This document shows, piece by piece, positions 1 to 64,000 of a DNA stretch of 64,000 bases. A program made the position numbers and the translations under genes. Positions within the stretch are counted from its first letter, which is position 1, and the number at the start of each line of letters is the position of its first letter. The DNA comes from Mustelus asterias (lineage: Eukaryota): the NCBI RefSeq assembly GCF_964213995.1, contig NW_027590578.1:1-64000 (forward strand). The letters run 5' to 3'. Under the pieces are notes generated by a model. The model ran no database searches. It saw only the letters and a program-made list of their open reading frames with translations, and had not been told where the DNA came from.

Positions 1-3000
1 CTCTGTGTGTCTCCCTCTCTGTGTCTCTCCCTCTCTGTGTCTCTCCCTCTCTGTGTCTCTCCCTCTCTGTGTCTCTCCCTCTCTGTGTCTCTCCCCCTCT
101 GTGTCTCTCCCTCTCTGTGTCTCTCCCTCTCTGTGTCTCTCCCTNNNNNNNNNNNNNNNNNNNNNNNNNNNNNNNNNNNNNNNNNNNNNNNNNNNNNNNN
201 NNNNNNNNNNNNNNNNNNNNNNNNNNNNNNNNNNNNNNNNNNNNNNNNNNNNNNNNNNNNNNNNNNNNNNNNNNNNNNNNNNNNNNNNNNNNNNNNNNNN
301 NNNNNNNNNNNNNNNNNNNNNNNNNNNNNNNNNNNNNNNNCCCTCTGTGCCTCCCTCCCTCTGTGTCTCCCTCCCTCTGTGTCTCCCTCCCTCTGTGTCT
401 TCCTCGTTCTGTGTCTCCCTCTCTCTCTGTCTCCCNNNNNNNNNNNNNNNNNNNNNNNNNNNNNNNNNNNNNNNNNNNNNNNNNNNNNNNNNNNNNNNNN
501 NNNNNNNNNNNNNNNNNNNNNNNNNNNNNNNNNNNNNNNNNNNNNNNNNNNNNNNNNNNNNNNNNNNNNNNNNNNNNNNNNNNNNNNNNNNNNNNNNNNN
601 NNNNNNNNNNNNNNNNNNNNNNNNNNNNNNNNNNNNCTGTGTCTCCCTCCCTCTGTGTCTCCCTCCCTCTGTGTCTCCCTCCCTCTGTGTCTCCCTCCCT
701 CTGTGTCTCCCTCCCTCTGTGTCTCCCTCCCTCTGTGTCTCCCTCCCTCTGTGTCTCCCTCCCTCTGTGTCTCCCTCCCTCTGTGTCTCCCTCCCTCTGT
801 GTCTCCCTCCCTCTGTGTCTCCCTCCCTCTGTGTCTCCCTCCCTCTGTGNNNNNNNNNNNNNNNNNNNNNNNNNNNNNNNNNNNNNNNNNNNNNNNNNNN
901 NNNNNNNNNNNNNNNNNNNNNNNNNNNNNNNNNNNNNNNNNNNNNNNNNNNNNNNNNNNNNNNNNNNNNNNNNNNNNNNNNNNNNNNNNNNNNNNNNNNN
1001 NNNNNNNNNNNNNNNNNNNNNNNNNNNNNNNNNNNNNNNNNNNNNNNNNNNNNNNNNNNNNNNNNNNNNNNNNNNNTCTGTGTCTCCCTCCCTCTGTGTC
1101 TCCCTCCCTCTGTGTCTCCCTCCTCTGTGTCTCCCTCCCTCTGTGTCTCCCTCCCTCTGTGTCTCCCTCCCTCTGTGATTCCCTCCCTCTGTGTCTCCCT
1201 CCCCCTCTGTGTCTCCCTCCCTCTGTGTCTCCCTCCCTCTGTGTCTCCCTCCCTCTGTGTCTCCCTCCCTCTGTGTCTCCCTCCCTCTGTGTCTCCCTCT
1301 CTCTGTGTGTCCCTCTCTCTCTGTTTCTCCCTCTCTCTTTGTCTCCCTCAATCTGTGTCTCCCTCTCTCTGTGTCTCCCTCTCTCTGTGTCTCCCTCTCT
1401 CTGTGTCTCCCTCTCTCTGTGTCTCCCTCTCTCTGTGTCTCCCTCTCTGTGTCCCTCTCTCTGTGTCTCCCCTCTCTCTGTGTCTCCCTCTCTCTGTGTC
1501 TCCCTCTCTCTCTGACTCTCCCTCTCTGTGTGTCTCCCTCTCTGTGTGTCTCCCTCTCTGTGTGTCTCCCTCTCTGTGTGTCTCCCTCTCTGTGTGTCTC
1601 CCTCTCTGTGTGTCTCCCTCTCTGTGTGTCTCCCTCTCTGTGTGTCTCCCTCTCTGTGTCTCTCCCTCTCTGTGTCTCTCCCTCTCTGTGTCTCTCCCTC
1701 TCTGTGTCTCTCCCTCTCTGTGTCTCTCCCTCTCTGTGTCTCTCCCTCTCTGTGTCTCTCCCTCTCTGTGTCTCTCCCTCTCTGTGTCTCTCCCTCTCTG
1801 TGTCTCTCCCTCTCTGTGTCTCTCCCTNNNNNNNNNNNNNNNNNNNNNNNNNNNNNNNNNNNNNNNNNNNNNNNNNNNNNNNNNNNNNNNNNNNNNNNNN
1901 NNNNNNNNNNNNNNNNNNNNNNNNNNNNNNNNNNNNNNNNNNNNNNNNNNNNNNNNNNNNNNNNNNNNNNNNNNNNNNNNNNNNNNNNNNNNNNNNNNNN
2001 NNNNNNNCCCTCTGTGCCTCCCTCCCTCTGTGTCTCCCTCGTTCTGTGCCTCCCTCGTTCTGTGCCTCCCTCGTTCTGTGTCTCCCTCCCTCTGTGTCTC
2101 CCTCCCTCTGTGTCTTCCTCGTTCTGTGTCTCCCTCTCTCTCTGTCTCCCNNNNNNNNNNNNNNNNNNNNNNNNNNNNNNNNNNNNNNNNNNNNNNNNNN
2201 NNNNNNNNNNNNNNNNNNNNNNNNNNNNNNNNNNNNNNNNNNNNNNNNNNNNNNNNNNNNNNNNNNNNNNNNNNNNNNNNNNNNNNNNNNNNNNNNNNNN
2301 NNNNNNNNNNNNNNNNNNNNNNNNNNNNNNNNNNNNNNNNNNNCTGTGTCTCCCTCCCTCTGTGTCTCCCTCCCTCTGTGTCTCCCTCCCTCTGTGTCTC
2401 CCTCCCTCTGTGTCTCCCTCCCTCTGTGTCTCCCTCCCTCTGTGNNNNNNNNNNNNNNNNNNNNNNNNNNNNNNNNNNNNNNNNNNNNNNNNNNNNNNNN
2501 NNNNNNNNNNNNNNNNNNNNNNNNNNNNNNNNNNNNNNNNNNNNNNNNNNNNNNNNNNNNNNNNNNNNNNNNNNNNNNNNNNNNNNNNNNNNNNNNNNNN
2601 NNNNNNNNNNNNNNNNNNNNNNNNNNNNNTCTGTGTCTCCCTCCCTCTGTGTCTCCCTCCCTCTGTGTCTCCCTCCCTCTGTGTCTCCCTCCCTCTGTGT
2701 CTCCCTCCCTCTGTGTCTCCCTCCCTCTGTGTCTCCCTCCCTCTGTGTCTCCCTCCCTCTGTGTCTCCCTCCCTCTGTGTCTCCCTCCCTCTGTGTCTCC
2801 CTCCCTCTGTGTCTCCCTCCCTCTGTGTCTCCCTCCCTCTGTGTCTCCCTCCCTCTGTGTCTCCCTCCCTCTGTGTCTCCCTCCCTCTGTGTCTCCCTCT
2901 CTCTGTGTCTCCCTCTCTCTGTGTCTCCCTCTCTCTGTGTCTCCCTCTCTCTGTGTCTCCCTCTCTCTGTGTGTCCCTCTCTCTCTGTGTCTCCCTCTCT

Positions 3001-4280
3001 CTTTGTCTCCCTCAATCTGTGTCCCTCTCTCTGACTCTCCATCTCTCTGTGTCTCCCTCTGTGACTNNNNNNNNNNNNNNNNNNNNNNNNNNNNNNNNNN
3101 NNNNNNNNNNNNNNNNNNNNNNNNNNNNNNNNNNNNNNNNNNNNNNNNNNNNNNNNNNNNNNNNNNNNNNNNNNNNNNNNNNNNNNNNNNNNNNNNNNNN
3201 NNNNNNNNNNNNNNNNNNNNNNNNNNNNNNNNNNNNNNNNNNNNNNNNNNNNNNNNNNNNNNNNNNNNNNCTCTCTGTGTTCCCTCTCTCTGTGTCTCCC
3301 TCTGTGACTCTCCCTCTCTCTGTCTCTCCCTCTCTCTGTCTCTCCCTCTCTGACTCTCCCTCTCTGTGTGTCTCCCTCTCTGTGTGTCTCCCTCTCTGTG
3401 TGTCTCCCTCTCTGTGTGTCTCCCTCTCTGTGTGTCTCCCTCTCTGTGTGTCTCCCTCTCTGTGTGTCTCCCTCTCTGTGTGTCTCCCTCTCTGTGTGTC
3501 TCCCTCTCTGTGTGTCTCCCTCTCTGTGTCTCTCCCTCTCTGTGTCTCTCCCTCTCTGTGTCTCTCCCTCTCTGTGTCTCTCCCTCTCTGTGTCTCTCCC
3601 TCTCTGTGTCTCTCCCTCTCTGTGTCTCTCCCTCTCTGTGTCTCTCCCTCTCTGTGTCTCTCCCTCTCTCTGTGTCTCACTCTCTCTGTGTCTCACTCTC
3701 TCTGTGTCTCACTCTCTCTGTGTCTCACTCTCTCTGTGTCTCACTCTCTCTGTGTCTCACTNNNNNNNNNNNNNNNNNNNNNNNNNNNNNNNNNNNNNNN
3801 NNNNNNNNNNNNNNNNNNNNNNNNNNNNNNNNNNNNNNNNNNNNNNNNNNNNNNNNNNNNNNNNNNNNNNNNNNNNNNNNNNNNNNNNNNNNNNNNNNNN
3901 NNNNNNNNNNNNNNNNNNNNNNNNNNNNNNNNNNNNNNNNNNNNNNNNNNACTCACTCTCTGACTCTCACTGTGTCTCTGTCTCNNNNNNNNNNNNNNNN
4001 NNNNNNNNNNNNNNNNNNNNNNNNNNNNNNNNNNNNNNNNNNNNNNNNNNNNNNNNNNNNNNNNNNNNNNNNNNNNNNNNNNNNNNNNNNNNNNNNNNNN
4101 NNNNNNNNNNNNNNNNNNNNNNNNNNNNNNNNNNNNNNNNNNNNNNNNNNNNNNNNNNNNNNNNNNNNNNNNNNNNNNNNNNNNNNNNNNNNNNNNNNNN
4201 NNNNNNNNNNNCTCCCTCTCTGTGTGTCTCCCTCTCTGTGTGTCTCCCTCTCTGTGTGTCTCCCTCTCTGTGTCTCTCCC
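1..4280. repeat. CT-rich satellite (14-18 bp units such as CTCTGTGTCTCCCTCC) interrupted by ~200-bp N blocks
   Basis: Direct tandem repetition; the long ORFs here are low-complexity artefacts. Confidence 0.95.
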
Positions 4281-4580
4281 CCTCCTGGGCTTTGCCCCCC
4301 CCCTCCTGGGCTTTGCCCCCCCCCTCCTGGGCTTTGCCCCCCCCCCCTCCTGGGCTTTGCCCCCCCCCTCCTGGGCTTTGCCCCCCCCCTCCTGGGCTTT
4401 GCCCCCCCCCTCCTGGGCTTTGCCCCCCCCCCTCCTGGGCTTTGCCCCCCCCCCCTCCTGGGCTTTGCCCCCCCCCCTCCTGGGCTTTGCCCCCCCCCCT
4501 CCTGGGCTTTGCCCCCCCCCCTCCTGGGCTTTGCCCCCCCCTCCTGGGCTTTGCCCCCCCCTCCTGGGCTTTGCCCCCCC
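4281..4580. repeat. Tandem repeat CTCCTGGGCTTTG(C)n, ~21 bp
   Basis: About 14 copies with variable poly-C length. Confidence 0.9.
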
Positions 4581-4599
4581 CTCGGCCCCATTAATCCCC

Positions 4600-6260
4600 C
4601 TGATTGCCCCCCCCCCGCTTGCCCCCCCCCGATTGCCCCCCCCCGATTGCCCGCCCCCCGATTGCCCGCCCCCCCGATTGCCCGCCCCCCGATTGCCGCT
4701 GTTTCCCCCCCCCGCTTGTTTCCCCCCCGGCTTGTTTCCCCCCCCGCTTGTTTCCCCCCCCGCTTGTTTCCCCCCCCGCTTGTTTCCCCCCCCCGCTTGT
4801 TTCCCCCCCGCTTGTTTTCCCCCCCCGCTTGTTTCCCCCCCCGCTTGTTTCCCCCCCCGCTTGTTCCCCCCCCCCGCTTGTTCCCCCCCCCCGCTTGTTC
4901 CCCCCCCCGCTTGTTCCCCCCCCCCCCGCTTGTCCCCCCCCCCCCCCGCTTGTCCCCCCCCCCGCTTGTTCCCCCCCCCCCGCTTGTTCCCCCCCCCCGC
5001 TTGTTCCCCCCCCCGCTTGTTCCCCCCCCGCTTGTTCCCCCCCCCGCTTGTTCCCCCCCCCCGCTTGTTCCCCCCCCCGCTTGTTCCCCCCCCGCTTGTT
5101 CCCCCCCCGCTTGTTCCCCCCCCGCTTGTTCCCCCCCCCGCTTGTTCCCCCCCCCCGCTTGTCCCCCACCCCCCCGCTTGTTCCCCCCCCCCGCTTGTTC
5201 CCCCCCCCCGCTTGTTCCCCCCCCCCGCTTGTTCCCCCCCCCCCGCTTGTCCCCCCCCCCCCCGCTTGTCCCCCCCCCCCCCGCTTGTCCCCCCCCCCCC
5301 CGCTTGTTCCCCCCCCGCTTGTTCCCCCCCCCGCTTGTTCCCCCCCCCCGCTTGTTCCCCCCCCGCTTGTTCCCCCCCCCGCTTGTTCCCCCCCCCGCTT
5401 GTTCCCCCCCCCGCTTGTTCCCCCCCCGCTTGTTCCCCCCCCCGCTTGTTCCCCCCCCCGCTTGTTCCCCCCCCCGCTTGTTCCCCCCCCCGCTTGTTCC
5501 CCCCCGCTTGTTCCCCCCCCGCTTGTTCCCCCCCGCTTGTTCCCCCCCCGCTTGTTCCCCCCCCGCTTGTTCCCCCCCCGCTTGTTCCCCCCCGCTTGTT
5601 CCCCCCCCCCGCTTGTTCCCCGCCCCCGCTTGTTCCCCCCCCCGCTTGTTCCCCCCCCCCGCTTGTTCCCCCCCCCCCCGCTTGTTCCCCCCCCCCGCTT
5701 GTTCCCCCCCCCGCTTGTTCCCCCCCCCGCTTGTTCCCCCCCCCGCTTGTTCCCCCCCCCGCTTGTCCCCCCCCCCGCTTGTTCCCCCCCCCGCTTGTTC
5801 CCCCCCCGCTTGTTCCCCCCCCCGCTTGTTCCCCCCCCCCGCTTGTTCCCCCCCCCCGCTTGTTCCCCCCCCCGCTTGTTCCCCCCCCCCGCTTGTTTCC
5901 CCCCCCCCGCTTTTTCCCCCCCCCCCCGCTTGTTCCCCCCCCGCTTGTTCCCCCCCCGCTTGTTCCCCCCCCCGCTTGTTCCCCCCCCCGCTTGTTCCCC
6001 CCCCCGCTTGTTCCCCCCCCGCTTGTTCCCCCCCCCGCTTGTTCCCCCCCCGCTTGTTCCCCCCCGCTTGTTCCCCCCCCGCTTGTTCCCCCCCCCGCTT
6101 GTTCCCCCCCCGCTTGTTCCCCCCCCGCTTGTTCCCCCCCCCCGCTTGTTCCCCCCCCCGCTTGTTCCCCCCCCCGCTTGTTCCCCCCCGCTTGTTCCCC
6201 CCCCGCTTGTTCCCCCCCGCTTGTTCCCCCCCCCGCTTGTTCCCCCCCCCGCTTGTTCCC
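4600..6260. repeat. Poly-C satellite GCTTGTT(C)n (G-run rich on the minus strand)
   Basis: GCTTGTT followed by about 7-12 C, repeated throughout; the 5' part uses GATTG(C)n. Confidence 0.95.
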
Positions 6261-6262
6261 CT

Positions 6263-6290
6263 CTAACATGCACACAGACAGAAACATACG

Positions 6291-6328
<38 letters not shown>

Positions 6329-8271
6329 TATGCGACTGTGAGAATTGTCACAGATCAATCCCAATATCAGTGAGTAATCTCCAATGCAATAGTTTGTGAC
6401 CAGGTTGTGCAACATGCATTGAAATGTGGCAATATGGAAGTTGGTTCACTCAGTTGGCTGGACAGCTGGTTTGAGATGCACAAAGTCTCCAACACGTCAT
6501 GAAAGCCCAACCCTTTCAACCTTTCCCCTGGCCTGAGGTGTGGTAAATCACCGCCAGTGAGTTCTCCCCCTCAAAGGGGAGAGCAGCAGATCGTCATCTG
6601 GGACTGTGGTCACTTTCCCTTTACCGATGTTCAACTTTATTTCCCTTCCTCAATTTCTGCTCATCTCCAAGAGACTCGAGCGAAATTCACCCAATCTTTC
6701 AACACCAATATTACACACACAATACTGGAGCAATTGGACATTTCACACAACACCCAATAGCTGGTAACAAGACCAAACAAAAACTGTTCCAAACAAGAGT
6801 GGTGGCACCAGCTGACCCACACAAATATATAACTTGAAAGGAATATTCGTCTATCCATCCAGCTGACTCTCTTTCTCTGTCTACCTAACAGAGAGATTTT
6901 TCAGTGCAGTAACAACTGAAACAGGGTAGAATGTAGGAATAAGAAAGACAGGAACTTGTGTAAAATAAAACTGAGACACAGGTGAGTTGAGTAATGAATG
7001 AAACAAGGCCGAACACAGCAGTATCTCCGATGATGCTGAATGTAAGAGAAACAGATCAAATCTATTCCTGGGGAAGTGCAGCAACAGCTTAGAAATTGTC
7101 GGGTGTGGTGTAGATAGAGGCATGGCTGCGTGCGTTAATAACTGTGACTTCACTGAGTGCATTGGAAACAGTGACATAGTTGAGTGAAGCAATAACTAAG
7201 TAAAGACCAATTGTAGTATATACAGAGGGATGGCCCCATGCATTAAGAAGAGAAACTGTATCTAGTTTATAGGGGTGGCGCAGTGGTTAGCACTGCAGCC
7301 TCTCAGCGCCAGGGACCCGGGTTCGATTCCCGACTTGCGTCACTGTCTGTGTGGAGTCTGCATGTTCTCCCCGTGTCTGGGTTTCCTCCGAGTGCTCTGG
7401 TTTCCTCCCACAGTCTGAAAGACATGCTGTTCGGTGGATTGGCCATGCTAAATTCTACCTCAGTGAAGCCGAACAGCGCCGGAGTGTGGCAACTAGGGGA
7501 TTTTCACAGCAACTTCATTGCAGTGTTAATGTAAGCCTACTTGTGACACTAATAAATAACATTGAAACTGTATAAAGTGTTATATACACAGATACAGTGC
7601 TGAGGTAAAGAGAAATGGAGACATGCTCCACATTCATTACCCAGACATGGTCTAGTTTATTTTTTATAAAGAGTGACATGGTTAAATGCAGTGATAATTT
7701 AAGCAGGTTCCCTCCCTAACAGCACTGTGGGTGTACCTACACCACATAGACAGCAGCGGGTTCAAGACGGCAGCTCACCACCACCTTCTCCAGGGCAACT
7801 AGGAATGGGCAATAAATGCACCCCTAGCCAGTGACACCCACATCACAAGAATCAATAAATATTCATCTAACCCAGCACATTGTCCAATGAAATATCAATC
7901 CATACATGGTATTAATACAGTGAGAACTCAAAAAGGGTTGATTGTAGTGTCCACAGCAACATGGTGTAATGTAGTATTCACTGAGACAACTGAGCGTATA
8001 AACAGCGACTGGGTTGAGTGCAGTGATAACTGGGAAAGGAGCGAATGTCCGGGATTCTCCGGCTGTTCACTCGTGGGGAATTCTCTGCTCTCGTTCCCCT
8101 GCCTCTGGTTTCCTGCTAGCGTGAGGTGACTTCAATGGGAAATCCCATTGACAGCGACAGGACCAAAAACTCCCTCTGCTAGTGAACGGTGTGTCACCTC
8201 TCACTGCCCAGAAAGCTGCTGAGGGGAGACTGGAGGATCCCAGAAACTATGTTAAAAATAGCCATATTGGC
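6263..8271 (+). repeat. ~2-kb segmental duplication, copy 1 (copy 2 at 29323-31329)
   Basis: Near-identical from CTAACATGCACACAG to AATAGCCATATTGGC; paired ORFs in the track are near-identical. Confidence 0.95.
7272..7560 (+). mobile_element. HE1-like tRNA-derived SINE
   Basis: GTGGCGCAGTGGTTAGCACTGC A box, GGTTCGATTCC B box, GTGTGGAGT...TTCCTCCCACAGTC core, AATAAA tail. Confidence 0.85.
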
Positions 8272-8337
8272 AACAGCAGGAAAATATTACATCCCAAACT
8301 CAGTAATATTCACAATGATATTCTCCAATCAGCTGAA

Positions 8338-9966
8338 GGGCAGAGATTACTGATACAAGACCCAGATTGTAATAACAGAGGGAGGTTTAGGGCAGAGATT
8401 ACTGACACCAGGCCCAGACTGTAATAACTGAGAGAGGTTTAGGGCAGAGTTTGCTGAATCAAGGCCCAGATTGTAATAACTGAGAGAGGTATCGGGCAGA
8501 GATTACTGATACCAGGCCCAGATTGTAATAACTGAGAGTGGTTTAGGGCAGAGATTACTGATACAAAGCCCAGATTGTAATGACTGAGAGAGGTTTAGGG
8601 CAGAGATTACTGATACCAGGCCCAGATTGTAATAACAGAGAGGTTTAGGGCAAAGTTTGCTGAATCAAGGCCCAGATTGTAATAACTGAGAGAGTTGTAG
8701 GGCAGAGATTACTGACACAGTGCCCATATTGTAATAACTGAGAGAGGTTTATGGCAGAGATTACTGATACAAGTCCCAGATTGTAATAACTGAGAGAGGT
8801 TTAAGGCAGAGATTACTGATACAACGCCCAGATTGTAATAACTGAGAGAGGTTTCGGTCAGAGATTACTGATACCAGGCCCAGATTGTAATAACTGAGAG
8901 AGGTTTCGGGCAGAGTTTACTGATATAAGTCCCAGGTTGTAATAACTGAGAGATGTTTAGGGCAGAGTTTACTGATACAAGGCCCAGATTGTAATAACTG
9001 AGAGAGGTTTAGGGCAGAGTTTACTGAATCAAGGCCCAGATTGTAATAACCAAGAGAGGTTTCGGGCAGAGTTTACTGATACCAGGCCCAGATTGTAATA
9101 ACTGAGCAAGGTTTCGGGCAGAGTTTACCGATTGAAAACCCAGATTGTAATAACTGAGAGAGGTTTAGAGCAGAGATTACTGATACAAGGCCCAGATTGT
9201 AATGACTGAGAGAGGTTTCGGGCAGAGATTACTGATACAAGGCCCAGATTGTAATAACTGAGAGAGGTTTCGGGCTAAGTTTACTGATACAAAACCCAGA
9301 TTGTAATAACTGAGAGAGGTTTAGGGCAGAGATTACTGATACAAAGCCCAGATTGTAAGAACTGAGAGAGGTTTAGGGCAGAGATTACTGATACAAAGCC
9401 CAGATTGTAAGAACTGAGAGAGGTTTCAGGCAGAGTTTACTGATACAAGGCCCAGATTGTAATAACTGAGAGAGGTTTCGGGCAGAGTTTACTGATACAA
9501 GGCCCAGATTGTAATAACTGAGAGAGGTTTCGGGCAGAGATGACTGATACAAGGCCCAGATTGTAATAACTGAGAGAGGTTTCGGGCAGAGTTTACTGAT
9601 ACCAGGCCCAGATTGTAATAACTGAGAGAGGTTTCAGGCAGAGATTACTGATACAAGGCCCAGATTGTAATAACTGAGTGAGGTTTCGGACAGAGTTTAC
9701 TGATACAAGGCCCAGATTGTAATAACTGAGAGAGGTTTCGGGCAGAGTTTACTGATACAAGGCCCAGATTGTAATAACTGAGAGAGGTTTCGGGCAGAGT
9801 TTACTGATACAAGGCCCAGATTGTAATAACTGAGAGAGGTTTCGGGCAGAGTTTACGGATACAAGGCCCAGATTGTAATAACTGAGAGAGGTTTAGGGCA
9901 GAGATTACTGATACAAGGCCCAGATTGTAATAACTGAGAGAGGTTTCGGGCAGAGTTTACGGATAC
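8338..9966. repeat. 52-bp minisatellite, ~31 copies
   Basis: Unit GCAGAGATTACTGATACAAGGCCCAGATTGTAATAACTGAGAGAGGTTTAGG; period 52 (e.g. AATAACTG at 9721 and 9773). Confidence 0.95.
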
Positions 9967-10069
9967 ATGATCCCGGCAGGATTTACTGTTTGATAATCCA
10001 GCTGTTTGGCCCCGTTATGAGCACACCTTCCATGGCCATCAAGTCCGGAAGTCGGCCTTGAACCCTTGA

Positions 10070-10322
10070 AGAATGAGAGGCGATCCCATTGAAACAGACT
10101 TAAAATTCTTACAGGGTGTGACAGGATGGATGTAGATTGGATGTTTCCCCTGGCTGGTGAGACTAGAACCAGGGGACACAATCTCAGAATCAGGGGCAGA
10201 CCATTGAAGACTGAGATGAGGAGGAATTTCTTCACTCAGAGGGTGGTGAATCTTTGGAATTTTCTATTCCAGGGGGATGTGGAAGCCCAATCATTCAGCA
10301 TGTTCAAGACGCAAATCGATTG
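10070..10322 (+). mobile_element. CR1/HER1 LINE 3' fragment
   Basis: TRGHNLRIRG...RRNFFTQRVVNLWN, the CR1 ORF2 C-terminal motif. Confidence 0.85.
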
Positions 10323-10531
10323 TGTGNNNNNNNNNNNNNNNNNNNNNNNNNNNNNNNNNNNNNNNNNNNNNNNNNNNNNNNNNNNNNNNNNNNNNNNNNN
10401 NNNNNNNNNNNNNNNNNNNNNNNNNNNNNNNNNNNNNNNNNNNNNNNNNNNNNNNNNNNNNNNNNNNNTGTGTTTATTACTGTGTGCGTCTGAGTGTTAC
10501 TGGGTGAGAATATCTGTTTCTCTGTGTTTTC

Positions 10532-10845
10532 ATGGAATCCTAGACTCCTACAGTGCAGAAGGAGGCCATTTGGCCCATTGAGTCTGCACCGACCACAATC
10601 CCACCCAGGCCCTATCCCCATTACCCCATGCATTTACCCAAGCTAGTCTCCCTGACGCGGAGGGACAATTTAGCACGGCCAATGCACCCGAACCAGAACG
10701 TCTTTCAGACTGTAGGAGGAAACCGGGGCACCCGGAGGAAACCCACGCAGACACGGGGAGAACGTGCAAACTCCGCACAGACAGTGACCCAAGCCGGGAA
10801 CCGAACCCGACTCCCTGGCACTGTGAGGCAGCAGTGCTAACTGTG
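10532..10845 (-). mobile_element. HE1-like SINE
   Basis: Reverse-complement SINE (GGAAACCCACGCAGACACGGGGAGAAC...GGCAGCAGTGCTAAC) with CR1-like tail. Confidence 0.85.
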
Positions 10846-11298
10846 TGTTTGATGTGTGTGTGTGTGTTTCTGTGTGTGTGTGTGTTTCTGTGTGTTTGTG
10901 TGTGTGCTTTTTGTGCGTGTTTTATGTGTGTTTGTGTGTGCGTGCTTTGTGTGTGTGCATGTTTTGTGTGTGTTGGAGTGTGCGTGTTTTGTGTGTGTTG
11001 GAGTGTGCGTGCTTTGTGTGTGTTGGTGTGTGCGTGCTTTGTGTGTGTGTGTGTTGGTGTGTGCGTGTTTTGTGTGTGCGTGTTTTGTGTGTGTTGGTGT
11101 GTGCGTGTTTTGTGTGTGTGCGTGTTTTGTGTGTGCGTGTTTTGTGTGTGTTGGTGTGTGCATGTTTTGTGTGTGTGCGTGTTTTGTGTGTGTTGGTGTG
11201 CGCGTGTTTTGTGTGTGCGTGTTTGTGTGTGTTGGTGTGTGCGTGCTTTGTGTGTGTGCGTGTTTTGTGTGTGTTGGTGTGTGCGTGTTTTGTGTGCG
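10846..11298. repeat. GT-rich simple repeat
   Basis: (TGTGTGCGTGTTT/TGTTGG)n. Confidence 0.9.
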
Positions 11299-12984
11299 TA
11301 CGAGCACCATGATCTGTTTGAATGCTGGTGCAGGATCGATGGGCCAAATGGCCTACACCTGCTCCTATTTTCCTTTGAGATTTAAATACATTGACACACA
11401 TGCACGCTGACACACACACACAGAAAGATATACACAGTGTTGACGTATTTATTGACCACTTAATGTGACTGAATGCTACACATCCCAGTTTACCAAAGAC
11501 ACACAATATTCAGCAGCATTGTAAACAGCGCAGCTGGAAACATCAAATTGGGGATTTGGTTTGAAAAAGGGTCAAAGCCTCTCTTGCTAAAGGCTGTTTG
11601 TCTATATTGTGCTGACAGTGATACACTGCCATCCTCTGCTGCCTGCTGGACACTGCTCCAGCCGCAGAGAGAGTGAAGTACATCAGAAACTCACTGGGAG
11701 AGAATGCAGCTTCACACAGTATCCATCCAAAATGACAGGAGCATCAGCACACACACAAGCTCCGTGTGGAGACTGAGAGGGGCTCAGTGTGGAACACAAA
11801 CCTTCACACTAAACCTGGAAGGACATTGATAAAGAGTTTAAAACAAAACTTCAGCAAATGTTTTGAAACATTTTGGTCCGTGGAAAAGTGCAGTGTGTAA
11901 AAAGCTGAAGATGTTTCCATTTCACATCTTCCTGCTTTGGGGAAATGGGAGTTATCTTTGCATTTACAAGGATATGGGGAGGAAGGTGTTTGAATGGACA
12001 TTCAGCTTTTTGGGTGATTAAAGTGTCAATTTGTTTCCAGAAGCTGTTTACAGTGATTGTCCCGAGAGATTGTATTGTTTCAGTGATGTCGACGTCTCCA
12101 ATACTTCAGACAGAGGAAGGAAACAATATACAAAAGGAAAGATTGGGGGATTCACTACATTGAAGGTGTGAGGCCTCATCACTCTCTGTCTGGTTTTGTT
12201 CTGAAATCTTTACATTTTTAAACACTGAAACCTCTTGCCCTTGTTGGGAATATCACTGCGGTTTGAGAAAAGCAAACACTGATCCCACACTAAACACCCC
12301 CCCCAACACAGGACTGAGCAGAGAGTGTGAAATGTGACTGGTGTCAGAGTGGATTGTCAAACTGACAGAAGGGATTTGAAAAATCTCTAAATGATTCATT
12401 GATTAAAAACTCTAACATTAATGTCCCGCATCATAAACATCTGCTTCATTATTGTATCTTTCTTTTACAGATCAAGTGATGGGTTGAATTTTGGACGGTG
12501 TAGATTTCCCTCAGCTGATTATTAAGATTCCTGATTGACACAAATACAATATCTGCTGTCGGTGACTCCAACAGTGAAATTCTCTCAGTTTATCATTCTG
12601 AATCTGTCACTGAGACAATTGTGGGCGGTAGTTCAGTTTTCAGTGTGAAATGTAGAAGGTAACTTTTGTTGTTCTGTAATTGTAGTTAATAGTTTTCCTG
12701 TAGTTTAAATCTCAGGTATAAATTAATAACTTTTCTCGTTCCTTGTTCACAATTGTTCATTTCCCGTGATGTTGAGCTCTGGTTTTCTCTTTCTGGTGTC
12801 TGGTCCAGCTGTACAGATATTGGGCAGCTCAGAGCGGGGCGGGGGGGGGGGGTTCTGATCTCATTGTGAAGCTCAAAGGTCAGATTCACTTTTGTTAACT
12901 TTAAAATCAATTTTCCTGTCACATATTCTCTGAATTTTTAAATAAATATTGAATGGAAAATAAAATCTGACTTTGCCAAACTCT

Positions 12985-13645
12985 CTTTCTGTATTTCTCT
13001 GTTGGTGTGTTTATGTGTGTGTCTCTCTGTCTCTATCTCTCTGTGTATCTGTGCGTCTCTCTGTGTATCTGTGCGTCTCTCTGTGTCTCTATCTCTCTGT
13101 GTATCTGTGTGTCTCTCTGTTTCTATCTCGCTGTGTATCTGTGTGTATCTCTGTCTCTATCTCTCTGTGTATCTGTGTGTCTCTCTGTCTCTCTGTGTCT
13201 CTATCTCTCTGTGTGTCTGTGTGTCTCTCTGTTTCTATCTCTCTGTGTATCTGTGTGTCTCTCTGTGTCTCTATCTCTCTGTGTCTCTCTCTGTCTGTGT
13301 GTCTCTCTGTCTCTATCTCTCTGTGTATCTGTGTGTCTCTCTGTGTCTCTATCTCTCTGTGTCTCTATCTCTCTGTGTATCTGTCTCTGTATTTCTCTGT
13401 ATCTGTGTCTCTCTCTGTATATTTGTATATTTCACTCTGTCTCTGTGTTTGTGTCTCTCTCTTTGTTTCTCTCTGTCTCTATTTCTCTGTATCTGTGTGT
13501 CTCTCTGTCTCTGTACTTCTCTGGATCTGTGTCTCTCTCTCTGCCTCTGTGTGTATATCTCTCTATGTATCTGTGTGTGTCTCTCTGTCTCTGCATTTCT
13601 CTGTATCTGTCTCTGTCTCTGTGTTTCTCTGTCTCTGTGTGTCTC
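12985..13645. repeat. CT/GT-rich simple repeat
   Basis: Degenerate (TCTCTGTGTATC)n. Confidence 0.9.
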
Positions 13646-13986
13646 GATGCTAAGGGCCTAGTATTTCAGGCTCTGACCTGAACCCACAATCTCTCTGACT
13701 CTGAGCGAAGATTACTACATTGAAGGTGTGAGGCCTCATCACTTTCTGTCTGGTTTAGTTTTGTAATCTTTACATGTTTAAACACTGAAACCTCTTGCCC
13801 TTGTTGAGAATATCACTGCGGTTTGAGAAAAGCAAACACTGATCCCACACTAAACACCCCCCCCAACACAGGACTGAGCAGAGTGTGTGAAATGTGACTG
13901 GTGCGAATGTGGATTGTCTTTTAAAAGTGGGTAAGAAACACTTCATTTTCAAATCTTTACCCTGCTTCTGTAGCGTCTCAGATTCC

Positions 13987-14150
13987 ACCTAATCTGCACA
14001 TCTTTGGACTGTGGAAGGAAACCGGGGCACCCGGAGGAAACCCACGCAGACACAGGGAGAATGTGCAAACTCAACTCCCAACCGAGAATTGAACCTGGGT
14101 TCCTGGTGCTGTGAGGCAGCAGTGCTAAACACTGTCCACCATGTAGCCCT
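13987..14150 (-). mobile_element. HE1-like SINE, partial
   Basis: CACATCTTTGGACTGTGG...GGCAGCAGTGCTAA. Confidence 0.75.
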
Positions 14151-14684
14151 ATCCCATGTATTGGGACACAGTGAAAAGGATTGTTTCTTGCACGCTACAC
14201 AGACAAAACATACCGTTCATAGAGTTCATTCGGGAGAAGGAGAGGAGAGGGTGCAGAATACAGTGTTGCAGTTACCGATAGGGTATAGAGAAAGATCAGC
14301 TTAATGTATGGTAGGTCCACTCAAAAATTAACATTCTGACCAAACACTAAAGCTTTCCACAAAACAAGGCTCACAAATTCAACACCACTTTCCTTTGTCC
14401 GCTCTCCCATCATGCTGTGCGCGGAGTCTCTGATCGATGCTAAGGGCCTAGTATTTGAGGCTCTGAGCTGAACCCACAATCTGTCTGATTCTGAGGGAAG
14501 ATTACTGCCACTCAGATACAGCTGGCTGCAATATCCCCTTGAAATATATCTGTTGTGTACAGAGTCACATGTTTTTTTTCCCCTGTGTCTGCTGTCCTCA
14601 AAGAACTATTGAATAATCTAAACATCCGCATTAATGATCACAGAACAAGGCCAACATGGGGGAATCGAGTATCAGGTTTAAAAG

Positions 14685-14978
14685 TTTATTTATTAGTGTC
14701 ACAAGTAGGGTTACATTAACACTGCAATGAAGTTACTGTGGAAAATCCGTAGTCGCCATGCTCTGGCGCCTGTTTGGGCAACTTGGGGAGAATTTAGCAT
14801 GGCTGATACACCTAACCAGCGCGTCTTTCGAACTGTGGGAGGAAACCGCAGCACCCGGTGGAAACCCACGCAGACACGGGGAGAATGTACAAACTCCACA
14901 CTGACAGTGACCCAAGCCAGGAATCAAACCCGGGTCCCTGGCGCTGTGAGGCAGCAGTGTTAACCACTGTGCCGCCCC
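14685..14978 (-). mobile_element. HE1-like SINE (same subtype as 7272)
   Basis: TTTATTAGTGTCACAAGTAGG...GGCAGCAGTGTTAACCACTGTGCCGCCC. Confidence 0.85.
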
Positions 14979-15091
14979 TCATCGAAACATTGTGCAGTTG
15001 TGGAATGCACAGGATAGGAGGGATGTGATAGCACTGGAAAAGGTGCAGAGGAGATTCACCAGGATGTTGCCTGGCCTGGAGAGTTTTAGTT

Positions 15092-15385
15092 CATAGAATC
15101 ATAGAATCCCTACAGTCCAGAATGAGGCCATTCGACCCATCAAATCTGCACGGACTCTTACCCAGGCTTACCCCGTAACCCCACGTATTTTCCCGCTAAT
15201 CCCCCTAACCTATACATCGTGGGACCCTCAGGGCAATTTTGCATGGACAATGCACCCGGGGGAAACCCACGCAGACATGGGGAGAATGTGCAAACTCCAC
15301 ACAGACAGTAACCCGAGGCCGGAATTGAACCCGGGTCCCTGGCGCTGTGAGGCAGCAGTGCTAACCACTGTGCTACCGTGCCACC
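15092..15385 (-). mobile_element. HE1-like SINE inserted next to CR1 fragments
   Basis: CATAGAATCATAGAATCCCTACAG tail through TGCTAACCACTGTGCTACCGTGCC head. Confidence 0.85.
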
Positions 15386-15549
15386 ACTCGAACTGAAGAG
15401 AGATTTTATAGACTGAGGGTGTGATCTTACCACCTGTTGACGCCACACTCCCGCTCGGCGAGGTCGGAGAATCTGGTGACTTGCCAAATCTCCTTTCACT
15501 GCAGTGGGATGGGAAAATCCTGCCGGCCTGAACAGTGATAAGATTCCAC

Positions 15550-15925
15550 CCTGGGGTTGTTTTCCGTGGAGCAGAGGAGGCTGAGGGGGAACATGATGGA
15601 GATGGATAAGATTATGAGGGACATCGATAGAGTAGACGGGAAGAAAGCTTTCCCCTTGGTGGTGGGATCAATGACCAGGGGGTATAGATTTAGGGTAAGG
15701 GGCAGGAGGTTTACAGGGGATGTGAGGAAAACCTTTTTCACCCAGAGGGTGGTGGGAGTCTGGAACTCTCTGCCTGAAAGGGTGGTGGAGGCAGAGACCC
15801 TCAGAACGTTTAAGAAGTGCTTAGCTATGCATTTGCAATGCCAAGGCTTACCAGGCCGTGAGCCAAGTTGGGTGATTTGTCTTTGACCGGCACAGATGCA
15901 ATGGGCCGAAGGGCCTTTTCTGTTC
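15550..15925 (+). mobile_element. CR1 LINE 3' fragment
   Basis: FSVEQRRLRG...TRGYRF...FFTQRVVGVWNSLP, followed by GGGCCGAAGGGCC 3' UTR. Confidence 0.9.
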
Positions 15926-16599
15926 TCTAGACCTCCATTGCTAAAACACAACCTCACTGACCCAGCTTCTGGTCATCCATCCAAATCTCTCCCTCCACAG
16001 CTCGGGGACAAATCCTGCCGCGCAATCTTCCTTTAAAGTGGCTTTGGACATTTCATTCTCCATGAGGACTTGTCCGGACAGTGGTTGCTGTTGTTGTGTT
16101 TGTCTCAGTGTCAGCTCAGCAACATGGACGACATGTTAGAAATGGCCGTCTCCCAGTGAGTGTGAGGACAGGGCAGGCTTTGAGCGAGGCCTGGGCCACT
16201 CCCTGAAGGACACAGGGCCACCATTGTGCTTTTTGCTGACAAACAGAAAGCTTTCACCCCTCCCTCTCTCTCTCTCTTGTGTCTCATCTCACTCACATTC
16301 TGCCCCTTCCATTCACTCTGTGCTGCTTTCTGGAGGAGGCTGCCAGCTTTATCCACCACAGAGCATCTGCCAACAAGAACATCAGATGAAACCTCCCATT
16401 CCCCAAGTCCCTCTTTCCTCTCTGCTCCTCGCTGTCTTTCCGGAGGAAATGGGATGGGAAGCTGATGGGAAAAGATTTGCAGGGCTCCAGGGACAAGGTG
16501 GAGCAGTGGGACTGGCTCGATTGCTCTAGCAGAGAGTCGACACCAGCTGAATGGGCTGAATGGCCTCCTTCATTCTGTGGCTATTCTATGGTTGACACA

Positions 16600-16942
16600 C
16601 AATAGATAGTCAATATCTTTTCCCAAAGGTAGGGGAGTCTAAAACTCGAGGGCATGGGTTTAAGGTGAGAGGGGAGAGATACAAAAGTGTCCAGAGGGGC
16701 AATCTTTTCACACAGAGAGTGATGAGCGTCTGGAACAAGCTGCCAGAGGTAGTAGTAGAGACGGACACAATTTTATCTTTTAAAAAGCATTTAGACAGTT
16801 ACATGGGTAAGATAGATGTAGAGGGATATGGGCCAAATGTGGGGAATTGGGACCAGCTTAGGGGTTAAAAGAAAAAGGGCAGCATGACAAGTTGGGCCAA
16901 AGGGCCTGTTTCCATGCTGTAAACATCTATGACACTATGACA
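16600..16942 (+). mobile_element. CR1 LINE 3' end
   Basis: FTQRVMSVWNKLP..FKKHLD; CTATGA tail repeats. Confidence 0.85.
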
Positions 16943-16959
16943 ACTTGTCATTTGGGTCT

Positions 16960-17575
16960 CAACTTCAAGTTTCTAGGTGTCCAGATCACCAACAACTTGT
17001 CCTGGTCCCCCCATGCCGACACTATAATTGAGAAAGCCCACCAACACGTCTACTTTCTCAGGAGGCTAAGGAAATTTGGCATGTCAGCTACGACTCTCAC
17101 CAAGTTCTACAGATGCACCATAGAAAGCATCCTTTCTGTATCACGGCTTGGTCTGGTTTCTGCTCTGTCCAAGACTGCAAGAAATTACAAAAGGTCGTGA
17201 ATGTAGCCCCGTCCATCACGCAGACTAGCCTCCCATTCATTGACTCTGTCTACACTTCCCGCGGCCTTAGAAAAGCAGCCAGCATAATTAAGGACCTCAT
17301 GCACACATTCTCTCTTCCACCTTCTTCCGTCAGGAAAAAGGTACAAAGTCTGAGATCACGTACCAACCGACTCAAGAACTTCCCTGCTGCCCTCAGACTT
17401 GTGAATGGACCTGCTACATATTAGATTTATCTTTCTCTACACCCTACCTATGACTGCAACACTACATTCTGCACCCTCTCTTTTACTTCTCCCCGATGTA
17501 CTCTATGAACGGTATGTTTTGTCTGGACAGCATACAAGAAACAATACTTTTCACTGTATCCCAATACATTCAGTC
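16960..17575 (+). mobile_element. Rex1/Babar- or L2-like LINE 3' fragment
   Basis: FKFLGVQITNNLSWSPH...YFLRRLRKFGMS...FYRCTIESIL, with frameshifts. Confidence 0.75.
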
Positions 17576-17814
17576 ATTCAATACAAATTAGATTCCTCCC
17601 AATTCTTTCCTCCACGATAGGTCGCAGCATTTAAAGAACACGCCCAGGGCCCAGTGCTGAGTCTGAGGGTATCTGACTACAGTAAGGTGAGTGATACAGG
17701 AGGGTCTCACTGTCTGAGGGAGGTGAGTCTTAGCCGGGGGGGGGGGCGTGAGTGACCCAGGTTAATCTGACACTCCAGGGACAGTTGGAATGGAGCTTTC
17801 CCCCGGGCTGTCCC

Positions 17815-18020
17815 CTCCCCGTGTCTGCGTGGGTTTCCTCCGGGTGCTCCGGTTTCCTCCCACGGTCTGAAAGATGTGCCGGTTAGGGTGCATTGGCCGT
17901 GTTAAATTCCCCCTCAGTGTAACCCGAACAGGCGCCGGAGTGTGGGCGACTAGGGGATTCTCACAGTAACTTCATTGTAGTGTTAATGTAAGCCTACTTC
18001 TGACACTAATAAATAAACTG
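17815..18020 (+). mobile_element. HE1-like SINE 3' part
   Basis: CCCCGTGTCTGCGTGGGTTTCCTCC...GACACTAATAAATAAAC. Confidence 0.8.
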
Positions 18021-18219
18021 AAACTGAAGGTCAAGGTGCTGCTGTGACAATGCACTCTTGTTTAAACACTCTGCAATGCTGAGACTGGGAGAAGTGACCA
18101 ACAGGGGGCAGCATTGCAGCTTCTGTCCCCCTATTGAAACTGGGATTGTTGCTCCATCTGCTGCACAATCCCAACCCCATCCACTGGGGGCAATCTGGAC
18201 AATGGCTGCAGACAGACCT

Positions 18220-18545
18220 CACTGCGCGTGCGCCGCGATGACACCCACCGCCGGCGGCCATCTTGCGTTGCCAAGGGAGACGGCCAGCGGCCATATTCCC
18301 GTTGCCAAGGGAGACGGCGGCGACCATCTTGAGTTGCCAGGGGAGACGGCATCGATGCGGCGGCGTCCGCGCGCGCTGACCTCTGGGAGCATTCCCGTCC
18401 CGCACATGCGCACAGGCCGTCCCGCCCCCTCGACAAGTCCCCCTGTTGTCCCGCCAACGAGCATGGGGCCGGGCCGGAGTGGGCAAGAGGTGACACTGGG
18501 GAGGAGCAGCCCCCCCCCGGGAGCGTTACAGCGACGCCTGGTGGC
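18220..18545. promoter_or_regulatory. CpG-rich promoter-like island with 3x (YY1-like + RFX X-box-like) unit
   Basis: High CpG; GCGGCCATCTT/GCGGCCATATT/GCGACCATCTT each followed by GTTGCCA(A/G)GGGAGAC at 18267, 18301 and 18333; CGCACATGCGCA NRF1-like. Confidence 0.65.
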
Positions 18546-19448
18546 CAGGAAGGGCAATAGCAGCAGCACAGTCTCTGCCCAAAGGCTTCCCCAGTTCAGC
18601 TGCTCAGAGACACTGGGAATGTCTTCAAGTGGAAACTTCAGCTTCTCACATTCACCCCCTGTGTTCAGTCATTGTTTCCTAGGCAACCTCTGTAGTGACA
18701 TCACAAACAACTTGTTCACATTGAAGGCCATGGCAATCTGGACCATTCGGCTTCAAAGCCATTGAGCTTTGAAACTTCAATTGAAATGTTGGAGATGAGA
18801 GTTTATCGATGCAAGTCATGTTGCATGTGGAACGCTCACGATGCCACAATTAGAGCGGTGCAGACATCTCACAGGGTTGTGTGACTGGAGGAGATGTCAG
18901 AGACGGGCTGGTTAAATATAGAGGGACAGGGTCTGAAGCTAAGTTTTGGGTAAAAGATGGCAGTGATGTTGTGACATTAATTTAGCTTCAGATAGTTGCT
19001 GGGGAGGGGGAATAGAGAGGTTGGGGAGTGATGTTTGTATTGGGGCAATCTCTCTCTCTCATCATGTATATATATCAATCCATCTCTCACTCTCTATCTC
19101 TCATTACCCATTGTGTCCAGAGTCTTGTGAAGGCGCAGACCGGTGGCAGGTTCTGTTTCCTGAAGGACATTACCGAACCTGTCAGATTATTGTGACAATC
19201 CAGTAGTTTTCATGGTCACTTTTTCCGAGTGCCGGCCCCACAAATGATCAGATTCATTCAGCTCAATTTCACAATCTGCCTTTGTGTTTTTGTGGGTTCT
19301 CTCTCACTTCCTTTTTTCTGTTCGAACTCAATTTCCCGGGGTTTTAGAAGAGGAGGATTTGCAGTTGGGAAACTGAAACCAAATATGATATCGAAACCTG
19401 CTGGAGTTGGCCAATTTATTGTAACCTGAATATCATTGTGTTTTGAAC

Positions 19449-19871
19449 ATGGAAGGAAATAGCACCGTTCACAGTGAAGAGAAACTGTACACGTGTTCTG
19501 TGTGTGGACAAGACTTCAACCAATCATCCAGCCTTTCGGAACATAATTGCAGTCACAACAGGGAGAAGCTGTGGAAATGTGGGGACTGTGGGAAGGGATT
19601 CGATTACCCTTCCCAGCTGGAGATTCATCGGCGCAGTCACAGCAGGGAGAGACCATTCACCTGCTCCCAGTGTGGGAAGGGATTCACTCAGTCAAACAGC
19701 TTACATATACACCAGAGAACTCACACTGAGGAGAGACCATTCACCTGCTCCCAGTGTGGGAAGGGATTCATTACCTCATCCCATCTGCTGAAACATCGGC
19801 GAATCCACACTGGAGAGAGGCCGTTCACTTGCTGTGTGTGTGGGAAGAGATTCACTCAGTCTTCAAACCTC
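19449..19871 (+). pseudogene. Truncated C2H2 zinc-finger gene exon (4 fingers plus a partial fifth)
   Basis: CxxC...HxxxH fingers with (T/S)xE(R/K)P linkers; fifth finger breaks at TQSSNL and runs into a repeat. Confidence 0.8.
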
Positions 19872-20064
19872 TTTATATGCCCTGTTTGCCCTGTCTTTAT
19901 ATGCCCTGTTTGTGAACAGAATTCACACTCACCTGAAGAAGGGGCTTGGAGCTCCGAAAGCTTGTGTGGCTTTTGCTACCAAATAAAGCTGTTGGACTTT
20001 AAGCTGGTGTTGTTAAACTTCTTACTGTGTTTACCCCAGTCCAACGCCGGCATCTCCACATCAT
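19872..20064 (+). mobile_element. Penelope-like terminal repeat with hammerhead-like motif
   Basis: CTGAAGAAGGGGC..GCTCCGAAAGCTTGTG and CCAGTCCAACGCCGGCATCTCCACATC; same element at ~39 kb, 48.9 kb and 58.8 kb. Confidence 0.65.
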
Positions 20065-20409
20065 GTTCTGCCTGAGTCAGAGGTGGGAGAAGATTCCATC
20101 AAGAGGAAATTGAATGGGAAGCTGAAGGGAAAATATTGACAGGGTTACGGGGAGAGGGTGGAGGATTGGGAATAGTGAAACTGCTCTTGCAGTGTGTCGA
20201 TCCAGGCTTGACGGGCTGAATGGCCTCCTGTGCTGTCACCATTCTATGATTCACACACAAGTTAACTTCTCAGTGTCTATTAGGCCCCACTCGTTCCTCC
20301 ATGATCAGTTCCAGCATTTCAACTTCAGATCCCAGTACTTTTTAGTTGGGGCATTGAGGAGTAAAACAGAAATAGGAATGAGAGTGTCGGTGCGCTTATA
20401 TTTTTGTAT

Positions 20410-20412
20410 TTC

Positions 20413-20443
<31 letters not shown>

Positions 20444-20742
20444 CAGTTTCTAAGTGTGTGCAAGTGTCTATTTCAATGTGTGTTTCTGTGTGTGTGATTG
20501 TGTATCTCTGCGTGTGTCTGTGAGTGAGTGTGTGTCTGTGTGTGTCTCTCTCTCTGTGTCTTTGTGCATGTGTGTCTGTGAGTGTGTGTTTGTGTCTCTC
20601 TGCGTGTGTGCGTGTGTGTCCGTGAGTGTGTGTTTGTGTCTCTCTGTGTGTGTGTCCGTGAGTGTCTGTGTGCCTCTCTCTTTGTCTGTGTGTGTGTGTG
20701 TCTGTGTGTGCGTGTGTATGTGTGTGTGTGTGTGTGTTTGTC
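20410..20742. repeat. GT-rich simple repeat
   Basis: Degenerate (TG)n. Confidence 0.9.
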
Positions 20743-22289
20743 ATGATCTGTGTGAGTGGGGGAGCAGGCTCGATGGGTCAAATGGCCTCCAACTGCACAT
20801 ATTTGAGATTCAAATACACTGANNNNNNNNNNNNNNNNNNNNNNNNNNNNNNNNNNNNNNNNNNNNNNNNNNNNNNNNNNNNNNNNNNNNNNNNNNNNNN
20901 NNNNNNNNNNNNNNNNNNNNNNNNNNNNNNNNNNNNNNNNNNNNNNNNNNNNNNNNNNNNNNNNNNNNNNNNNNNNNNNNNNNNNNNNNNNNNNNNNNNN
21001 NNTAAGCAGCATAGCTGGAAACATCACATTGCAAAGAGTTATTCATATTTTGTACATGGACAAAACTGGTGGAGAGGTTTCAGTGCAGGGAAATGTAAAC
21101 TGACACAATTTAGATTTAAAAGGGATAGAACAGCGTACTTTAATAAATGATGAAATGACAGAAACAGTGGAAGCTCCAAATGTCCAGATATTTCACAGCT
21201 GGATTCACACAAAACACACAGCAATGGATCTGATATTGCGGAATTGTTGTAAATGTGGTTAATCTCAGTACGGAGGCTGTCTTCATGTTACAGTGTTAAT
21301 CTGATCACTCTCATCAAAACAGGGTCAACATTTCTGTACAATGTGAGTGAATCATCAGCTCAAATAGTTCAGGTTCAATGTTTAAAATAACCAGTCACTT
21401 TTCTGTGGCTGCTTTTGGAGTGTCAGTGGAATGTAGTTCACAGTCAAGTGTGAACAATTGTATTGGGGAATAATTGGAAGCAGTTTCCATTGAGAGCTTC
21501 CTGCATTCTGGAAATGTGTGTGATCTATTCAGAGATAGGAAATGGACGGATGAATAAAGATGCAGTTTGTTGTTAATTACATGAGATTGTCTGCCTTGAA
21601 GATTCACAAGTTCCATGTGCTGAGAGAAAGGAATGATTAAACAATGTCGAGAATTCAAATCCTTCAGACAAGTGAAAAAGCAGGAGAATAACTGAATCCA
21701 CAAACGCTGCCACAGACAGTATTCGAAGCTTCAACTTCATGTTTGAATGGGAAGGGCTGATTGAAATAAACAGGAGGCCACACTGGGATGCTGAGCAATT
21801 TGATCCCTGTTTTTCCTAAACTTCAAATAAAAATCTGTGATGAAACATTCCTTGGACAGAGCAGAGGGGATTTTACTCTGTATTTACCCCATTACAGTAT
21901 TTGTGTTGGGAACATTTGATGAACAGTGCAGATTAAACATTATTCTTAACCGCTGGAATTTAAGTTGGGGGCTGATTTAATCAAACATTGAAAATAATGA
22001 GGGAAAGGGAGAGGCTGATAAAGAACAAGTTTTTCTGCTGGCTGGGAACTCCAGGATTTGGGAATATTTGAATGTTAGCCTCAGTTTAGAATTTTAGAAT
22101 TGTAGAAATGGAAACATTGCCAGATGTGGTGTGGAGTTAGTTTGAAACAATCTTCTGCAAATGGCTATTGATGCTCAGTCACTTGTTATTATTTTAAATC
22201 TGGGGTTGATAGATTTTCCTTAGTCCAAGGGGTTAAGAGACAGAGAGTTAGATCACAGATCAGCCAGGATCTTATTGAATATTGGAACA

Positions 22290-22770
22290 GGCTTTCAGGA
22301 AGATTGTTCCAGATTCCAAACACCCTCTTGATGAAGTGCTTTTCCTCACTTCACTTCTGATCCATTTCCCCATCATTTAGAATCTGTGCCCTCTAGTTCA
22401 TGACCATCTCTTGAGAGGGAAGAGTTTCTCACTCTTTAACCTGTTGATACCCCTTAGGATCTTGAATCTCTCTCTCAAGTCTCACCTCAGCCTTCTTTCC
22501 TCCAAGGAAAACAGTCCCAACCTCTCCAATCTACCCTCGTAGCTACGGATCTTATTCCCTGGAATCATTCTTGTGAATCTCCTCTGCACTGTCTCCAATG
22601 CCCAGAACTGGGCGCAGTCTCCAGATGCGGCCTAACGAGTGTCTTATACAAGTTCAATATGAACTCCTTACTCTTGTCCTCAATTCCTCCATTAATAAAA
22701 GCTGGGATACCATATACTTCATTTACTGCTCTCTCAAAGTGCCCTGCCACCTTCACTGACGTATGTACAT
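22290..22770 (-). mobile_element. CR1 LINE fragment
   Basis: [28 protein letters not shown]. Confidence 0.8.
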
Positions 22771-22904
22771 ATTAGAATCATGGAATCCCTACAGTGCAGA
22801 AGGAGGCCATACAGCCCATCGAGCCTGCGCTAACAACATTCCCACCCAGGCCCTATCCCCGTGATGCAACGTATTTACCCTGATAATACTGGCATGAATT
22901 GAGA

Positions 22905-23370
22905 AATGGTTAACGGAGAGAAAAAAGAGCTTAGGTACAAATGGGTCATTTTCAGGGTGGCAGGCTGTGACCAGCGGCTTATCACAAGGATCAGTACTCG
23001 GGAGCCCAGCTATTCACAATCCATATCATTGATTTGGACGTTTGGGATCAAATGTAATATTTCCGAGTTTGCAGATGACATGAAAGCAGGTGGAAGTGTG
23101 AGTTGTGAGGGGGATGTAGACTCTTCAAGGGGTAGTGGGAGAGGCTGAATTAGTGGTGAAACCACACACGGAGTGTTGTGGACAGTTTTATCCTCTTACC
23201 GAAGGAAAGACATTCTTGTCCGAGAGGGACTTCAATGACATTTCACTGCATTAATTCCTGGGATGGAGGGATTGTCCTGAGGAAAGAAAATGGACTTTTA
23301 CTTTATGCACTTGAGAAGCATGAGAGGTGACCTCATTCAAACTTGGACAATTCTTACAGGGCTCAGCAGG
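22905..23370 (+). mobile_element. Degenerate CR1 RT fragment
   Basis: IKCNISEFADD (RT motif), frameshifted. Confidence 0.7.
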
Positions 23371-23376
23371 GTCGAG

Positions 23377-24100
23377 TCATAGAGGTTTACAGCATGGAAA
23401 CGCGCTTTGGCCCAACTTGTCCATGCCGCCCAGTTTTTACCATTAAGCTAATCACAATTGCCTGTGTTTCGCCCATATCCCTCTATACCAATCTTACCCA
23501 TGTAACTGTCTAAATGCTTTTTAAAACATAAAATTGTACCCGCCTCTACTACTACCTCTGGCAGCTCATTCCAGACACTCACCACCCTCTGTGTGAAAAG
23601 AATTGCCCCTCTGGACCCTTTCGTATCTCTCCCCTCTCACCTTAAACCTACGCCCTCTAGTTTTAGACTCCCCTACCTTTGGGAGAAGATATTGACTATC
23701 TAGCTGATCTGTGCCCCTCATTATTTTATAGACCTCTATAAAATCACCCCTCAGTCTTCTACGCGACAGGGAAAAAAGTCCCAGTCTGTGCAACCTCTCC
23801 TTAAAACCCAAACTATCATGTCCCGGTAGCATCCTAGTAAATCTTTTTTGCACTCTTTCTAGTTTAATAATATCCATTCTAAAATAGGGTGACCAGAACT
23901 GTACACAGTATTCCCAGCGTGGCCTTAACAATGTCTTGTACAACTCCAACAAGACGTCCCAACTCCTGTATTCAATGTTCTGACCAATGAAACCAAGCAT
24001 GCTGAATGCCTTCTTCACCACTCTGTCCACCTGTGACTCCACTGTCAAGAAGCTATGAACCTGTACCCCGAGATCTCTTTGTTCTATAACTCTCCCCAAC
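23377..24100 (-). mobile_element. CR1 LINE 3' part
   Basis: QRDLGVQVH...LYKTLLRPRWEYCVQFWSP...TRGRRFK, with 3' UTR ending CTATGA. Confidence 0.9.
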
Positions 24101-24141
24101 CCCCAAACATTAGCTGAGTAGATACAGGAAGGATGTTTCCA

Positions 24142-24787
24142 TCAGTCTCTCCTGATAATGAACACCCCTCATCTCTGGTATCAACCTGGTGAACCTTCTC
24201 TGCACTCCCTCCAAGGCCAATATATCCTTCCGCAAATAAGGGGACCAATACTGCACACAGTATTCCAGCTGCGGCCTCACCAATGCCCTGTACAGATGCA
24301 GCAAGTCATCTCTGCTTTTATATTCTATCCCCCTCGCGATAAATGCCAACATCCCGTTTGCCTTCTTGATCACCTGTTGCACCTGCAGACTGGGTTTTTG
24401 CGTCTCATGCACAAGGACCCCCAGGTCCCTCTGCACAGCAGCATGTTGTAATTTTTTTCCATTTAGATAATAATCCAATTTACTATTATTTCCTCCAAAG
24501 TGAATAAACTCGCATTTGTCAACGTTATACTCCATCTGCCAGATCCTCGCCCACTCACTCAGCCTGTCCAAATCTCTCTGCATACCTTCTACGCCCTCCA
24601 CACGATTCACTTTTCCACTTATCTTTGTGTCGTCTGCAAACTTTGTTACCCTACACTCAGTCCCCTCCTCCAGATCGTCTATATAAATGGTAAATAGTTG
24701 AGGCCCCAGTACCGATCCCTGCGGCACGCCACTAGTTACCATCCGCCAACCAGAAAAGTACCCATTTATTCCGACTCTCTGCTTCCT
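24142..24787 (-). mobile_element. CR1 LINE RT core fragment
   Basis: VTSGVPQGSVLGPQLFTIYIDDL...KFADDTK. Confidence 0.92.
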
Positions 24788-24811
24788 GTGAGGAGGAATT
24801 TCTTCCCTCAG

Positions 24812-25905
24812 AGTCATAGAGTGGTACAGTGAAGAAAAGGCCCTTCGACCCATTGAGTCTGCAGCAACAAGTAACTACCACTGAAGTTGTGCTAATCCAA
24901 TTTTCATCTCTTGTACCATATCTTTGAATGTTGTGATGTTTCAAGTGCTCATCCAAATGCTTTTGAAAGGTTGTAAGGTTTCCGACCTCCACTGCCTTCC
25001 CAGGCAGTACATTCCTGATTCCCATCACCCGCTGAGTGAATGTTTTTCTCAACTCTCCTCTGAATCTCCTGCCCTTTGCCCTAAAACTATGTCCCCTCAT
25101 GATTGACCCCTCAACCAAGGGGAACAGCTGTTTCCTATTCACCCTGTCCATACCCCTCATAATCTTACACACCTCAATCAGCCTTCTCTGCTCTAAAGAA
25201 AACAATCCAAACCTATCCAGTCTCTCCTTATAGCTCAAATACTCCATCCCAGGCAACTTGCTGCTGAGCCTCCTCTGTACCCCCTCTAGTGCTATCATAT
25301 CCTTCCTCTGGTGTGGTGACCAGATCTGCACACGGTACTCCAGCTGTGGCCTAACCAACACTCTGTACAACTCCAACATTAACTCTTTGCTCTTCTACTC
25401 TGCGCCATGACTGATAAAAGCAAGTGTCTCATCTGCCTTCTTTACCACTTGATTCACCTGCTCTGCTGCCTTCAGGGATCTGTGAATAATTGCCCAAGAT
25501 CCATATGTTCCTCTGAGCTTCCCAGTGTCCTGCAACTCATTAAATACTCCCTTGCCTTGTTACTGCTTCCAAAGTGCATCACCTCGCACCTATCAGGGTC
25601 AAATACCATCTGCCACTGCTCTGCCTATCTGACTAACCCAGCTATATCTTCCTGTAACCTACAACCTTCTTCACTATTAACCATCCTACCAATCTTGGTG
25701 TCATCTGGAACCTTGCTTATCATTGCCCCCACATTATCATCTGTCTCATTTATGTATAACAACAATAAGCCCCCCAGCACGGAGCCTTGTGGTGCACCAC
25801 TGGACACCGGCCTCCAGCCACTCAAACAGCCTTCCAACACCACCCTTTGTGTCCAATTACTAAACCAGTTTCCGATCCATCTCGCCAAGTTTTCCTGAAT
25901 TCCAT
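24812..25905 (-). mobile_element. CR1 LINE fragment (RT through 3' UTR), degenerate
   Basis: SGAPQGSVLG..KVPDDTK and LYRVLVRPQLEY...FTQRV. Confidence 0.9.
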
Positions 25906-26129
25906 GTGCTTCCAGGATGGTAAATCTTTGGAATTCCCTATCCCAGAGGGCTGTGGAGGCTCAGTCATCGTTCACAGACTGAGATGGATAGGTTTCTACA
26001 GATTAAACATATTGCAAAGTTTCACCATCTGTGACCCCTTGTTCCAGCCTCTCCCCCCCCCCCCCCCCCCCCTCTCCCCACCCCCTCAGCCCCTCAGCTG
26101 GAGGAAACAACATCCCTGTATTCAGTCAC

Positions 26130-26757
26130 TCCAGCCCGGTCAGAATTTATACATTTCAATTCGATCCCCTCTCATTCTTCGGAACTCCAGTGAATACAGG
26201 CCCAGTCGACTCAATCTCTCCTCATACGACAATCCTGCCATCCCAGGAATCAGTCTGGTGTGCCTCCGCTGCTCTCCCTCTATGGTAAGTGCAGCATTTC
26301 ATAGTTACAGAGACAAAAACTGTACACAATATTCCAGGTGTGGTCTCACCGAGGGCCTGTACAGCTGCAGTAAGACATCCTTGCCCCTTTCCTCAAGTTC
26401 TCTTGCAATGAAGGCCAACATATCATTTGCCTTCCTAACTGTTTGCTGTAGCTGCATGCTTGCTTTCAGTCTCTGGTGTACTGGGACACCCAGGTCCCTT
26501 TGTATATCAACATTTCCCAATCTATCACCATTTAAATCATCCTCTGCCATTCTGCTTCTCTGTCCGAAGTAGTTAAATTCTCGTTTGTCCACGTTATACA
26601 GCATCTGCCGTGCATTTACCCATTCACTCAATTTTCTGAAGTCACTGTGAAACATTTTAACATCCTTCTCACTACTCACATTCCCAACAAGTTTCATGGC
26701 ATCAGCAAACTTGGAAATATTATTTTTGGTTCCCTCATCCAAATCATTGGTGTACAT
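26130..26757 (-). mobile_element. CR1 LINE fragment
   Basis: NDLDEGT..SKFADA..QRDLGV..RPHLEYCVQF. Confidence 0.85.
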
Positions 26758-26859
26758 CTCGTGTGTGTCTCAATGTCAGCTCGGAAACATGTACAGCACA
26801 ATCCCATCCTGTTTCTGTGTCTCTCTGGCTCTGTATCTGTATATATCTCTCTCTGAAAT

Positions 26860-27460
26860 TAGAATAAAGAAAATTACAGCACAAGAACAGGCCCTTTGGC
26901 CCTCCAAGCCTGCACCAACCATGTGTGAACTAAAAACACCTCCCCTTCCGGGGACCATATCCCTCTATTCCCATCCTATTCTTGTATTTCTCCAGACGCC
27001 CCTTAAAACTCACTATCGTATCTGCTTCCACTACCTCTCCCAGCAGCGAGTTCCAGGCACCCACCACCCTCTGTGTAAAAAACTTGCCTCGTACATCTCC
27101 TTTAAACCTTGTCCCTCACACCTTAAACCTGTGCCCCCGAGTAATTGACTCTTCAACCCTGGGAAAAAGCTCCTGACTATCCACTCTGTCCATGCCTCTC
27201 ATAATCTTGTAGACTTCTATCAGATCACCCCCCTTGCCTCTGTCATTCCAGTGAGAACAAACCAAGTTTCTCCAAACTCTCCTCATAGCTAATGCCCTCC
27301 ATACCAGGCAACATCCTGGTAAATCTTTTCTGTACCGTCTCCAAAGCCTGCACATCCTTCTAGTAGTGTGGCGACCAGAATTGAACACTATATTCCAAGT
27401 GCGGCCTAACAATGGTTCTATAAAGCTGCAACATGGCTTGCCAATTTTTAAACTCAATGC
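26860..27460 (-). mobile_element. CR1 LINE 3' part
   Basis: GDLIEVYKIMRGMDRV..TRGHRFKV; GGGCCTGTTCTTGTGCTGTA 3' UTR. Confidence 0.88.
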
Positions 27461-29322
27461 GTGTGGCGTCAAAATTTTGCTTATTTCCTAAATAACACTG
27501 ACAACATTTCAAAAGCGCTCCATTGTCGGTGAAACACTTTTGGAAACCCTAAAGCCATGAATAGTACTTTAGAAATGTCCATCCCCCAAGTTGCTGTGAG
27601 GACATTCAGAGTCAGTGTGTGACTTGGGTCAAAGATAGACCAGCGAGGTCTCTCCCTTAATGGCATTGAGTGACTCTTTAGCTTTTTATGATGAGCAGAA
27701 ACCTTTCATCTCTCTTGTGTCTAATTCATTCCAATTCTGTCCCTGACATTAATCAGTTGTGACTTTCTGTAGGAGCTGGAATGTTCTCTCTGGCGACAGA
27801 GAATCCATTGAGAGGAGGATCAGGTGTGACCTTTCTCTCCTGGAATCCATGTTTCCTGTTTGTGTCTTGTAGATTGTGTGTGGAGAGAGCAGAGGGAAAA
27901 GGCTGAGTGGATTTGTAATGAACAGGGGTTTGCTTTCATTCACAAACTGGAGCTGAAGCCAACGTGTGCAGATGTGAAGAATGGAGATCAGAAAAGGACC
28001 ATGGGTAGAATTGGAGACTATTCTGCCCATCCAGATGTGCTGTCTTTTTGGAAGAGAAATCTAGTTAATCTCTATTTACAGAGGGAGAAGGGATTCCTCC
28101 TCCATTATATATCTGTTTAGTTTTAGGCTGTCTGAGTGTGAGTGTTAGTGTGCGTGCATATTTTTCTCAATCTGCCTGTCTCTCAGTCCCCCTGGTCCCA
28201 GAATCTGTTTCTCTCTCCACAGATGCTGCCTGACCTGTTTGGTATGTTCTTATTTTCTGTTTAAGTATCTGAGGAGTTGCGCATGGTGCTGAACATTGTG
28301 CAATCATCAGCGAACATCCCCACTTCAGACCTTGTGATGGAGGGAAGGTCAGTGATGGAGCAGCTGAAGATGGTTGGGGCCTCGGACACTCACCCTGAGG
28401 AACTCCTGCAGGGACGTCCCGGGACTGAGAGAATTGGCTTTGAGATAATCGGCACATTGGGGGAAAGGTTGAAAACCAGAGGATGCTGAATTCAGGTAAA
28501 TGGCGACAGCGGCAACATGAGGAAATGTTTCTAACGTAGTGAGTGTCCAGTATCTGGAATGTACTGTCTGAGCGTGAGGTGGAAGCAGATTCCATCAAGG
28601 ACTTCCAGGAGAAGTTGAATGGGAAGCTGAAGGGGAAATATTTACAGGGTCACGGGGAAAGGGTGGAGTAGTGGGAATAGTGACATTGCTCTTGCAGAGT
28701 GTCGCACTGGCTTGATGGGGCTGAATGGCCTCCTGTGCTGTCACCGTTCTATGATTCAGATGCAAGTTATCTTCTCAGTGTCTATTAGACCCCACTCTTT
28801 CCTCCATGATCAGTTACAGCATTTTAAGTTCAGATCCCAGAACGTTTTATTTGGGGATTTGAGGAGTGATTTGTTTTCCAGCCTGGCCGAGAATTTGATG
28901 CTGTAACTGAAGCCACAATGGAATGATTCTGAGGTCAGATTATGATCCACTGAGACACAGCTGGCTCCGAGCTTCCCTGAAAAATGTCGCTGTTGTGTTC
29001 CCGGCCAGATGATTTCTCCGTCTTGTGTCGGCCGGCTGTGCCACAAGGATCTGGACTTTGTTCCCAGATGTTCACAATGTTTATCAATGATTTGGATGTG
29101 GGGACCTAATGTAATATTTCCAAGTTTGCGGATGACACAAAGCTAGGTGGGAATGTGAGTTGTGAGGAAAATGCAAAGTGGCTTCAAGAGGATTTGGACA
29201 GACATTGTCTCTCAGTGCCTCTCTCAATCTGGCTCTCTTTCTCTCACTCCCCTTGACTCTGTCATCTGTTGGTCTCTGCATCTCTCGCTCTCTCTCTCTG
29301 GGAATCTGTAAAAACATATCCA

Positions 29323-31329
29323 CTAACATGCACACAGACAGAAACATACGTACACACACACACACACACACACAAACACACACACGTACGCGACTGTGAG
29401 AATTGTCACAGATCAATCCCAATATCAGTGAGTAATCTCCAATGCAATAGTTTGTGACCAGGTTGTGCAACATGCATTGAAATGTGGCAATATGGAAGTT
29501 GGTTCACTCAGTTGGCTGGACAGCTGGTCTGAGATGCACAAAGTCTCCAACACGTCATGAAAGCCCAACCCTTTCAACCTTTCCCCTGGCCTGAGGTGTG
29601 GTAAATCACCGCCAGTGAGTTCTCCCCCTCAAAGGGGAGAGCAGCAGATCGTCATCTGGGACTGTGGTCACTTTCCCTTTACCGATGTTCAACTTTATTT
29701 CCCTTCCTCAATTTCTGCTCATCTCCAAGAGACTCGAGCGAAATTCACCCAATCTTTCAACACCAATATTACACACACAATACTGGAGCAATTGGACATT
29801 TCACACAACACCCAATAGCTGGTAACAAGACCAAACAAAAACTGTTCCAAACAAGAGTGGTGGCACCAGCTGACCCACACAAATATATAACTTGAAAGGA
29901 ATATTCGTCTATCCATCCAGCTGACTCTCTTTCTCTGTCTACCTAACAGAGAGATTTTTCAGTGCAGTAACAACTGAAACAGGGTAGAATGTAGGAATAA
30001 GAAAGACAGGAACTTGTGTAAAATAAAACTGAGACACAGGTGAGTTGAGTAATGAATGAAACAAGGCCGAACACAGCAGTATCTCCGATGATGCTGAATG
30101 TAAGAGAAACAGATCAAATCTATTCCTGGGGAAGTGCAGCAACAGCTTAGAAATTGTCGGGTGTGGTGTAGATCGAGGCATGGCTGCGTGCGTTAATAAC
30201 TGTGACTTCACTGAGTGCATTGGAAACAGTGACATAGTTGAGTGAAGCAATAACTAAGGAAAGACCAATTGTAGTATATACAGAGGGATGGCCCCATGCA
30301 TTAAGAAGAGAAACTGTATCTAGTTTATAGGGGTGGTGCAGTGGTTAGCACTGCAGCCTCTCAGCGCCAGGGACCCGGGTTCGATTCCCGACTTGCGTCA
30401 CTGTATGTGTGGAGTCTGCATGTTCTCCCCGTGTCTGGGTTTCCTCCGAGTGCTCCGGTTTCCTCCCACAGTCTGAAAGACATGCTGTTCGGTGGATTGG
30501 CCGTGCTAAATTCTCCCTCAGTGAAGCCGAACAGCGCCGGAGTGTGGCAACTAGGGGATTTTCACAGCAACTTCATTGCACTGTTAATGTAAGCCTACTT
30601 GTGACACTAATAAATAACATTGAAACTGTATAAAGTGTTATATACACAGATACAGTGCTGAGGTAAAGAGAAATGGAGACATGCTCCACATTCATTCCCC
30701 AGACATGGTCTAGTTTATTCTTTATAAAGAGTGACATGGTTAAATGCAGTGATAATTTAAGCAGGTCCCCTCCCTAACAGCACTGTTGGTGTACCTACAC
30801 CACATAGACAGCAGCGGGTTCAAGACGGCAGCTCATCACCACCTTCTCCAGGGCAACTAGGAATGGGCAATAAATGCTGACCTAGCCAGTGACACCCACA
30901 TCACAAGAATCAATAAATATTCATCTAACCCAGCACATTGTCCAATGAAATATCAATCCATACATGGTATTAATACAGTGAGAACTCAAAAAGGGTTGAT
31001 TGTAGTGTCCACAGCAGCATGGTGTAATGTAGTATTCACTGAGACAACTGAGCGTATAAACAGCGACTGGATTGAGTGCAGTGATAACTGGGAAAGGAGC
31101 GACTGTCCGGGATTCTCCGGCTGTTCACTCGTGGGGAATTCTCTGCTCTCGTTCCCCTGCCTCTGGTTTCCTGCTAGCGTGAGGTGACTTCAATGGGAAA
31201 TCCCATTGACAGCGACAGGACCAAAAACTCCCTCTGCTAGTGAACGGTGTGTCACCTCTCACTGCCCAGAAAGCTGCTGAGGGGAGACTGGAGGATCCCA
31301 GAAACTATGTTAAAAATAGCCATATTGGC
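29323..31329 (+). repeat. ~2-kb segmental duplication, copy 2 (includes SINE at 30330-30618)
   Basis: Near-identical to 6263-8271. Confidence 0.95.
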
Positions 31330-31899
31330 CCTTGGATCCTCGTCTCTCTTACATGGAAATATCTTCCCCAGCACCGCGCACTTTTCCCAAAGTCTTGGTA
31401 TGCTCTGGACTTCGGTGTACCCGGGATTTGAACAGAGAATTCCAGCAATGATGCCCGCATCATTTTACGATGTAAGTAGGAAACGTAACAAGGACTTTCT
31501 ACAGAGCACCCATTCGGATTCCTGGGCAGTATTTGCGCCTTGGTGTGTGTTGGAGTGAACCCTGAATCGACTCAACAGCCAAATGCGAACGTGCATTAAA
31601 CAACATTTGTCAGCAGAGGGCGCCAATCTCGAGCCCGGTTTTGGAGTGGGGAGGGGTGCCGGGGGGAGGGGGGGGCGGTGCTACAATCTCACGTGACATT
31701 ATCACTGGAGCCTGTATGGATGGTAGGCTGCTGAGGTCACAATAGACTCCACTTCCCCTCCCCACACTCACACCCACACAGACAAACTGACTCACACTCA
31801 CTCACACACTGCAATCAGCGGAGCAGAGCCTGGGTTCCCGCTCCCTTCCTCACTCTCTGACTCCTCCATTCTCATTCACTGGAATAAATCCACTCGGAC

Positions 31900-32387
31900 A
31901 TGTTTCTGATCATTCTGCTGGCGCTCTTGCACAGTAAGTACCGGACAACGTTCATCAAACCACGGAAACATATTTATACACAAAGATGCCAATTTAATTA
32001 ACCATCAAAAATATCCATGTGAGGTGTAGATGGGAGGTTCCACAAACTATAAATTTACATGAACTCTTGATATTCAATTCCTCTACCTTTACAGGTGGAC
32101 TGTGCGCAGATCCAGTAACTCAGTCACCGGTGACAATAACAGCATCAGAAGGGGATTCGGTGCAGTTGGATTGTAACTATACAGACAAGGGTATGAGCTA
32201 CATGCAATGGTATCAGCAGAAACCGGCACAGCCACTGAGAGGGATTATTACCACAACATTAGTAGTGAAGGAAAATAAAGTTTTAGGACGATATCTGGCG
32301 GCTGCTGACAAGTCGACACAGAGCGGCTCCCTCAATATAAGCGCCCTCAGTTTGGAGGACGGGGCGGTCTATTACTGTGCAGTGAGG
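31900..32387 (+). CDS. TRAV: TCR alpha/delta V segment, family A (leader 31900-31933, V exon 32095-32387)
   Basis: MFLIILLALLH, phase-1 GTAAGT...ACAG, then GLCADPVTQSP..C..WYQQKP..DGAVYYCAVR; perfect RSS follows. Confidence 0.92.
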
Positions 32388-32426
32388 CACAGTGTTGGGT
32401 TACAGCGAAAACCCTGTACAAAAACC
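32388..32426 (+). other. 23-RSS (consensus)
   Basis: CACAGTG-23 bp-ACAAAAACC. Confidence 0.97.
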
Positions 32427-32869
32427 TCAGCGAGTATTTACAACTCCATGAAGATGCTTTGATCACGAGTTCACGAAGGCGGCGATTCTATTTACCAGAC
32501 AATTTGACCTTGTTCAAATCATCATAGAAGCACTTTGGTAAATCTCGAGACTAAACCCCATGCCGCGATTTATATAGTAAGCAGATACCAGGAGTATCCA
32601 GCTATCAGCTGAAGGATGCGCTCAGAAGTGGAGGCAGTAGAGCAGAAAATTACCGGCTGTTCATCCAGAATTGTTAACTCAGCTGAGCCCACGGACACCG
32701 ACTCCTCGGCATTCGTTCCTATAACTCAATGCAGAATGGATCAAAGTCTGCTGAAGTTCATAACAAATGAGATGTAGAATAACCTCCACACAGACTCACT
32801 TAGCAACACGACTATTGTTATAAATCCGGGACACAGAGACTCACCTCGCAGCACGAAGATAGTCTATTC

Positions 32870-33480
32870 CCACAGCTGACATTGGTGTATTGTGTGGTGG
32901 TGAACTGCCTTCTTGTGGTACCTGAGGTGCAGGTACACACACTGTGCTGTTAGTGAGGGAGTTCTAGTGATTTGACCCAGTGACCGTGAAGGAACATCGA
33001 TATATTTCCATGTAGGGATGTAGAATAACTTGGAAGGGAACCTCGAGGTTGTGGTGTTCCCATGTGCCCGCTGCCCTTCTTCTCCGAGATGGCAGTGCTC
33101 GTGTGTTTGGATTGTGCTGCCTAAAAAAAAAACCTTGGTGAGTTGCTGCAGTGTATCCTGCAGATGGTGCACGCGGCTGTCACTGTTCGTCTGTGGTGGC
33201 AGGAATGAATGTTCATGCAATGGGTAGCAATCAAGCGGGCTGATTTGTCCTGTATCGTGTCGAGCCTCTTGAGTGTGGTTGCAGCTACACTCATCCAAGC
33301 AAGTAGAGGGTATTCCATCTCACCCCTGAATTGTACCTTGTAGATGGTGGACAGGCTTTGGGGAGTCAGGAGGTGAGTTCCTCGCCGCGGGATTCCTAAC
33401 CTTTGATCAGCTCTGGAAGCCACTGTATTTATATTCCTGGGTCCAGTTCAGTTTTCTGTCAACTCCCAGGATGTTGATGG
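32870..33480 (-). mobile_element. CR1/L2-group LINE 3' fragment
   Basis: ASRADQRLG...MEYPLLAWMS..LDTIQDKSARLI; related tails at ~7710-7860 and ~30770-30915. Confidence 0.75.
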
Positions 33481-35172
33481 GGTGGTGGTTGAATATCTGT
33501 TAAGTCCCATCTCATGTGTACCCATATACAGATGGATAGACATAAGATGGTTGCCTGGCACACAAACAGTCACCTGGGAAAGAGAAATTAAAGTCAAATC
33601 GGTTCTCTAGTGCAGTCCCTCTATTCTGGGGTTGTGTGCCGTGTGCTAGATTCTCCTACTAATGGAAATATCTTCTCCACATCCACTCTGTCCAGGATTT
33701 TCAGTCTGCTGTATTTTTCAATGACATTCCCCCCTCATCTCTCTAAACTCCATCGAATGCAGATCCAAAGTCCTCAGCTGTCTGCGGTTTTATTTGATCG
33801 GCCTAACACGCTCATATTGAATGTTATTTATTTTTTGTGACGGTTTCTCAAGAACACTAATCTCATTGTGCGTGACCTGGTGACGCTGAACTCTTCGTCC
33901 TCCGCGGTAGATTTCAGAGAGTTGCGATTGTAAATAAAACAATACGCGATTTGTACAACAGTGGATTTAGATGTTGATCCCGTGAGGGGAATAAATGCAG
34001 CAACACAGAAAGCTTCAAGCTAAGGAATGAAGATAATGAAGATCCTCGTGTTTATATCCCTGTAACTCCATCTGTTCCTCCTAATCTGTGCCTTGACTTC
34101 TATCACGGTCTCGGCCTCGAGTTCACCCACTGTCTTTCCATTCGTTCATCTTCATTCCTTAACACAACATAATATAACATAGTACATGATACCGACAGGA
34201 TTATTTCCGAGAGCTTCTGGACGCCCTAGGAAACCAGATCAACAACATAACCGCCGAGTTATGCTTCCCGGACCCGCTGCAGTAAACACACAAACATGGT
34301 GAGGCACCGCCATCTGGCGGCAATCTGAGGTAACTGGTCATTTCCTGCAAAATCATCGAATTCTCAAATTACAGAAGGTCGTTACTACTGGTGATTATGT
34401 TGCATTATTCTTGTTCATCCTTTTACTATTCCAATGCAATTGAACACAGTTGAACGTATACATGAGAGATAATAACATCGTTATTTTAATTGCTGGCGAT
34501 TCGCTTTATTCAATTAATAGTGGTTATAAAACTCATTCTAAACAATATGAAGCCCTCAAGATTCCGATAAGATGCCTTTCCTAAAATAACAACACAAGAT
34601 GTAAATATGACCCTGGATTCACATTCATTTCCTATATTCTTTAGTTATTTACATTTAAATATTTCCATCATAATTTACCTCGCAACTTCTGGTTATTAAC
34701 GTTTTCTACATTTGTTGCACCAAAAGAATGAGTAACTTAGTGGATTCATTGAAATAGGAGAGTGAGGGAAATCGGATTGTCTGAACTCTGAATTTTAGGG
34801 AGAAGGGGAGAAAGATAAGAACGGAGAGCCAGTGCGAAGACAGAGACGGTCAGAAGCAGAGCAATGGGGGCGAGACAAACAGAGGCGGAATGACAGAGCG
34901 AGATAGACAGGCTCCAAACGAAGAGAGAGCAGGGGAATCTGAGAAAGACAGGGAGAAAGAGAAACTCAGAACTTATTAGTCGAGCTAACGCTGATTGATG
35001 CCCGACGATCATCAATCCTGAGAAAGCGGCCAATCCTGTCGCTGGGAAACGCCCCATAATTTCTGAGTAAATTACGTTTCCGCTGATATGAATTTCCGCT
35101 TGAATATCAGAACAGAAATGTCAACACATTTCAAATACTGCTTCATTTCTGCCGAACCCGAAACCAGACACC

Positions 35173-35715
35173 ATGTGCTCCTTACTTTGGTTGCTGATAA
35201 TAATGGTCTTGCTGCCCGGTGAGTCAATAAACTCTGACAAAGTGCCATCCTGACTTGAAACATTATCTCTGTTCGCCTCTCACAGATGTTGTCAGATCTA
35301 CTGAAAATTTCGAGCATTTTCTTTTTTTGAGTCAATGTTTAAACGATCAGTGTCTGTCCCATGGGCTCTCTTCCCTCCCAGATATTGAGTGTGTTCTGTG
35401 TTTTCTGACAGGGGCAAATGCTGAAGATTCAGTGTTTCAAGATCGATCTGAATTATCGGTTCTGGAAGGACAGAACGTAACACTGGACTGTAAAAGCTCG
35501 ACAGCTGCTTCTGAAACTATGTTCTGGTACATCCAGTATCCCGGGCAAGCTCCGAGATATTTGATGATGATATATAGCTCGGGCAATACCGATAAGTCTC
35601 CGGATTTCTCAGATAGATTCTCGGCTGCTTTGCACAAAGGAAACAATACTGTTCCTTTAAATATCGCCAGAGCTGTTCTGTCCGACAGCGCCGTGTATTT
35701 CTGTGCCATGAAGCC
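35173..35715 (+). CDS. TRAV: TCR alpha/delta V segment, family E (leader 35173-35218, V exon 35412-35715); RSS spacer abnormal
   Basis: MCSLLWLLIIMVLLP, phase-1 GTGAGT...ACAG, then GANAEDSVFQ..C..WYIQYPGQAP..DSAVYFCAMK. Confidence 0.9.
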
Positions 35716-35757
35716 CACACTGGTACAGATGATCTTAGCGAACACCGCACAAAAACC
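35716..35757 (+). other. RSS with 26-bp spacer
   Basis: CACACTG-26 bp (contains GATGAT)-ACAAAAACC. Confidence 0.9.
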
Positions 35758-37895
35758 CCAGACTGGGAGTTCCGGTTAGTGATCAGCAGAGGGCGCTCCC
35801 ACACTGATAAACAGAATTAATTATTTTGTCTCGACAGTGATAGTCACAGGGTCATAAACAAAATATCAAAACAAAACACAACACTCAACACGAACGGCTG
35901 AGCCACAGTTGAATTTTTAACTTGCAACTATACTAAAAATACATTTACAGTTCCTTAACTCACGCTTCAACCTTTGATGACATTTTCTTGCCTGTGTGAA
36001 TTATTGTGCAGCAGTTTCCCCATCTTCACTCTCCTTTTCAAGGTCTCTTTGATCAAAGGGTCTATTTGATCAGAGTATTTTGCTGCCTAAGGGACAGCTT
36101 ATATTGGCATATACATTTCGCAAGGTTATCATTGTGCTATTTAAAACAATCACTGAGAACAGGTTGCCATCAATGTTCATTCTCATTTTGAATGTCTGTC
36201 AAATGTTTTCTGACACAATTCACAACCCAGTGTTTCTCTGTTTCAATAATCAGACCAGCGACTTCATTCCCACCCCTGGCCCTAACAATATAGCGATTTT
36301 CCTCACAAGCACACTGATTATATCTCAGCTTGGGTTATTTCTGCTCACTGGAAGCCAGGTCTCCAGCTTCAGGGCTAAAAACACCACTGCGACACATGTT
36401 TTCTTTATTTCAAAAATATACTTTATTCACAAAAAATAAACTCTCCAATAAAACATTGCAAAATGACAGATCCAAAGGTCATAAACAGTGCAAAGAAGAA
36501 TCATTTTTACAGTACAATACCGTGCTCATTTACAAAAACATTACATTTTGTTACATTTCATTTCTTAAAACTATATACATGTGTCAGAGTTTACTGTGTG
36601 CCGTTATTTTTCAGGTTGGCACACAGTTACTCAGGCCGAGGGTATTCTGCAGTTACCCGGCCCTCGGTCTGCCTCGGTTGAGACGGGGTGGGGAGGGGGA
36701 ACTTCAGATAGGCAATTGTGGAATAAACACATTTAAAGTAATTTCCCTATCGTGATTTCAACCTAAAGTTTAAACACACTCCGATATGATTGATTCGGGT
36801 TTGAACCTGTATTTCAGATCTGAGTCATGGAAATTATGTCACTTACTTATTGTCCTCAAATGATGAGACAGAAACAGAAGTAGTTTTTTTTACAAGTTTC
36901 AACTATGATATTGCAAGGATTGTCTTTGTTTTATTCTGGAACTCACTGATCAATATCAGCTTTATGATATTGAACTGCGCTCGCAGGGAGTCTTACTCAT
37001 GTTTGCAGACAATCGTGAAACAAACAACAGCAACAGCACCGGTCAGGCAGCCAAACCTCTCCATCTCCAGCTGGAGAAATTGGACTCTGAAGAGTTGATC
37101 AGAATAAGGGCTCACTTACGGAATTTATGATGGAAACCAATCCAACCCCGCACTTTGCATTGTCTTCGGGAGCTCCTGTCTGTCGGATTGTAAAATAGTA
37201 ATTGCTTAACGTTGCAAAGCCAATGCAGAGAGCGGACTGGCCAAGCCAGAATCCATCTCCTAATTGCCCCCAAAACCAATTCAAATTGAATCTAATTCAT
37301 GATCCTCGCAAAAAATCCAAGCTGACATGAAAGAGCATCGCACCTGATCTTGGACTCTATTTGATGCTTGATTCGAGCCCAAAGACCGAGGTGCCTGCTT
37401 TCTGTTTTAGTTATATCCAATCAAAAACCGAATTGGTCCACTCAAAGGTCGCTGCAAGAGAGACATTGCAGATCGAAGCTGACAACACAGGGCCCATTCT
37501 TCCAGTCTTGGGCTTGATTAACAACATCCTAGCTGATTGGAGTAGGTATTATATTCCTTCCTGTGCTTGACCTGAGCTTCATCTTAGAAAAAGGCCCAGA
37601 TGGCGTTTTATTAAAAATTGATTCAAAAGAAACCTCGATGTAACCTTATTGATTTCTATCAAGTGCAGGATTAGCAAATTACACTTGATATTAGACAAAG
37701 GCTAGAATCTGGATAGATACAGCCACTGTGAGCAGTGCTGTTCTCAGCCGCATAAAACACACACCCAGCGGGAACCACATTAACCTCGGACTCAACATTC
37801 ACCCATTTTTTTTTCCAGTCATGACCGAGAAAATTAACTGCAGAATCCGATCAGACCGGCAGATCCGTCATCAAATCAGTTTACAGGTTAAACCA

Positions 37896-38118
37896 GTTTC
37901 TGATCAGTTGTAAATTCCCACAAACTCAGGGCTGGAGATTCAGATCAGCTCCGGGAGAGATGTTTCTGTCCCTCAGACCAGACCCACTGACGTCAAAGGG
38001 CTGCATGGTGACGCCGCACATGGCCGCATTCTGACGTCACAGAGGCGGATACTCTGACGTCACAATGCGGGATGCTCTGACTCTTGCGCACGCTCCTCCC
38101 CCACACCCTATCGATGCT
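37896..38118 (+). promoter_or_regulatory. Inverted, orphan copy of the CRE-rich element upstream of family-B V genes
   Basis: Reverse complement of ~41518-42162 without the SINE; three TGACGTCA sites. Confidence 0.75.
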
Positions 38119-38385
38119 GTGTTTCCCTGTCACTGTAGAAAACACAGCAGCCAATTTGGACTCAGTGTGACATTTCATTCAGTAATATTGTAGTGTTCTG
38201 TCTGTTTCAGGAATTGTGATTGGTGAACAGATATCAAACAGGACATTTCTCTGCTCTTCTTGGAAACAGTGACCATGTGATGTGTCACCTCCAGCTGAGA
38301 GGGAACACGGTGCCCCCGATTGAACAGGTCACCGAGAGGCTGGCAGCTCTGACGGTGCAGCGTTCCCTGAGCACGGCACTGTCTC
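38119..38385 (-). mobile_element. Degenerate DeuSINE (SacSINE1/AmnSINE-like); copies at ~47907 and ~57770
   Basis: CTGCTCTTCTTGGAAACAGTG..GAGAGGG..GGTGCAGCGTTCCCTGAGCACGGCACTG resembles the reverse Deu domain (recalled consensus, not aligned). Confidence 0.55.
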
Positions 38386-38944
38386 CTCGGTAAGTTCCCG
38401 GATTCTTATTCCTGCCAGACTGCCTGTGTCCTCTGGAGCGGAAAGAATCTCTGAACCGACTGGAGACAGAATCCGGGAAATCCTAGGAAGTGGTGGCCAC
38501 TCATTAACCCAATCCGGGAAAGAAACGGATTTAAATAAAATAATTGAAATTAAAAATAAACTTTTCTGGCCCGTGGAAACAAGAGGACAATGAATTTAAT
38601 CTCCAGAAAGAAATTTCAGTCGGAAACAGAAAGAAAGATTTTTATTGATGCCTTTTACAGACTTCAGATGTCCGAAAGCGCTTTCTAACCCAAGGAAGCT
38701 CATTTCCAGTGTCGCGCTGTGGTGATGTTAGAAACTTTATTAACACAGAAAACAGTGGGAATGTTTAATTCTCTGTCAGACAGGGTTGCCACACTGATCC
38801 AGGAATAAAGAGATTGCGGAGTCCAGGTATTTGAAGGTTACTTTGAACTCTCTCACACACAGGGACACACGCACACACTCTCCCTCTGTCTCTCGATGCA
38901 AAATCTCTGTCAGAGAGTGTGGCAAAACCTGTGCAAAATCTCAC

Positions 38945-39242
38945 TAGCTGTCCTGTCTGGAGACAATACACATCTGTTTAACCTGTGCTTAATGCTCCCT
39001 CCACTCACATTGTCTGTACCTTTAAGACTTGATTAGTTGTAAAGACTCACATTCCAATCATTATTCATGTAAATTGAGTTTGTGTCTTTGTGCACTGTTT
39101 GTGATCAGAACTCCCACTCACCTGACGAAGGGGCAGCACTCCTTTGGTTTTTGCTACCAAATAAACCTGTTGGACTTTAACCTGGTGTTGTAAGACTTCT
39201 TATCGTGTTTACCCCAGTCCAACGCCGGCATCTCCACATCTT
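38945..39242 (+). mobile_element. Penelope-like terminal repeat (copies ~48730-49029, ~58595-58900)
   Basis: Same terminal sequence as 19872-20064. Confidence 0.6.
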
Positions 39243-40802
39243 GTCTAGGTCACCAGAGGAACAGATTGCGAAATGATGAGACATGTCTTTATGGCGCAAT
39301 GCATGCAGTTAACCTCCAAATCTACTTCAGAGCAGCGGTAATGAAAGTTCTCAGATGTAGAGATCATGTAGCCAAAAATTACTGTTATATTATCTTCCAG
39401 GGCCGTTAACTGTGATTGCCCCAGCAATTCCTAGAACCAAACATTGGATGTGTCAAAGTCTGCTGTAGTTATGAATACTTGGATTGCTCAATAATAATTT
39501 CAACACAGACTCACCTCGTTAAAAAGGCTGTATTATCCGACAGTACCACGCACCACTTCCTGAATCAGTCGCTAATCAGCCATGCTAAACTCTCCCTCAG
39601 TGTACCCGAACAGGCGCCGGAGTGTGGCGACGAGGGGATTTCCACAGTAACTTCACTGCAGTGTTAATATAAGCTTACTTGCTACACTAATGAATAGACT
39701 GAAGCACTGAACTTCTGATCTAACCAATGACAGAAATCGACCAGCGGCAGCAATGTCTAGAAAAGCACAATGGTGTTAGAGTGAATTGCAGCAACCGGAA
39801 GCTGTGGCCGGGGACACCGCAGACTCAAAGCTGATGGAAGTGCGGAGTTCTCAGCGGCAGTCGCAGGTGATGGAGAGGAAACAGCGACAGCTGAACCTGC
39901 AGCAGTCTGTGACAACCTGCATCTGCTCACTGCTCAAGTGACTGAGAAAAAATAGTGACGGACGGGCGCGAATGGATCAGAAACAATTGACTCTCCCTGT
40001 GGCTCAATGAAAGATCTTTCCCAATTGCTCTTCTCACCCCCCATTCCACGAGTTGTTTTCCGTTCTCAAGGTCTGGCAATGCCTTTTTGAAATTTACTAT
40101 TGAATGCTCTTCCTTTATAGTTTGCGGCGCTCTACTCCAGATGGTAACAAATAGCAATGCAATGAATAACATTTATCGATCTCTGTCCACTTTTCTGTGA
40201 AAATGGGATGACTTGGTCGTTTATTTATCGAACAGGTGCATTGCTGCCTTTGTTCGTTCAAATGAACAGCGAACCGGTCTGAGAGACCTTGGGACCTATC
40301 TCAATGTCTGGCCCTCTACCACTTCATTAAATATCCCATAACTTACCCGGAATACTGCTCTGTCTAGATAGGTACAGAAAGCTTTCAGATATGGAGTGAC
40401 TGTCCCTTAGCACTCCTGACTGGTCTTCCAGAGCTTTCAACTCCGATGGAGTCTGGGAAACTCAATGTCTGTCACTCGTCCCTGCAGCCGAACTTAGAAT
40501 GTGTCACAGACTGGAATGGGATTTATCACAGGAAATAGACAAGGATCCTTTTAATATTGACTCAACGAATACTACGATTATTCCAATTTGGAAGCACCAT
40601 GGAACATGCGCTGCTCGGATGACATTTCCACAGAAAATAACCCAATTTAAATGTATTTTATCCGTTCTTTTTTAATTTTAAAGAGTAAACCCAAATCGGC
40701 AACAGGTCTCACTGATCGGGTGACTGTGGCGCGTATCCAAGGGAGAGAGTGATTAAAAACCCAGCTCTCTGCACAGGCTCCACTTTCTGGATGATCGCGG
40801 CA

Positions 40803-40841
40803 GGTTTTTGTACGGCCCTGTACGGTCTTTGCTAGACTGTG
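40803..40841 (-). other. 23-RSS of inverted V
   Basis: CACAGTC-23-ACAAAAACC on the minus strand. Confidence 0.93.
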
Positions 40842-41344
40842 CCTCCATCGCACAGAAATAGGTGGCGGTGTCTGTCAGCCGAGCTTCACTAACATTCAGA
40901 ACGCTGTGGTTCTCTGAGAAACTGTACTGAGCCGTGATCCTGCCCTGATCGCTGGTACCGCTCACCAGGTGCTGCACGGTTCTGTCTGGATTTTGTCTGT
41001 ACCATTGAAGGACCTTTCCAGCTCCTGTGTTTGAACAGTTCAACGATGCAGTGGCTCCCTCGGTAACAACCATTGACTCCGGAGACTGTGATAGCTCTTC
41101 ACTGCCAGCGGCACCTGGGAAGAATATGTACATTTGCAGTAAGAACATATCGTACTATAATGTAGCACAATAAAGTACCATTGTATTCACAATTCGAGAT
41201 GATATAATAAAGCTGAGTACAATTTAACAGAACATAACATTGCTGAGGTGTGAAATATTGCTGTCAGAAATAGTGACCACACTTACACTGAGGGAACAGT
41301 AAGGAATCCAGGAAAATAATCACCAAAGTGAAGCTCAGAAACAT
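40842..41344 (-). CDS. TRAV: Inverted TCR V segment, family B copy 1 (leader 41344-41287, V exon 41114-40842), short CDR2
   Basis: MFLSFTLVIIFLDSLLFPQ, phase-1 GTAAGT...CCAG, then AAGSEELSQSP..C..WYRQNP..DTATYFCAM. Confidence 0.9.
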
Positions 41345-41559
41345 GTTGGATCCTATCGGCTTGTGAGAAACAGCTGTCAGCAGATCCCAGGCTGAGAGAA
41401 GCTCCTGGGAAAGCAATGCGATTGGATATCAAACCGAGCCCCAAACCAGTCACAGAGTGGCGGTGAGAGCCGGGTCTCTGGGACTTGTGATCACAAAGTG
41501 AATCAGTGAGGGAGCTTCAGCATTGATAGTGCGGGGGAGGAGAGTGCGCATGCGACAGC

Positions 41560-41620
41560 GCATCCGGTATTGTGACGTCAGAACATCCGGCATTCTGACG
41601 TCAGAGCATCCGCGTCATTG
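41560..41620. promoter_or_regulatory. 23-bp CRE repeat, 2 TGACGTCA
   Basis: GAACATCCGGCATTCTGACGTCA unit, ~230 bp upstream of the V-B1 ATG. Confidence 0.7.
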
Positions 41621-41626
41621 TAACCT

Positions 41627-41950
41627 CATAGAATCATAGAATGCCTACAGTGCAGAAGGAGACCATTCGGCCCATTGAACCCGCACCGACCACAGCCCCA
41701 CCCAGGCCCTCTCCCCGTAACCTCACATCTTTACCCCGCGAATCCCCCTGACACGAGGGGGCAATTCAACATGGCCAGTCAACCCAACCCGCACATCTTT
41801 GGACTGAGGGAGGAAACCGGAGCACCCGGAGGAAACCCACGCAGACACGGGGAGAATGTGCAAACTCCAGACAGACAGTGACCCGAGGCTGGAATCGAAC
41901 CGGGGGCGCTGTGAGGCAGCTGTGCTAACCACTGTGGCACCGTGCCGCCC
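41627..41950 (-). mobile_element. HE1-like SINE inside the CRE-rich element (copies 51486-51809, 61308-61631)
   Basis: CATAGAATCATAGAATG...ACCGTGCCGCCC. Confidence 0.88.
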
Positions 41951-43175
41951 AACGTCAGACGTCAGAACATCGTGTATTGTGACGTCGGAATGCGGATATG
42001 TGTGGCGTCAGAATGTGTGACGTCACCCTGTAGCCCATGTGACGTCACTGTGAATTGCGAGTGACGCCAGTGGGTCTGGATTGTGGGTCAGAGACATTTC
42101 TCCTGGAGCTGATCTGAATATTCAGCCCTGAGTTGATGGGAATTAACAGCTGATCTGAAACATCTCTCCCGGAGCTGATGTGAATATCCAGCTGTGAGGT
42201 TGCGGAATTAAGATCTAATCAGAAGCAGGGAGGTCCTGCCTTCATGTGGGCCAGTGGTACAAGCAACACCGGGATCCACAGCCAAGGCTTATGAGAAAAA
42301 AGCTCTGTTTTGAAACAAATATAAGGAAGATTTTGCTAATACAGGTCTCCCAGTAGAATCTATCTGCCAGTTAAGCTTCCTTTTCTGCTTCCCATAAATT
42401 GTTTATTCCTTTAAAGCCAAGGTTTGATGTTCAGCTCAACTCCGGGAAAGTGTTTCCGCCGGCAGAACTTTGGAAAACACAAGCGTCTACTTTAGGAGGG
42501 GAGAGTGCAATGGAAAGATTAGATTAATTGATTACTCTCCGATTTGTTAAACTTGGAAGGTGGTCATCGGATCCCTACAGTGCAAAAGGAGGCCATTCGG
42601 CCCATCAAGTCTGCACCGACTCTTATCTAGGCCCTGCGGTGTTGAAAGAGATGGCGGAAGAAGAGATAATAGTAAGTTTTAGAAGGAAATGAGAGATAAG
42701 TTGAAAGCAGAAAAATGTCCGTGACTGTGAGAGATTCGAGGTTTGAAAGATGAATTGAAGAAATCTGTCAACTCTGAAATCTGTTAGGCAAAGATACCAT
42801 GGGCCGAGTGGCCACATCTCCTGCATTGATACGCTATGTTTCTATTTTGTTCATGTCCCTGGCCCCGTAATGCCCCTCCCTCTCTATTTCTTCTCAGTCA
42901 CTTGGATAGTGAGCAGGTGCAGAATGGTGACAGATTCCGGAGATGGAAGTCTCGCTATTTCTGTTCCGGGTGCAGCTGAAGCTGCCGCACACTCCACTCA
43001 ATATTTTGTCTACTGCATCCCCGCCCACGACTTCCGTTTTCTGCTCTCGTGATTGGACGGATTGCTGCCGCTGCTCCATTCCTCTCATTGGTTGGATCAG
43101 CAGTGCAGTGGAACAGTGTCTTTCTGTCTCTGACAGGATTTCACTCATTGCAGAGTTACAGACTCAGGAAGCATC

Positions 43176-43673
43176 ATGGTGAACTATCTCACTCCGATCC
43201 TCATCATTCTCTCACTTCTCAGTAAGCATTTTCTTCCCAGTAAAACTACAAGCTCCTCCTGACTGCTGTAACCCAGATATTCTTGTTGATAAAACAATAG
43301 TGATGATGATAATTGTATCGTTTAATCTGAGGCTAACTCTGATTGTCATATTGCTGTTGTTTCTGTTAGAATGGAGCCACCAAGACGAAGTGGAACAATT
43401 GGATCCTGGAATAAAGGTTAAAGAGGAAAATGATGTCACACTAACCTGCGCTTTGAAAACAAGCGATTCCAACCCTTATGTGTACTGGTACAGTCAGCAG
43501 CCCGGGAAAGCTCCAGTGTACATGTTTAAGCTGATTGGAGAGAATGTACAAAAGAATCCCGACCTCAATGATCGGTTTTCTTCCAAATTTGATAAAAAGA
43601 ACAAGACTAGCGAGCTAACGATCAGTAACACACTGATTTCCGACAGCGCCGGGTACTTCTGTGCCATGAAGCC
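43176..43673 (+). CDS. TRAV: TCR alpha/delta V segment, family C copy 1 (leader 43176-43221, V exon 43370-43673)
   Basis: MVNYLTPILIILSLL, phase-1 GTAAG...TTAG, then WSHQDEVEQ..C..WYSQQPGKAP..DSAGYFCAMK. Confidence 0.9.
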
Positions 43674-43713
43674 CACACTGCTGCAGAGATATAGCGAATC
43701 CCGTACAAAAACC
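43674..43713 (+). other. RSS with 24-bp spacer
   Basis: CACACTG-24-ACAAAAACC. Confidence 0.9.
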
Positions 43714-44030
43714 CCACACTGGCAGTTCCAGTTAGTTCCCAGCAGGGTGCGCGCGCACACACGCGGGTAATTCAATTTCCACAGAGAGAGTGACAGAGAT
43801 TCTTAACATTGCAACAAAAGACAACACTCAAAAACAGCAACTGGTGTGGTCCAGTTGCAGTTACATTAGTTAATGGTCGGAGCTTACATTTGCAATATCG
43901 ATCTGAGCTACTTCAACACTTTTTCTTTCGTTTTCGATGCCCTTCTCTGCCTATTTGTTGCAAACTGTCCATGTCTGCTGATTTATGGAAATTCTGCACA
44001 TTTCCTTTCAAGTCTTTAACATAAGCATTA

Positions 44031-45835
44031 AAGTTGTTGGAGAAGATTCTTAAAGATAGGATGTATGCGCATTTAGAAAGGAATATACTCATTAACGATA
44101 GTCAACATGGTTTTGTGAGAGGGAGGTCATGCCTCACTAACCTGGTGGTGTTTTTTGAAGAAGTGACGAAAATGGTTGACGAAGGAAGGGCCGTGGATGT
44201 TGTCTATATGGACTTTAGTAAAGCGTTTGACAAAGTCCCTCATGGTCGGCTAGTGAAAAAGGTTGGATCCCATGGGATAAAGGGGGAGGTGGCTAGATGG
44301 GTGGAGAACTGGCTTGGTCATAGAAGACAGAGGGTGGTAGTGGAAGGGTCTTTTTCCGGCTGGAGGCCTGTGACTAGTGGTGTACCGCAGGGCTCTGTAT
44401 TGGGACCTCTGCTGTTTGTGATTTATATAAATGATCTGGAAGAAGGAGTAACTGGGGTGATCAGTAAGTTTGCGGACGACACAAAACTGGCAGGACTTGC
44501 AGATAGTGAGGAACATTGTCAGAGGCTACAGAAGGATATAGATAGGCTGGAAATTTGGGCAAGGAAATGGCAGATGGAGTTCAATCCTGATAAATGCGAA
44601 GTGATGCATTTTGGTGGGAATAATGTAGGGAGGAGCTACACGATAAATGGAAGAACCATAAAGGGTGTAGAGACGCAGAGGGACCTGGGTGTGCAAGTCC
44701 ACAGATCTTTGAAGGTGACGTCACAGGTGGAGAAGGTGGTGAAGAAGGCATATGGCATGCTTGCCTTTATAGGACGGGGCATAGAGTATAAAAGTTGGGG
44801 TCTGATGTTGCAGATGTATAGAACGTTGGTTCGGCCGCATTTGGAATACTGCGTCCAGTTCTGGTCGCCACACGACCAGAAGGACGTGGAGGCTTTGGAG
44901 AGAGTACAGAGGAGGTTTACCAGGATGTTGCCTGGTATGGAGGGGCTTGGTTATGAGGAGAGATTGGGGAAACTGGGGTTGTTCTCCTTGGAAAGACGGA
45001 GGATGAGGGGAGACTTAATAGAGGTGTATAAAATTATGAAAGGCATAGATAGGGTGAACGGTGGGAAGCTTTTCCCCGGGTCGGTGGTGACGTTCACGAG
45101 GGGTCATAGGTTCAAGGTGAAGGGGGGGAGGTTTAACACGGATATCAGAAGGACATATTTCACACAGAGGGTCGTGGGGGCCTGGAATGTGTTGCCGGGC
45201 AAGGTGGTGGAGGCGGACACACTGGGAACGTTTAAGACTTATCTAGACAGCTATATGAACGGAGTGGGAATGGAGGGATACAAAAGAGTGGTCTAGTTTG
45301 GACCAGGGAGCGGCGCGGGCTAATTGTTCCTGGTTTCTCGTTTCAAGGCTTCATTCTATGATCATCTTGCTGGTGCCAGTACAGAGCGAGACTGCGGATA
45401 GTTGGGAACCTGTCTCGGGGGCAGGGAATTCATATGGTTTTCGTGGAAGTGGAAATGACTCGGGTTGGGAAGCATTTTCCGATCAGGGCCATTGTGATCT
45501 CCTGGACTCGTTTCGATCGCCTCAGGGGGTCGGAGAGGAATTTCCCAGATTTTTTTTTTCCCCATATTGGCCCTGGGGTTTTTCACTCTGGGTTTTCGCC
45601 TCTCCCTGGAGATCACATGGTCTGGAATGGGGGGGTGGGGGTGAGTTAATAGGTTGTAATGAACAAAGCATCGTAGCTGTGAGGGACAGCTCGGTGGATA
45701 GGATATTGGTATGTAGATAGGCTGGAAAATTGGGCGGGGATCCTGGATTCAGGATTCAATCCTGGACCGGGGAGCGGCGCGGGCTTGGAGGGCCGAAGGG
45801 CCTGTTCCTGTGCTGTATTGTTCTTTGTTGTTCTT
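44031..45835 (+). mobile_element. Young 5'-truncated CR1/HER1 LINE; open RT-to-C-terminus frame 44034-45296
   Basis: SQHGF..RSCLTNL..DFSKAFDKV..GVPQGSVLGP..FADD; ends GGGCCTGTTCCTGTGCTGTATTGTTCTTTGTT. Confidence 0.95.
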
Positions 45836-46785
45836 TTTCTGTTCCCTTGTACATTAAATCAGGACCTCTCCAATCCGGTTGCTCAGCTATTGGGTCCCAT
45901 TTTCAATCCACGTCACTGATGAGGATTTCGCTTTGTACTGAATCACTTACTAACCCGATACTCCTGGTGCAAGAATGCTGGTCCGCAGTGTGGAATGGAC
46001 ATTCAGCTGCCTCTCATATAGAGAGGCAAAGTTACAGAATTTCCAATTTGACATTGTTATTGAGTTCAGCTCCTTGCAGATAAATCCCAGCGGTCACCAC
46101 ACTGCCTATGGTAGCCCCACCCACAGTTTTCCTGTGCTGTTCGCACTCTGATATTTTATTGGAGATGTTGATCTTTGTTGCTTTTCCCTGTTTGGCACTG
46201 ATTGGATCAGCAGTCCAATGGGGAGACAAGCTATATTTCCACTCTGATAGAAGATTTGACAGGCTGCAAAATTACAAATTGAGAGAACATCATATGGAAA
46301 TATCTCAGACCATTCATTGTTCTGTCACTTCTTATGAGGTAGATGTTTTGACTAAAAAATCATCCTCCCCCGCACGATAGCTGATATCCCAAACATGATT
46401 AATAACAAACTGCTTGTTATGTTGCTGTGAGGATGGATATTGTCATTCTCCATGTCAGAACAGAGCCATCAGGACTCAGGGGAATGGTCGGTTCCTGAAA
46501 TGACGGTTGAAGGGGAAAGTAATCCCCTGTCGTGGGATGACCAAATTCACTTTGTTCCATTCGTCCCTCCGCCAATAGGATGAATTGCAGATAAAGGAAC
46601 TGTGAGGTCATTGGTTGAACTGAAGAACATAGGAGGTTGAATCCGATTGGATGTCATCTGATGACGTTTTCAATGGTAAACCAATCAACAGGTAGCCGGA
46701 TATGACTCACCCTTTTCCCAACTCTTGACCGACACAAATTCAGCTTCAACCCGTTCTGGTCAAATTCGCTGCGAGCTCTGCAAAC

Positions 46786-47660
46786 ATGTGTCTTGTTACT
46801 CTGTATTTATTCCTCACAGCGGCAGCTCTGTTAATCGGTAAGTTCACAAGTTGCTCACTCTGTGTTACACACCATTACCACACACTATATTCTGTCGGGC
46901 GGTTCGCTCAATGCAAGGGGGTTGATCAGGGAATGGATTGATCACAACATCGAAAAGTTATTTGGATCTCTCTGGTCTCAACACTGAACACTGTTGGGAT
47001 TCGGCACATTTCCCCCAGGGATTGATAGAGAATGAGTTGGGCTCAGATTCCAGCTCCTCTGATACCAGTGAACCACTTTGGCAAACATCACATTTCAAAC
47101 AGACCGTGAGCAGTTTCCAGTTACAGGGACTGAAGACGAGGAACTGATCTCGTTAGAAAGAAGAGAATGTTTATGGTGGAAGTTTTATTTAATCGCCACA
47201 AACGTCTTCCCATTCCAGCCACTGAACTGTGAAAAATATGTTTCTGTTTTGCTCTCTGATTTCTCCCTGAGATTATTTTTGCCGATAACGGGCAATATCT
47301 GGGAAAACTGAGATAAATTGCAATGCTTAATTTAATATTTCTTTGGACTCTTCCAGGACATTCCCGAGGAGATTCTGTTTCACAGACAGCGGCTGCAGTC
47401 ACCGTCACTGAAGGAGATGATGTTCGGTTGCTCTGTAATTACACAGCTACAGACATCAACCCTTATCTATTCTGGTACCGTCAGTATCCCAGTGGATCCA
47501 TGGAATATCTGCTGCAGACAAATAAATACACCGGGAACACAGGGAGATCCAAAGGGGACCGTTTTTCAGCAGAACTCAATGATACAACCCGCACAGTCCC
47601 TCTGAAAGTGTCTGAAACAGAGCTGGCAGACTCCGGGGTGTATTACTGCGCACTGAGACC
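46786..47660 (+). CDS. TRAV: TCR alpha/delta V segment, family D copy 1 (leader 46786-46837, V exon 47357-47660)
   Basis: MCLVTLYLFLTAAALLI, phase-1 GTAAGT...CCAG, then HSRGDSVSQ..C..WYRQYP..DSGVYYCALR. Confidence 0.92.
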
Positions 47661-47699
47661 CACAGAGACACAGAGCTGGGCTGAACCTCTACAAAAACT
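47661..47699 (+). other. 23-RSS
   Basis: CACAGAG-23-ACAAAAACT. Confidence 0.92.
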
Positions 47700-50592
47700 G
47701 CCAGAGCCTCACTCAACATAACAGAGCGTTAGGCAAACATTGTGATCAGAGTGAGTCTGATGTGGAACCTGAAATCGTGCTGGTATCTCAAACTTTTAAT
47801 TCTAATATATACATATGTATTATTTATAAATATATTACTAAACAAAAACAATGGGGGCAGCTTAGGGAATGAACATTTGACTATTTATAGAGTTTGATGT
47901 CCCAAAGTGTTTCCCTGTCACTGTACAAAACACAGCAGCCAATTTGGACTCAGTGTGACGTTTCATTCAGTAATATTGTAGTGTTCTGTCTGTTTCAGGA
48001 ATTGTGATTGGTGAACAGATATCAAACAGGACATTTCTCTGGTCTTCTTGGAAACAGTGACCATGTGATGTATCACCTCCAGCTGAGAGGCAACACGGTG
48101 CCCCCGATTGAACAGGTCACCGAGAGGCTGGCAGCTCTGACTGTGCACCGTTCCCTGAGCACTGCACTGTCTCCTCGGTAAGTTCCCGGATTCTTATTCC
48201 TGCCAGACTGCCTGTGTCCTCTGGAGCGGAAAGAATATCTGAACCGACTGGAGACAGAATCCGGGAAATCCTAGGAGGTGGTGGCCACTCATTAACCCAA
48301 TCCGGGAAAGAAACGGATTTAAATTAAAAAATGAAATTAAAAATAAACTTTTCTGGCCGTGGAAATATGAAGACAATGAATTTAATCTCCAGAAAGATAT
48401 TTCAGTCGAAAACAGAAAGAAATATTTTTATGGATGCCTTTTACAGACTTCAGATGTCCAAAAGCGCTTTTTAACCCAAGGAAACTCATGTCCAGTGTCG
48501 CCGCTGTGGTGATGGCAGAAACTTTATTAACACAGAAAACAGTGGGAATGTTTAATTCTCTGTCAGACAGGGTTGCCACACTGATCCAGGAATAAAGAGA
48601 TTGCGGAGTCCAGGTATTTGAAGGTTACTTTGAACTCTCTCACACACAGGGACACACGCACACACTCTCCCTCTGTCTCTCGATGCAAAATCTCTGTCAG
48701 AGAGTGTGGCAAAACCTGTGCAAAATCTCACTAGCTGTCCTGTCTGGAGACAATACACATCTGTTTAACCTGTGCTTAATGCTCCCTCCACTCACATTGT
48801 CTGTACCTTTAAGACTTGATTAGTTGTAAAGACTCACATTCCAATCATTATTCATGTAAATTGAGTTTGTGTCTTTGTGCACTGTTTGTGATCAGAACTC
48901 CCACTCACCTGACGAAGGGGCAGCGCTCCTTTGGTTTTTGCTACCAAATAAACCTGTTGGACTTTAACCTGGTGTTGTGAGACTTCTTACTGTGTTTACC
49001 CCAGTCCAACGCCGGCATCTCCACATCTTGTCTAGGTCACCAGAGGAACAGATTGCGAAATGATGAGACATATCTTTATGGCGCAATGCATGCAGTTAAC
49101 CTCCAAATCTACTTCAGAGCAGCGGTAATGAAAGTTCTCAGATGTAGAGATCATGTAGCCAAAAATTACTGTTATATCATCTTCCAGGGCCGTTAACTGT
49201 GATTGCCCCAGCAATTCCTAGAACCAAACATTGGATGTGTCAAAGTCTGCTGTAGTTATGAATACTTGGATTGCTCAATAATAATTTCAACACAGACTCA
49301 CCTCGTTAAAAAGGCTGTATTATCCGACAGTACCACGCACCACTTCCTGAATCAGTCGCTAATCAGCCATGCTAAACTCTCCCTCAGTGTACCCGAACAG
49401 GCGCCGGAGTGTGGCGACGAGGGGATTTCCACAGTAACTTCACTGCAGTGTTAATATAAGCTTACTTGCTACACTAATGAATAGACTGAAGCACTGAACT
49501 TCTGATCTAACCAATGACAGAAATCGACCAGCGGCAGCAATGTCTAGAAAAGCACAATGGTGTTAGAATGAATAGCAGCAACCGGAAGCTGTGGCCGGGG
49601 TCACCGCAGACTCAAAGCTGATGGAAGTGCGGAGTTCTCAGCGGCAGTCGCAGGTGATGGAGAGGAAACAGCGACAGCTGAAACCTGCAGCAGTCTGTGA
49701 CAACCTGCATCTGCTCACTGCTCAAGTGACTGAGAAAAAATAGTGTCGGGCGGGCGCGAATGGATCAGAAACAATTGACTCTCCCTGTGGCTCAATGAAA
49801 GACCTTTCCCAATTGCTCTTCTCACCCCTCATTCCACGGGTTGTTTTCCGTTCTCAAGGTCTGACAATGCCTTTTTGAAATTTACTATTGAATGCTCTTC
49901 CTTTATAGTTTGCGGCGCTCTACTCCAGATGGTAACAAATATCAATGCAATGAATAACATTTATCGATCCCTGTCCACTTTTCTGTGAAAATGGGATGAC
50001 TTGGTCGTTTATTTATCGAACAGGTTCATTGCTGCCTTTGTTCGTTCAAATGAACAGCGAACCGGTCTGAGAGACCTTGGGACCTCTCTCAATGTCTGGC
50101 CCTCTACCACTTCATTAAATATCCCATAACTTACCCGGAATACTGCTCTGTCTAGATAGGCACAGAAAGCTTTCAGATATGGAGTGACTGTCCCTTAGCA
50201 CTCCTGACTGGTCTTCCAGAGCTTTCAACTCCGATGGAGTCTGGGAAACTCAATGTCTGTCACTCGTCCCTGCAGCCGAACTTAGAATGTGTCACAGACT
50301 GGAATGGGATTTATCACAGGAAATAGACAAGGATCCTTTTAATATTGACTCACGGAATACCACGATTATTCCAATTTGGAAGCACCATGGAACATGCGCT
50401 GCCCGGATGACATTTCCACAGAAAATAACCCAATTTAAATGTATTTTATCCGTTCTTTTTTGATTTTAAAGAGTAAACCCAAATCGGCAACAGGTCTCAC
50501 TGATCGGGTGACTGTGGCGCGTATCCAAGGGAGAGAGTGATTAAAAGTCCAGCTCTCTAAACAGGCTGTACACGTTCCGGGTGATCGCGGCA

Positions 50593-50631
50593 GGTTTTTG
50601 TACGGCCCTGTACGGTCTTTGCTAGACTGTG
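50593..50631 (-). other. 23-RSS of inverted V
   Basis: CACAGTC-23-ACAAAAACC. Confidence 0.93.
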
Positions 50632-51134
50632 CCTCCATCGCACAGAAATAGGTGGCGGTGTCTGTCAGCCGAGCTTCACTAACATTCAGAACGCTGTGGT
50701 TCTCTGAGAAACTGTACTGAGCCGTGATCCTGCCCTGATCGCTGGTACCGCTCACCAGGTGCTGCACGGTTCTGTCTGGATTTTGTCTGTACCATTGAAG
50801 GAGCTGTCCAGTTACTGTGGTTGAACAGTTCAACGATGCAGTGGCTCCCTCGGTAACAACCACTGACTCCGGAGACTGTGATAGCTCTTCACTGCCAGCG
50901 GCATCTGGGAAGAATATGTACATTTGCAGTAAGAACATATCGTACTATAATGTAGCACAATAAAGTACCATTGTATTCACAATTCGAGATGACACAATAA
51001 AGCTGAGTACAATTTAACAGAACATAACATTGCTGAGGTGTGAAATATTGCTGTCAGAAATAGTGACCACACTTACACTGAGGGAACAGTAAGGAATCCA
51101 GGAAAATAATCACCAAAGTGAAGCTCAGAAACAT
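50632..51134 (-). CDS. TRAV: Inverted TCR V segment, family B copy 2 (leader 51134-51077, V exon 50904-50632)
   Basis: Same architecture as copy 1; CDR1 STTVTGQLLQ. Confidence 0.9.
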
Positions 51135-51347
51135 GTTGGATCCTATCGGCTTGTGTGAAACAGCTGTCAGCAGATCCCAGGCTGAGAGAAGCTCCTGGGA
51201 AAGCAATGCTATTGGATATCAAACCGAGCCCCAAACCAGTCACAGAGTGTCGGTGAGAGCCGGGTCTCTGGGACTTGTGATCACAAAGTGAATCAGTGAG
51301 GGAGCTTCAGCATTGATAGTGCGGGGGAGGAGAGTGCGCATGCGACA

Positions 51348-51475
51348 GAACATCCGGTATTGTGACGTCAGAACATCCGGCATTCTGACGTCAGAACATC
51401 CGGCATTCTGACGTCAGAACATCCGGCATTCTGACGTCAGAACATCCGGCATTCTGACGTCAGAGCATCCGCGGC
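51348..51475. promoter_or_regulatory. 23-bp CRE repeat, 5 TGACGTCA
   Basis: TGACGTCA at 51363, 51386, 51409, 51432 and 51455. Confidence 0.8.
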
Positions 51476-53039
51476 ATTGGAACCTCATAGAATCATAGAA
51501 TGCCTACAGTGCAGAAGGAGACCATTCGGCCCATTGAACCCGCACCGACCACAGCCCCACCCAGACCCTCTCCCCGTAACCTCACATCTTTACCCCGCGA
51601 ATCCCGCTGACAGGAGGGAGCAATTCAACATGGCCAGTCAACTTAACCCGCACATCTTGGGACTGTGGGAGGAAACCGGAGCACCCGGAGGAAACCCACG
51701 CAGACACGGGGAGAACATCCAAACTCCAGACAGACAGTGACCCGAGGCTGGAATCGAACCGGGGGCGCTGTGAGGCAGCTGTGCTAACCACTGTGGCACC
51801 GTGCCGCCCAACGTCAGACGTCAGAACATCGTGTATTGTGACGTCGGAATGCGGATATGTGTGGCGTCAGAATGTGTGACGTCACCCTGTAGCCCATGTG
51901 ACGTCACTGTGAATTGCGAGTGACGTCAGTGGGTCTGGATTGTGGGTCAGAGACATCTCTCCTGGAGCTGATCTGAATATTCAGCCCTGAGTTGATGGGA
52001 ATTAACAGCTGATCTGAAACATCTCTCCCGGAGCTGATGTGAATATCCAGCTGTGAGGTTGCGGAATTAAGATCTAATCAGAAGCAGGGAGGTCCTGCCT
52101 TCATGTGGGCCAGTGGTACAAGCAACACCGGGATCCACAGCCAAGGCTTATGAGAAAAAGCTCTGTTTTGAAACAAATATAAGGAAGATTTTGCTAATAC
52201 AGGTCTCCCAGTAGAATCTATCTACCAGTTAAGCTTCCTTTTCTGCTTCCCATAAATTGTTTATTCCTTTAAAACCAAGGTTTGATGTTCAGGTCAACTC
52301 CGGGAAAGTGTTTCCGCCGGCAGAACTTTGGAAAACACAAGCGTCTACTTTAGGAGGGGAGAGTGCAATGGAAAGATTAGATTAATTGATTACTCTCCGA
52401 TTTGTTAAACTTGGAAGGTGGTCATCGGATCCCTACAGTGCAAAAGGAGGCCATTCGGCCCATCAAGTCTGCACCGACTATTGTCGAGGCCCTATCCCTG
52501 CGGTGTCTAAAGAGATGGCGGAAGAAGAGATAATAGTAAGTTTTAGAAGGAAATGAGAGATAAGTTGAAAGCAGAAAAATGTCCGTGACTGTGAGAGATT
52601 CGAGGTTTGAAAGATGAATTGAAGAAATCTGTCAACTCTGAAATCTGTTAGGCAAAGATACCATGGGCCGAGTGGCCACATCTCCTGCATTGATACGCTA
52701 TGTTTCTATTTTGTTCATGTCCCTGGCCCCGTAATGCCCCTCCCTCTCTATTTCTTCTCAGTCACTTGGATAGTGAGCAGGTGCAGAATGGTGACAGATT
52801 CCGGAGATGGAAGTCTCGCTATTTCTGTTCCGGGTGCAGCTGAAGCTGCCGCACACTCCACTCAATATTTTGTCTACTGCATCCCCGCCCACGACTTCCG
52901 TTTTCTGCTCTCGTGATTGGACGGATTGCTGCCGCTGCTCCATTCCTCTCATTGGTTGGATCAGCAGTGCAGTGGAACAGTGTCTTTCTGTCTCTGACAG
53001 GATTTCACTCATTGCAGAGTTACAGACTCAGGAAGCATC

Positions 53040-53537
53040 ATGGTGAACTATCTCACTCCGATCCTCATCATTCTCTCACTTCTCAGTAAGCATTTTCTTC
53101 CCAGTAAAACTACAAGCTCCTCCTGACTGCTGTAACCCAGATATTCTTGTTGATAAAACAATAGTGATGATGATAATTGTATCGTTTAATCTGAGGCTAA
53201 CTCTGATTGTCATATTGCTGTTGTTTCTGTTAGAATGGAGCCACCAAGACGAAGTGGAACAATTGGATCCTGGAATAAAGGTTAAAGAGGAAAATGATGT
53301 CACACTAACCTGCGCTTTGAAAACAAGCGATTCCAACCCTTATGTGTACTGGTACAGTCAGCAGCCCGGGAAAGCTCCAGTGTACATGTTTAAGCTTATT
53401 GGAGAGAATGTACAAAGGAACACCGACCTCAATGATCGGTTTTCTTCCAAATTTGATAAAAAGAACAAGACTAGCGAGCTAACGATCAGTAACACACTGA
53501 TTTCCGACAGCGCCGGGTACTTCTGTGCCATGAAGCC
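53040..53537 (+). CDS. TRAV: TCR V segment, family C copy 2 (leader 53040-53085, V exon 53234-53537)
   Basis: As copy 1; CDR2 region NVQRNTDL. Confidence 0.9.
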
Positions 53538-53577
53538 CACACTGCTGCAGAGATATAGCGAATCCCGTACAAAAACC
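53538..53577 (+). other. RSS with 24-bp spacer
   Basis: CACACTG-24-ACAAAAACC. Confidence 0.9.
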
Positions 53578-53894
53578 CCACACTGGCAGTTCCAGTTAGT
53601 TCCCAGCAGGGTGCGCGCGCACACACGCGGGTAATTCAATTTCCACAGAGAGAGTGACAGAGATTCTTAACATTGCAACAAAAGACAACACTCAAAAACA
53701 GCAACTGGTGTGGTCCAGTTGCAGTTACATTAGTTAATGGTCGGAGCTTACATTTGCAATATCGATCTGAGCTACTTCAACACTTTTTCTTTCGTTTTCG
53801 ATGCCCTTCTCTGCCTATTTGTTGCAAACTGTCCATGTCTGCTGATTTATGGAAATTCTGCACATTTCCTTTCAAGTCTTTAACATAAGCATTA

Positions 53895-55700
53895 AAGTTG
53901 TTGGAGAAGATTCTTAAAGATAGGATGTATGCGCATTTAGAAAGGAATATACTCATTAACGATAGTCAACATGGTTTTGTGAGAGGGAGGTCATGCCTCA
54001 CTAACCTGGTGGTGTTTTTTGAAGAAGTGACCAAAATGGTTGACGAAGGAAGGGCCGTGGATGTTGTCTATATGGACTTTAGTAAAGCGTTTGACAAAGT
54101 CCCTCATGGTCGGCTAGTGAAAAAGGTTGGATCCCATGGGATAAAGGGGGAGGTGGCTAGATGGGTGGAGAACTGGCTTGGTCATAGAAGACAGAGGGTG
54201 GTAGTGGAAGGGTCTTTTTCCGGCTGGAGGCCTGTGACTAGTGGTGTACCGCAGGGCTCTGTATTGGGACCTCTGCTGTTTGTGATTTATATAAATGATC
54301 TGGAAGAAGGAGTAACTGGGGTGATCAGTAAGTTTGCGGACGACACAAAACTGGCAGGACTTGCAGATAGTGAGGAACATTGTCAGAGGCTACAGAAGGA
54401 TATAGATAGGCTGGAAATTTGGGCAAGGAAATGGCAGATGGAGTTCAATCCTGATAAATGCGAAGTGATGCATTTTGGTGGGAATAATGTAGGGAGGAGC
54501 TACACGATAAATGGAAGAACCATAAAGGGTGTAGAGACGCAGAGGGACCTGGGTGTGCAAGTCCACAGATCTTTGAAGGTGACGTCACAGGTGGAGAAGG
54601 TGGTGAAGAAGGCATATGGCATGCTTGCCTTTATAGGACGGGGCATAGAGTATAAAAGTTGGGGTCTGATGTTGCAGATGTATAGAACGTTGGTTCGGCC
54701 GCATTTGGAATACTGCGTCCAGTTCTGGTCGCCACACTACCAGAAGGACGTGGAGGCTTTGGAGAGAGTACAGAGGAGGTTTACCAGGATGTTGCCTGGT
54801 ATGGAGGGGCTTGGTTATGAGGAGAGATTGGGGAAACTGGGGTTGTTCTCCTTGGAAAGACGGAGGATGAGGGGAGACTTAATAGAGGTGTATAAAATTA
54901 TGAAAGGCATAGATAGGGTGAACGGTGGGAAGCTTTTCCCCGGGTCGGTGGTGACGTTCACGAGGGGTCATAGGTTCAAGGTGAAGGGGGGGAGGTTTAA
55001 CACGGATATCAGAAGGACATATTTCACACAGAGGGTCGTGGGGGCCTGGAATGTGTTGCCGGGCAAGGTGGTGGAGGCGGACACACTGGGAACGTTTAAG
55101 ACTTATCTAGACAGCTATATGAACGGAGTGGGAATGGAGGGATACAAAAGAGTGGTCTAGTTTGGACCAGGGAGCGGCGCGGGCTAATTGTTCCTGGTTT
55201 CTCGTTTCAAGGCTTCATTCTATGATCATCTTGCTGGTGCCAGTACAGAGCGAGACTGCGGATAGTTGGGAACCTGTCTCGGGGGCAGGGAATTCATATG
55301 GTTTTCGTGGAAGTGGAAATGACTCGGGTTGGGAAGCATTTTCCGATCAGGGCCATTGTGATCTCCTGGACTCGTTTCGATCGCCTCAGGGGGTCGGAGA
55401 GGAATTTCCCAGATTTTTTTTTTCCCCATATTGGCCCTGGGGTTTTTCACTCTGGGTTTTCGCCTCTCCCTGGAGATCACATGGTCTGGAATGGGGGGGT
55501 GGGGGTGAGTTAATAGGTTGTAATGAACAAAGCATCGTAGCTGTGAGGGACAGCTCGGTGGATAGGATATTGGTATGTAGATAGGCTGGAAAATTGGGCG
55601 GGGATCCTGGATTCAGGATTCAATCCTGGACCGGGGAGCGGCGCGGGCTTGGAGGGCCGAAGGGCCTGTTCCTGTGCTGTATTGTTCTTTGTTGTTCTTT
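53895..55700 (+). mobile_element. CR1/HER1 LINE, duplicated with the cassette (ORF 53898-55160)
   Basis: One amino-acid difference (D/Y) from the 44034 copy; same flanks. Confidence 0.95.
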
Positions 55701-56649
55701 TTCTGTTCCCTTGTAAATTAAATCAGGACCTCTCCAATCCGGTTGCTCAGCTATTGGGTCCCATTTTCAATCCACGTCACTGATGAGGATTTCGCTTTGT
55801 ATTGAATCACTTACTAACCCGATACTCCTGGTGCAAGAATGCTGGTCCGCAGTGTGGAATGGACATTCAGCTGCCTCTCATATAGAGAGACAAAGTTATA
55901 GAATTTCCAATTTGACATTGTTATTGAGTTCAGCTCCTTGCAGATAAATCCCAGCGGTCACCACACTGCCTATGGTAGCCCCACCCACAGTTTTCCTGTG
56001 CTGTTCGCACTCTGATATTTTATTGGAGATGTTGATCTTTGTTGCTTTTCCCTGTTTGGCACTGATTGGATCAGCAGTCCAATGGGGAGGCAAGCTATAT
56101 TTCCACTCTGATAGAAGATTTGACAGGCTGCAAAATTACAAATTGAGAGAACATCATATGGAAATATCTCAGACCATTCATTGTTCTGTCACTTCTTATG
56201 AGGTAGATGTTTTGACTAAAAAATCATCCTCCCCCGCACTATAGCTGATATCCCAAACATGATTAATAACAAACTGCTTGTTATGTTGCTGTGAGGATGG
56301 ATATTGTCATTCTCCATGTCAGAACAGAGCCATCAGGACTCAGGGGAATGGTCGGTTCCTGAAATGACGGTTGAAGGGGAAAGTAATCACCTGTCGTGGG
56401 ATGACCAAATTCACTTTGTTCCATTCGTCCCTCCGCCAATAGGATGAATTGCAGATAAAGGAACTGTGAGGTCATTGGTTGAACTGAAGAACATAGGAGG
56501 TTGAATCCGATTGGATGTCATCTGATGACGTTTTCAATGGTAAACCAATCAACAGGTAGCCGGATATGACTCACCCTTTTCCCAACTCTTGACCGACACA
56601 AATTCAGCTTCAACCCGTTCTGGTCAAATTCGCTGCGAGCTCTGCAATC

Positions 56650-57525
56650 ATGTGTCTTGTTACTCTGTATTTATTCCTCACAGCGGCAGCTCTGTTAATC
56701 GGTAAGTTCACAAGTTGCTCAAGTCTGTGTTACACACCATTACCACACACTATATTCTGTCGGGCGGTTCGCTCAATGCAAGGGGGTTGATCAGGGAATG
56801 GATTGATCACAACATCGAAAAGTTATTTGGATCTCTCTGGTCTCAACACTGAACACTGTTGGGATTCGGCACATTTCCCCCAGGGATTGATAGAGAATGA
56901 GTTGGGCTCAGATTCCAGCTCCTCTGATACCAGTGAACCACTTTGGCAAACATCACATTTCAAACAGACCGTGAGCAGTTTCCAGTTACAGGGACTGAAG
57001 ACGAGGAACTGATCCCGTTAGAAAGAAGAGAATGTTTATGGTGGAAGTTTTATTTAATCGCCACAAACGTCTTCCCATTCCAGCCGCTGAACTGTGAAAA
57101 ATATGTTTCTGTTTTGCTGTCTGATTTCTCCCTGAGATTATTTTTGCCGATAACGGGCAAATTCTGGGAAAACTGAGTGAAATTGCAATGTTTAATTTAA
57201 TATTTCTTTGGACTCTTCCAGGACATTCCCGAGGAGATTCTGTTTCACAGACAGCGGCTGCAGTCACCGTCACTGAAGGAGATGATGTTCGGTTGCTCTG
57301 TAATTACACATCTACAGACATCAACCCTTATCTATTCTGGTACCGTCAGTATCCCAGTGGATCCATGGAATATCTGCTGCAGACACATAAATACACCGGG
57401 AACACAGGGAGATCCAAAGGGGACAGTTTTTCAGCGGAACTCAATTATACAATCCGCACAGTCCCGCTGAAAGTGTCTAAAACAGAGCTGGCAGACTCCG
57501 GGGTTTATTACTGCGCACTGAGACC
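56650..57525 (+). CDS. TRAV: TCR V segment, family D copy 2 (leader 56650-56701, V exon 57222-57525)
   Basis: As copy 1 with six amino-acid changes; open frame. Confidence 0.9.
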
Positions 57526-57564
57526 CACAGAGACACAGAGCTGGGCTGAACCTGTACAAAAACT
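57526..57564 (+). other. 23-RSS
   Basis: CACAGAG-23-ACAAAAACT. Confidence 0.92.
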
Positions 57565-58769
57565 GCCAGAGCCTCACTCAACATAACAGAGCGTTAGGCA
57601 AACATTGTGATCAGACTGAGTCTGATCTGGAACCTGAAATCGTGCTGGTATCTCAAACTTTTAATTCTAATATATATATGTATTATTTATAAATATATTA
57701 CCAAACTAAAACAATGGGGGCAGCTCAGGGAATGAACATTTAACTATTTGTAGAGTTTGATGTCCCAAAGTGTTTCCCTGTCACTGTACAAAACACAGCA
57801 GCCAATTTGGACTCAGTGTGACGTTTCATTCAGTAATATTGTAGTGTTCTGTCTGTTTCAGGAATTGTGGTTGGTGAACAGATATCAAACAGGACATTTC
57901 TCCTGCTCTTCTTGGAAACAGTGACCATGTGATGTATCACCTCCAGCTGAGAGGGAACACGGTGCCCCCGATTGAACAGGTCACCGCGAGGCTGGCCGCT
58001 CTGACGGTGCAGCGTTCCCTGAGCACGGCACTGTCTCCTCGGTAAGTTCCCGGATTCTTATTCCTGCCAGACTGCCTGTGTCCTCTGGAGCGGAAAGAAT
58101 CTCTGAACCGACTGGAGACAGAATCCGGGAAATCCTAGGAAGTGGTGGCCACTCATTAACCCAATCCGGGAAAGAAACGGATTTAAATTTTAAAAATGAA
58201 ATTAAAAATAAACTTTTCTGGCCGTGGAAACAAGAGGACAATGAATTTAATCTCCAGAAAGAAATTTCAGTCGAAAACAGAAAGAAAGATTTTTATTGAT
58301 GCCTTTTACAGACTTCAGATGTCCGAAAGCGCTTTCTAACCCAAGGAAGCTCATTTCCAGTGTCGCGCTGTGGTGATGTTAGAAACTTTATTAACACAGA
58401 AAACAGTGGGAATGTTTAATTCTCTGTCAGACAGGGTTGCCACACTGATCCAGGAATAAAGAGATTGCGGAGTCCAGGTATTTGAAGGTTACTTTGAACT
58501 CTCTCACACACAGGGACACACGCACACACTCTCCCTCTGTCTCTCGATGCAAAATCTCTGTCAGAGAGTGTGGCAAAACCTGTGCAAAATCTCACTAGCT
58601 GTCCTGTCTGGAGACAATACACATCTGTTTAACCTGTGCTTAATGCTCCCTCCACTCACATTGTCTGTACCTTTAAGACTTGATTAGCTGTAAAGACTCA
58701 CATTCCAATCATTATTCATGTAAATTGAGTTTGTGTCTTTGTGCACTGTTTGTGATCAGAACTCCCACT

Positions 58770-58804
58770 CACCTGACGAAGGGGCAGCGCTCCGAAAGCT
58801 CGTG
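58770..58804 (+). ncRNA. Candidate minimal hammerhead ribozyme (Penelope type)
   Basis: CAC-CTGACGA-A-GGGGC-AGC-GCTCC-GAAA-GC-TC-GTG. Confidence 0.55.
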
Positions 58805-60460
58805 GTTTTTGCTACCAAATAAACCTGTTGGACTTTAACCTGGTGTTGTGAGACTTCTTACTTTGTTTACCCCAGTCCAACGCCGGAATCTCTACATCTT
58901 GTCTAGGTCACCAGAGGAACAGATTGCGAAATGATGAGACATGTCTTTATGGCGCAATGCATGCAGTTAACCTCCAAATCTACTTCAGAGCAGCGGTAAT
59001 GAAAGCTCTCAGATGTAGAGATCGTGTAGCCAAAAATTACTGTTATATCATCTTCCAGGGCCGTTAACTGAGATTGCGCCAGCAATTCCTAGAACCAAAC
59101 ATTGGATGTGTCAAAGTCTGCTGTAGTTATGAATACTTGGATTGCTCAATAATAATTTCAACACAGACTCACCTCGTTAAAAAGGCTGTATTATCCGACA
59201 GTACCACGCACCACTTCCTGAATCAGTCGCTAATCAGCCATGCTAAACTCTCCCTCAGTGTACCCGAACAGGCGCCGGAGTGTGGCGACGAGGGGATTTC
59301 CACAGTAACTTCACTGCAGTGTTAATATAAGCTTACTTGCTACACTAATGAATAGACTGAAGCACTGAACTTCTGATCTAACCAATGACAGAAATCGACC
59401 AGCGGCAGCAATGTCTCGAAAAGCACAATGGTGTTGGAATGAATAGCAGCAACCGGAAGCTGTGGCCGGGGTCACCGCAGACTCAAAGCTGATGGAAGTG
59501 CGGAGTTCTCAGCGGCAGTCGCAGGTGATGGAGAGGAAACAGCGACAGCTGAACCTGCAGCAGTCTGTGACAACCTGCATCTGCTCACTGCTCAAGTGAC
59601 TGAGAAAAAATAGTGACGGACGGGCGCGAATGGATCAGAAACAATTGACTCTCCCTGTGGCTCTATGAAAGACCTTTCCCAATTGCTCTTCTCACCCCCC
59701 ATTCCACGTGTTATTTTCCGTTCTCAAGGTCTGACAATGCCTTTTTGAAATTTACTATTGAATGCTCTTCCTTTATAGTTTGCGGCGCTCTACTCCAGAT
59801 GGTAACAAATATCAATGCAATGAATAACATTTATCGATCCCTGTCCACTTTTCTGTGAAAATGGGATGACTTGGTCGTTTATTTATCGAACAGGTTCATT
59901 GCTGCCTTTGTTCGTTCAAATGAACAGCGAACCGGTCTGAGAGACCTTGGGACCTCTCTCAATGTCTGGCCCTCTACCACTTCATTAAATATCCCATAAC
60001 TTACCCGGAATACTGCTCTGTCTAGATAGGCACAGAAAGCTTTCAGATATGGAGTGACTGTCCCTTAGCACTCCTGACTGGTCTTCCAGAGCTTTCAACT
60101 CCGATGGAGTCTGGGAAACTCAATGTCTGTCACTCGTCCCTGCAGCCGAACTTAGAATGTGTCACAGACTGGAATGGGATTTATCACAGGAAATAGACAA
60201 GGATCCTTTTAATATTGACTCACGGAATACCACGATTATTCCAATTTGGAAGCACCATGGAACATGCGCTGCCCGGATGACATTTCCACAGAAAATAACC
60301 CAATTTAAATGTATTTTATCCGTTCTTTTTTGATTTTAAAGAGTAAACCCAAATCGGCAACAGGTCTCACTGATCGGGTGACTGTGGCGCGTATCCAAGG
60401 GAGAGAGTGATTAAAAGTCCAGCTCTCTGCACAGGCTCCAATTTCTGGATGATCGCGGCA

Positions 60461-60499
60461 GGTTTTTGTACGGCCCTGTACGGTCTTTGCTACACTGTG
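60461..60499 (-). other. 23-RSS (consensus) of inverted V
   Basis: CACAGTG-23-ACAAAAACC. Confidence 0.95.
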
Positions 60500-61002
60500 C
60501 CTGCATCGCACAGAAATAGGTGGCGGTGTCTGTCAGCCGAGCTTCACTAACATTCAGAACGCTGTGGTTCTCTGAGAAACTGTACCGAGCCGTGATCCTG
60601 CCCTGATCGCTGGTACCGCTCACCAGGTGCTGCACGGTTCTGTCTGGATTTTGTCTGTACCAATGAAGGACCTGTCCAGTTACTGTGGCTGAACAGTTCA
60701 ACGATGCAGTGGCTCCCTCGGTAACAACCACTGACTCCGGAGACTGTGATAGCTCTTCACTGCCAGCGGCATCTGGGAAGAATATGTACATTTGCAGTAA
60801 GAACATATCGTACTATAATGTAGCACAATAAAGTACCATTGTATTCACAATTCGAGATGACACAATAAAGCTGAGTCCAATTTAACAGAACATAACATTG
60901 CTGAGGTGTGAAATATTGCTGTCAGAAATAGTGACCACACTTACACTGAGGGAACAGTAAGAAATCCAGGAAAATAATCAACAAAGTGAAGCTCAGAAAC
61001 AT
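60500..61002 (-). CDS. TRAV: Inverted TCR V segment, family B copy 3 (leader 61002-60945, V exon 60772-60500)
   Basis: Same architecture; CDR1 SATVTGQVLH. Confidence 0.9.
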
Positions 61003-61215
61003 GTTGGATCCTATCGGCTTGTGTGAAACAGCTGTCAGCAGATCCCAGGCTGAGAGAAGCTCCTGGGAAAGCAATGCTATTGGATATCAAACCGAGCCCC
61101 AAACCAGTCACAGAGTGTCGGTGAGAGCCGGGTCGCTGGGACTTGTGATCACAAAGTGAATCAGTGAGGGAGCTTCAGCATTGATAGTGCGGGGGAGGAG
61201 AGTGCGCATGCGACA

Positions 61216-61297
61216 GAACATCCGGTATTGTGACGTCAGAACATCCGGCATTGTGACGTCAGAACATCCGGCATTCTGACGTCAGAGCATCCGCGTC
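61216..61297. promoter_or_regulatory. 23-bp CRE repeat, 3 TGACGTCA
   Basis: TGACGTCA at 61231, 61254 and 61277. Confidence 0.75.
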
Positions 61298-62895
61298 ATT
61301 GGAACCTCATAGAATCATAGAATGCCTACAGTGCAGAAGGAGACCATTCGGCCCATTGAACCCGCACCGACCACAGCCCCACCCAGACCCTCTCCCCGTA
61401 ACCTCACATCTTTACCCCGCGAATCCCCCTGACACGAGGAGGCAATTCAACATGGCCAGTCAACCTAACCCGCACATCTTGGGTCTGTGGGAGGAAACCG
61501 GAGCACCCGGAGGAAACACACGCAGACACGGGGAGAACATCCAAACTCCAGACAGACAGTGACCCGAGGCTGGAATCGAACCGGGGGCGCTGTGAGGCAG
61601 CTGTGCTAACCACTGTGGCACCGTGCCGCCCAACGTCAGACGTCAGAACATCGTGTATTGTGACGTCGGAATGCGGCTATGTGTGGCGTCAGAATGTGTG
61701 ACGTCACCCTGTAGCCCACGTGACGTCACTGTGAACTGCGAGTGACATCAGTGGGTCTGGATTGTGGGTCAGAGACATCTCTCCTGGAGCTGATCTGAAT
61801 ATTCAGCCCTGAGTTGATGGGAATTAACAGCTGATCTGAAACATCTCTCCCGGAGCTGATGTGAATATCCAGCTGTGAGGTTGCGGAATTAAGATCTAAT
61901 CAGAAGCAGGGAGGTCCTGCCTTCATGTGGGCCAGTGGTACAAGCAACACCGGGATCCACAGCCAAGGTTTATGAGAAAAAGCTCTGTTTTGAAACAAAT
62001 ATAAGGAAGGTTTTGCGAATACAGGTCTCCCAGTAGAATCTATCTGCCAGTTAAGCTTCCTTTTCTGCTTCCCATAAATTGTTTATTCCTTTAAAACCAA
62101 GGTTTGATGTTCAGGTCAACTCCCGGAAAGTGTTTCCGCCGGCAGAACTTTGGAAAACACAAGCGTCTACTTTAGGAGGGGAGAGTGCAATGGAAAGATT
62201 AGATTAATTGATTACTCTCCGATTTGTTAAACTTGGAAGGTGGTCATCGGATCCCTACAGTGCAAAAGGAGGCCATTCGGCCCATCAGGTCTGCACCGAC
62301 TATTATCTAGGCCCTATCCCTGCGGTGTTGAAAGAGATGGCGGAAGAAGAGATAATAGTAAGTTTCAGAAGGGATTGAGAGATAAATTGAAAGCAGAAAA
62401 GTGCAGTCACTGTGAGAGATGCGGGGTTTGAAAGCTGAATTGAAGAATTCTGTAATTCTGAATTCTCCACATCAATTCTGCATTCTGTCAGGCAAAGACA
62501 CCATGGGCCGAGTGGCCACATCTCCTGCATTGATACGCTATGTTTCTATTTTGTCCATGTCCCTGGCCCCGTTATGCTCCTCCCTCTCTATTTCTTCTCA
62601 GTCACTTGGACAGTGAGCAGGTGCAGAATGGTGACAGATTCCGGAGATGGAAGTCTCGCTATTTCCGTTCCGGGTGCAGCTGAAGCTGCCGCACACTTCA
62701 CTCAATATTTTGTCTACTGCATCCCCGCCCACGACTTCCGTTTTCTGCTCTCACTCTGAACCTATTGTGTGATTGGACGGATTGCTGCCGCTGCTCCATT
62801 CCTCTCATTGGTTGGATCAGCAGTGCAGTGGAACAGTGTCTTTCTGTCTCTGACAGGATTTCACTCACTGCAGAGTTACAGACTCAGGAAGCATC

Positions 62896-63393
62896 ATGGT
62901 GAACTATCTCACTCCGATCCTCATCATTCTCTCACTTCTCAGTAAGTATTTTCTTCCCAGTAAAACTACAAGCTCCTCCTGACAGCTGTAACCCAGATAT
63001 TCTTGTTGATAAAACAATAGTGATGATGATAATTGTGTCGTTTAATCTGAGGCTAACTCTGATTGTCATATTGCTGTTGTTTCTGTTAGAAAGGAGCCAC
63101 CAAGACGAAGTGGAACAATTGGATCCTGTAATAAGGGTTAAAGAGGAAAATGATGTCACACTAACCTGCGCTTTGAAAACAAGCTATTCCAGCCCTAATG
63201 TGTACTGGTACAGTCAGCAGCCCGGGAAAGCTCCAGTGTACATGTTTCAGCTTATTGGAGAGATTGTGCAAAGGAACACCGACCTCAATGACCGGTTTTC
63301 TTCCAAATTTGATAAAAAGAACGAGACTACCGAGCTGACGATCAGTAACACACTGATTTCCGACAGCGCCGGGTACTTCTGTGCCATGAAGCC
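62896..63393 (+). CDS. TRAV: TCR V segment, family C copy 3 (leader 62896-62941, V exon 63090-63393)
   Basis: Open frame; CDR1 KTSYSSPNVY, CDR2 FQLIGEIVQR. Confidence 0.9.
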
Positions 63394-63433
63394 CACACTG
63401 CTGCAGAGACAGAGCCAATGCCGTGCAAAAACC
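63394..63433 (+). other. RSS with 24-bp spacer
   Basis: CACACTG-24-GCAAAAACC. Confidence 0.85.
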
Positions 63434-63667
63434 CCAGACTGGCAGTTCCAGTTAGTGCCCAGCAGGGTGCGCGCGCACACACGCGGGTAATTCAGTTTCC
63501 ACAGAGAGAGTGACAGAGATTCTTAACATTGCAACAAAAGACAACTCTCAAAAACAGCAACTGGTGTGGTCCAGTTGCAATTACATTAGTTAATGATCGG
63601 AACTTACATTTGCAATATCGATCTGAGATACTTCAACACCTTTTTTTTTCGTTTTCGATGCCTTTCT

Positions 63668-64000
63668 CATAGAAATCATAGAGACCCTACAGTACAGAAA
63701 GAGGCCATTCGGCCCATCGAGTCTGCACCGACCACAATCCCACCCAGGCCCTACCCCCATATTCCTACATATTTTACCCGCTAATCCCTCTAATCTACAC
63801 ATCCCAGGACACTAAGGGGCAATTTTAGCATGGCCAATCAACCTAACCCGCACATCTTTGGACTGTGGGAGGAAACCGGAGCGCCCGGAGGAAACCCACG
63901 CAGACACGAGGAGAATGTGCAAACTCCACACAGACAGTGACCCAAGCCGGGAATCGAACCCGGGTCCACTGGAGCTGTGAAGCAGCAGTGCTAACCACTG
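63668..64000 (-). mobile_element. HE1-like SINE unique to unit 3
   Basis: CATAGAAATCATAGAGACCCTACAG...GCAGCAGTGCTAACCACTG; absent at the equivalent sites ~43947 and ~53811. Confidence 0.9.

Follow-up and report, generated by a model that had tools for sequence, protein, structure and literature searches.

The window analysed here, the first 64,000 nucleotides of the unplaced Mustelus asterias scaffold G000:C546, in all likelihood holds the J-proximal V genes of a shark TCR-alpha locus. These are organized around a head-to-head V module of old origin, from which families C and D would join by deletion and family B by inversion. We give about even weight to a wider model in which the alpha/delta locus is an antibody-like multicluster, composed of two delta-less alpha arrays, about 19 (D)-J-C-delta miniclusters, some with V and D already joined in the germline, and a shared multi-megabase V field of mixed orientation; alpha joining would then spare delta, and B1, B2 and B3 would form a CDR1 editing series.

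Positions 38119-64000 comprise 2.6 tandem units, B-C-CR1-D twice and then B-C (Table 1). Self-BLAST, a self-comparison suggested by a first-pass annotation of the same DNA, revealed the tandem repeat at 97.1% identity (38119-53811 against 47907-63668). The units are 97.3-98.6% alike, with 1.4-2.7% differences and indels of their own. The layout described in the first-pass annotation, an inverted B head-to-head with C followed by CR1 and D over about 9.8 kb, was recovered in units 1 and 2, the only two complete ones, and the ATG-to-ATG distance that it put at about 1.8 kb measures 1,832, 1,906 and 1,894 bp in the three B/C pairs. Unit 3 is cut by a SINE-like insertion different from CR1. All three units lie in a single gap-free stretch. 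Units 1 and 2 differ by 135 substitutions in about 9.8 kb as well as by distinct indels, so they are not one sequence that the assembly collapsed or doubled. Their divergence is mosaic: the first 4.0 kb hold 87 substitutions, and the 3.5 kb around CR1 (43,619-47,118) only 11.

Table 1. Units, V genes and other features of the window
Feature	Position	Strand	Remarks
V gene A1, upstream of cassette	31900..32426	+	consensus 23-RSS; 5'-most V of scaffold
V gene A2, upstream of cassette	35173..35757	+	open frame, 26-bp spacer
Unit 1 (B1, C1, CR1, D1)	38119..47906	+	9,788 bp; self-BLAST
V gene B1: leader, intron, V exon	40803..41344	-	RSS CACAGTC-23-ACAAAAACC; inverted vs J and C
Head-to-head spacer B1-C1	41345..43175	.	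CRE-like TGACGTCA 23-bp repeats
V gene C1	43176..43713	+	RSS CACACTG-24-ACAAAAACC
CR1-like LINE insertion, 5'-truncated, RT domain	44031..45830	+	Pfam RVT_1 E 1e-30; ~1.8 kb
V gene D1	46786..47699	+	RSS CACAGAG-23-ACAAAAACT
Unit 2 (B2, C2, CR1, D2)	47907..57769	+	9,863 bp
V gene B2, inverted	50593..51134	-	23-RSS
V gene C2	53040..53577	+	24-bp spacer
V gene D2	56650..57564	+	23-RSS
Unit 3, partial (B3, C3; ends before CR1 and D)	57770..63668	+	5,899 bp
V gene B3, inverted	60461..61002	-	consensus 23-RSS
V gene C3	62896..63433	+	24-bp spacer; nonamer GCAAAAACC

The cassette contains eight V genes, namely B1-B3 on the minus strand and C1-C3, D1 and D2 on the plus strand. Each consists of a leader exon, a phase-1 intron and a V-set exon with Cys-Trp-Cys, as in TRAV segments. 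C1 and D1 matched Pfam V-set, and the best non-scFv PDB matches of D1 are TCR alpha chains. RSS-like sites, defined by at most two mismatches and a spacer of 22-24, number eight in 38119-64000 versus none in each of 30 base shuffles. The claim of open frames, intact splice sites and RSS stands for the leader and V frames and the GT/AG sites (8/8, or 10/10 with A1 and A2) and for the 23-bp spacers of families B and D, but not fully for family C, in which the spacer is 24 bp in 3/3 window copies and in 16/16 intact copies genome-wide, so that an "intact RSS" in this family means one base off canonical. The spacer of A2 likewise departs from 23 bp, at 26 bp, and intact A2 paralogs have 22-23. No V exons were detected on C546 beyond 32-63 kb, no V relic was found in its satellite-like start, and on the J-array side the Vs end with C3.

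Extension along the scaffold, which the first-pass annotation had proposed for locating J and C, identified 146 J-like segments (138,253-236,917), a C-alpha exon (240,150) and a TM exon (241,997), all on the plus strand. A re-run of the J search returned 147 matches, one of them outside the array, and 139 pass for frame, donor and F/W-G-x-G. These C and TM exons match Mustelus asterias models that RefSeq names "TCR alpha chain-like", located on a contig of 249,259 bp. Of 223 ORFs listed, the 83 on the plus strand were compared with Pfam and gave one C1-set match, C-alpha, the rest being RT and zinc fingers. The Vs are in cis with the 12-RSS J array and C-alpha; a 200-N run separates the V block from the J array, and across it the link rests on a paralogous scaffold, C71, which is collinear there. 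Since C546 is unplaced, further Vs or delta clusters may sit just past its ends. A great white shark model places A1-like (61%) and D-like (59%) Vs before J and C-alpha on one strand within 152 kb.

Three inverted and seven forward Vs lie within 75-106 kb of the first J. A V with a 23-RSS that points away from 12-RSS Js joins by inversion. Because the Js and C-alpha are all on the plus strand, family B is the inverted class and is predicted from this geometry to join these Js only by inversion, with the intervening Vs kept and flipped, as had been anticipated for one orientation class before J and C were located. We propose that the head-to-head module was likely multiplied by unequal crossing-over, and that families C and D would reach the downstream J-alpha by deletion and family B by inversion. 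One B-J join would flip 78-196 kb. Once B1 had joined a J, the nearest deletion-oriented V would be B2, followed by B3, and B1, B2 and B3 may constitute an ordered editing path through copies whose differences lie mostly in CDR1.

Evidence from sequencing runs is confined to part of the block. Five runs were listed with the C-alpha exon, none of them recorded as RNA. Contigs of four runs (at most two samples, one study) were compared with 31,700-41,600 only, a span that does not cover families C and D, and absent cover there proves nothing. Among the matches listed for these four runs (815 further loose ends), there were no V-J joints, and family B was represented by one unspliced, unrearranged contig at depth 5. 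An A2-type leader in spliced form (X2, X4) is also present among the run contigs, as is read-through of unrearranged sequence. One predicted RefSeq isoform joins the A1 leader and part of the A1 V to the C546 C-alpha. The signal-joint pattern has one match in the germline genome, on an unrelated chromosome (C8).

The B/C spacer is likely a two-way promoter, and its TGACGTCA 23-bp repeats number 2.3, 5.5 and 3.5 copies in units 1, 2 and 3. Family B could be a passenger, kept by the promoter spacer that it shares with C, while RAG scanning uses only C and D and B is used, if at all, from copies that point at a delta cluster. We regard this as improbable. The lack of rearranged B sequence among the matches listed for the four runs would fit, as would the proximity of the module to delta clusters on other scaffolds, the B copies of C436, which share the strand of a C-delta gene yet lie downstream of it, and the mostly deletional secondary Igk joins described in mouse (PMC13190342). 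However, 15/15 B copies are intact with a 23-bp RSS (family C, 16/18; family D, 7/9; 12 stretches of 11 scaffolds), 14/14 close B copies differ in protein, B holds the better RSS of the B/C pair, and the two orientation classes of salmon TRAV are described as both used, at similar rates (PMC8559430). Inversional joining of family B is the reading that we retain.

The module itself has a longer history than the cassette. A complete copy of the unit, 98.5% alike over 9.8 kb, is also present on C386, where the genes are ordered differently; the B-C module was found on many scaffolds with and without CR1, tandem D-B junctions without CR1 occur on C315 and C436, and the gene order of module copies varies between scaffolds. 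CR1 is common to units 1 and 2 and to copies on C386 and C1126; C1151, C232, C387 and C71 have an empty site. Given modules and D-B junctions that lack CR1 on other scaffolds, the mixed-orientation module predates the recent duplication. The tandem layout is older than the CR1 insertion, and what the recent event duplicated was a mixed-orientation module that already existed. The first-pass annotation had called the duplication recent, and this applies to part of it, since the CR1 blocks of units 1 and 2 show two differences in 1,800 bp, but not to the mixed-orientation module. Nor is mixed orientation the surprise that it had seemed: it is general in elasmobranch alpha/delta V fields, and great white, stingray and epaulette shark carry alpha/delta Vs on both strands (PMC12227049 Table S1).

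The cassette is an ordinary route of V growth; its delta-less context is the less ordinary part of the locus. The stretch from the V block to J-alpha on C546 yielded no delta J-C unit, and the scaffold as a whole no J-delta or C-delta match. Where a canonical nested TRA/TRD locus has D-delta, J-delta and C-delta, the only trace is two D-delta relics, both broken and with a 3' spacer of 15 bp (the D-segment pattern had 0 matches in strict and 10 in looser form). Given no delta unit in that interval, joins from the C546 block would spare delta. Genome-wide, there is not one C-alpha and one C-delta; we found two C-alpha and 19 C-delta exons, the latter paired with 19 TM exons and spread over 17 scaffolds. 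One scaffold, 20.4 Mb long, carries three of the C-delta genes together with the second C-alpha. All seven C-delta loci inspected are J-C miniclusters, in two of which V and D are already fused in germline DNA, and delta may be supplied by about 19 such separate clusters.

The second alpha J-C array, on C71, has 38 J and 74% amino-acid identity to C546; a search of C71:18.25-18.44 Mb found no V exon. C546 and C71 were rejected as two haplotypes of one locus, since their C exons are 84% alike and they carry 146 versus 38 J. On C71, a family-D V is joined to the 3' portion of D-delta and is followed by the D's own 23-RSS, showing that family D has recombined. It is very unlikely that much of this multiplicity, both small-scaffold cassettes and many C-delta, is assembly redundancy in the form of retained haplotigs of a hard region: most copies are on unplaced scaffolds (0.05-2.6 Mb), three C-delta exons encode the same protein sequence (100% over 94 aa) and four copies of the CR1 block differ at only 2-6 of 1,800 bases, but the gap-free window units diverge with their own indels, three C-delta genes share the 20.4-Mb scaffold, identity among C-delta proteins is 85 to 100%, the 5 C-delta exons compared (of 7) are 92.6-98.9% alike, the C-alpha exons have diverged as stated and gene order differs among scaffolds. 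A literature search, mostly of sources without full texts, found no published multi-copy shark C-delta or Mustelus TCR locus. Multi-copy TCR loci were reportedly described in horned shark in the 1990s, which would lower the novelty.

As here, the elasmobranch alpha/delta V field is described as occupying both strands over megabases, among IgM, IgW and NAR-TCR genes; the same source terms TCR alpha/delta a translocon, and the word "orientation" is absent from its main text (PMC12227049). Shark TCR genes are also described as translocons in reviews (PMC6795676). In stingray and catshark, C-alpha is immediately preceded by one delta constant model, and no such model is listed for great white (PMC12227049 Table S1), whereas in Mustelus asterias the C-alpha scaffold yielded no C-delta and all 19 are on other scaffolds. 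Inversional joining and the idea of secondary rearrangement are already known in other fish: in salmonid TRA/TRD, Vs opposite to J/C are reported to join by inversion, preserving intervening genes for secondary rearrangement, and both orientation blocks are expressed (PMC8559430). However, the salmonid Vs form large blocks of a single orientation downstream of C, and D-J-C-delta adjoins J-alpha (PMC8559430), whereas in Mustelus asterias they lie upstream of J and orientation alternates gene by gene. In mouse Igk, too, Vs of both the deletional and the inversional kind precede a single J array and V-J joins are replaced in succession, but it has four Js and clustered orientations in contrast to about 140 Js and a head-to-head module (PMC13190342). 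Nested delta is described as nearly universal; the newt, as here, has two TRA loci and no TRD nested within TRA, but its TRD constant genes number one or two and are on another chromosome, in contrast to 19, three with the second C-alpha (PMC12698447).

The C546 cassette offers a short, fully mapped test bed, in which inverted and forward Vs are told apart by CDR1, and it can discriminate orientation-bound RAG scanning from Igk-like diffusion in shark. If delta does reside in Ig-like clusters apart from a delta-free alpha, how alpha-beta/gamma-delta and allelic exclusion are maintained becomes a question, and the arrangement is relevant to which of the two organizations, clusters or translocons, is ancestral.

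Amino-acid variants among the copies cluster in CDR1 in families B (10/20) and D (10/22), and family C has no CDR1 excess (p 0.26). Positive selection was rejected as a demonstrated cause, since overall N/S counts are not above neutral in any family (p 0.44, 0.99, 0.43), family C lacks the excess and the family B CDR1 also holds four synonymous variants. Taken together, these counts indicate that conversion or a mutation hot spot accounts for the pattern as well as selection does.

Self-comparison of the window bore out the repeated V unit described in the first-pass annotation, revealing a tandem repeat at 38,119-63,668 that comprises two complete units (9,788 bp and 9,863 bp) and a third, partial unit of 5,899 bp. 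The window is the opening 64 kb of scaffold C546 (249,259 bp; genome 3.68 Gb). The cassette carries eight V genes, with A1 and A2 upstream of it. The leader+V frame is open with GT/AG splice sites in all ten, as the annotation had stated for families B, C and D, and the ATGs of the head-to-head B/C pairs lie 1,832-1,906 bp apart (1.8 kb in the annotation). Its claim of intact RSSs throughout held in part: eight RSS-like sites are present (0 across 30 shuffles) and the spacer is 23 bp in B, D and A1, but it is 24 bp in family C (16/16 intact copies). The A2 RSS (window 35,716-35,757) has a 26-bp spacer vs 22-23 bp in intact paralogs; four bases at 35,732 are absent from the contigs of four of four runs, which may be paralog-derived.

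On C546, a relaxed scan identified 146 J-like segments with 12-RSS at 138,253-236,917, all on the + strand, and no V genes were found past C3. The whole J array lies on the + strand with C-alpha downstream, so in this cassette, which is real, the inverted family is B. A 200-N run at 129,550, which may be an assembly gap or withheld sequence, lies between the V block and the J array. Sequence comparison supports the joining of the two across this run, since a paralogous region of scaffold C71 is collinear with C546 to either side of it and in a great white model, J and C-alpha share one strand with Vs resembling A1 and D. C2H2 zinc-finger sequence (L002-L004) is located at C546 ~82-95 kb, after C3 and before the first J.

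Features of the V cassette, the alpha arrays and the delta clusters
Feature	Location	Strand	Description
B1-B3	cassette	-	V genes
C1-C3, D1-D2	cassette	+	V genes
23-bp tandem repeat	window 41,561-41,612; 51,346-51,471; 61,214-61,293; 38,030-38,081		TGACGTCA core
D-delta relics L005, L006	C546 ~113.6 kb (113,600), ~120.8 kb (120,800)		15-bp 3' spacer vs 23 in intact Ds
C1-set exon	C546:240,150		3' of J array; matches RefSeq TCR-alpha-like models, Mustelus asterias
TM exon	C546:241,997		3' of J array; matches RefSeq TCR-alpha-like models, Mustelus asterias
Second J-alpha/C-alpha array (L031-L037)	G000:C71:18,370,797-18,431,907		38 J + C exon
C-delta + TM exon pairs	C71 (7.14, 11.04, 12.27 Mb), C90, C96, C106, C110, C111, C115, C119, C123, C138, C154, C173, C181, C401, C436, C850, C3311		
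L054	G000:C71:11,023,780		broken family-D V fused to 3' end of D-delta, D's 23-RSS
L043	G000:C436:213,728		open NAR-TCR supporting V fused to 3' end of D-delta, D's 23-RSS

Whether a V joins by deletion or inversion is set by its orientation relative to J. For C, D and A1, deletion would be the route to J-alpha; B would need inversion of 78-196 kb. The inversional joining proposed for one orientation class is thus geometrically right (B -, J +) but already known: great white, stingray and epaulette shark each carry alpha/delta Vs of either orientation, which makes mixed orientation ordinary in this group (PMC12227049 Table S1), and excerpts of PMC8559430 state that inversion keeps genes for secondary rearrangement and that both orientations are expressed in salmon. 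A B1-J inversion would leave B2, then B3, deletional and upstream of the new join, and would turn C and D inversional. In mouse Igk, secondary joins favour nearby deletional Vs (excerpt of PMC13190342); by analogy, such a preference would predict a B1-B2-B3 editing series, altering mostly CDR1. Contigs of four runs, compared with window 31,700-41,600 (A1, A2 and B1), contained a spliced leader of A2 type as well as read-through of unrearranged sequence; family B was represented by one unspliced contig, and no V-J joint was among the matches listed.

The duplication had been called recent. Between U1 and U2 there are 135 substitutions, 87 within the first 4.0 kb and 11 within 3.5 kb around the CR1, and U3 diverges from both by 2.3-2.7%. 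This mosaic divergence would fit unequal crossing-over, repeated, or conversion. A family-B 27-base pattern gave 27 matches on 21 scaffolds, and a pattern common to C and A2-type Vs gave 112. We compared module copies in 12 stretches from 11 scaffolds. Sequence comparison indicates that the module and its mixed orientation predate the CR1-marked copying, because the head-to-head B-C pair was found again in these 12 stretches, D-B tandem junctions on C315 and C436 are without CR1, and the CR1 site is empty on four of the scaffolds surveyed. The CR1 of the window is also present on C386 (2 differences/1,800 bases) and C1126 (6/1,800). Taken alone, the cassette is a recent expansion of a kind already known.

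Amino-acid variants are concentrated in CDR1 in B (10/20) and D (10/22), and family C is without such clustering. Selection on CDR1 was rejected as a demonstrated cause: N/S is not above neutral overall, the counts ignore phylogeny, and B CDR1 has synonymous variants as well. Upstream of D1, window 46,196-46,340 holds a degenerate promoter and leader resembling those of family C, with no V exon. The 23-bp repeat, whose core we take to be CRE-like, differs in copy number among units, and an inverted relic of the B/C spacer with this repeat lies immediately left of unit 1. A 2-kb direct duplication (6,260-8,271 and 29,320-31,329; 98.8% identity) flanks a repeat-rich 21 kb and also matches C1151, beside another V group.

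The setting of the cassette, a delta-less alpha locus of a genome that also carries ~19 delta clusters, is what makes it worth checking. J-delta and C-delta had no match on C546. A 12-RSS J-like element at C546:121,302 follows the two D-delta relics and is conserved on C71. The C-alpha exon of the second alpha array shares 74% protein and 84% DNA identity with that of C546; no V, D or C-delta was found in the 120 kb upstream of this array, and V-like matches lie on the - strand of C71 at 17.80 and 19.40 Mb.

TM-exon and C-delta-exon searches each returned 19 paired places on 17 scaffolds. The 19 C-delta places, three of them on C71, have no stops and show 85-100% identity to the query, and 'T cell receptor delta constant' of skate and of stingray (36-37%) is among the relatives of the exon. 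Part of the 19 may be haplotigs, as suggested by three that are identical across the 94-aa exon. In PMC12227049 Table S1, one delta constant model adjoins C-alpha in stingray and catshark, and none is listed for great white, whereas Mustelus asterias combines a C546 C-alpha lacking a C-delta match with ~19 delta clusters. Excerpts of PMC6795676 term shark TCR loci translocons, and excerpts of PMC12698447 treat newt TRA/TRD separation as an exception. No published multi-copy shark C-delta was found in the literature searched, some key shark papers lying outside its reach. Older reports are said to describe multi-copy TCR loci in horned shark. We put at even chances that the delta-less alpha locus and the clusters are both real and unpublished.

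All seven C-delta places inspected (of 19) are J-C miniclusters, with 3-5 J segments each in these scans. A free D (12-D-23) occurs in five; in two, a V is joined onto the end of D and bears the 23-RSS of that D. The fused V on C71 joined a D short of its first three bases, and by their sequence both fusions look like RAG joins fixed in the germline. Several C-delta genes are tied to NAR-TCR domains in RefSeq models. A perfect-looking 12/23 signal joint is present in the assembly at G000:C8:50,402,754, on a different chromosome.

Follow-up and report, generated by a model that had tools for sequence, protein, structure and literature searches.

The window analysed here, the first 64,000 nucleotides of contig NW_027590578.1 of Mustelus asterias (GCF_964213995.1), contains on its minus strand, at 40842..41344, a V gene whose conserved Trp and second Cys lie so close together that little room is left for CDR2. 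The question raised by this locus is whether such a domain belongs to a distinct kind of receptor, binding independently of MHC or to non-classical MHC as the first-pass annotation had proposed, or to an ordinary TCR chain with a shortened loop. The gene is an intact TCR alpha/delta V gene with leader, phase-1 intron, V exon and 23-RSS, and with its ATG at 41344. Its parts, its two further copies in the window and the unit that carries all three are as follows:

41287..41344, minus strand: leader exon of 58 nt (19 codons plus 1 nt) encoding a hydrophobic signal peptide, with its phase-1 GT donor at 41286
41115..41286, minus strand: leader-V intron, 172 nt, GT..AG, phase 1
40842..41114, minus strand: V exon with Cys23, Trp41 (codon at 41004) and Cys104, CDR-IMGT about [5.2.3], Pfam V-set E 2e-12
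40803..40841, minus strand: 23-RSS, heptamer CACAGTC at 40841 (one mismatch), 23-nt spacer, consensus nonamer ACAAAAACC
41573..41603, minus strand: pair of CRE-type sites, TGACGTCA, lying some 230-260 nt upstream of the ATG and likely part of the promoter
50632..51134, minus strand: second gene copy, intact, 93% amino acid identity, RSS heptamer at 50631, leader placed by the offset in the first copy
60500..61002, minus strand: third gene copy, intact, 91% amino acid identity, consensus RSS at 60499, leader placed by the offset in the first copy
38119..63668, no strand assigned: tandem duplication unit of about 9.8 kb, 96-98% identical, about 2.6 units, from self-BLAST

The split leader, the presence of Cys23, Trp41 and Cys104 in the V exon and the 23-RSS at its 3' end identify a TRAV/TRDV gene. 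CRE-type sites have a role in TCR V promoters, and TGACGTCA/TGACG sites form a cluster upstream of this leader, at 41573-41603 and again at about 41950-42050 on the minus strand. No J or C segment was found in the window or in the next 30 kb of its contig. The mature domain has no extra Cys, and the Cys at the leader/V junction of the copy starting at 41344 sits inside the predicted signal peptide. The supporting V-delta of NAR-TCR is leaderless and carries an extra Cys. The first-pass annotation had separated the gene from that segment by its own leader and its lack of an additional Cys, and both observations hold, with a leader present in 42 of 43 intact copies of the family.

Each 9.8-kb unit combines a minus-strand short-CDR2 V gene with two plus-strand TRAV/TRDV families, so that orientation is mixed. 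The distance from Trp41 to Cys104, counted inclusively, is 51 residues in all three window copies, and among the neighbours it is 57 (at 32.2 kb), 60 (35.5 kb), 59 (43.4/53.3/63.2 kb) and 59 (47.4/57.3 kb); the counts of 51 against 57 and 60 given earlier are thus correct on re-measurement. The neighbours resemble nurse shark rows of the alphaV1/V2/V3/V5 type when compared by eye. The V genes at 35426-35760, at 43384-43710 and at the copies of the latter have RSS heptamers of the CACACTG type, and the nonamer of the gene at 35.5 kb seems, by eye, to be shifted from the usual 23 spacing. Elsewhere in the window there are satellite-like tandem repeats at 4278-6261 and 8337-9967, with a period of about 52 bp at 8.3-10 kb, and a 2-kb duplicate, 98.8% identical, at 6260-8271 and 29320-31329.

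The extent of the loss depends on the genes with which the family is compared. Its nearest sister V genes in the same genome, at 42-48% identity, have a span of 54 residues in 11 of 11 fetched (L050-L060), and a tandem array of at least 13 such sisters, spaced at about 2.4 kb, was observed on the minus strand of C71:19,363,814-19,397,182. Aligned with the 54-residue sisters, the family shows a single gap, of three codons, located between the HLV motif of C' and the GRITA motif of the D strand, an interval of 6 codons in the family and 9 in the sisters, and the remainder is colinear. As judged from this alignment, the real change is an in-frame deletion of three residues, which shortens CDR2-IMGT from 5 to about 2. 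The CDR lengths of human TRAV22 are [5.5.3] (PMC7824213, Table 8), and TRAV22-like domains in our comparison set have a span of 54 against 51 here; CDR2-IMGT is therefore put at about 2 and the domain at [5.2.3].

The comparison set comprises 162 V-like domains from the 150 best proteins of a search of representatives, and it leans towards short domains because it is made of the query's best matches. Of these related domains, 84 have a span of 54-56 and only 3 a span of 52 or less. PGxxP, called the usual turn in the first-pass annotation, is carried by 46 of the 162 and is absent from the 54-residue sisters also, and its loss was rejected as a special feature; the NPDRTV said to replace it is indeed present in the gene at 40842..41344. 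Of the six to nine residues missing relative to the window neighbours, three are, on these alignments, specific to the family, and the others reflect a short C''-D region common to a larger group of V-alpha domains. The statement that CDR2 is nearly absent holds insofar as about two IMGT positions are left, while the comparison with spans of 57-60 overstates the loss, since sisters and TRAV22-like domains stand at 54.

A search of the shark's own genome gave, among 150 scored matches, 55 with at least 60% identity, of which 52 were examined (49 fetched and the 3 in the window). Open copies number 43, each of exactly 51 residues, and the span is therefore not due to chance; a script located the leader in all but one of them. 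They represent 34 different sequences at the nucleotide level and 29 at the protein level, identical copies on separate contigs being possibly assembly or haplotype duplicates. The other 9 of the 52 are shortened, contain stops or do not have the conserved Asp preceding Tyr-x-Cys. Family copies lie in both orientations on contigs C119, C90 and C106, so the gene is inverted relative to its window neighbours, as had been described, while inversion as a trait of the family is rejected. A search of protein databases gave one relative only, truncated and 81% identical. Four sequencing runs of unrecorded kind contain family variants and no splice joints and have no bearing on expression, and C-alpha was not located, the Pfam TCR-alpha constant model being without a match in the genome. 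Some short-CDR2 copies were observed 8-45 kb from C1-set exons of the IgH-cluster type (C89:1,489,648; C143:816,540; C128:292,649; C173:718,416; C420:96,971). These are likely co-duplicated orphons, in line with the TCR alpha/delta-type V exons between IgH clusters reported in PMC12227049.

A counterpart is found in nurse shark. Ott et al. 2018 (PMC5931798) list in their source data 447 TCR-alpha clones whose CDR3-J junctions are complete, obtained from a C-alpha-primed RACE library, and row 403 of the Table 1 source data, clone aV9.1J_T09_102810 (alphaV9.1), has a span of 51 and the motif LVSGT-x-D-x-GRI. Over the first 400 characters of the clone, which do not include J and C, it agrees with the family V at 48 of 84 residues (about 57%) with no gap, as translated and counted by eye without an alignment tool. 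Rows 391-394 and 400-402 are nurse shark 54-residue sisters. Across rows 385-403 the label alphaV9.1 covers at least four unrelated V lineages, so this published name does not denote a clade. The family cut-off of that study is 85% nucleotide identity, to be set beside the roughly 57% protein identity across species here; in the passages that treat the analysed groups, the alpha CDR2 is 5-7 long, and these contain no comment on the clone of row 403. Row 403 is apparently the only one of its kind among the 447, since two family motifs of 8-9 letters match that row alone, a figure that is not an estimate of usage because family primers were used in a further amplification of the library. A known shark TRAV family with the same CDR2 length and ordinary usage had been named beforehand as the finding that would tell against a special binding mode; the nurse shark sequence largely answers to that description, in that length and motif are seen in row 403, while usage is one clone of 447. 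No match to the family motifs was found in 18 of the 19 files of the bamboo shark supplements of PMC10322711. A literature search found no description of a short-CDR2 shark TRAV, though further shark TCR papers may contain one. The novelty once attached to the gene is nevertheless not supported, as an alpha cDNA of the same length exists in nurse shark, and TRAV3 of salmonids and TRDV1 of ruminants are known to be without CDR2.

The closest relatives of the family are TRAV by PDB sequence matches, by representatives and by trees, and the gene sits among TRAV/TRDV genes. In a quick tree of 76 rows the family groups at an SH-aLRT of 93, and it joins the shark clades of 54 residues and a database V of equal span in a group at 94 among TRAV-type sequences. 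A careful tree of 30 rows has a branch at 90/93 that sets these sequences, along with one long-branch row, apart from all others; in this tree the family is not one clade, as the long-branch row falls inside it, and the grouping has no starred support. A place among TAILV or IgH-like V genes was rejected, since the CDR2 is the shortest in the set (a VH-like gene would have a long one) and the closest sequences are TRAV.

AlphaFold models were made of the family V and of a sister V, each with a mean pLDDT of 88.2 and each without J and hence without a G strand. The family model has a C' strand at 44-46 and a two-residue C'' bridge, the sister model C' at 43-48 and C'' at 53-55, and confidence in the family model is lowest in the C'-C'' region (block mean 79). 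In the predicted structure the C'-C'' hairpin is shortened but still present. Of the 87 residues of the family model, 83-85 superpose on TCR V-alpha and light-chain V domains at 1.3-1.7 A, with Z of 12.4-13.4, for example TRAV22 in 4udt (Z 12.9, rmsd 1.4 A, 85 residues), and the best single-domain PDB sequence matches are TCR alpha chains. FR2 is complete with all 17 positions, and Tyr42 and Gln44, which we take to be residues of the pairing face, do not vary among the 34 distinct alleles.

We therefore favour, with a probability of about 0.8, an intact multi-copy elasmobranch TCR alpha/delta V family with an in-frame deletion of three codons in CDR2, likely serving as the ordinary V of a paired alpha, and sometimes delta, chain. 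An ordinary paired segment is preferred to a nanobody-like novelty because of the nurse shark alpha cDNA of equal length and the bony fish V genes without CDR2; the C region used in Mustelus asterias would, going by the single nurse shark clone, be C-alpha. Through its 23-RSS the V would be joined by RAG to a J-alpha (or D-delta), some copies rearranging by deletion and others by inversion, and the domain would pair with V-beta or V-gamma. With the C'-C'' hairpin trimmed, the alpha CDR2 may make few or no contacts with the MHC helices, and recognition would be carried by CDR1, CDR3 and the partner chain, as proposed for the CDR2-less TRAV3 of salmonids. Against the ordinary reading, a span of 51 lies at the short tail of the comparison set, and some copies adjoin delta-type D-J-C units, not a J-alpha array.

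One such compact unit, on the minus strand of C90:1,081,000-1,109,900 (L061-L063, L067), comprises a V (23-RSS), a single D (12/23 RSS) and five J along with exons for C and for the transmembrane segment; the presence of a D and of the transmembrane exon is the ground for assigning it to delta. The delta-type C exon has 19 open-frame copies in the assembly, 83-100% identical, some of which may be assembly duplicates; three lie on C71 (7.14, 11.04 and 12.27 Mb), one of the 19 has been placed within a V-D-J5-C-TM unit, and matching J segments occur at 20 places. The C90-type units look like multi-copy TCR-delta miniclusters among IgH clusters, and a literature search found nothing clearly describing such miniclusters.

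On this arrangement rests the proposal that the family is used mainly in delta chains through inversional joining to nearby duplicated D-J-C units, with a CDR2 free to shrink because gamma-delta receptors bind antigen without MHC. The C90 unit, the 19 C exons and the location of family copies downstream of several of them, at 39-80 kb on C90, C106, C119, C436 and C71, give it some weight, and at least one intact copy (C119:645,723, L036) faces its unit in the orientation for inversion. Moreover, five of the seven nurse shark delta V families are common to alpha (PMC5931798), and the CDR2-less V genes of ruminants are TRDV1 (PMC7824213). However, the only expressed orthologue seen belongs to an alpha-chain set, the majority of copies near such units are oriented alike and downstream of them, or else damaged (L043, L044, L047, L048), and no J or C accompanies the window copies over the range given above; main use in delta chains is accordingly held to be improbable.

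Similarly unlikely, in our estimate, is an ancient V lineage of elasmobranchs, its CDR2 reduced to a stump, with some 30 distinct proteins that differ in CDR1 and in the D-E (HV4-like) loop and with some copies placed beside duplicated delta V-D-J-C units, that would equip a gamma-delta or alpha-beta subset to bind antigen without docking on MHC helices. Were it true, such a subset would be a paired-chain parallel to the VNAR paratope. Among the 34 alleles, CDR1 shows pN of 0.339 against pS of 0.033 over 5 codons, and pN is well under pS in FR1 and FR2, all as pairwise counts that are not independent; the D-E loop shows pN of 0.155 against pS of 0.112 among paralogues.

A specialised alpha V for non-classical MHC or an invariant T-cell subset, its short CDR2 held by selection, is very doubtful. 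Length and motif are kept in two sharks only about 57% identical, and none of the 34 distinct alleles differs in amino acid at the two CDR2 codons, but invariance is just as complete in 16 of 73 pairs of adjacent framework columns, so that this constancy is unremarkable and was rejected as a sign of selection. The diversified CDR1 and the 29 distinct proteins are, moreover, unlike an invariant receptor, and salmon TRAV3 shows no J restriction (PMC8559430).

The notion of a VNAR-like, single-domain or NAR-TCR-type V can practically be dismissed, for although the Trp-Cys span is short and paralogues vary in CDR1 and the D-E loop, where VNAR mutates, the loop signal comes mostly from a split of two subfamilies, no non-canonical Cys is present, the gene is a single V with a single 23-RSS within a TRAV array whose closest sequences are TRAV, and the nurse shark counterpart is an alpha cDNA. 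VNAR has 8 strands instead of 10 through deletion of FR2-CDR2 (PMC4622739), and the earlier analogy with it is not supported: FR2 is complete at 17 positions and the model retains C' and a C'' remnant, so in these features the family is not VNAR-like. VNAR was absent among the 50 listed fold matches, which were TCR alpha and light-chain V, though VNAR may score similarly; two VNAR motifs had no match in the genome, and the trees therefore have no VNAR row.

On the preferred reading of an ordinary paired chain, the family extends to cartilaginous fish the short-CDR2 TCR V genes known from teleosts and ruminants. The natural pair of V genes with a CDR2 of 2 and of 5 residues in the same frame could serve to test how far MHC restriction depends on germline contacts of the alpha CDR2. 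The short-CDR2 family is so far a result at the level of annotation, and the duplicated TCR-delta-type units may matter more.

Among known systems, VNAR and the V of NAR-TCR share with the family a reduced CDR2 (PMC4622739, PMC12227049), but VNAR has lost two strands through its FR2-CDR2 deletion and is unpaired, whereas the family V retains FR2 and C'. Mammalian V-alpha domains of the TRAV22/TRAV41 type, at [5.5.3], have the same fold and a similarly short C''-D region; TRAV22 keeps a five-residue CDR2, however, and the deletion in ruminant TRDV1, whose cattle and sheep genes are without CDR2 (PMC7824213), is of nine residues against three in the family. In salmonids all TRAV3 genes are without CDR2, as are relatives in cod, goby, sea bass and barramundi, and in salmon about 8.5% of TRAV usage falls to TRAV3, which combines with diverse J, inverted V genes being used normally (PMC8559430). 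TRAV3 and trout TRBV6 are, like the family, multi-gene TCR V subgroups with CDR2 lost; they are expressed, and altered binding to peptide-MHC is proposed, the authors considering domains without CDR2 unlikely to dock on it in the usual manner. The CDR2-IMGT of TRAV3 is 0 and that of the family about 2. The 54-residue sister clades (L050-L060 and the nurse shark rows) are colinear with the family at 42-46% identity, share the HLV...DQ.GRITA frame and have no PGxxP, but their CDR2 is three residues longer, with a longer C' and a three-residue C'' in the model. Closest is row 403 of nurse shark: it is a single clone whose alphaV9.1 label is mixed with 54-residue sisters and unrelated V, whereas the Mustelus family comprises 29 distinct proteins, yet it has the same CDR1 length, is colinear with the family, likewise has no PGxxP, and occurs as a rearranged cDNA in a TCR-alpha set.

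Follow-up and report, generated by a model that had tools for sequence, protein, structure and literature searches.

Three closely similar V genes at the start of a contig of Mustelus asterias (NW_027590578.1, assembly GCF_964213995.1) carry different numbers of a palindromic CRE site, TGACGTCA, upstream of their start codons. The question raised by this locus is whether the array is a promoter element and whether the number of its copies influences how often each V gene is used. The window, as the term is used here, is the whole stretch of DNA that was analysed, i.e. the first 64,000 nucleotides of the contig. CREs in T-cell receptor (TCR) V promoters and variable repeats (VNTRs) in promoters are both already known; in the open-access literature we came across neither shark TCR V promoters nor a V promoter element that consists of a CRE minisatellite. 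A test set is provided by about 17 V genes with 96-99% identity and between 0 and 8 CREs, and a tandem group of three of them stands at the J-proximal end of what looks like a complete locus. Were usage set by copy number, slippage would act on the germline TCR repertoire as a heritable control, and the genes would form a natural 0-to-8 dose series for the question whether V promoter strength biases the repertoire; if copy number were without effect, the array would be an ordinary unstable repeat in a promoter. The reading that we favour, with moderate confidence, is that of an old CRE minisatellite of one V family, family B, which would likely be a CREB/ATF-bound activator; its copy number would have come to vary between two and eight by unequal exchange or slippage and would affect V usage little.

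From position 38119 onward the window is built of a 9.85-kb unit with V genes of three families, present about 2.6 times in tandem at 96-97% identity. The family-B genes have a leader, an intron and a V-set exon with C, W and YxC in an open frame, as V segments do, and all three copies in the window (3/3) end in a 23-RSS of the form CACAGTC/G-23-ACAAAAACC. Most of the top matches of the family-B V exon in the PDB were TCR alpha chains, and protein searches with the family-B V returned one relative of 95 aa and no named or full-length relative. Further along the same contig (C546), ZNF genes at 64-104 kb lie between the V cluster and the D/J/C region, D-like segments with a 12-RSS lie near 121 kb (C546:120800-240500, L076-L088), 139 J-like motifs, which were found with a plain 12-RSS pattern and gave no match to a stricter J pattern, occupy 137.6-236.9 kb, and a C1-set constant exon is located near 240 kb. 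The V genes are in cis with the 12-RSS J segments and the constant exon, and a stretch of 200 N near 129.5 kb falls between the V genes and the J array. A Pfam search for the TCR alpha constant domain (PF09291) gave no match, and the controls were likewise matchless. We infer that the three family-B genes of the window stand at the J-proximal end of the V genes in a TCR alpha/delta locus that looks complete, the alpha label being taken from the layout; judged from its strand, family B would join J by inversion. This arrangement fits that of the elasmobranch TCR alpha/delta V field (PMC12227049), where alpha/delta-type V exons likewise occur both in the translocon and scattered nearby; the section of that paper on the V field offers nothing on promoters or repeats. 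The features around the array of the second gene, with their counterparts elsewhere in the window, are collected in Table 1.

Table 1. Coordinates of the family-B promoter arrays and neighbouring features in the window (units 1 to 3 are the successive 9.85-kb copies).
Feature	Positions	Strand	Basis or remark
Family-B leader exon, unit 2, ATG 51134, GTAAGT donor	51077..51134	-	
Family-B V exon, TCR V-alpha-like, open frame	50632..50904	-	
23-RSS, CACAGTC-23-ACAAAAACC	50593..50631	-	
TGCGCATGCG beside the G-rich box GGGGGAGGAG	51335..51344	-	sequence
Proximal CRE minisatellite, unit 2, five 23-bp repeats, perfect cores 51363, 51386, 51409, 51432, 51455	51346..51471	-	window scan and TRF
SINE, presumably tRNA-type, inside one repeat of the minisatellite	51486..51810	-	further copies dispersed over window and loci
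Distal degenerate half of the minisatellite, 21-23-bp repeats, perfect cores 51877, 51899, 51921	51811..51928	-	
Divergent family-A V gene, ATG 53040, 1.58 kb from array	53040..53544	+	
Proximal array, unit 1, perfect cores 41573, 41596; ATG 41344; distal cores 42018, 42040	41561..41612	-	
Proximal array, unit 3, perfect cores 61231, 61254, 61277; ATG 61002; distal cores 61699, 61721	61214..61293	-	
Orphan SINE-free promoter of B2 type, family B, 3 perfect cores	37860..38119	+	overlooked by the initial annotation

Two features of the V genes themselves, and one of the J region, were observed on the way. Between W and YxC, the V domains of family B lack about 8-10 residues relative to those of families A, C and E, the shortening falling in the CDR2/C'' region. 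The RSS of the family-A V gene (window 53538-53577) reads CACACTG and has a spacer of 24 bp, not 23. A second J-alpha-like array lies at C71:18368000-18387999 (L090, L091), with a perfect 12-RSS the same as that at C546:140421 and with diverged J sequences; it is either a duplicated TCR alpha J region or another haplotype.

The initial annotation had reported two, five and three perfect CREs about 230 bp upstream of the three family-B genes, and a scan of the 64-kb window bore out both the counts and the distance, the nearest core lying 229 bp upstream of each of the three minus-strand start codons. The sites are repeated head-to-tail with a period of 23 bp (2.3, 5.5 and 3.5 copies in units 1, 2 and 3 by TRF, with 97% matches in unit 2), which lies within the 10-60 bp of a minisatellite unit. 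Perfect TGACGTCA sites number 22 in the window against 0.68 +/- 0.80 expected, a number reached in 0 of 100 shuffles, and 20 of the 22 fall in four family-B promoter elements. One of these four is an orphan promoter, whose own V gene was replaced at the 38119 duplication breakpoint and which is 98% identical to a copy (C2521) that still carries its V gene. The adjoining TGCGCATGCG, which we take to be NRF1-like, is present as had been stated; its portion TGCGCAC is retained in most family-B sub-clades, and the full motif is lost in B2. Two further statements held in part. The 14-bp palindrome TTCTGACGTCAGAA exists, but just three copies occur in the window, all of them in unit 2, and the additional CREs noted beyond the SINE are real, but instead of being separate elements they are the other half of a minisatellite that the SINE has split.

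A genome-wide search for the repeat unit, proposed at the outset with the concern that the element might be a dispersed repeat unrelated to V genes, assigned it to V promoters and removed that concern. In the 3.68 Gb there are 24 occurrences of the exact 23-mer, distributed over 10 arrays and nine contigs, and each one is upstream of a family-B gene. About 55 family-B-like exons were recovered by protein search at an identity of at least 63%, and a perfect CRE was found within 900 bp upstream of 51 of 54 family-B V exons and of none of the 45 exons from families A, C, D and E, counts which represent paralogs rather than independent events and which leave out the duplicates L014-L018, matches below 55% identity and flanks shorter than 900 bp. 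A composite of the CRE and TGCGCAC at a distance of 15-21 bp gave 51 matches genome-wide and one in the control; by-eye comparison placed 50 of the 51 upstream of family-B leaders and identified the remaining one as the orphan promoter of the window. Two V-less remnants, on C71 and C138, derive from the DNA upstream of family-B genes. A motif borne on a dispersed SINE or MITE was rejected, as copies unrelated to V genes were not found (40 of 89 candidates were scored in one search). The association with the family is one of single origin and not of repeated recruitment. On C5 (L069, 136.134 Mb), an unrelated 22-bp minisatellite contains 58 perfect TGACGTCA cores.

The history of the repeat can be followed through the sub-clades of family B, for which a tree was used for grouping only, being badly rooted by the V-less row C387b and leaving out C3978 and four duplicate loci. 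Because SINE-free sub-clades, at 63-75% protein identity, keep the same 23-bp register in their five to nine degenerate repeats, the minisatellite is as old as family B, and the 23-bp repeat evidently predates the split of the family into sub-clades. In sub-clade B1 the SINE lies inside one repeat, leaving two proximal repeats, with the rest moved about 330 bp away, and two proximal repeat positions are present in 11 of 11 older B1 copies. Other sub-clades carry different insertions, at least three independent insertions into the element overall. The SINE evidently entered one repeat in the B1 ancestor, and re-expansion of the second repeat evidently took place only in the youngest, most amplified B1 clade. 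Two intact family-B genes have had their upstream DNA exchanged. At L052 (C3978) a GC-rich 15-bp satellite takes the place of the entire upstream promoter and reaches to within about 25 bp of the ATG, and at L046 (C386) the promoter is cut just upstream of GCGCATGCG and joined to a family-E V exon, leaving it CRE-less.

In the youngest clade the 17 arrays hold two (three arrays), three (six), four (three), five (two), six (one) or eight (two) copies, a range of paralogs within one assembly in which some small contigs could be alleles. The claim of a variable copy number is thereby upheld, with two to eight copies among 17 near-identical genes, tandem paralogs included; one further gene of this clade has lost its array by rearrangement. 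Across the 136 pairs, which are 0.8-4.5% apart (mean 2.5%), copy number is the same in 21, and the difference in copy number is unrelated to sequence distance (Spearman -0.09, p 0.29). Whole-unit losses are also seen in the distal half and in B2. The pattern is that of an unstable minisatellite among fresh segmental duplicates, and unequal exchange or slippage would most likely account for the differences in copy number, which would change V usage little.

Whether the array is maintained as a functional element was judged from its conservation. The proximal cores of the young clade are perfect in 68 of 68 cases, with spacers carrying five to seven variants (chance 0.05-0.12), variable columns amount to 5 of 24 in distal cores vs 0 of 16 in proximal cores of the same clade (p 0.07), and damaged proximal cores within B1 belong to broken genes only (the C91 pair and C325); each of these hints of selection is non-significant, and they are confounded by recent homogenisation and by the longer branches of broken genes. 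A perfect core is located at -229 to -231 in most sub-clades. At least two perfect CREs lie within 1.5 kb of 38 of the 44 intact genes (39 selected by script and five added by hand, of 57 leaders), and the six with none or one include the whole of sub-clade B3a, three genes with one CRE each. Conservation of the CRE over five deep lineages does not exceed background (longest invariant run 6, shuffle p 0.81), the intact B5 has a 2-bp deletion in its proximal core, and the identity of the promoter (0.76) is not above that of the intron (0.78). An 11-bp block, invariant in a smaller alignment bar one broken gene, was discarded as a sign of deep conservation, which was gone once B5 had been added. 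We regard the array as a likely CREB/ATF-bound upstream activator of family-B V promoters.

The retention of CpGs in the array had been read as a sign of low germline methylation. The array has a ratio of observed to expected CpG of 1.29, compared with 0.49 for the proximal promoter and 0.51 for the window between 14 and 64 kb. Transitions at CpGs in the young clade affect 0 of 42 positions in the proximal promoter, intron and V exon vs 10 of 78 in the flanks (p 0.014), which lends weak support to that proposal, but overall variation is low as well, since non-CpG positions differ in the same direction (11 of 274 vs 26 of 301, p 0.027), and older clades carry the cores TGATGTCA and TGACATCA, which are decay products. 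The CpG-rich array is accounted for by recent homogenisation as well as by low methylation.

Known systems resemble the family-B array in different respects. In promoter VNTRs of the TYMS, INS and MAOA types the repeat unit carries a transcription-factor site, and the present array is like them in being a tandem unit with a factor motif, present in variable copies upstream of a gene; unlike in those VNTRs, the variation here is among paralogs of one assembly and the target is a rearranging V segment. Mammalian TRBV promoters are reportedly characterised by a CRE/decamer motif (Anderson 1988). Family B shares with them the TGA-NN-TCA core upstream of a TCR V gene and its restriction to some subgroups; for TRBV, the account in PMC2685407 gives a CRE motif in 57 (42.6%) bovine promoters and in many human and mouse ones, and CRE-less genes are still expressed. 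The TRBV site is, according to that account, a single one about 80-120 bp upstream of a V-beta gene, an arrangement that was not encountered in family B, whose genes are of alpha/delta type with the first site at -229 and two to eight perfect sites in tandem, the product of a minisatellite. The likeness between the two is likely convergence. The homotypic CRE arrays of Davis et al. (10.1101/625434), as described there, likewise contain several consensus CREs, at a spacing of 17 bp vs 15 bp here, but they are synthetic, forskolin-induced and placed within 150 bp of a minimal promoter, whereas the family-B array is natural and lies further from the ATG.

Three other explanations were weighed against the preferred one. 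The initial annotation had put forward a repeat-number rheostat on germline transcription and V usage. Worked out further, this would mean that re-expansion, after the SINE had moved the distal CREs by about 330 bp, would tune germline transcription, RSS accessibility and hence individual V usage, and the hypermutable minisatellite would be a tuning knob for the promoter strength and rearrangement frequency of near-identical V genes. We consider this improbable. It would fit the confinement of expansion to SINE-split copies, the lack of contraction to one unit by slippage in any of the 28 SINE-split arrays (17 young, 11 older), the perfect proximal cores, and family-B genes that are intact and J-linked. 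Against it, copy number is uncorrelated with relatedness, as in any unstable minisatellite, intact genes such as those of B3a are CRE-poor, new copies are added on the far side of the array and no excess conservation is seen. Reports disagree on whether promoter strength determines V usage. A TRBV promoter is reportedly required for efficient rearrangement (Ryu 2004), whereas VH promoter strength is reported not to be correlated with rearrangement (Love 2000). Fetal V-gamma choice is described as independent of promoter and germline transcription (PMC2292229), and V-kappa promoters as mostly similar in strength (PMC6146092). Somatic mutation of TCR alpha in sharks (PMC5931798) would blur the assignment of rearranged sequences to single V copies. 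The massively parallel reporter assay (MPRA) of Davis et al. bears on both sides, as CRE number at the 17-bp spacing, near that of the present array, largely set expression, but non-linearly and with a plateau; the two proximal sites gave most of the effect (about 43% of the variance), activity fell beyond about 120 bp from the promoter, and no gain was cited in the absence of stimulation (10.1101/625434).

The opposite proposal, that the minisatellite merely contains TGACGTCA, has no function and was inherited with the family-B cassette by segmental duplication, the real promoter being the 200 bp by the ATG, is in our view rather unlikely. The want of excess conservation over the deep lineages, the independent insertions into the element in different sub-clades, intact genes without any CRE (C386b, C3978), unrelated minisatellites with the same core elsewhere, such as that on C5, and a family association explained by a single origin would all be compatible with it, but the perfect core at a fixed position in most sub-clades, the contrast between invariant proximal and variable distal cores, and the retention of at least two perfect CREs in most intact genes argue for a functional element. 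Multiple perfect CREs next to GC and CCAAT motifs are, moreover, expected to be bound when unmethylated. That the promoter is shared bidirectionally with the divergent family-A gene, or borrowed from a ZNF housekeeping gene or an snRNA gene, appears very improbable. Of 48 family-B copies, 12 have a divergent A gene as their upstream neighbour, 14 have an E gene on the same strand and two have another neighbour, while nine have none within 4.5 kb and 11 are unassigned. The family-A gene of the window has no CRE in its own 900-bp upstream region. Because of the 1.58 kb between array and A gene and the varying neighbour, shared control of A and B is unlikely, and the earlier suggestion of action on both divergent V genes was rejected, the upstream neighbour not being conserved. 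Nearby ZNF promoters also carry GCGCATGCG, but no DNA similarity to four 10-kb ZNF-region loci was detected, three of the four neighbouring ZNF loci have no CRE and the remaining 185 kb of the contig contain one, and a ZNF origin was rejected. An origin from a U2 promoter was rejected as well: older sub-clades have a U2-like head some hundreds of bp past the distal cores, but Rfam gave no U2 match at this place, and the U2-headed stretch is a dispersed repeat (2070 first-look candidates). In the window, this head, which resembles the 5' end of U2 snRNA, lies at about 37340-37400 on the minus strand, as part of an old dispersed repeat that is found upstream of the promoters of older family-B genes; a weak Rfam U2 match was found elsewhere in L035.

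Returning to the preferred reading, an old family-B repeat acting as a CREB/ATF-bound activator, we propose the following mechanism. The array is the gene-proximal end of the family-specific 23-bp minisatellite with its CRE core, and CREB/ATF dimers would bind the one or two sites nearest the gene, alongside factors at GCGCATGCG and at G-rich and CCAAT motifs. Further copies would be added distally, within -229 to -390 relative to the ATG, and, because they sit on this far side, would be expected to bring a small, saturating gain in transcription.

Several minor observations concern the surroundings. The initial 13.6 kb of the window are satellites, and a 33-bp triple repeat with GCCATCTT, presumably YY1-like, precedes a C2H2 zinc-finger exon by about 1.2 kb (window 18250-18350 and 19494-19854). 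A family-B V gene at L021 is closely followed, at 121-192 and 496-567, by two tRNA-like genes above the Rfam gathering score. Finally, 19 identical perfect 12-RSS, facing in both directions, are present at C8:50.18-51.08 Mb and likely mark an array of an immunoglobulin cluster.
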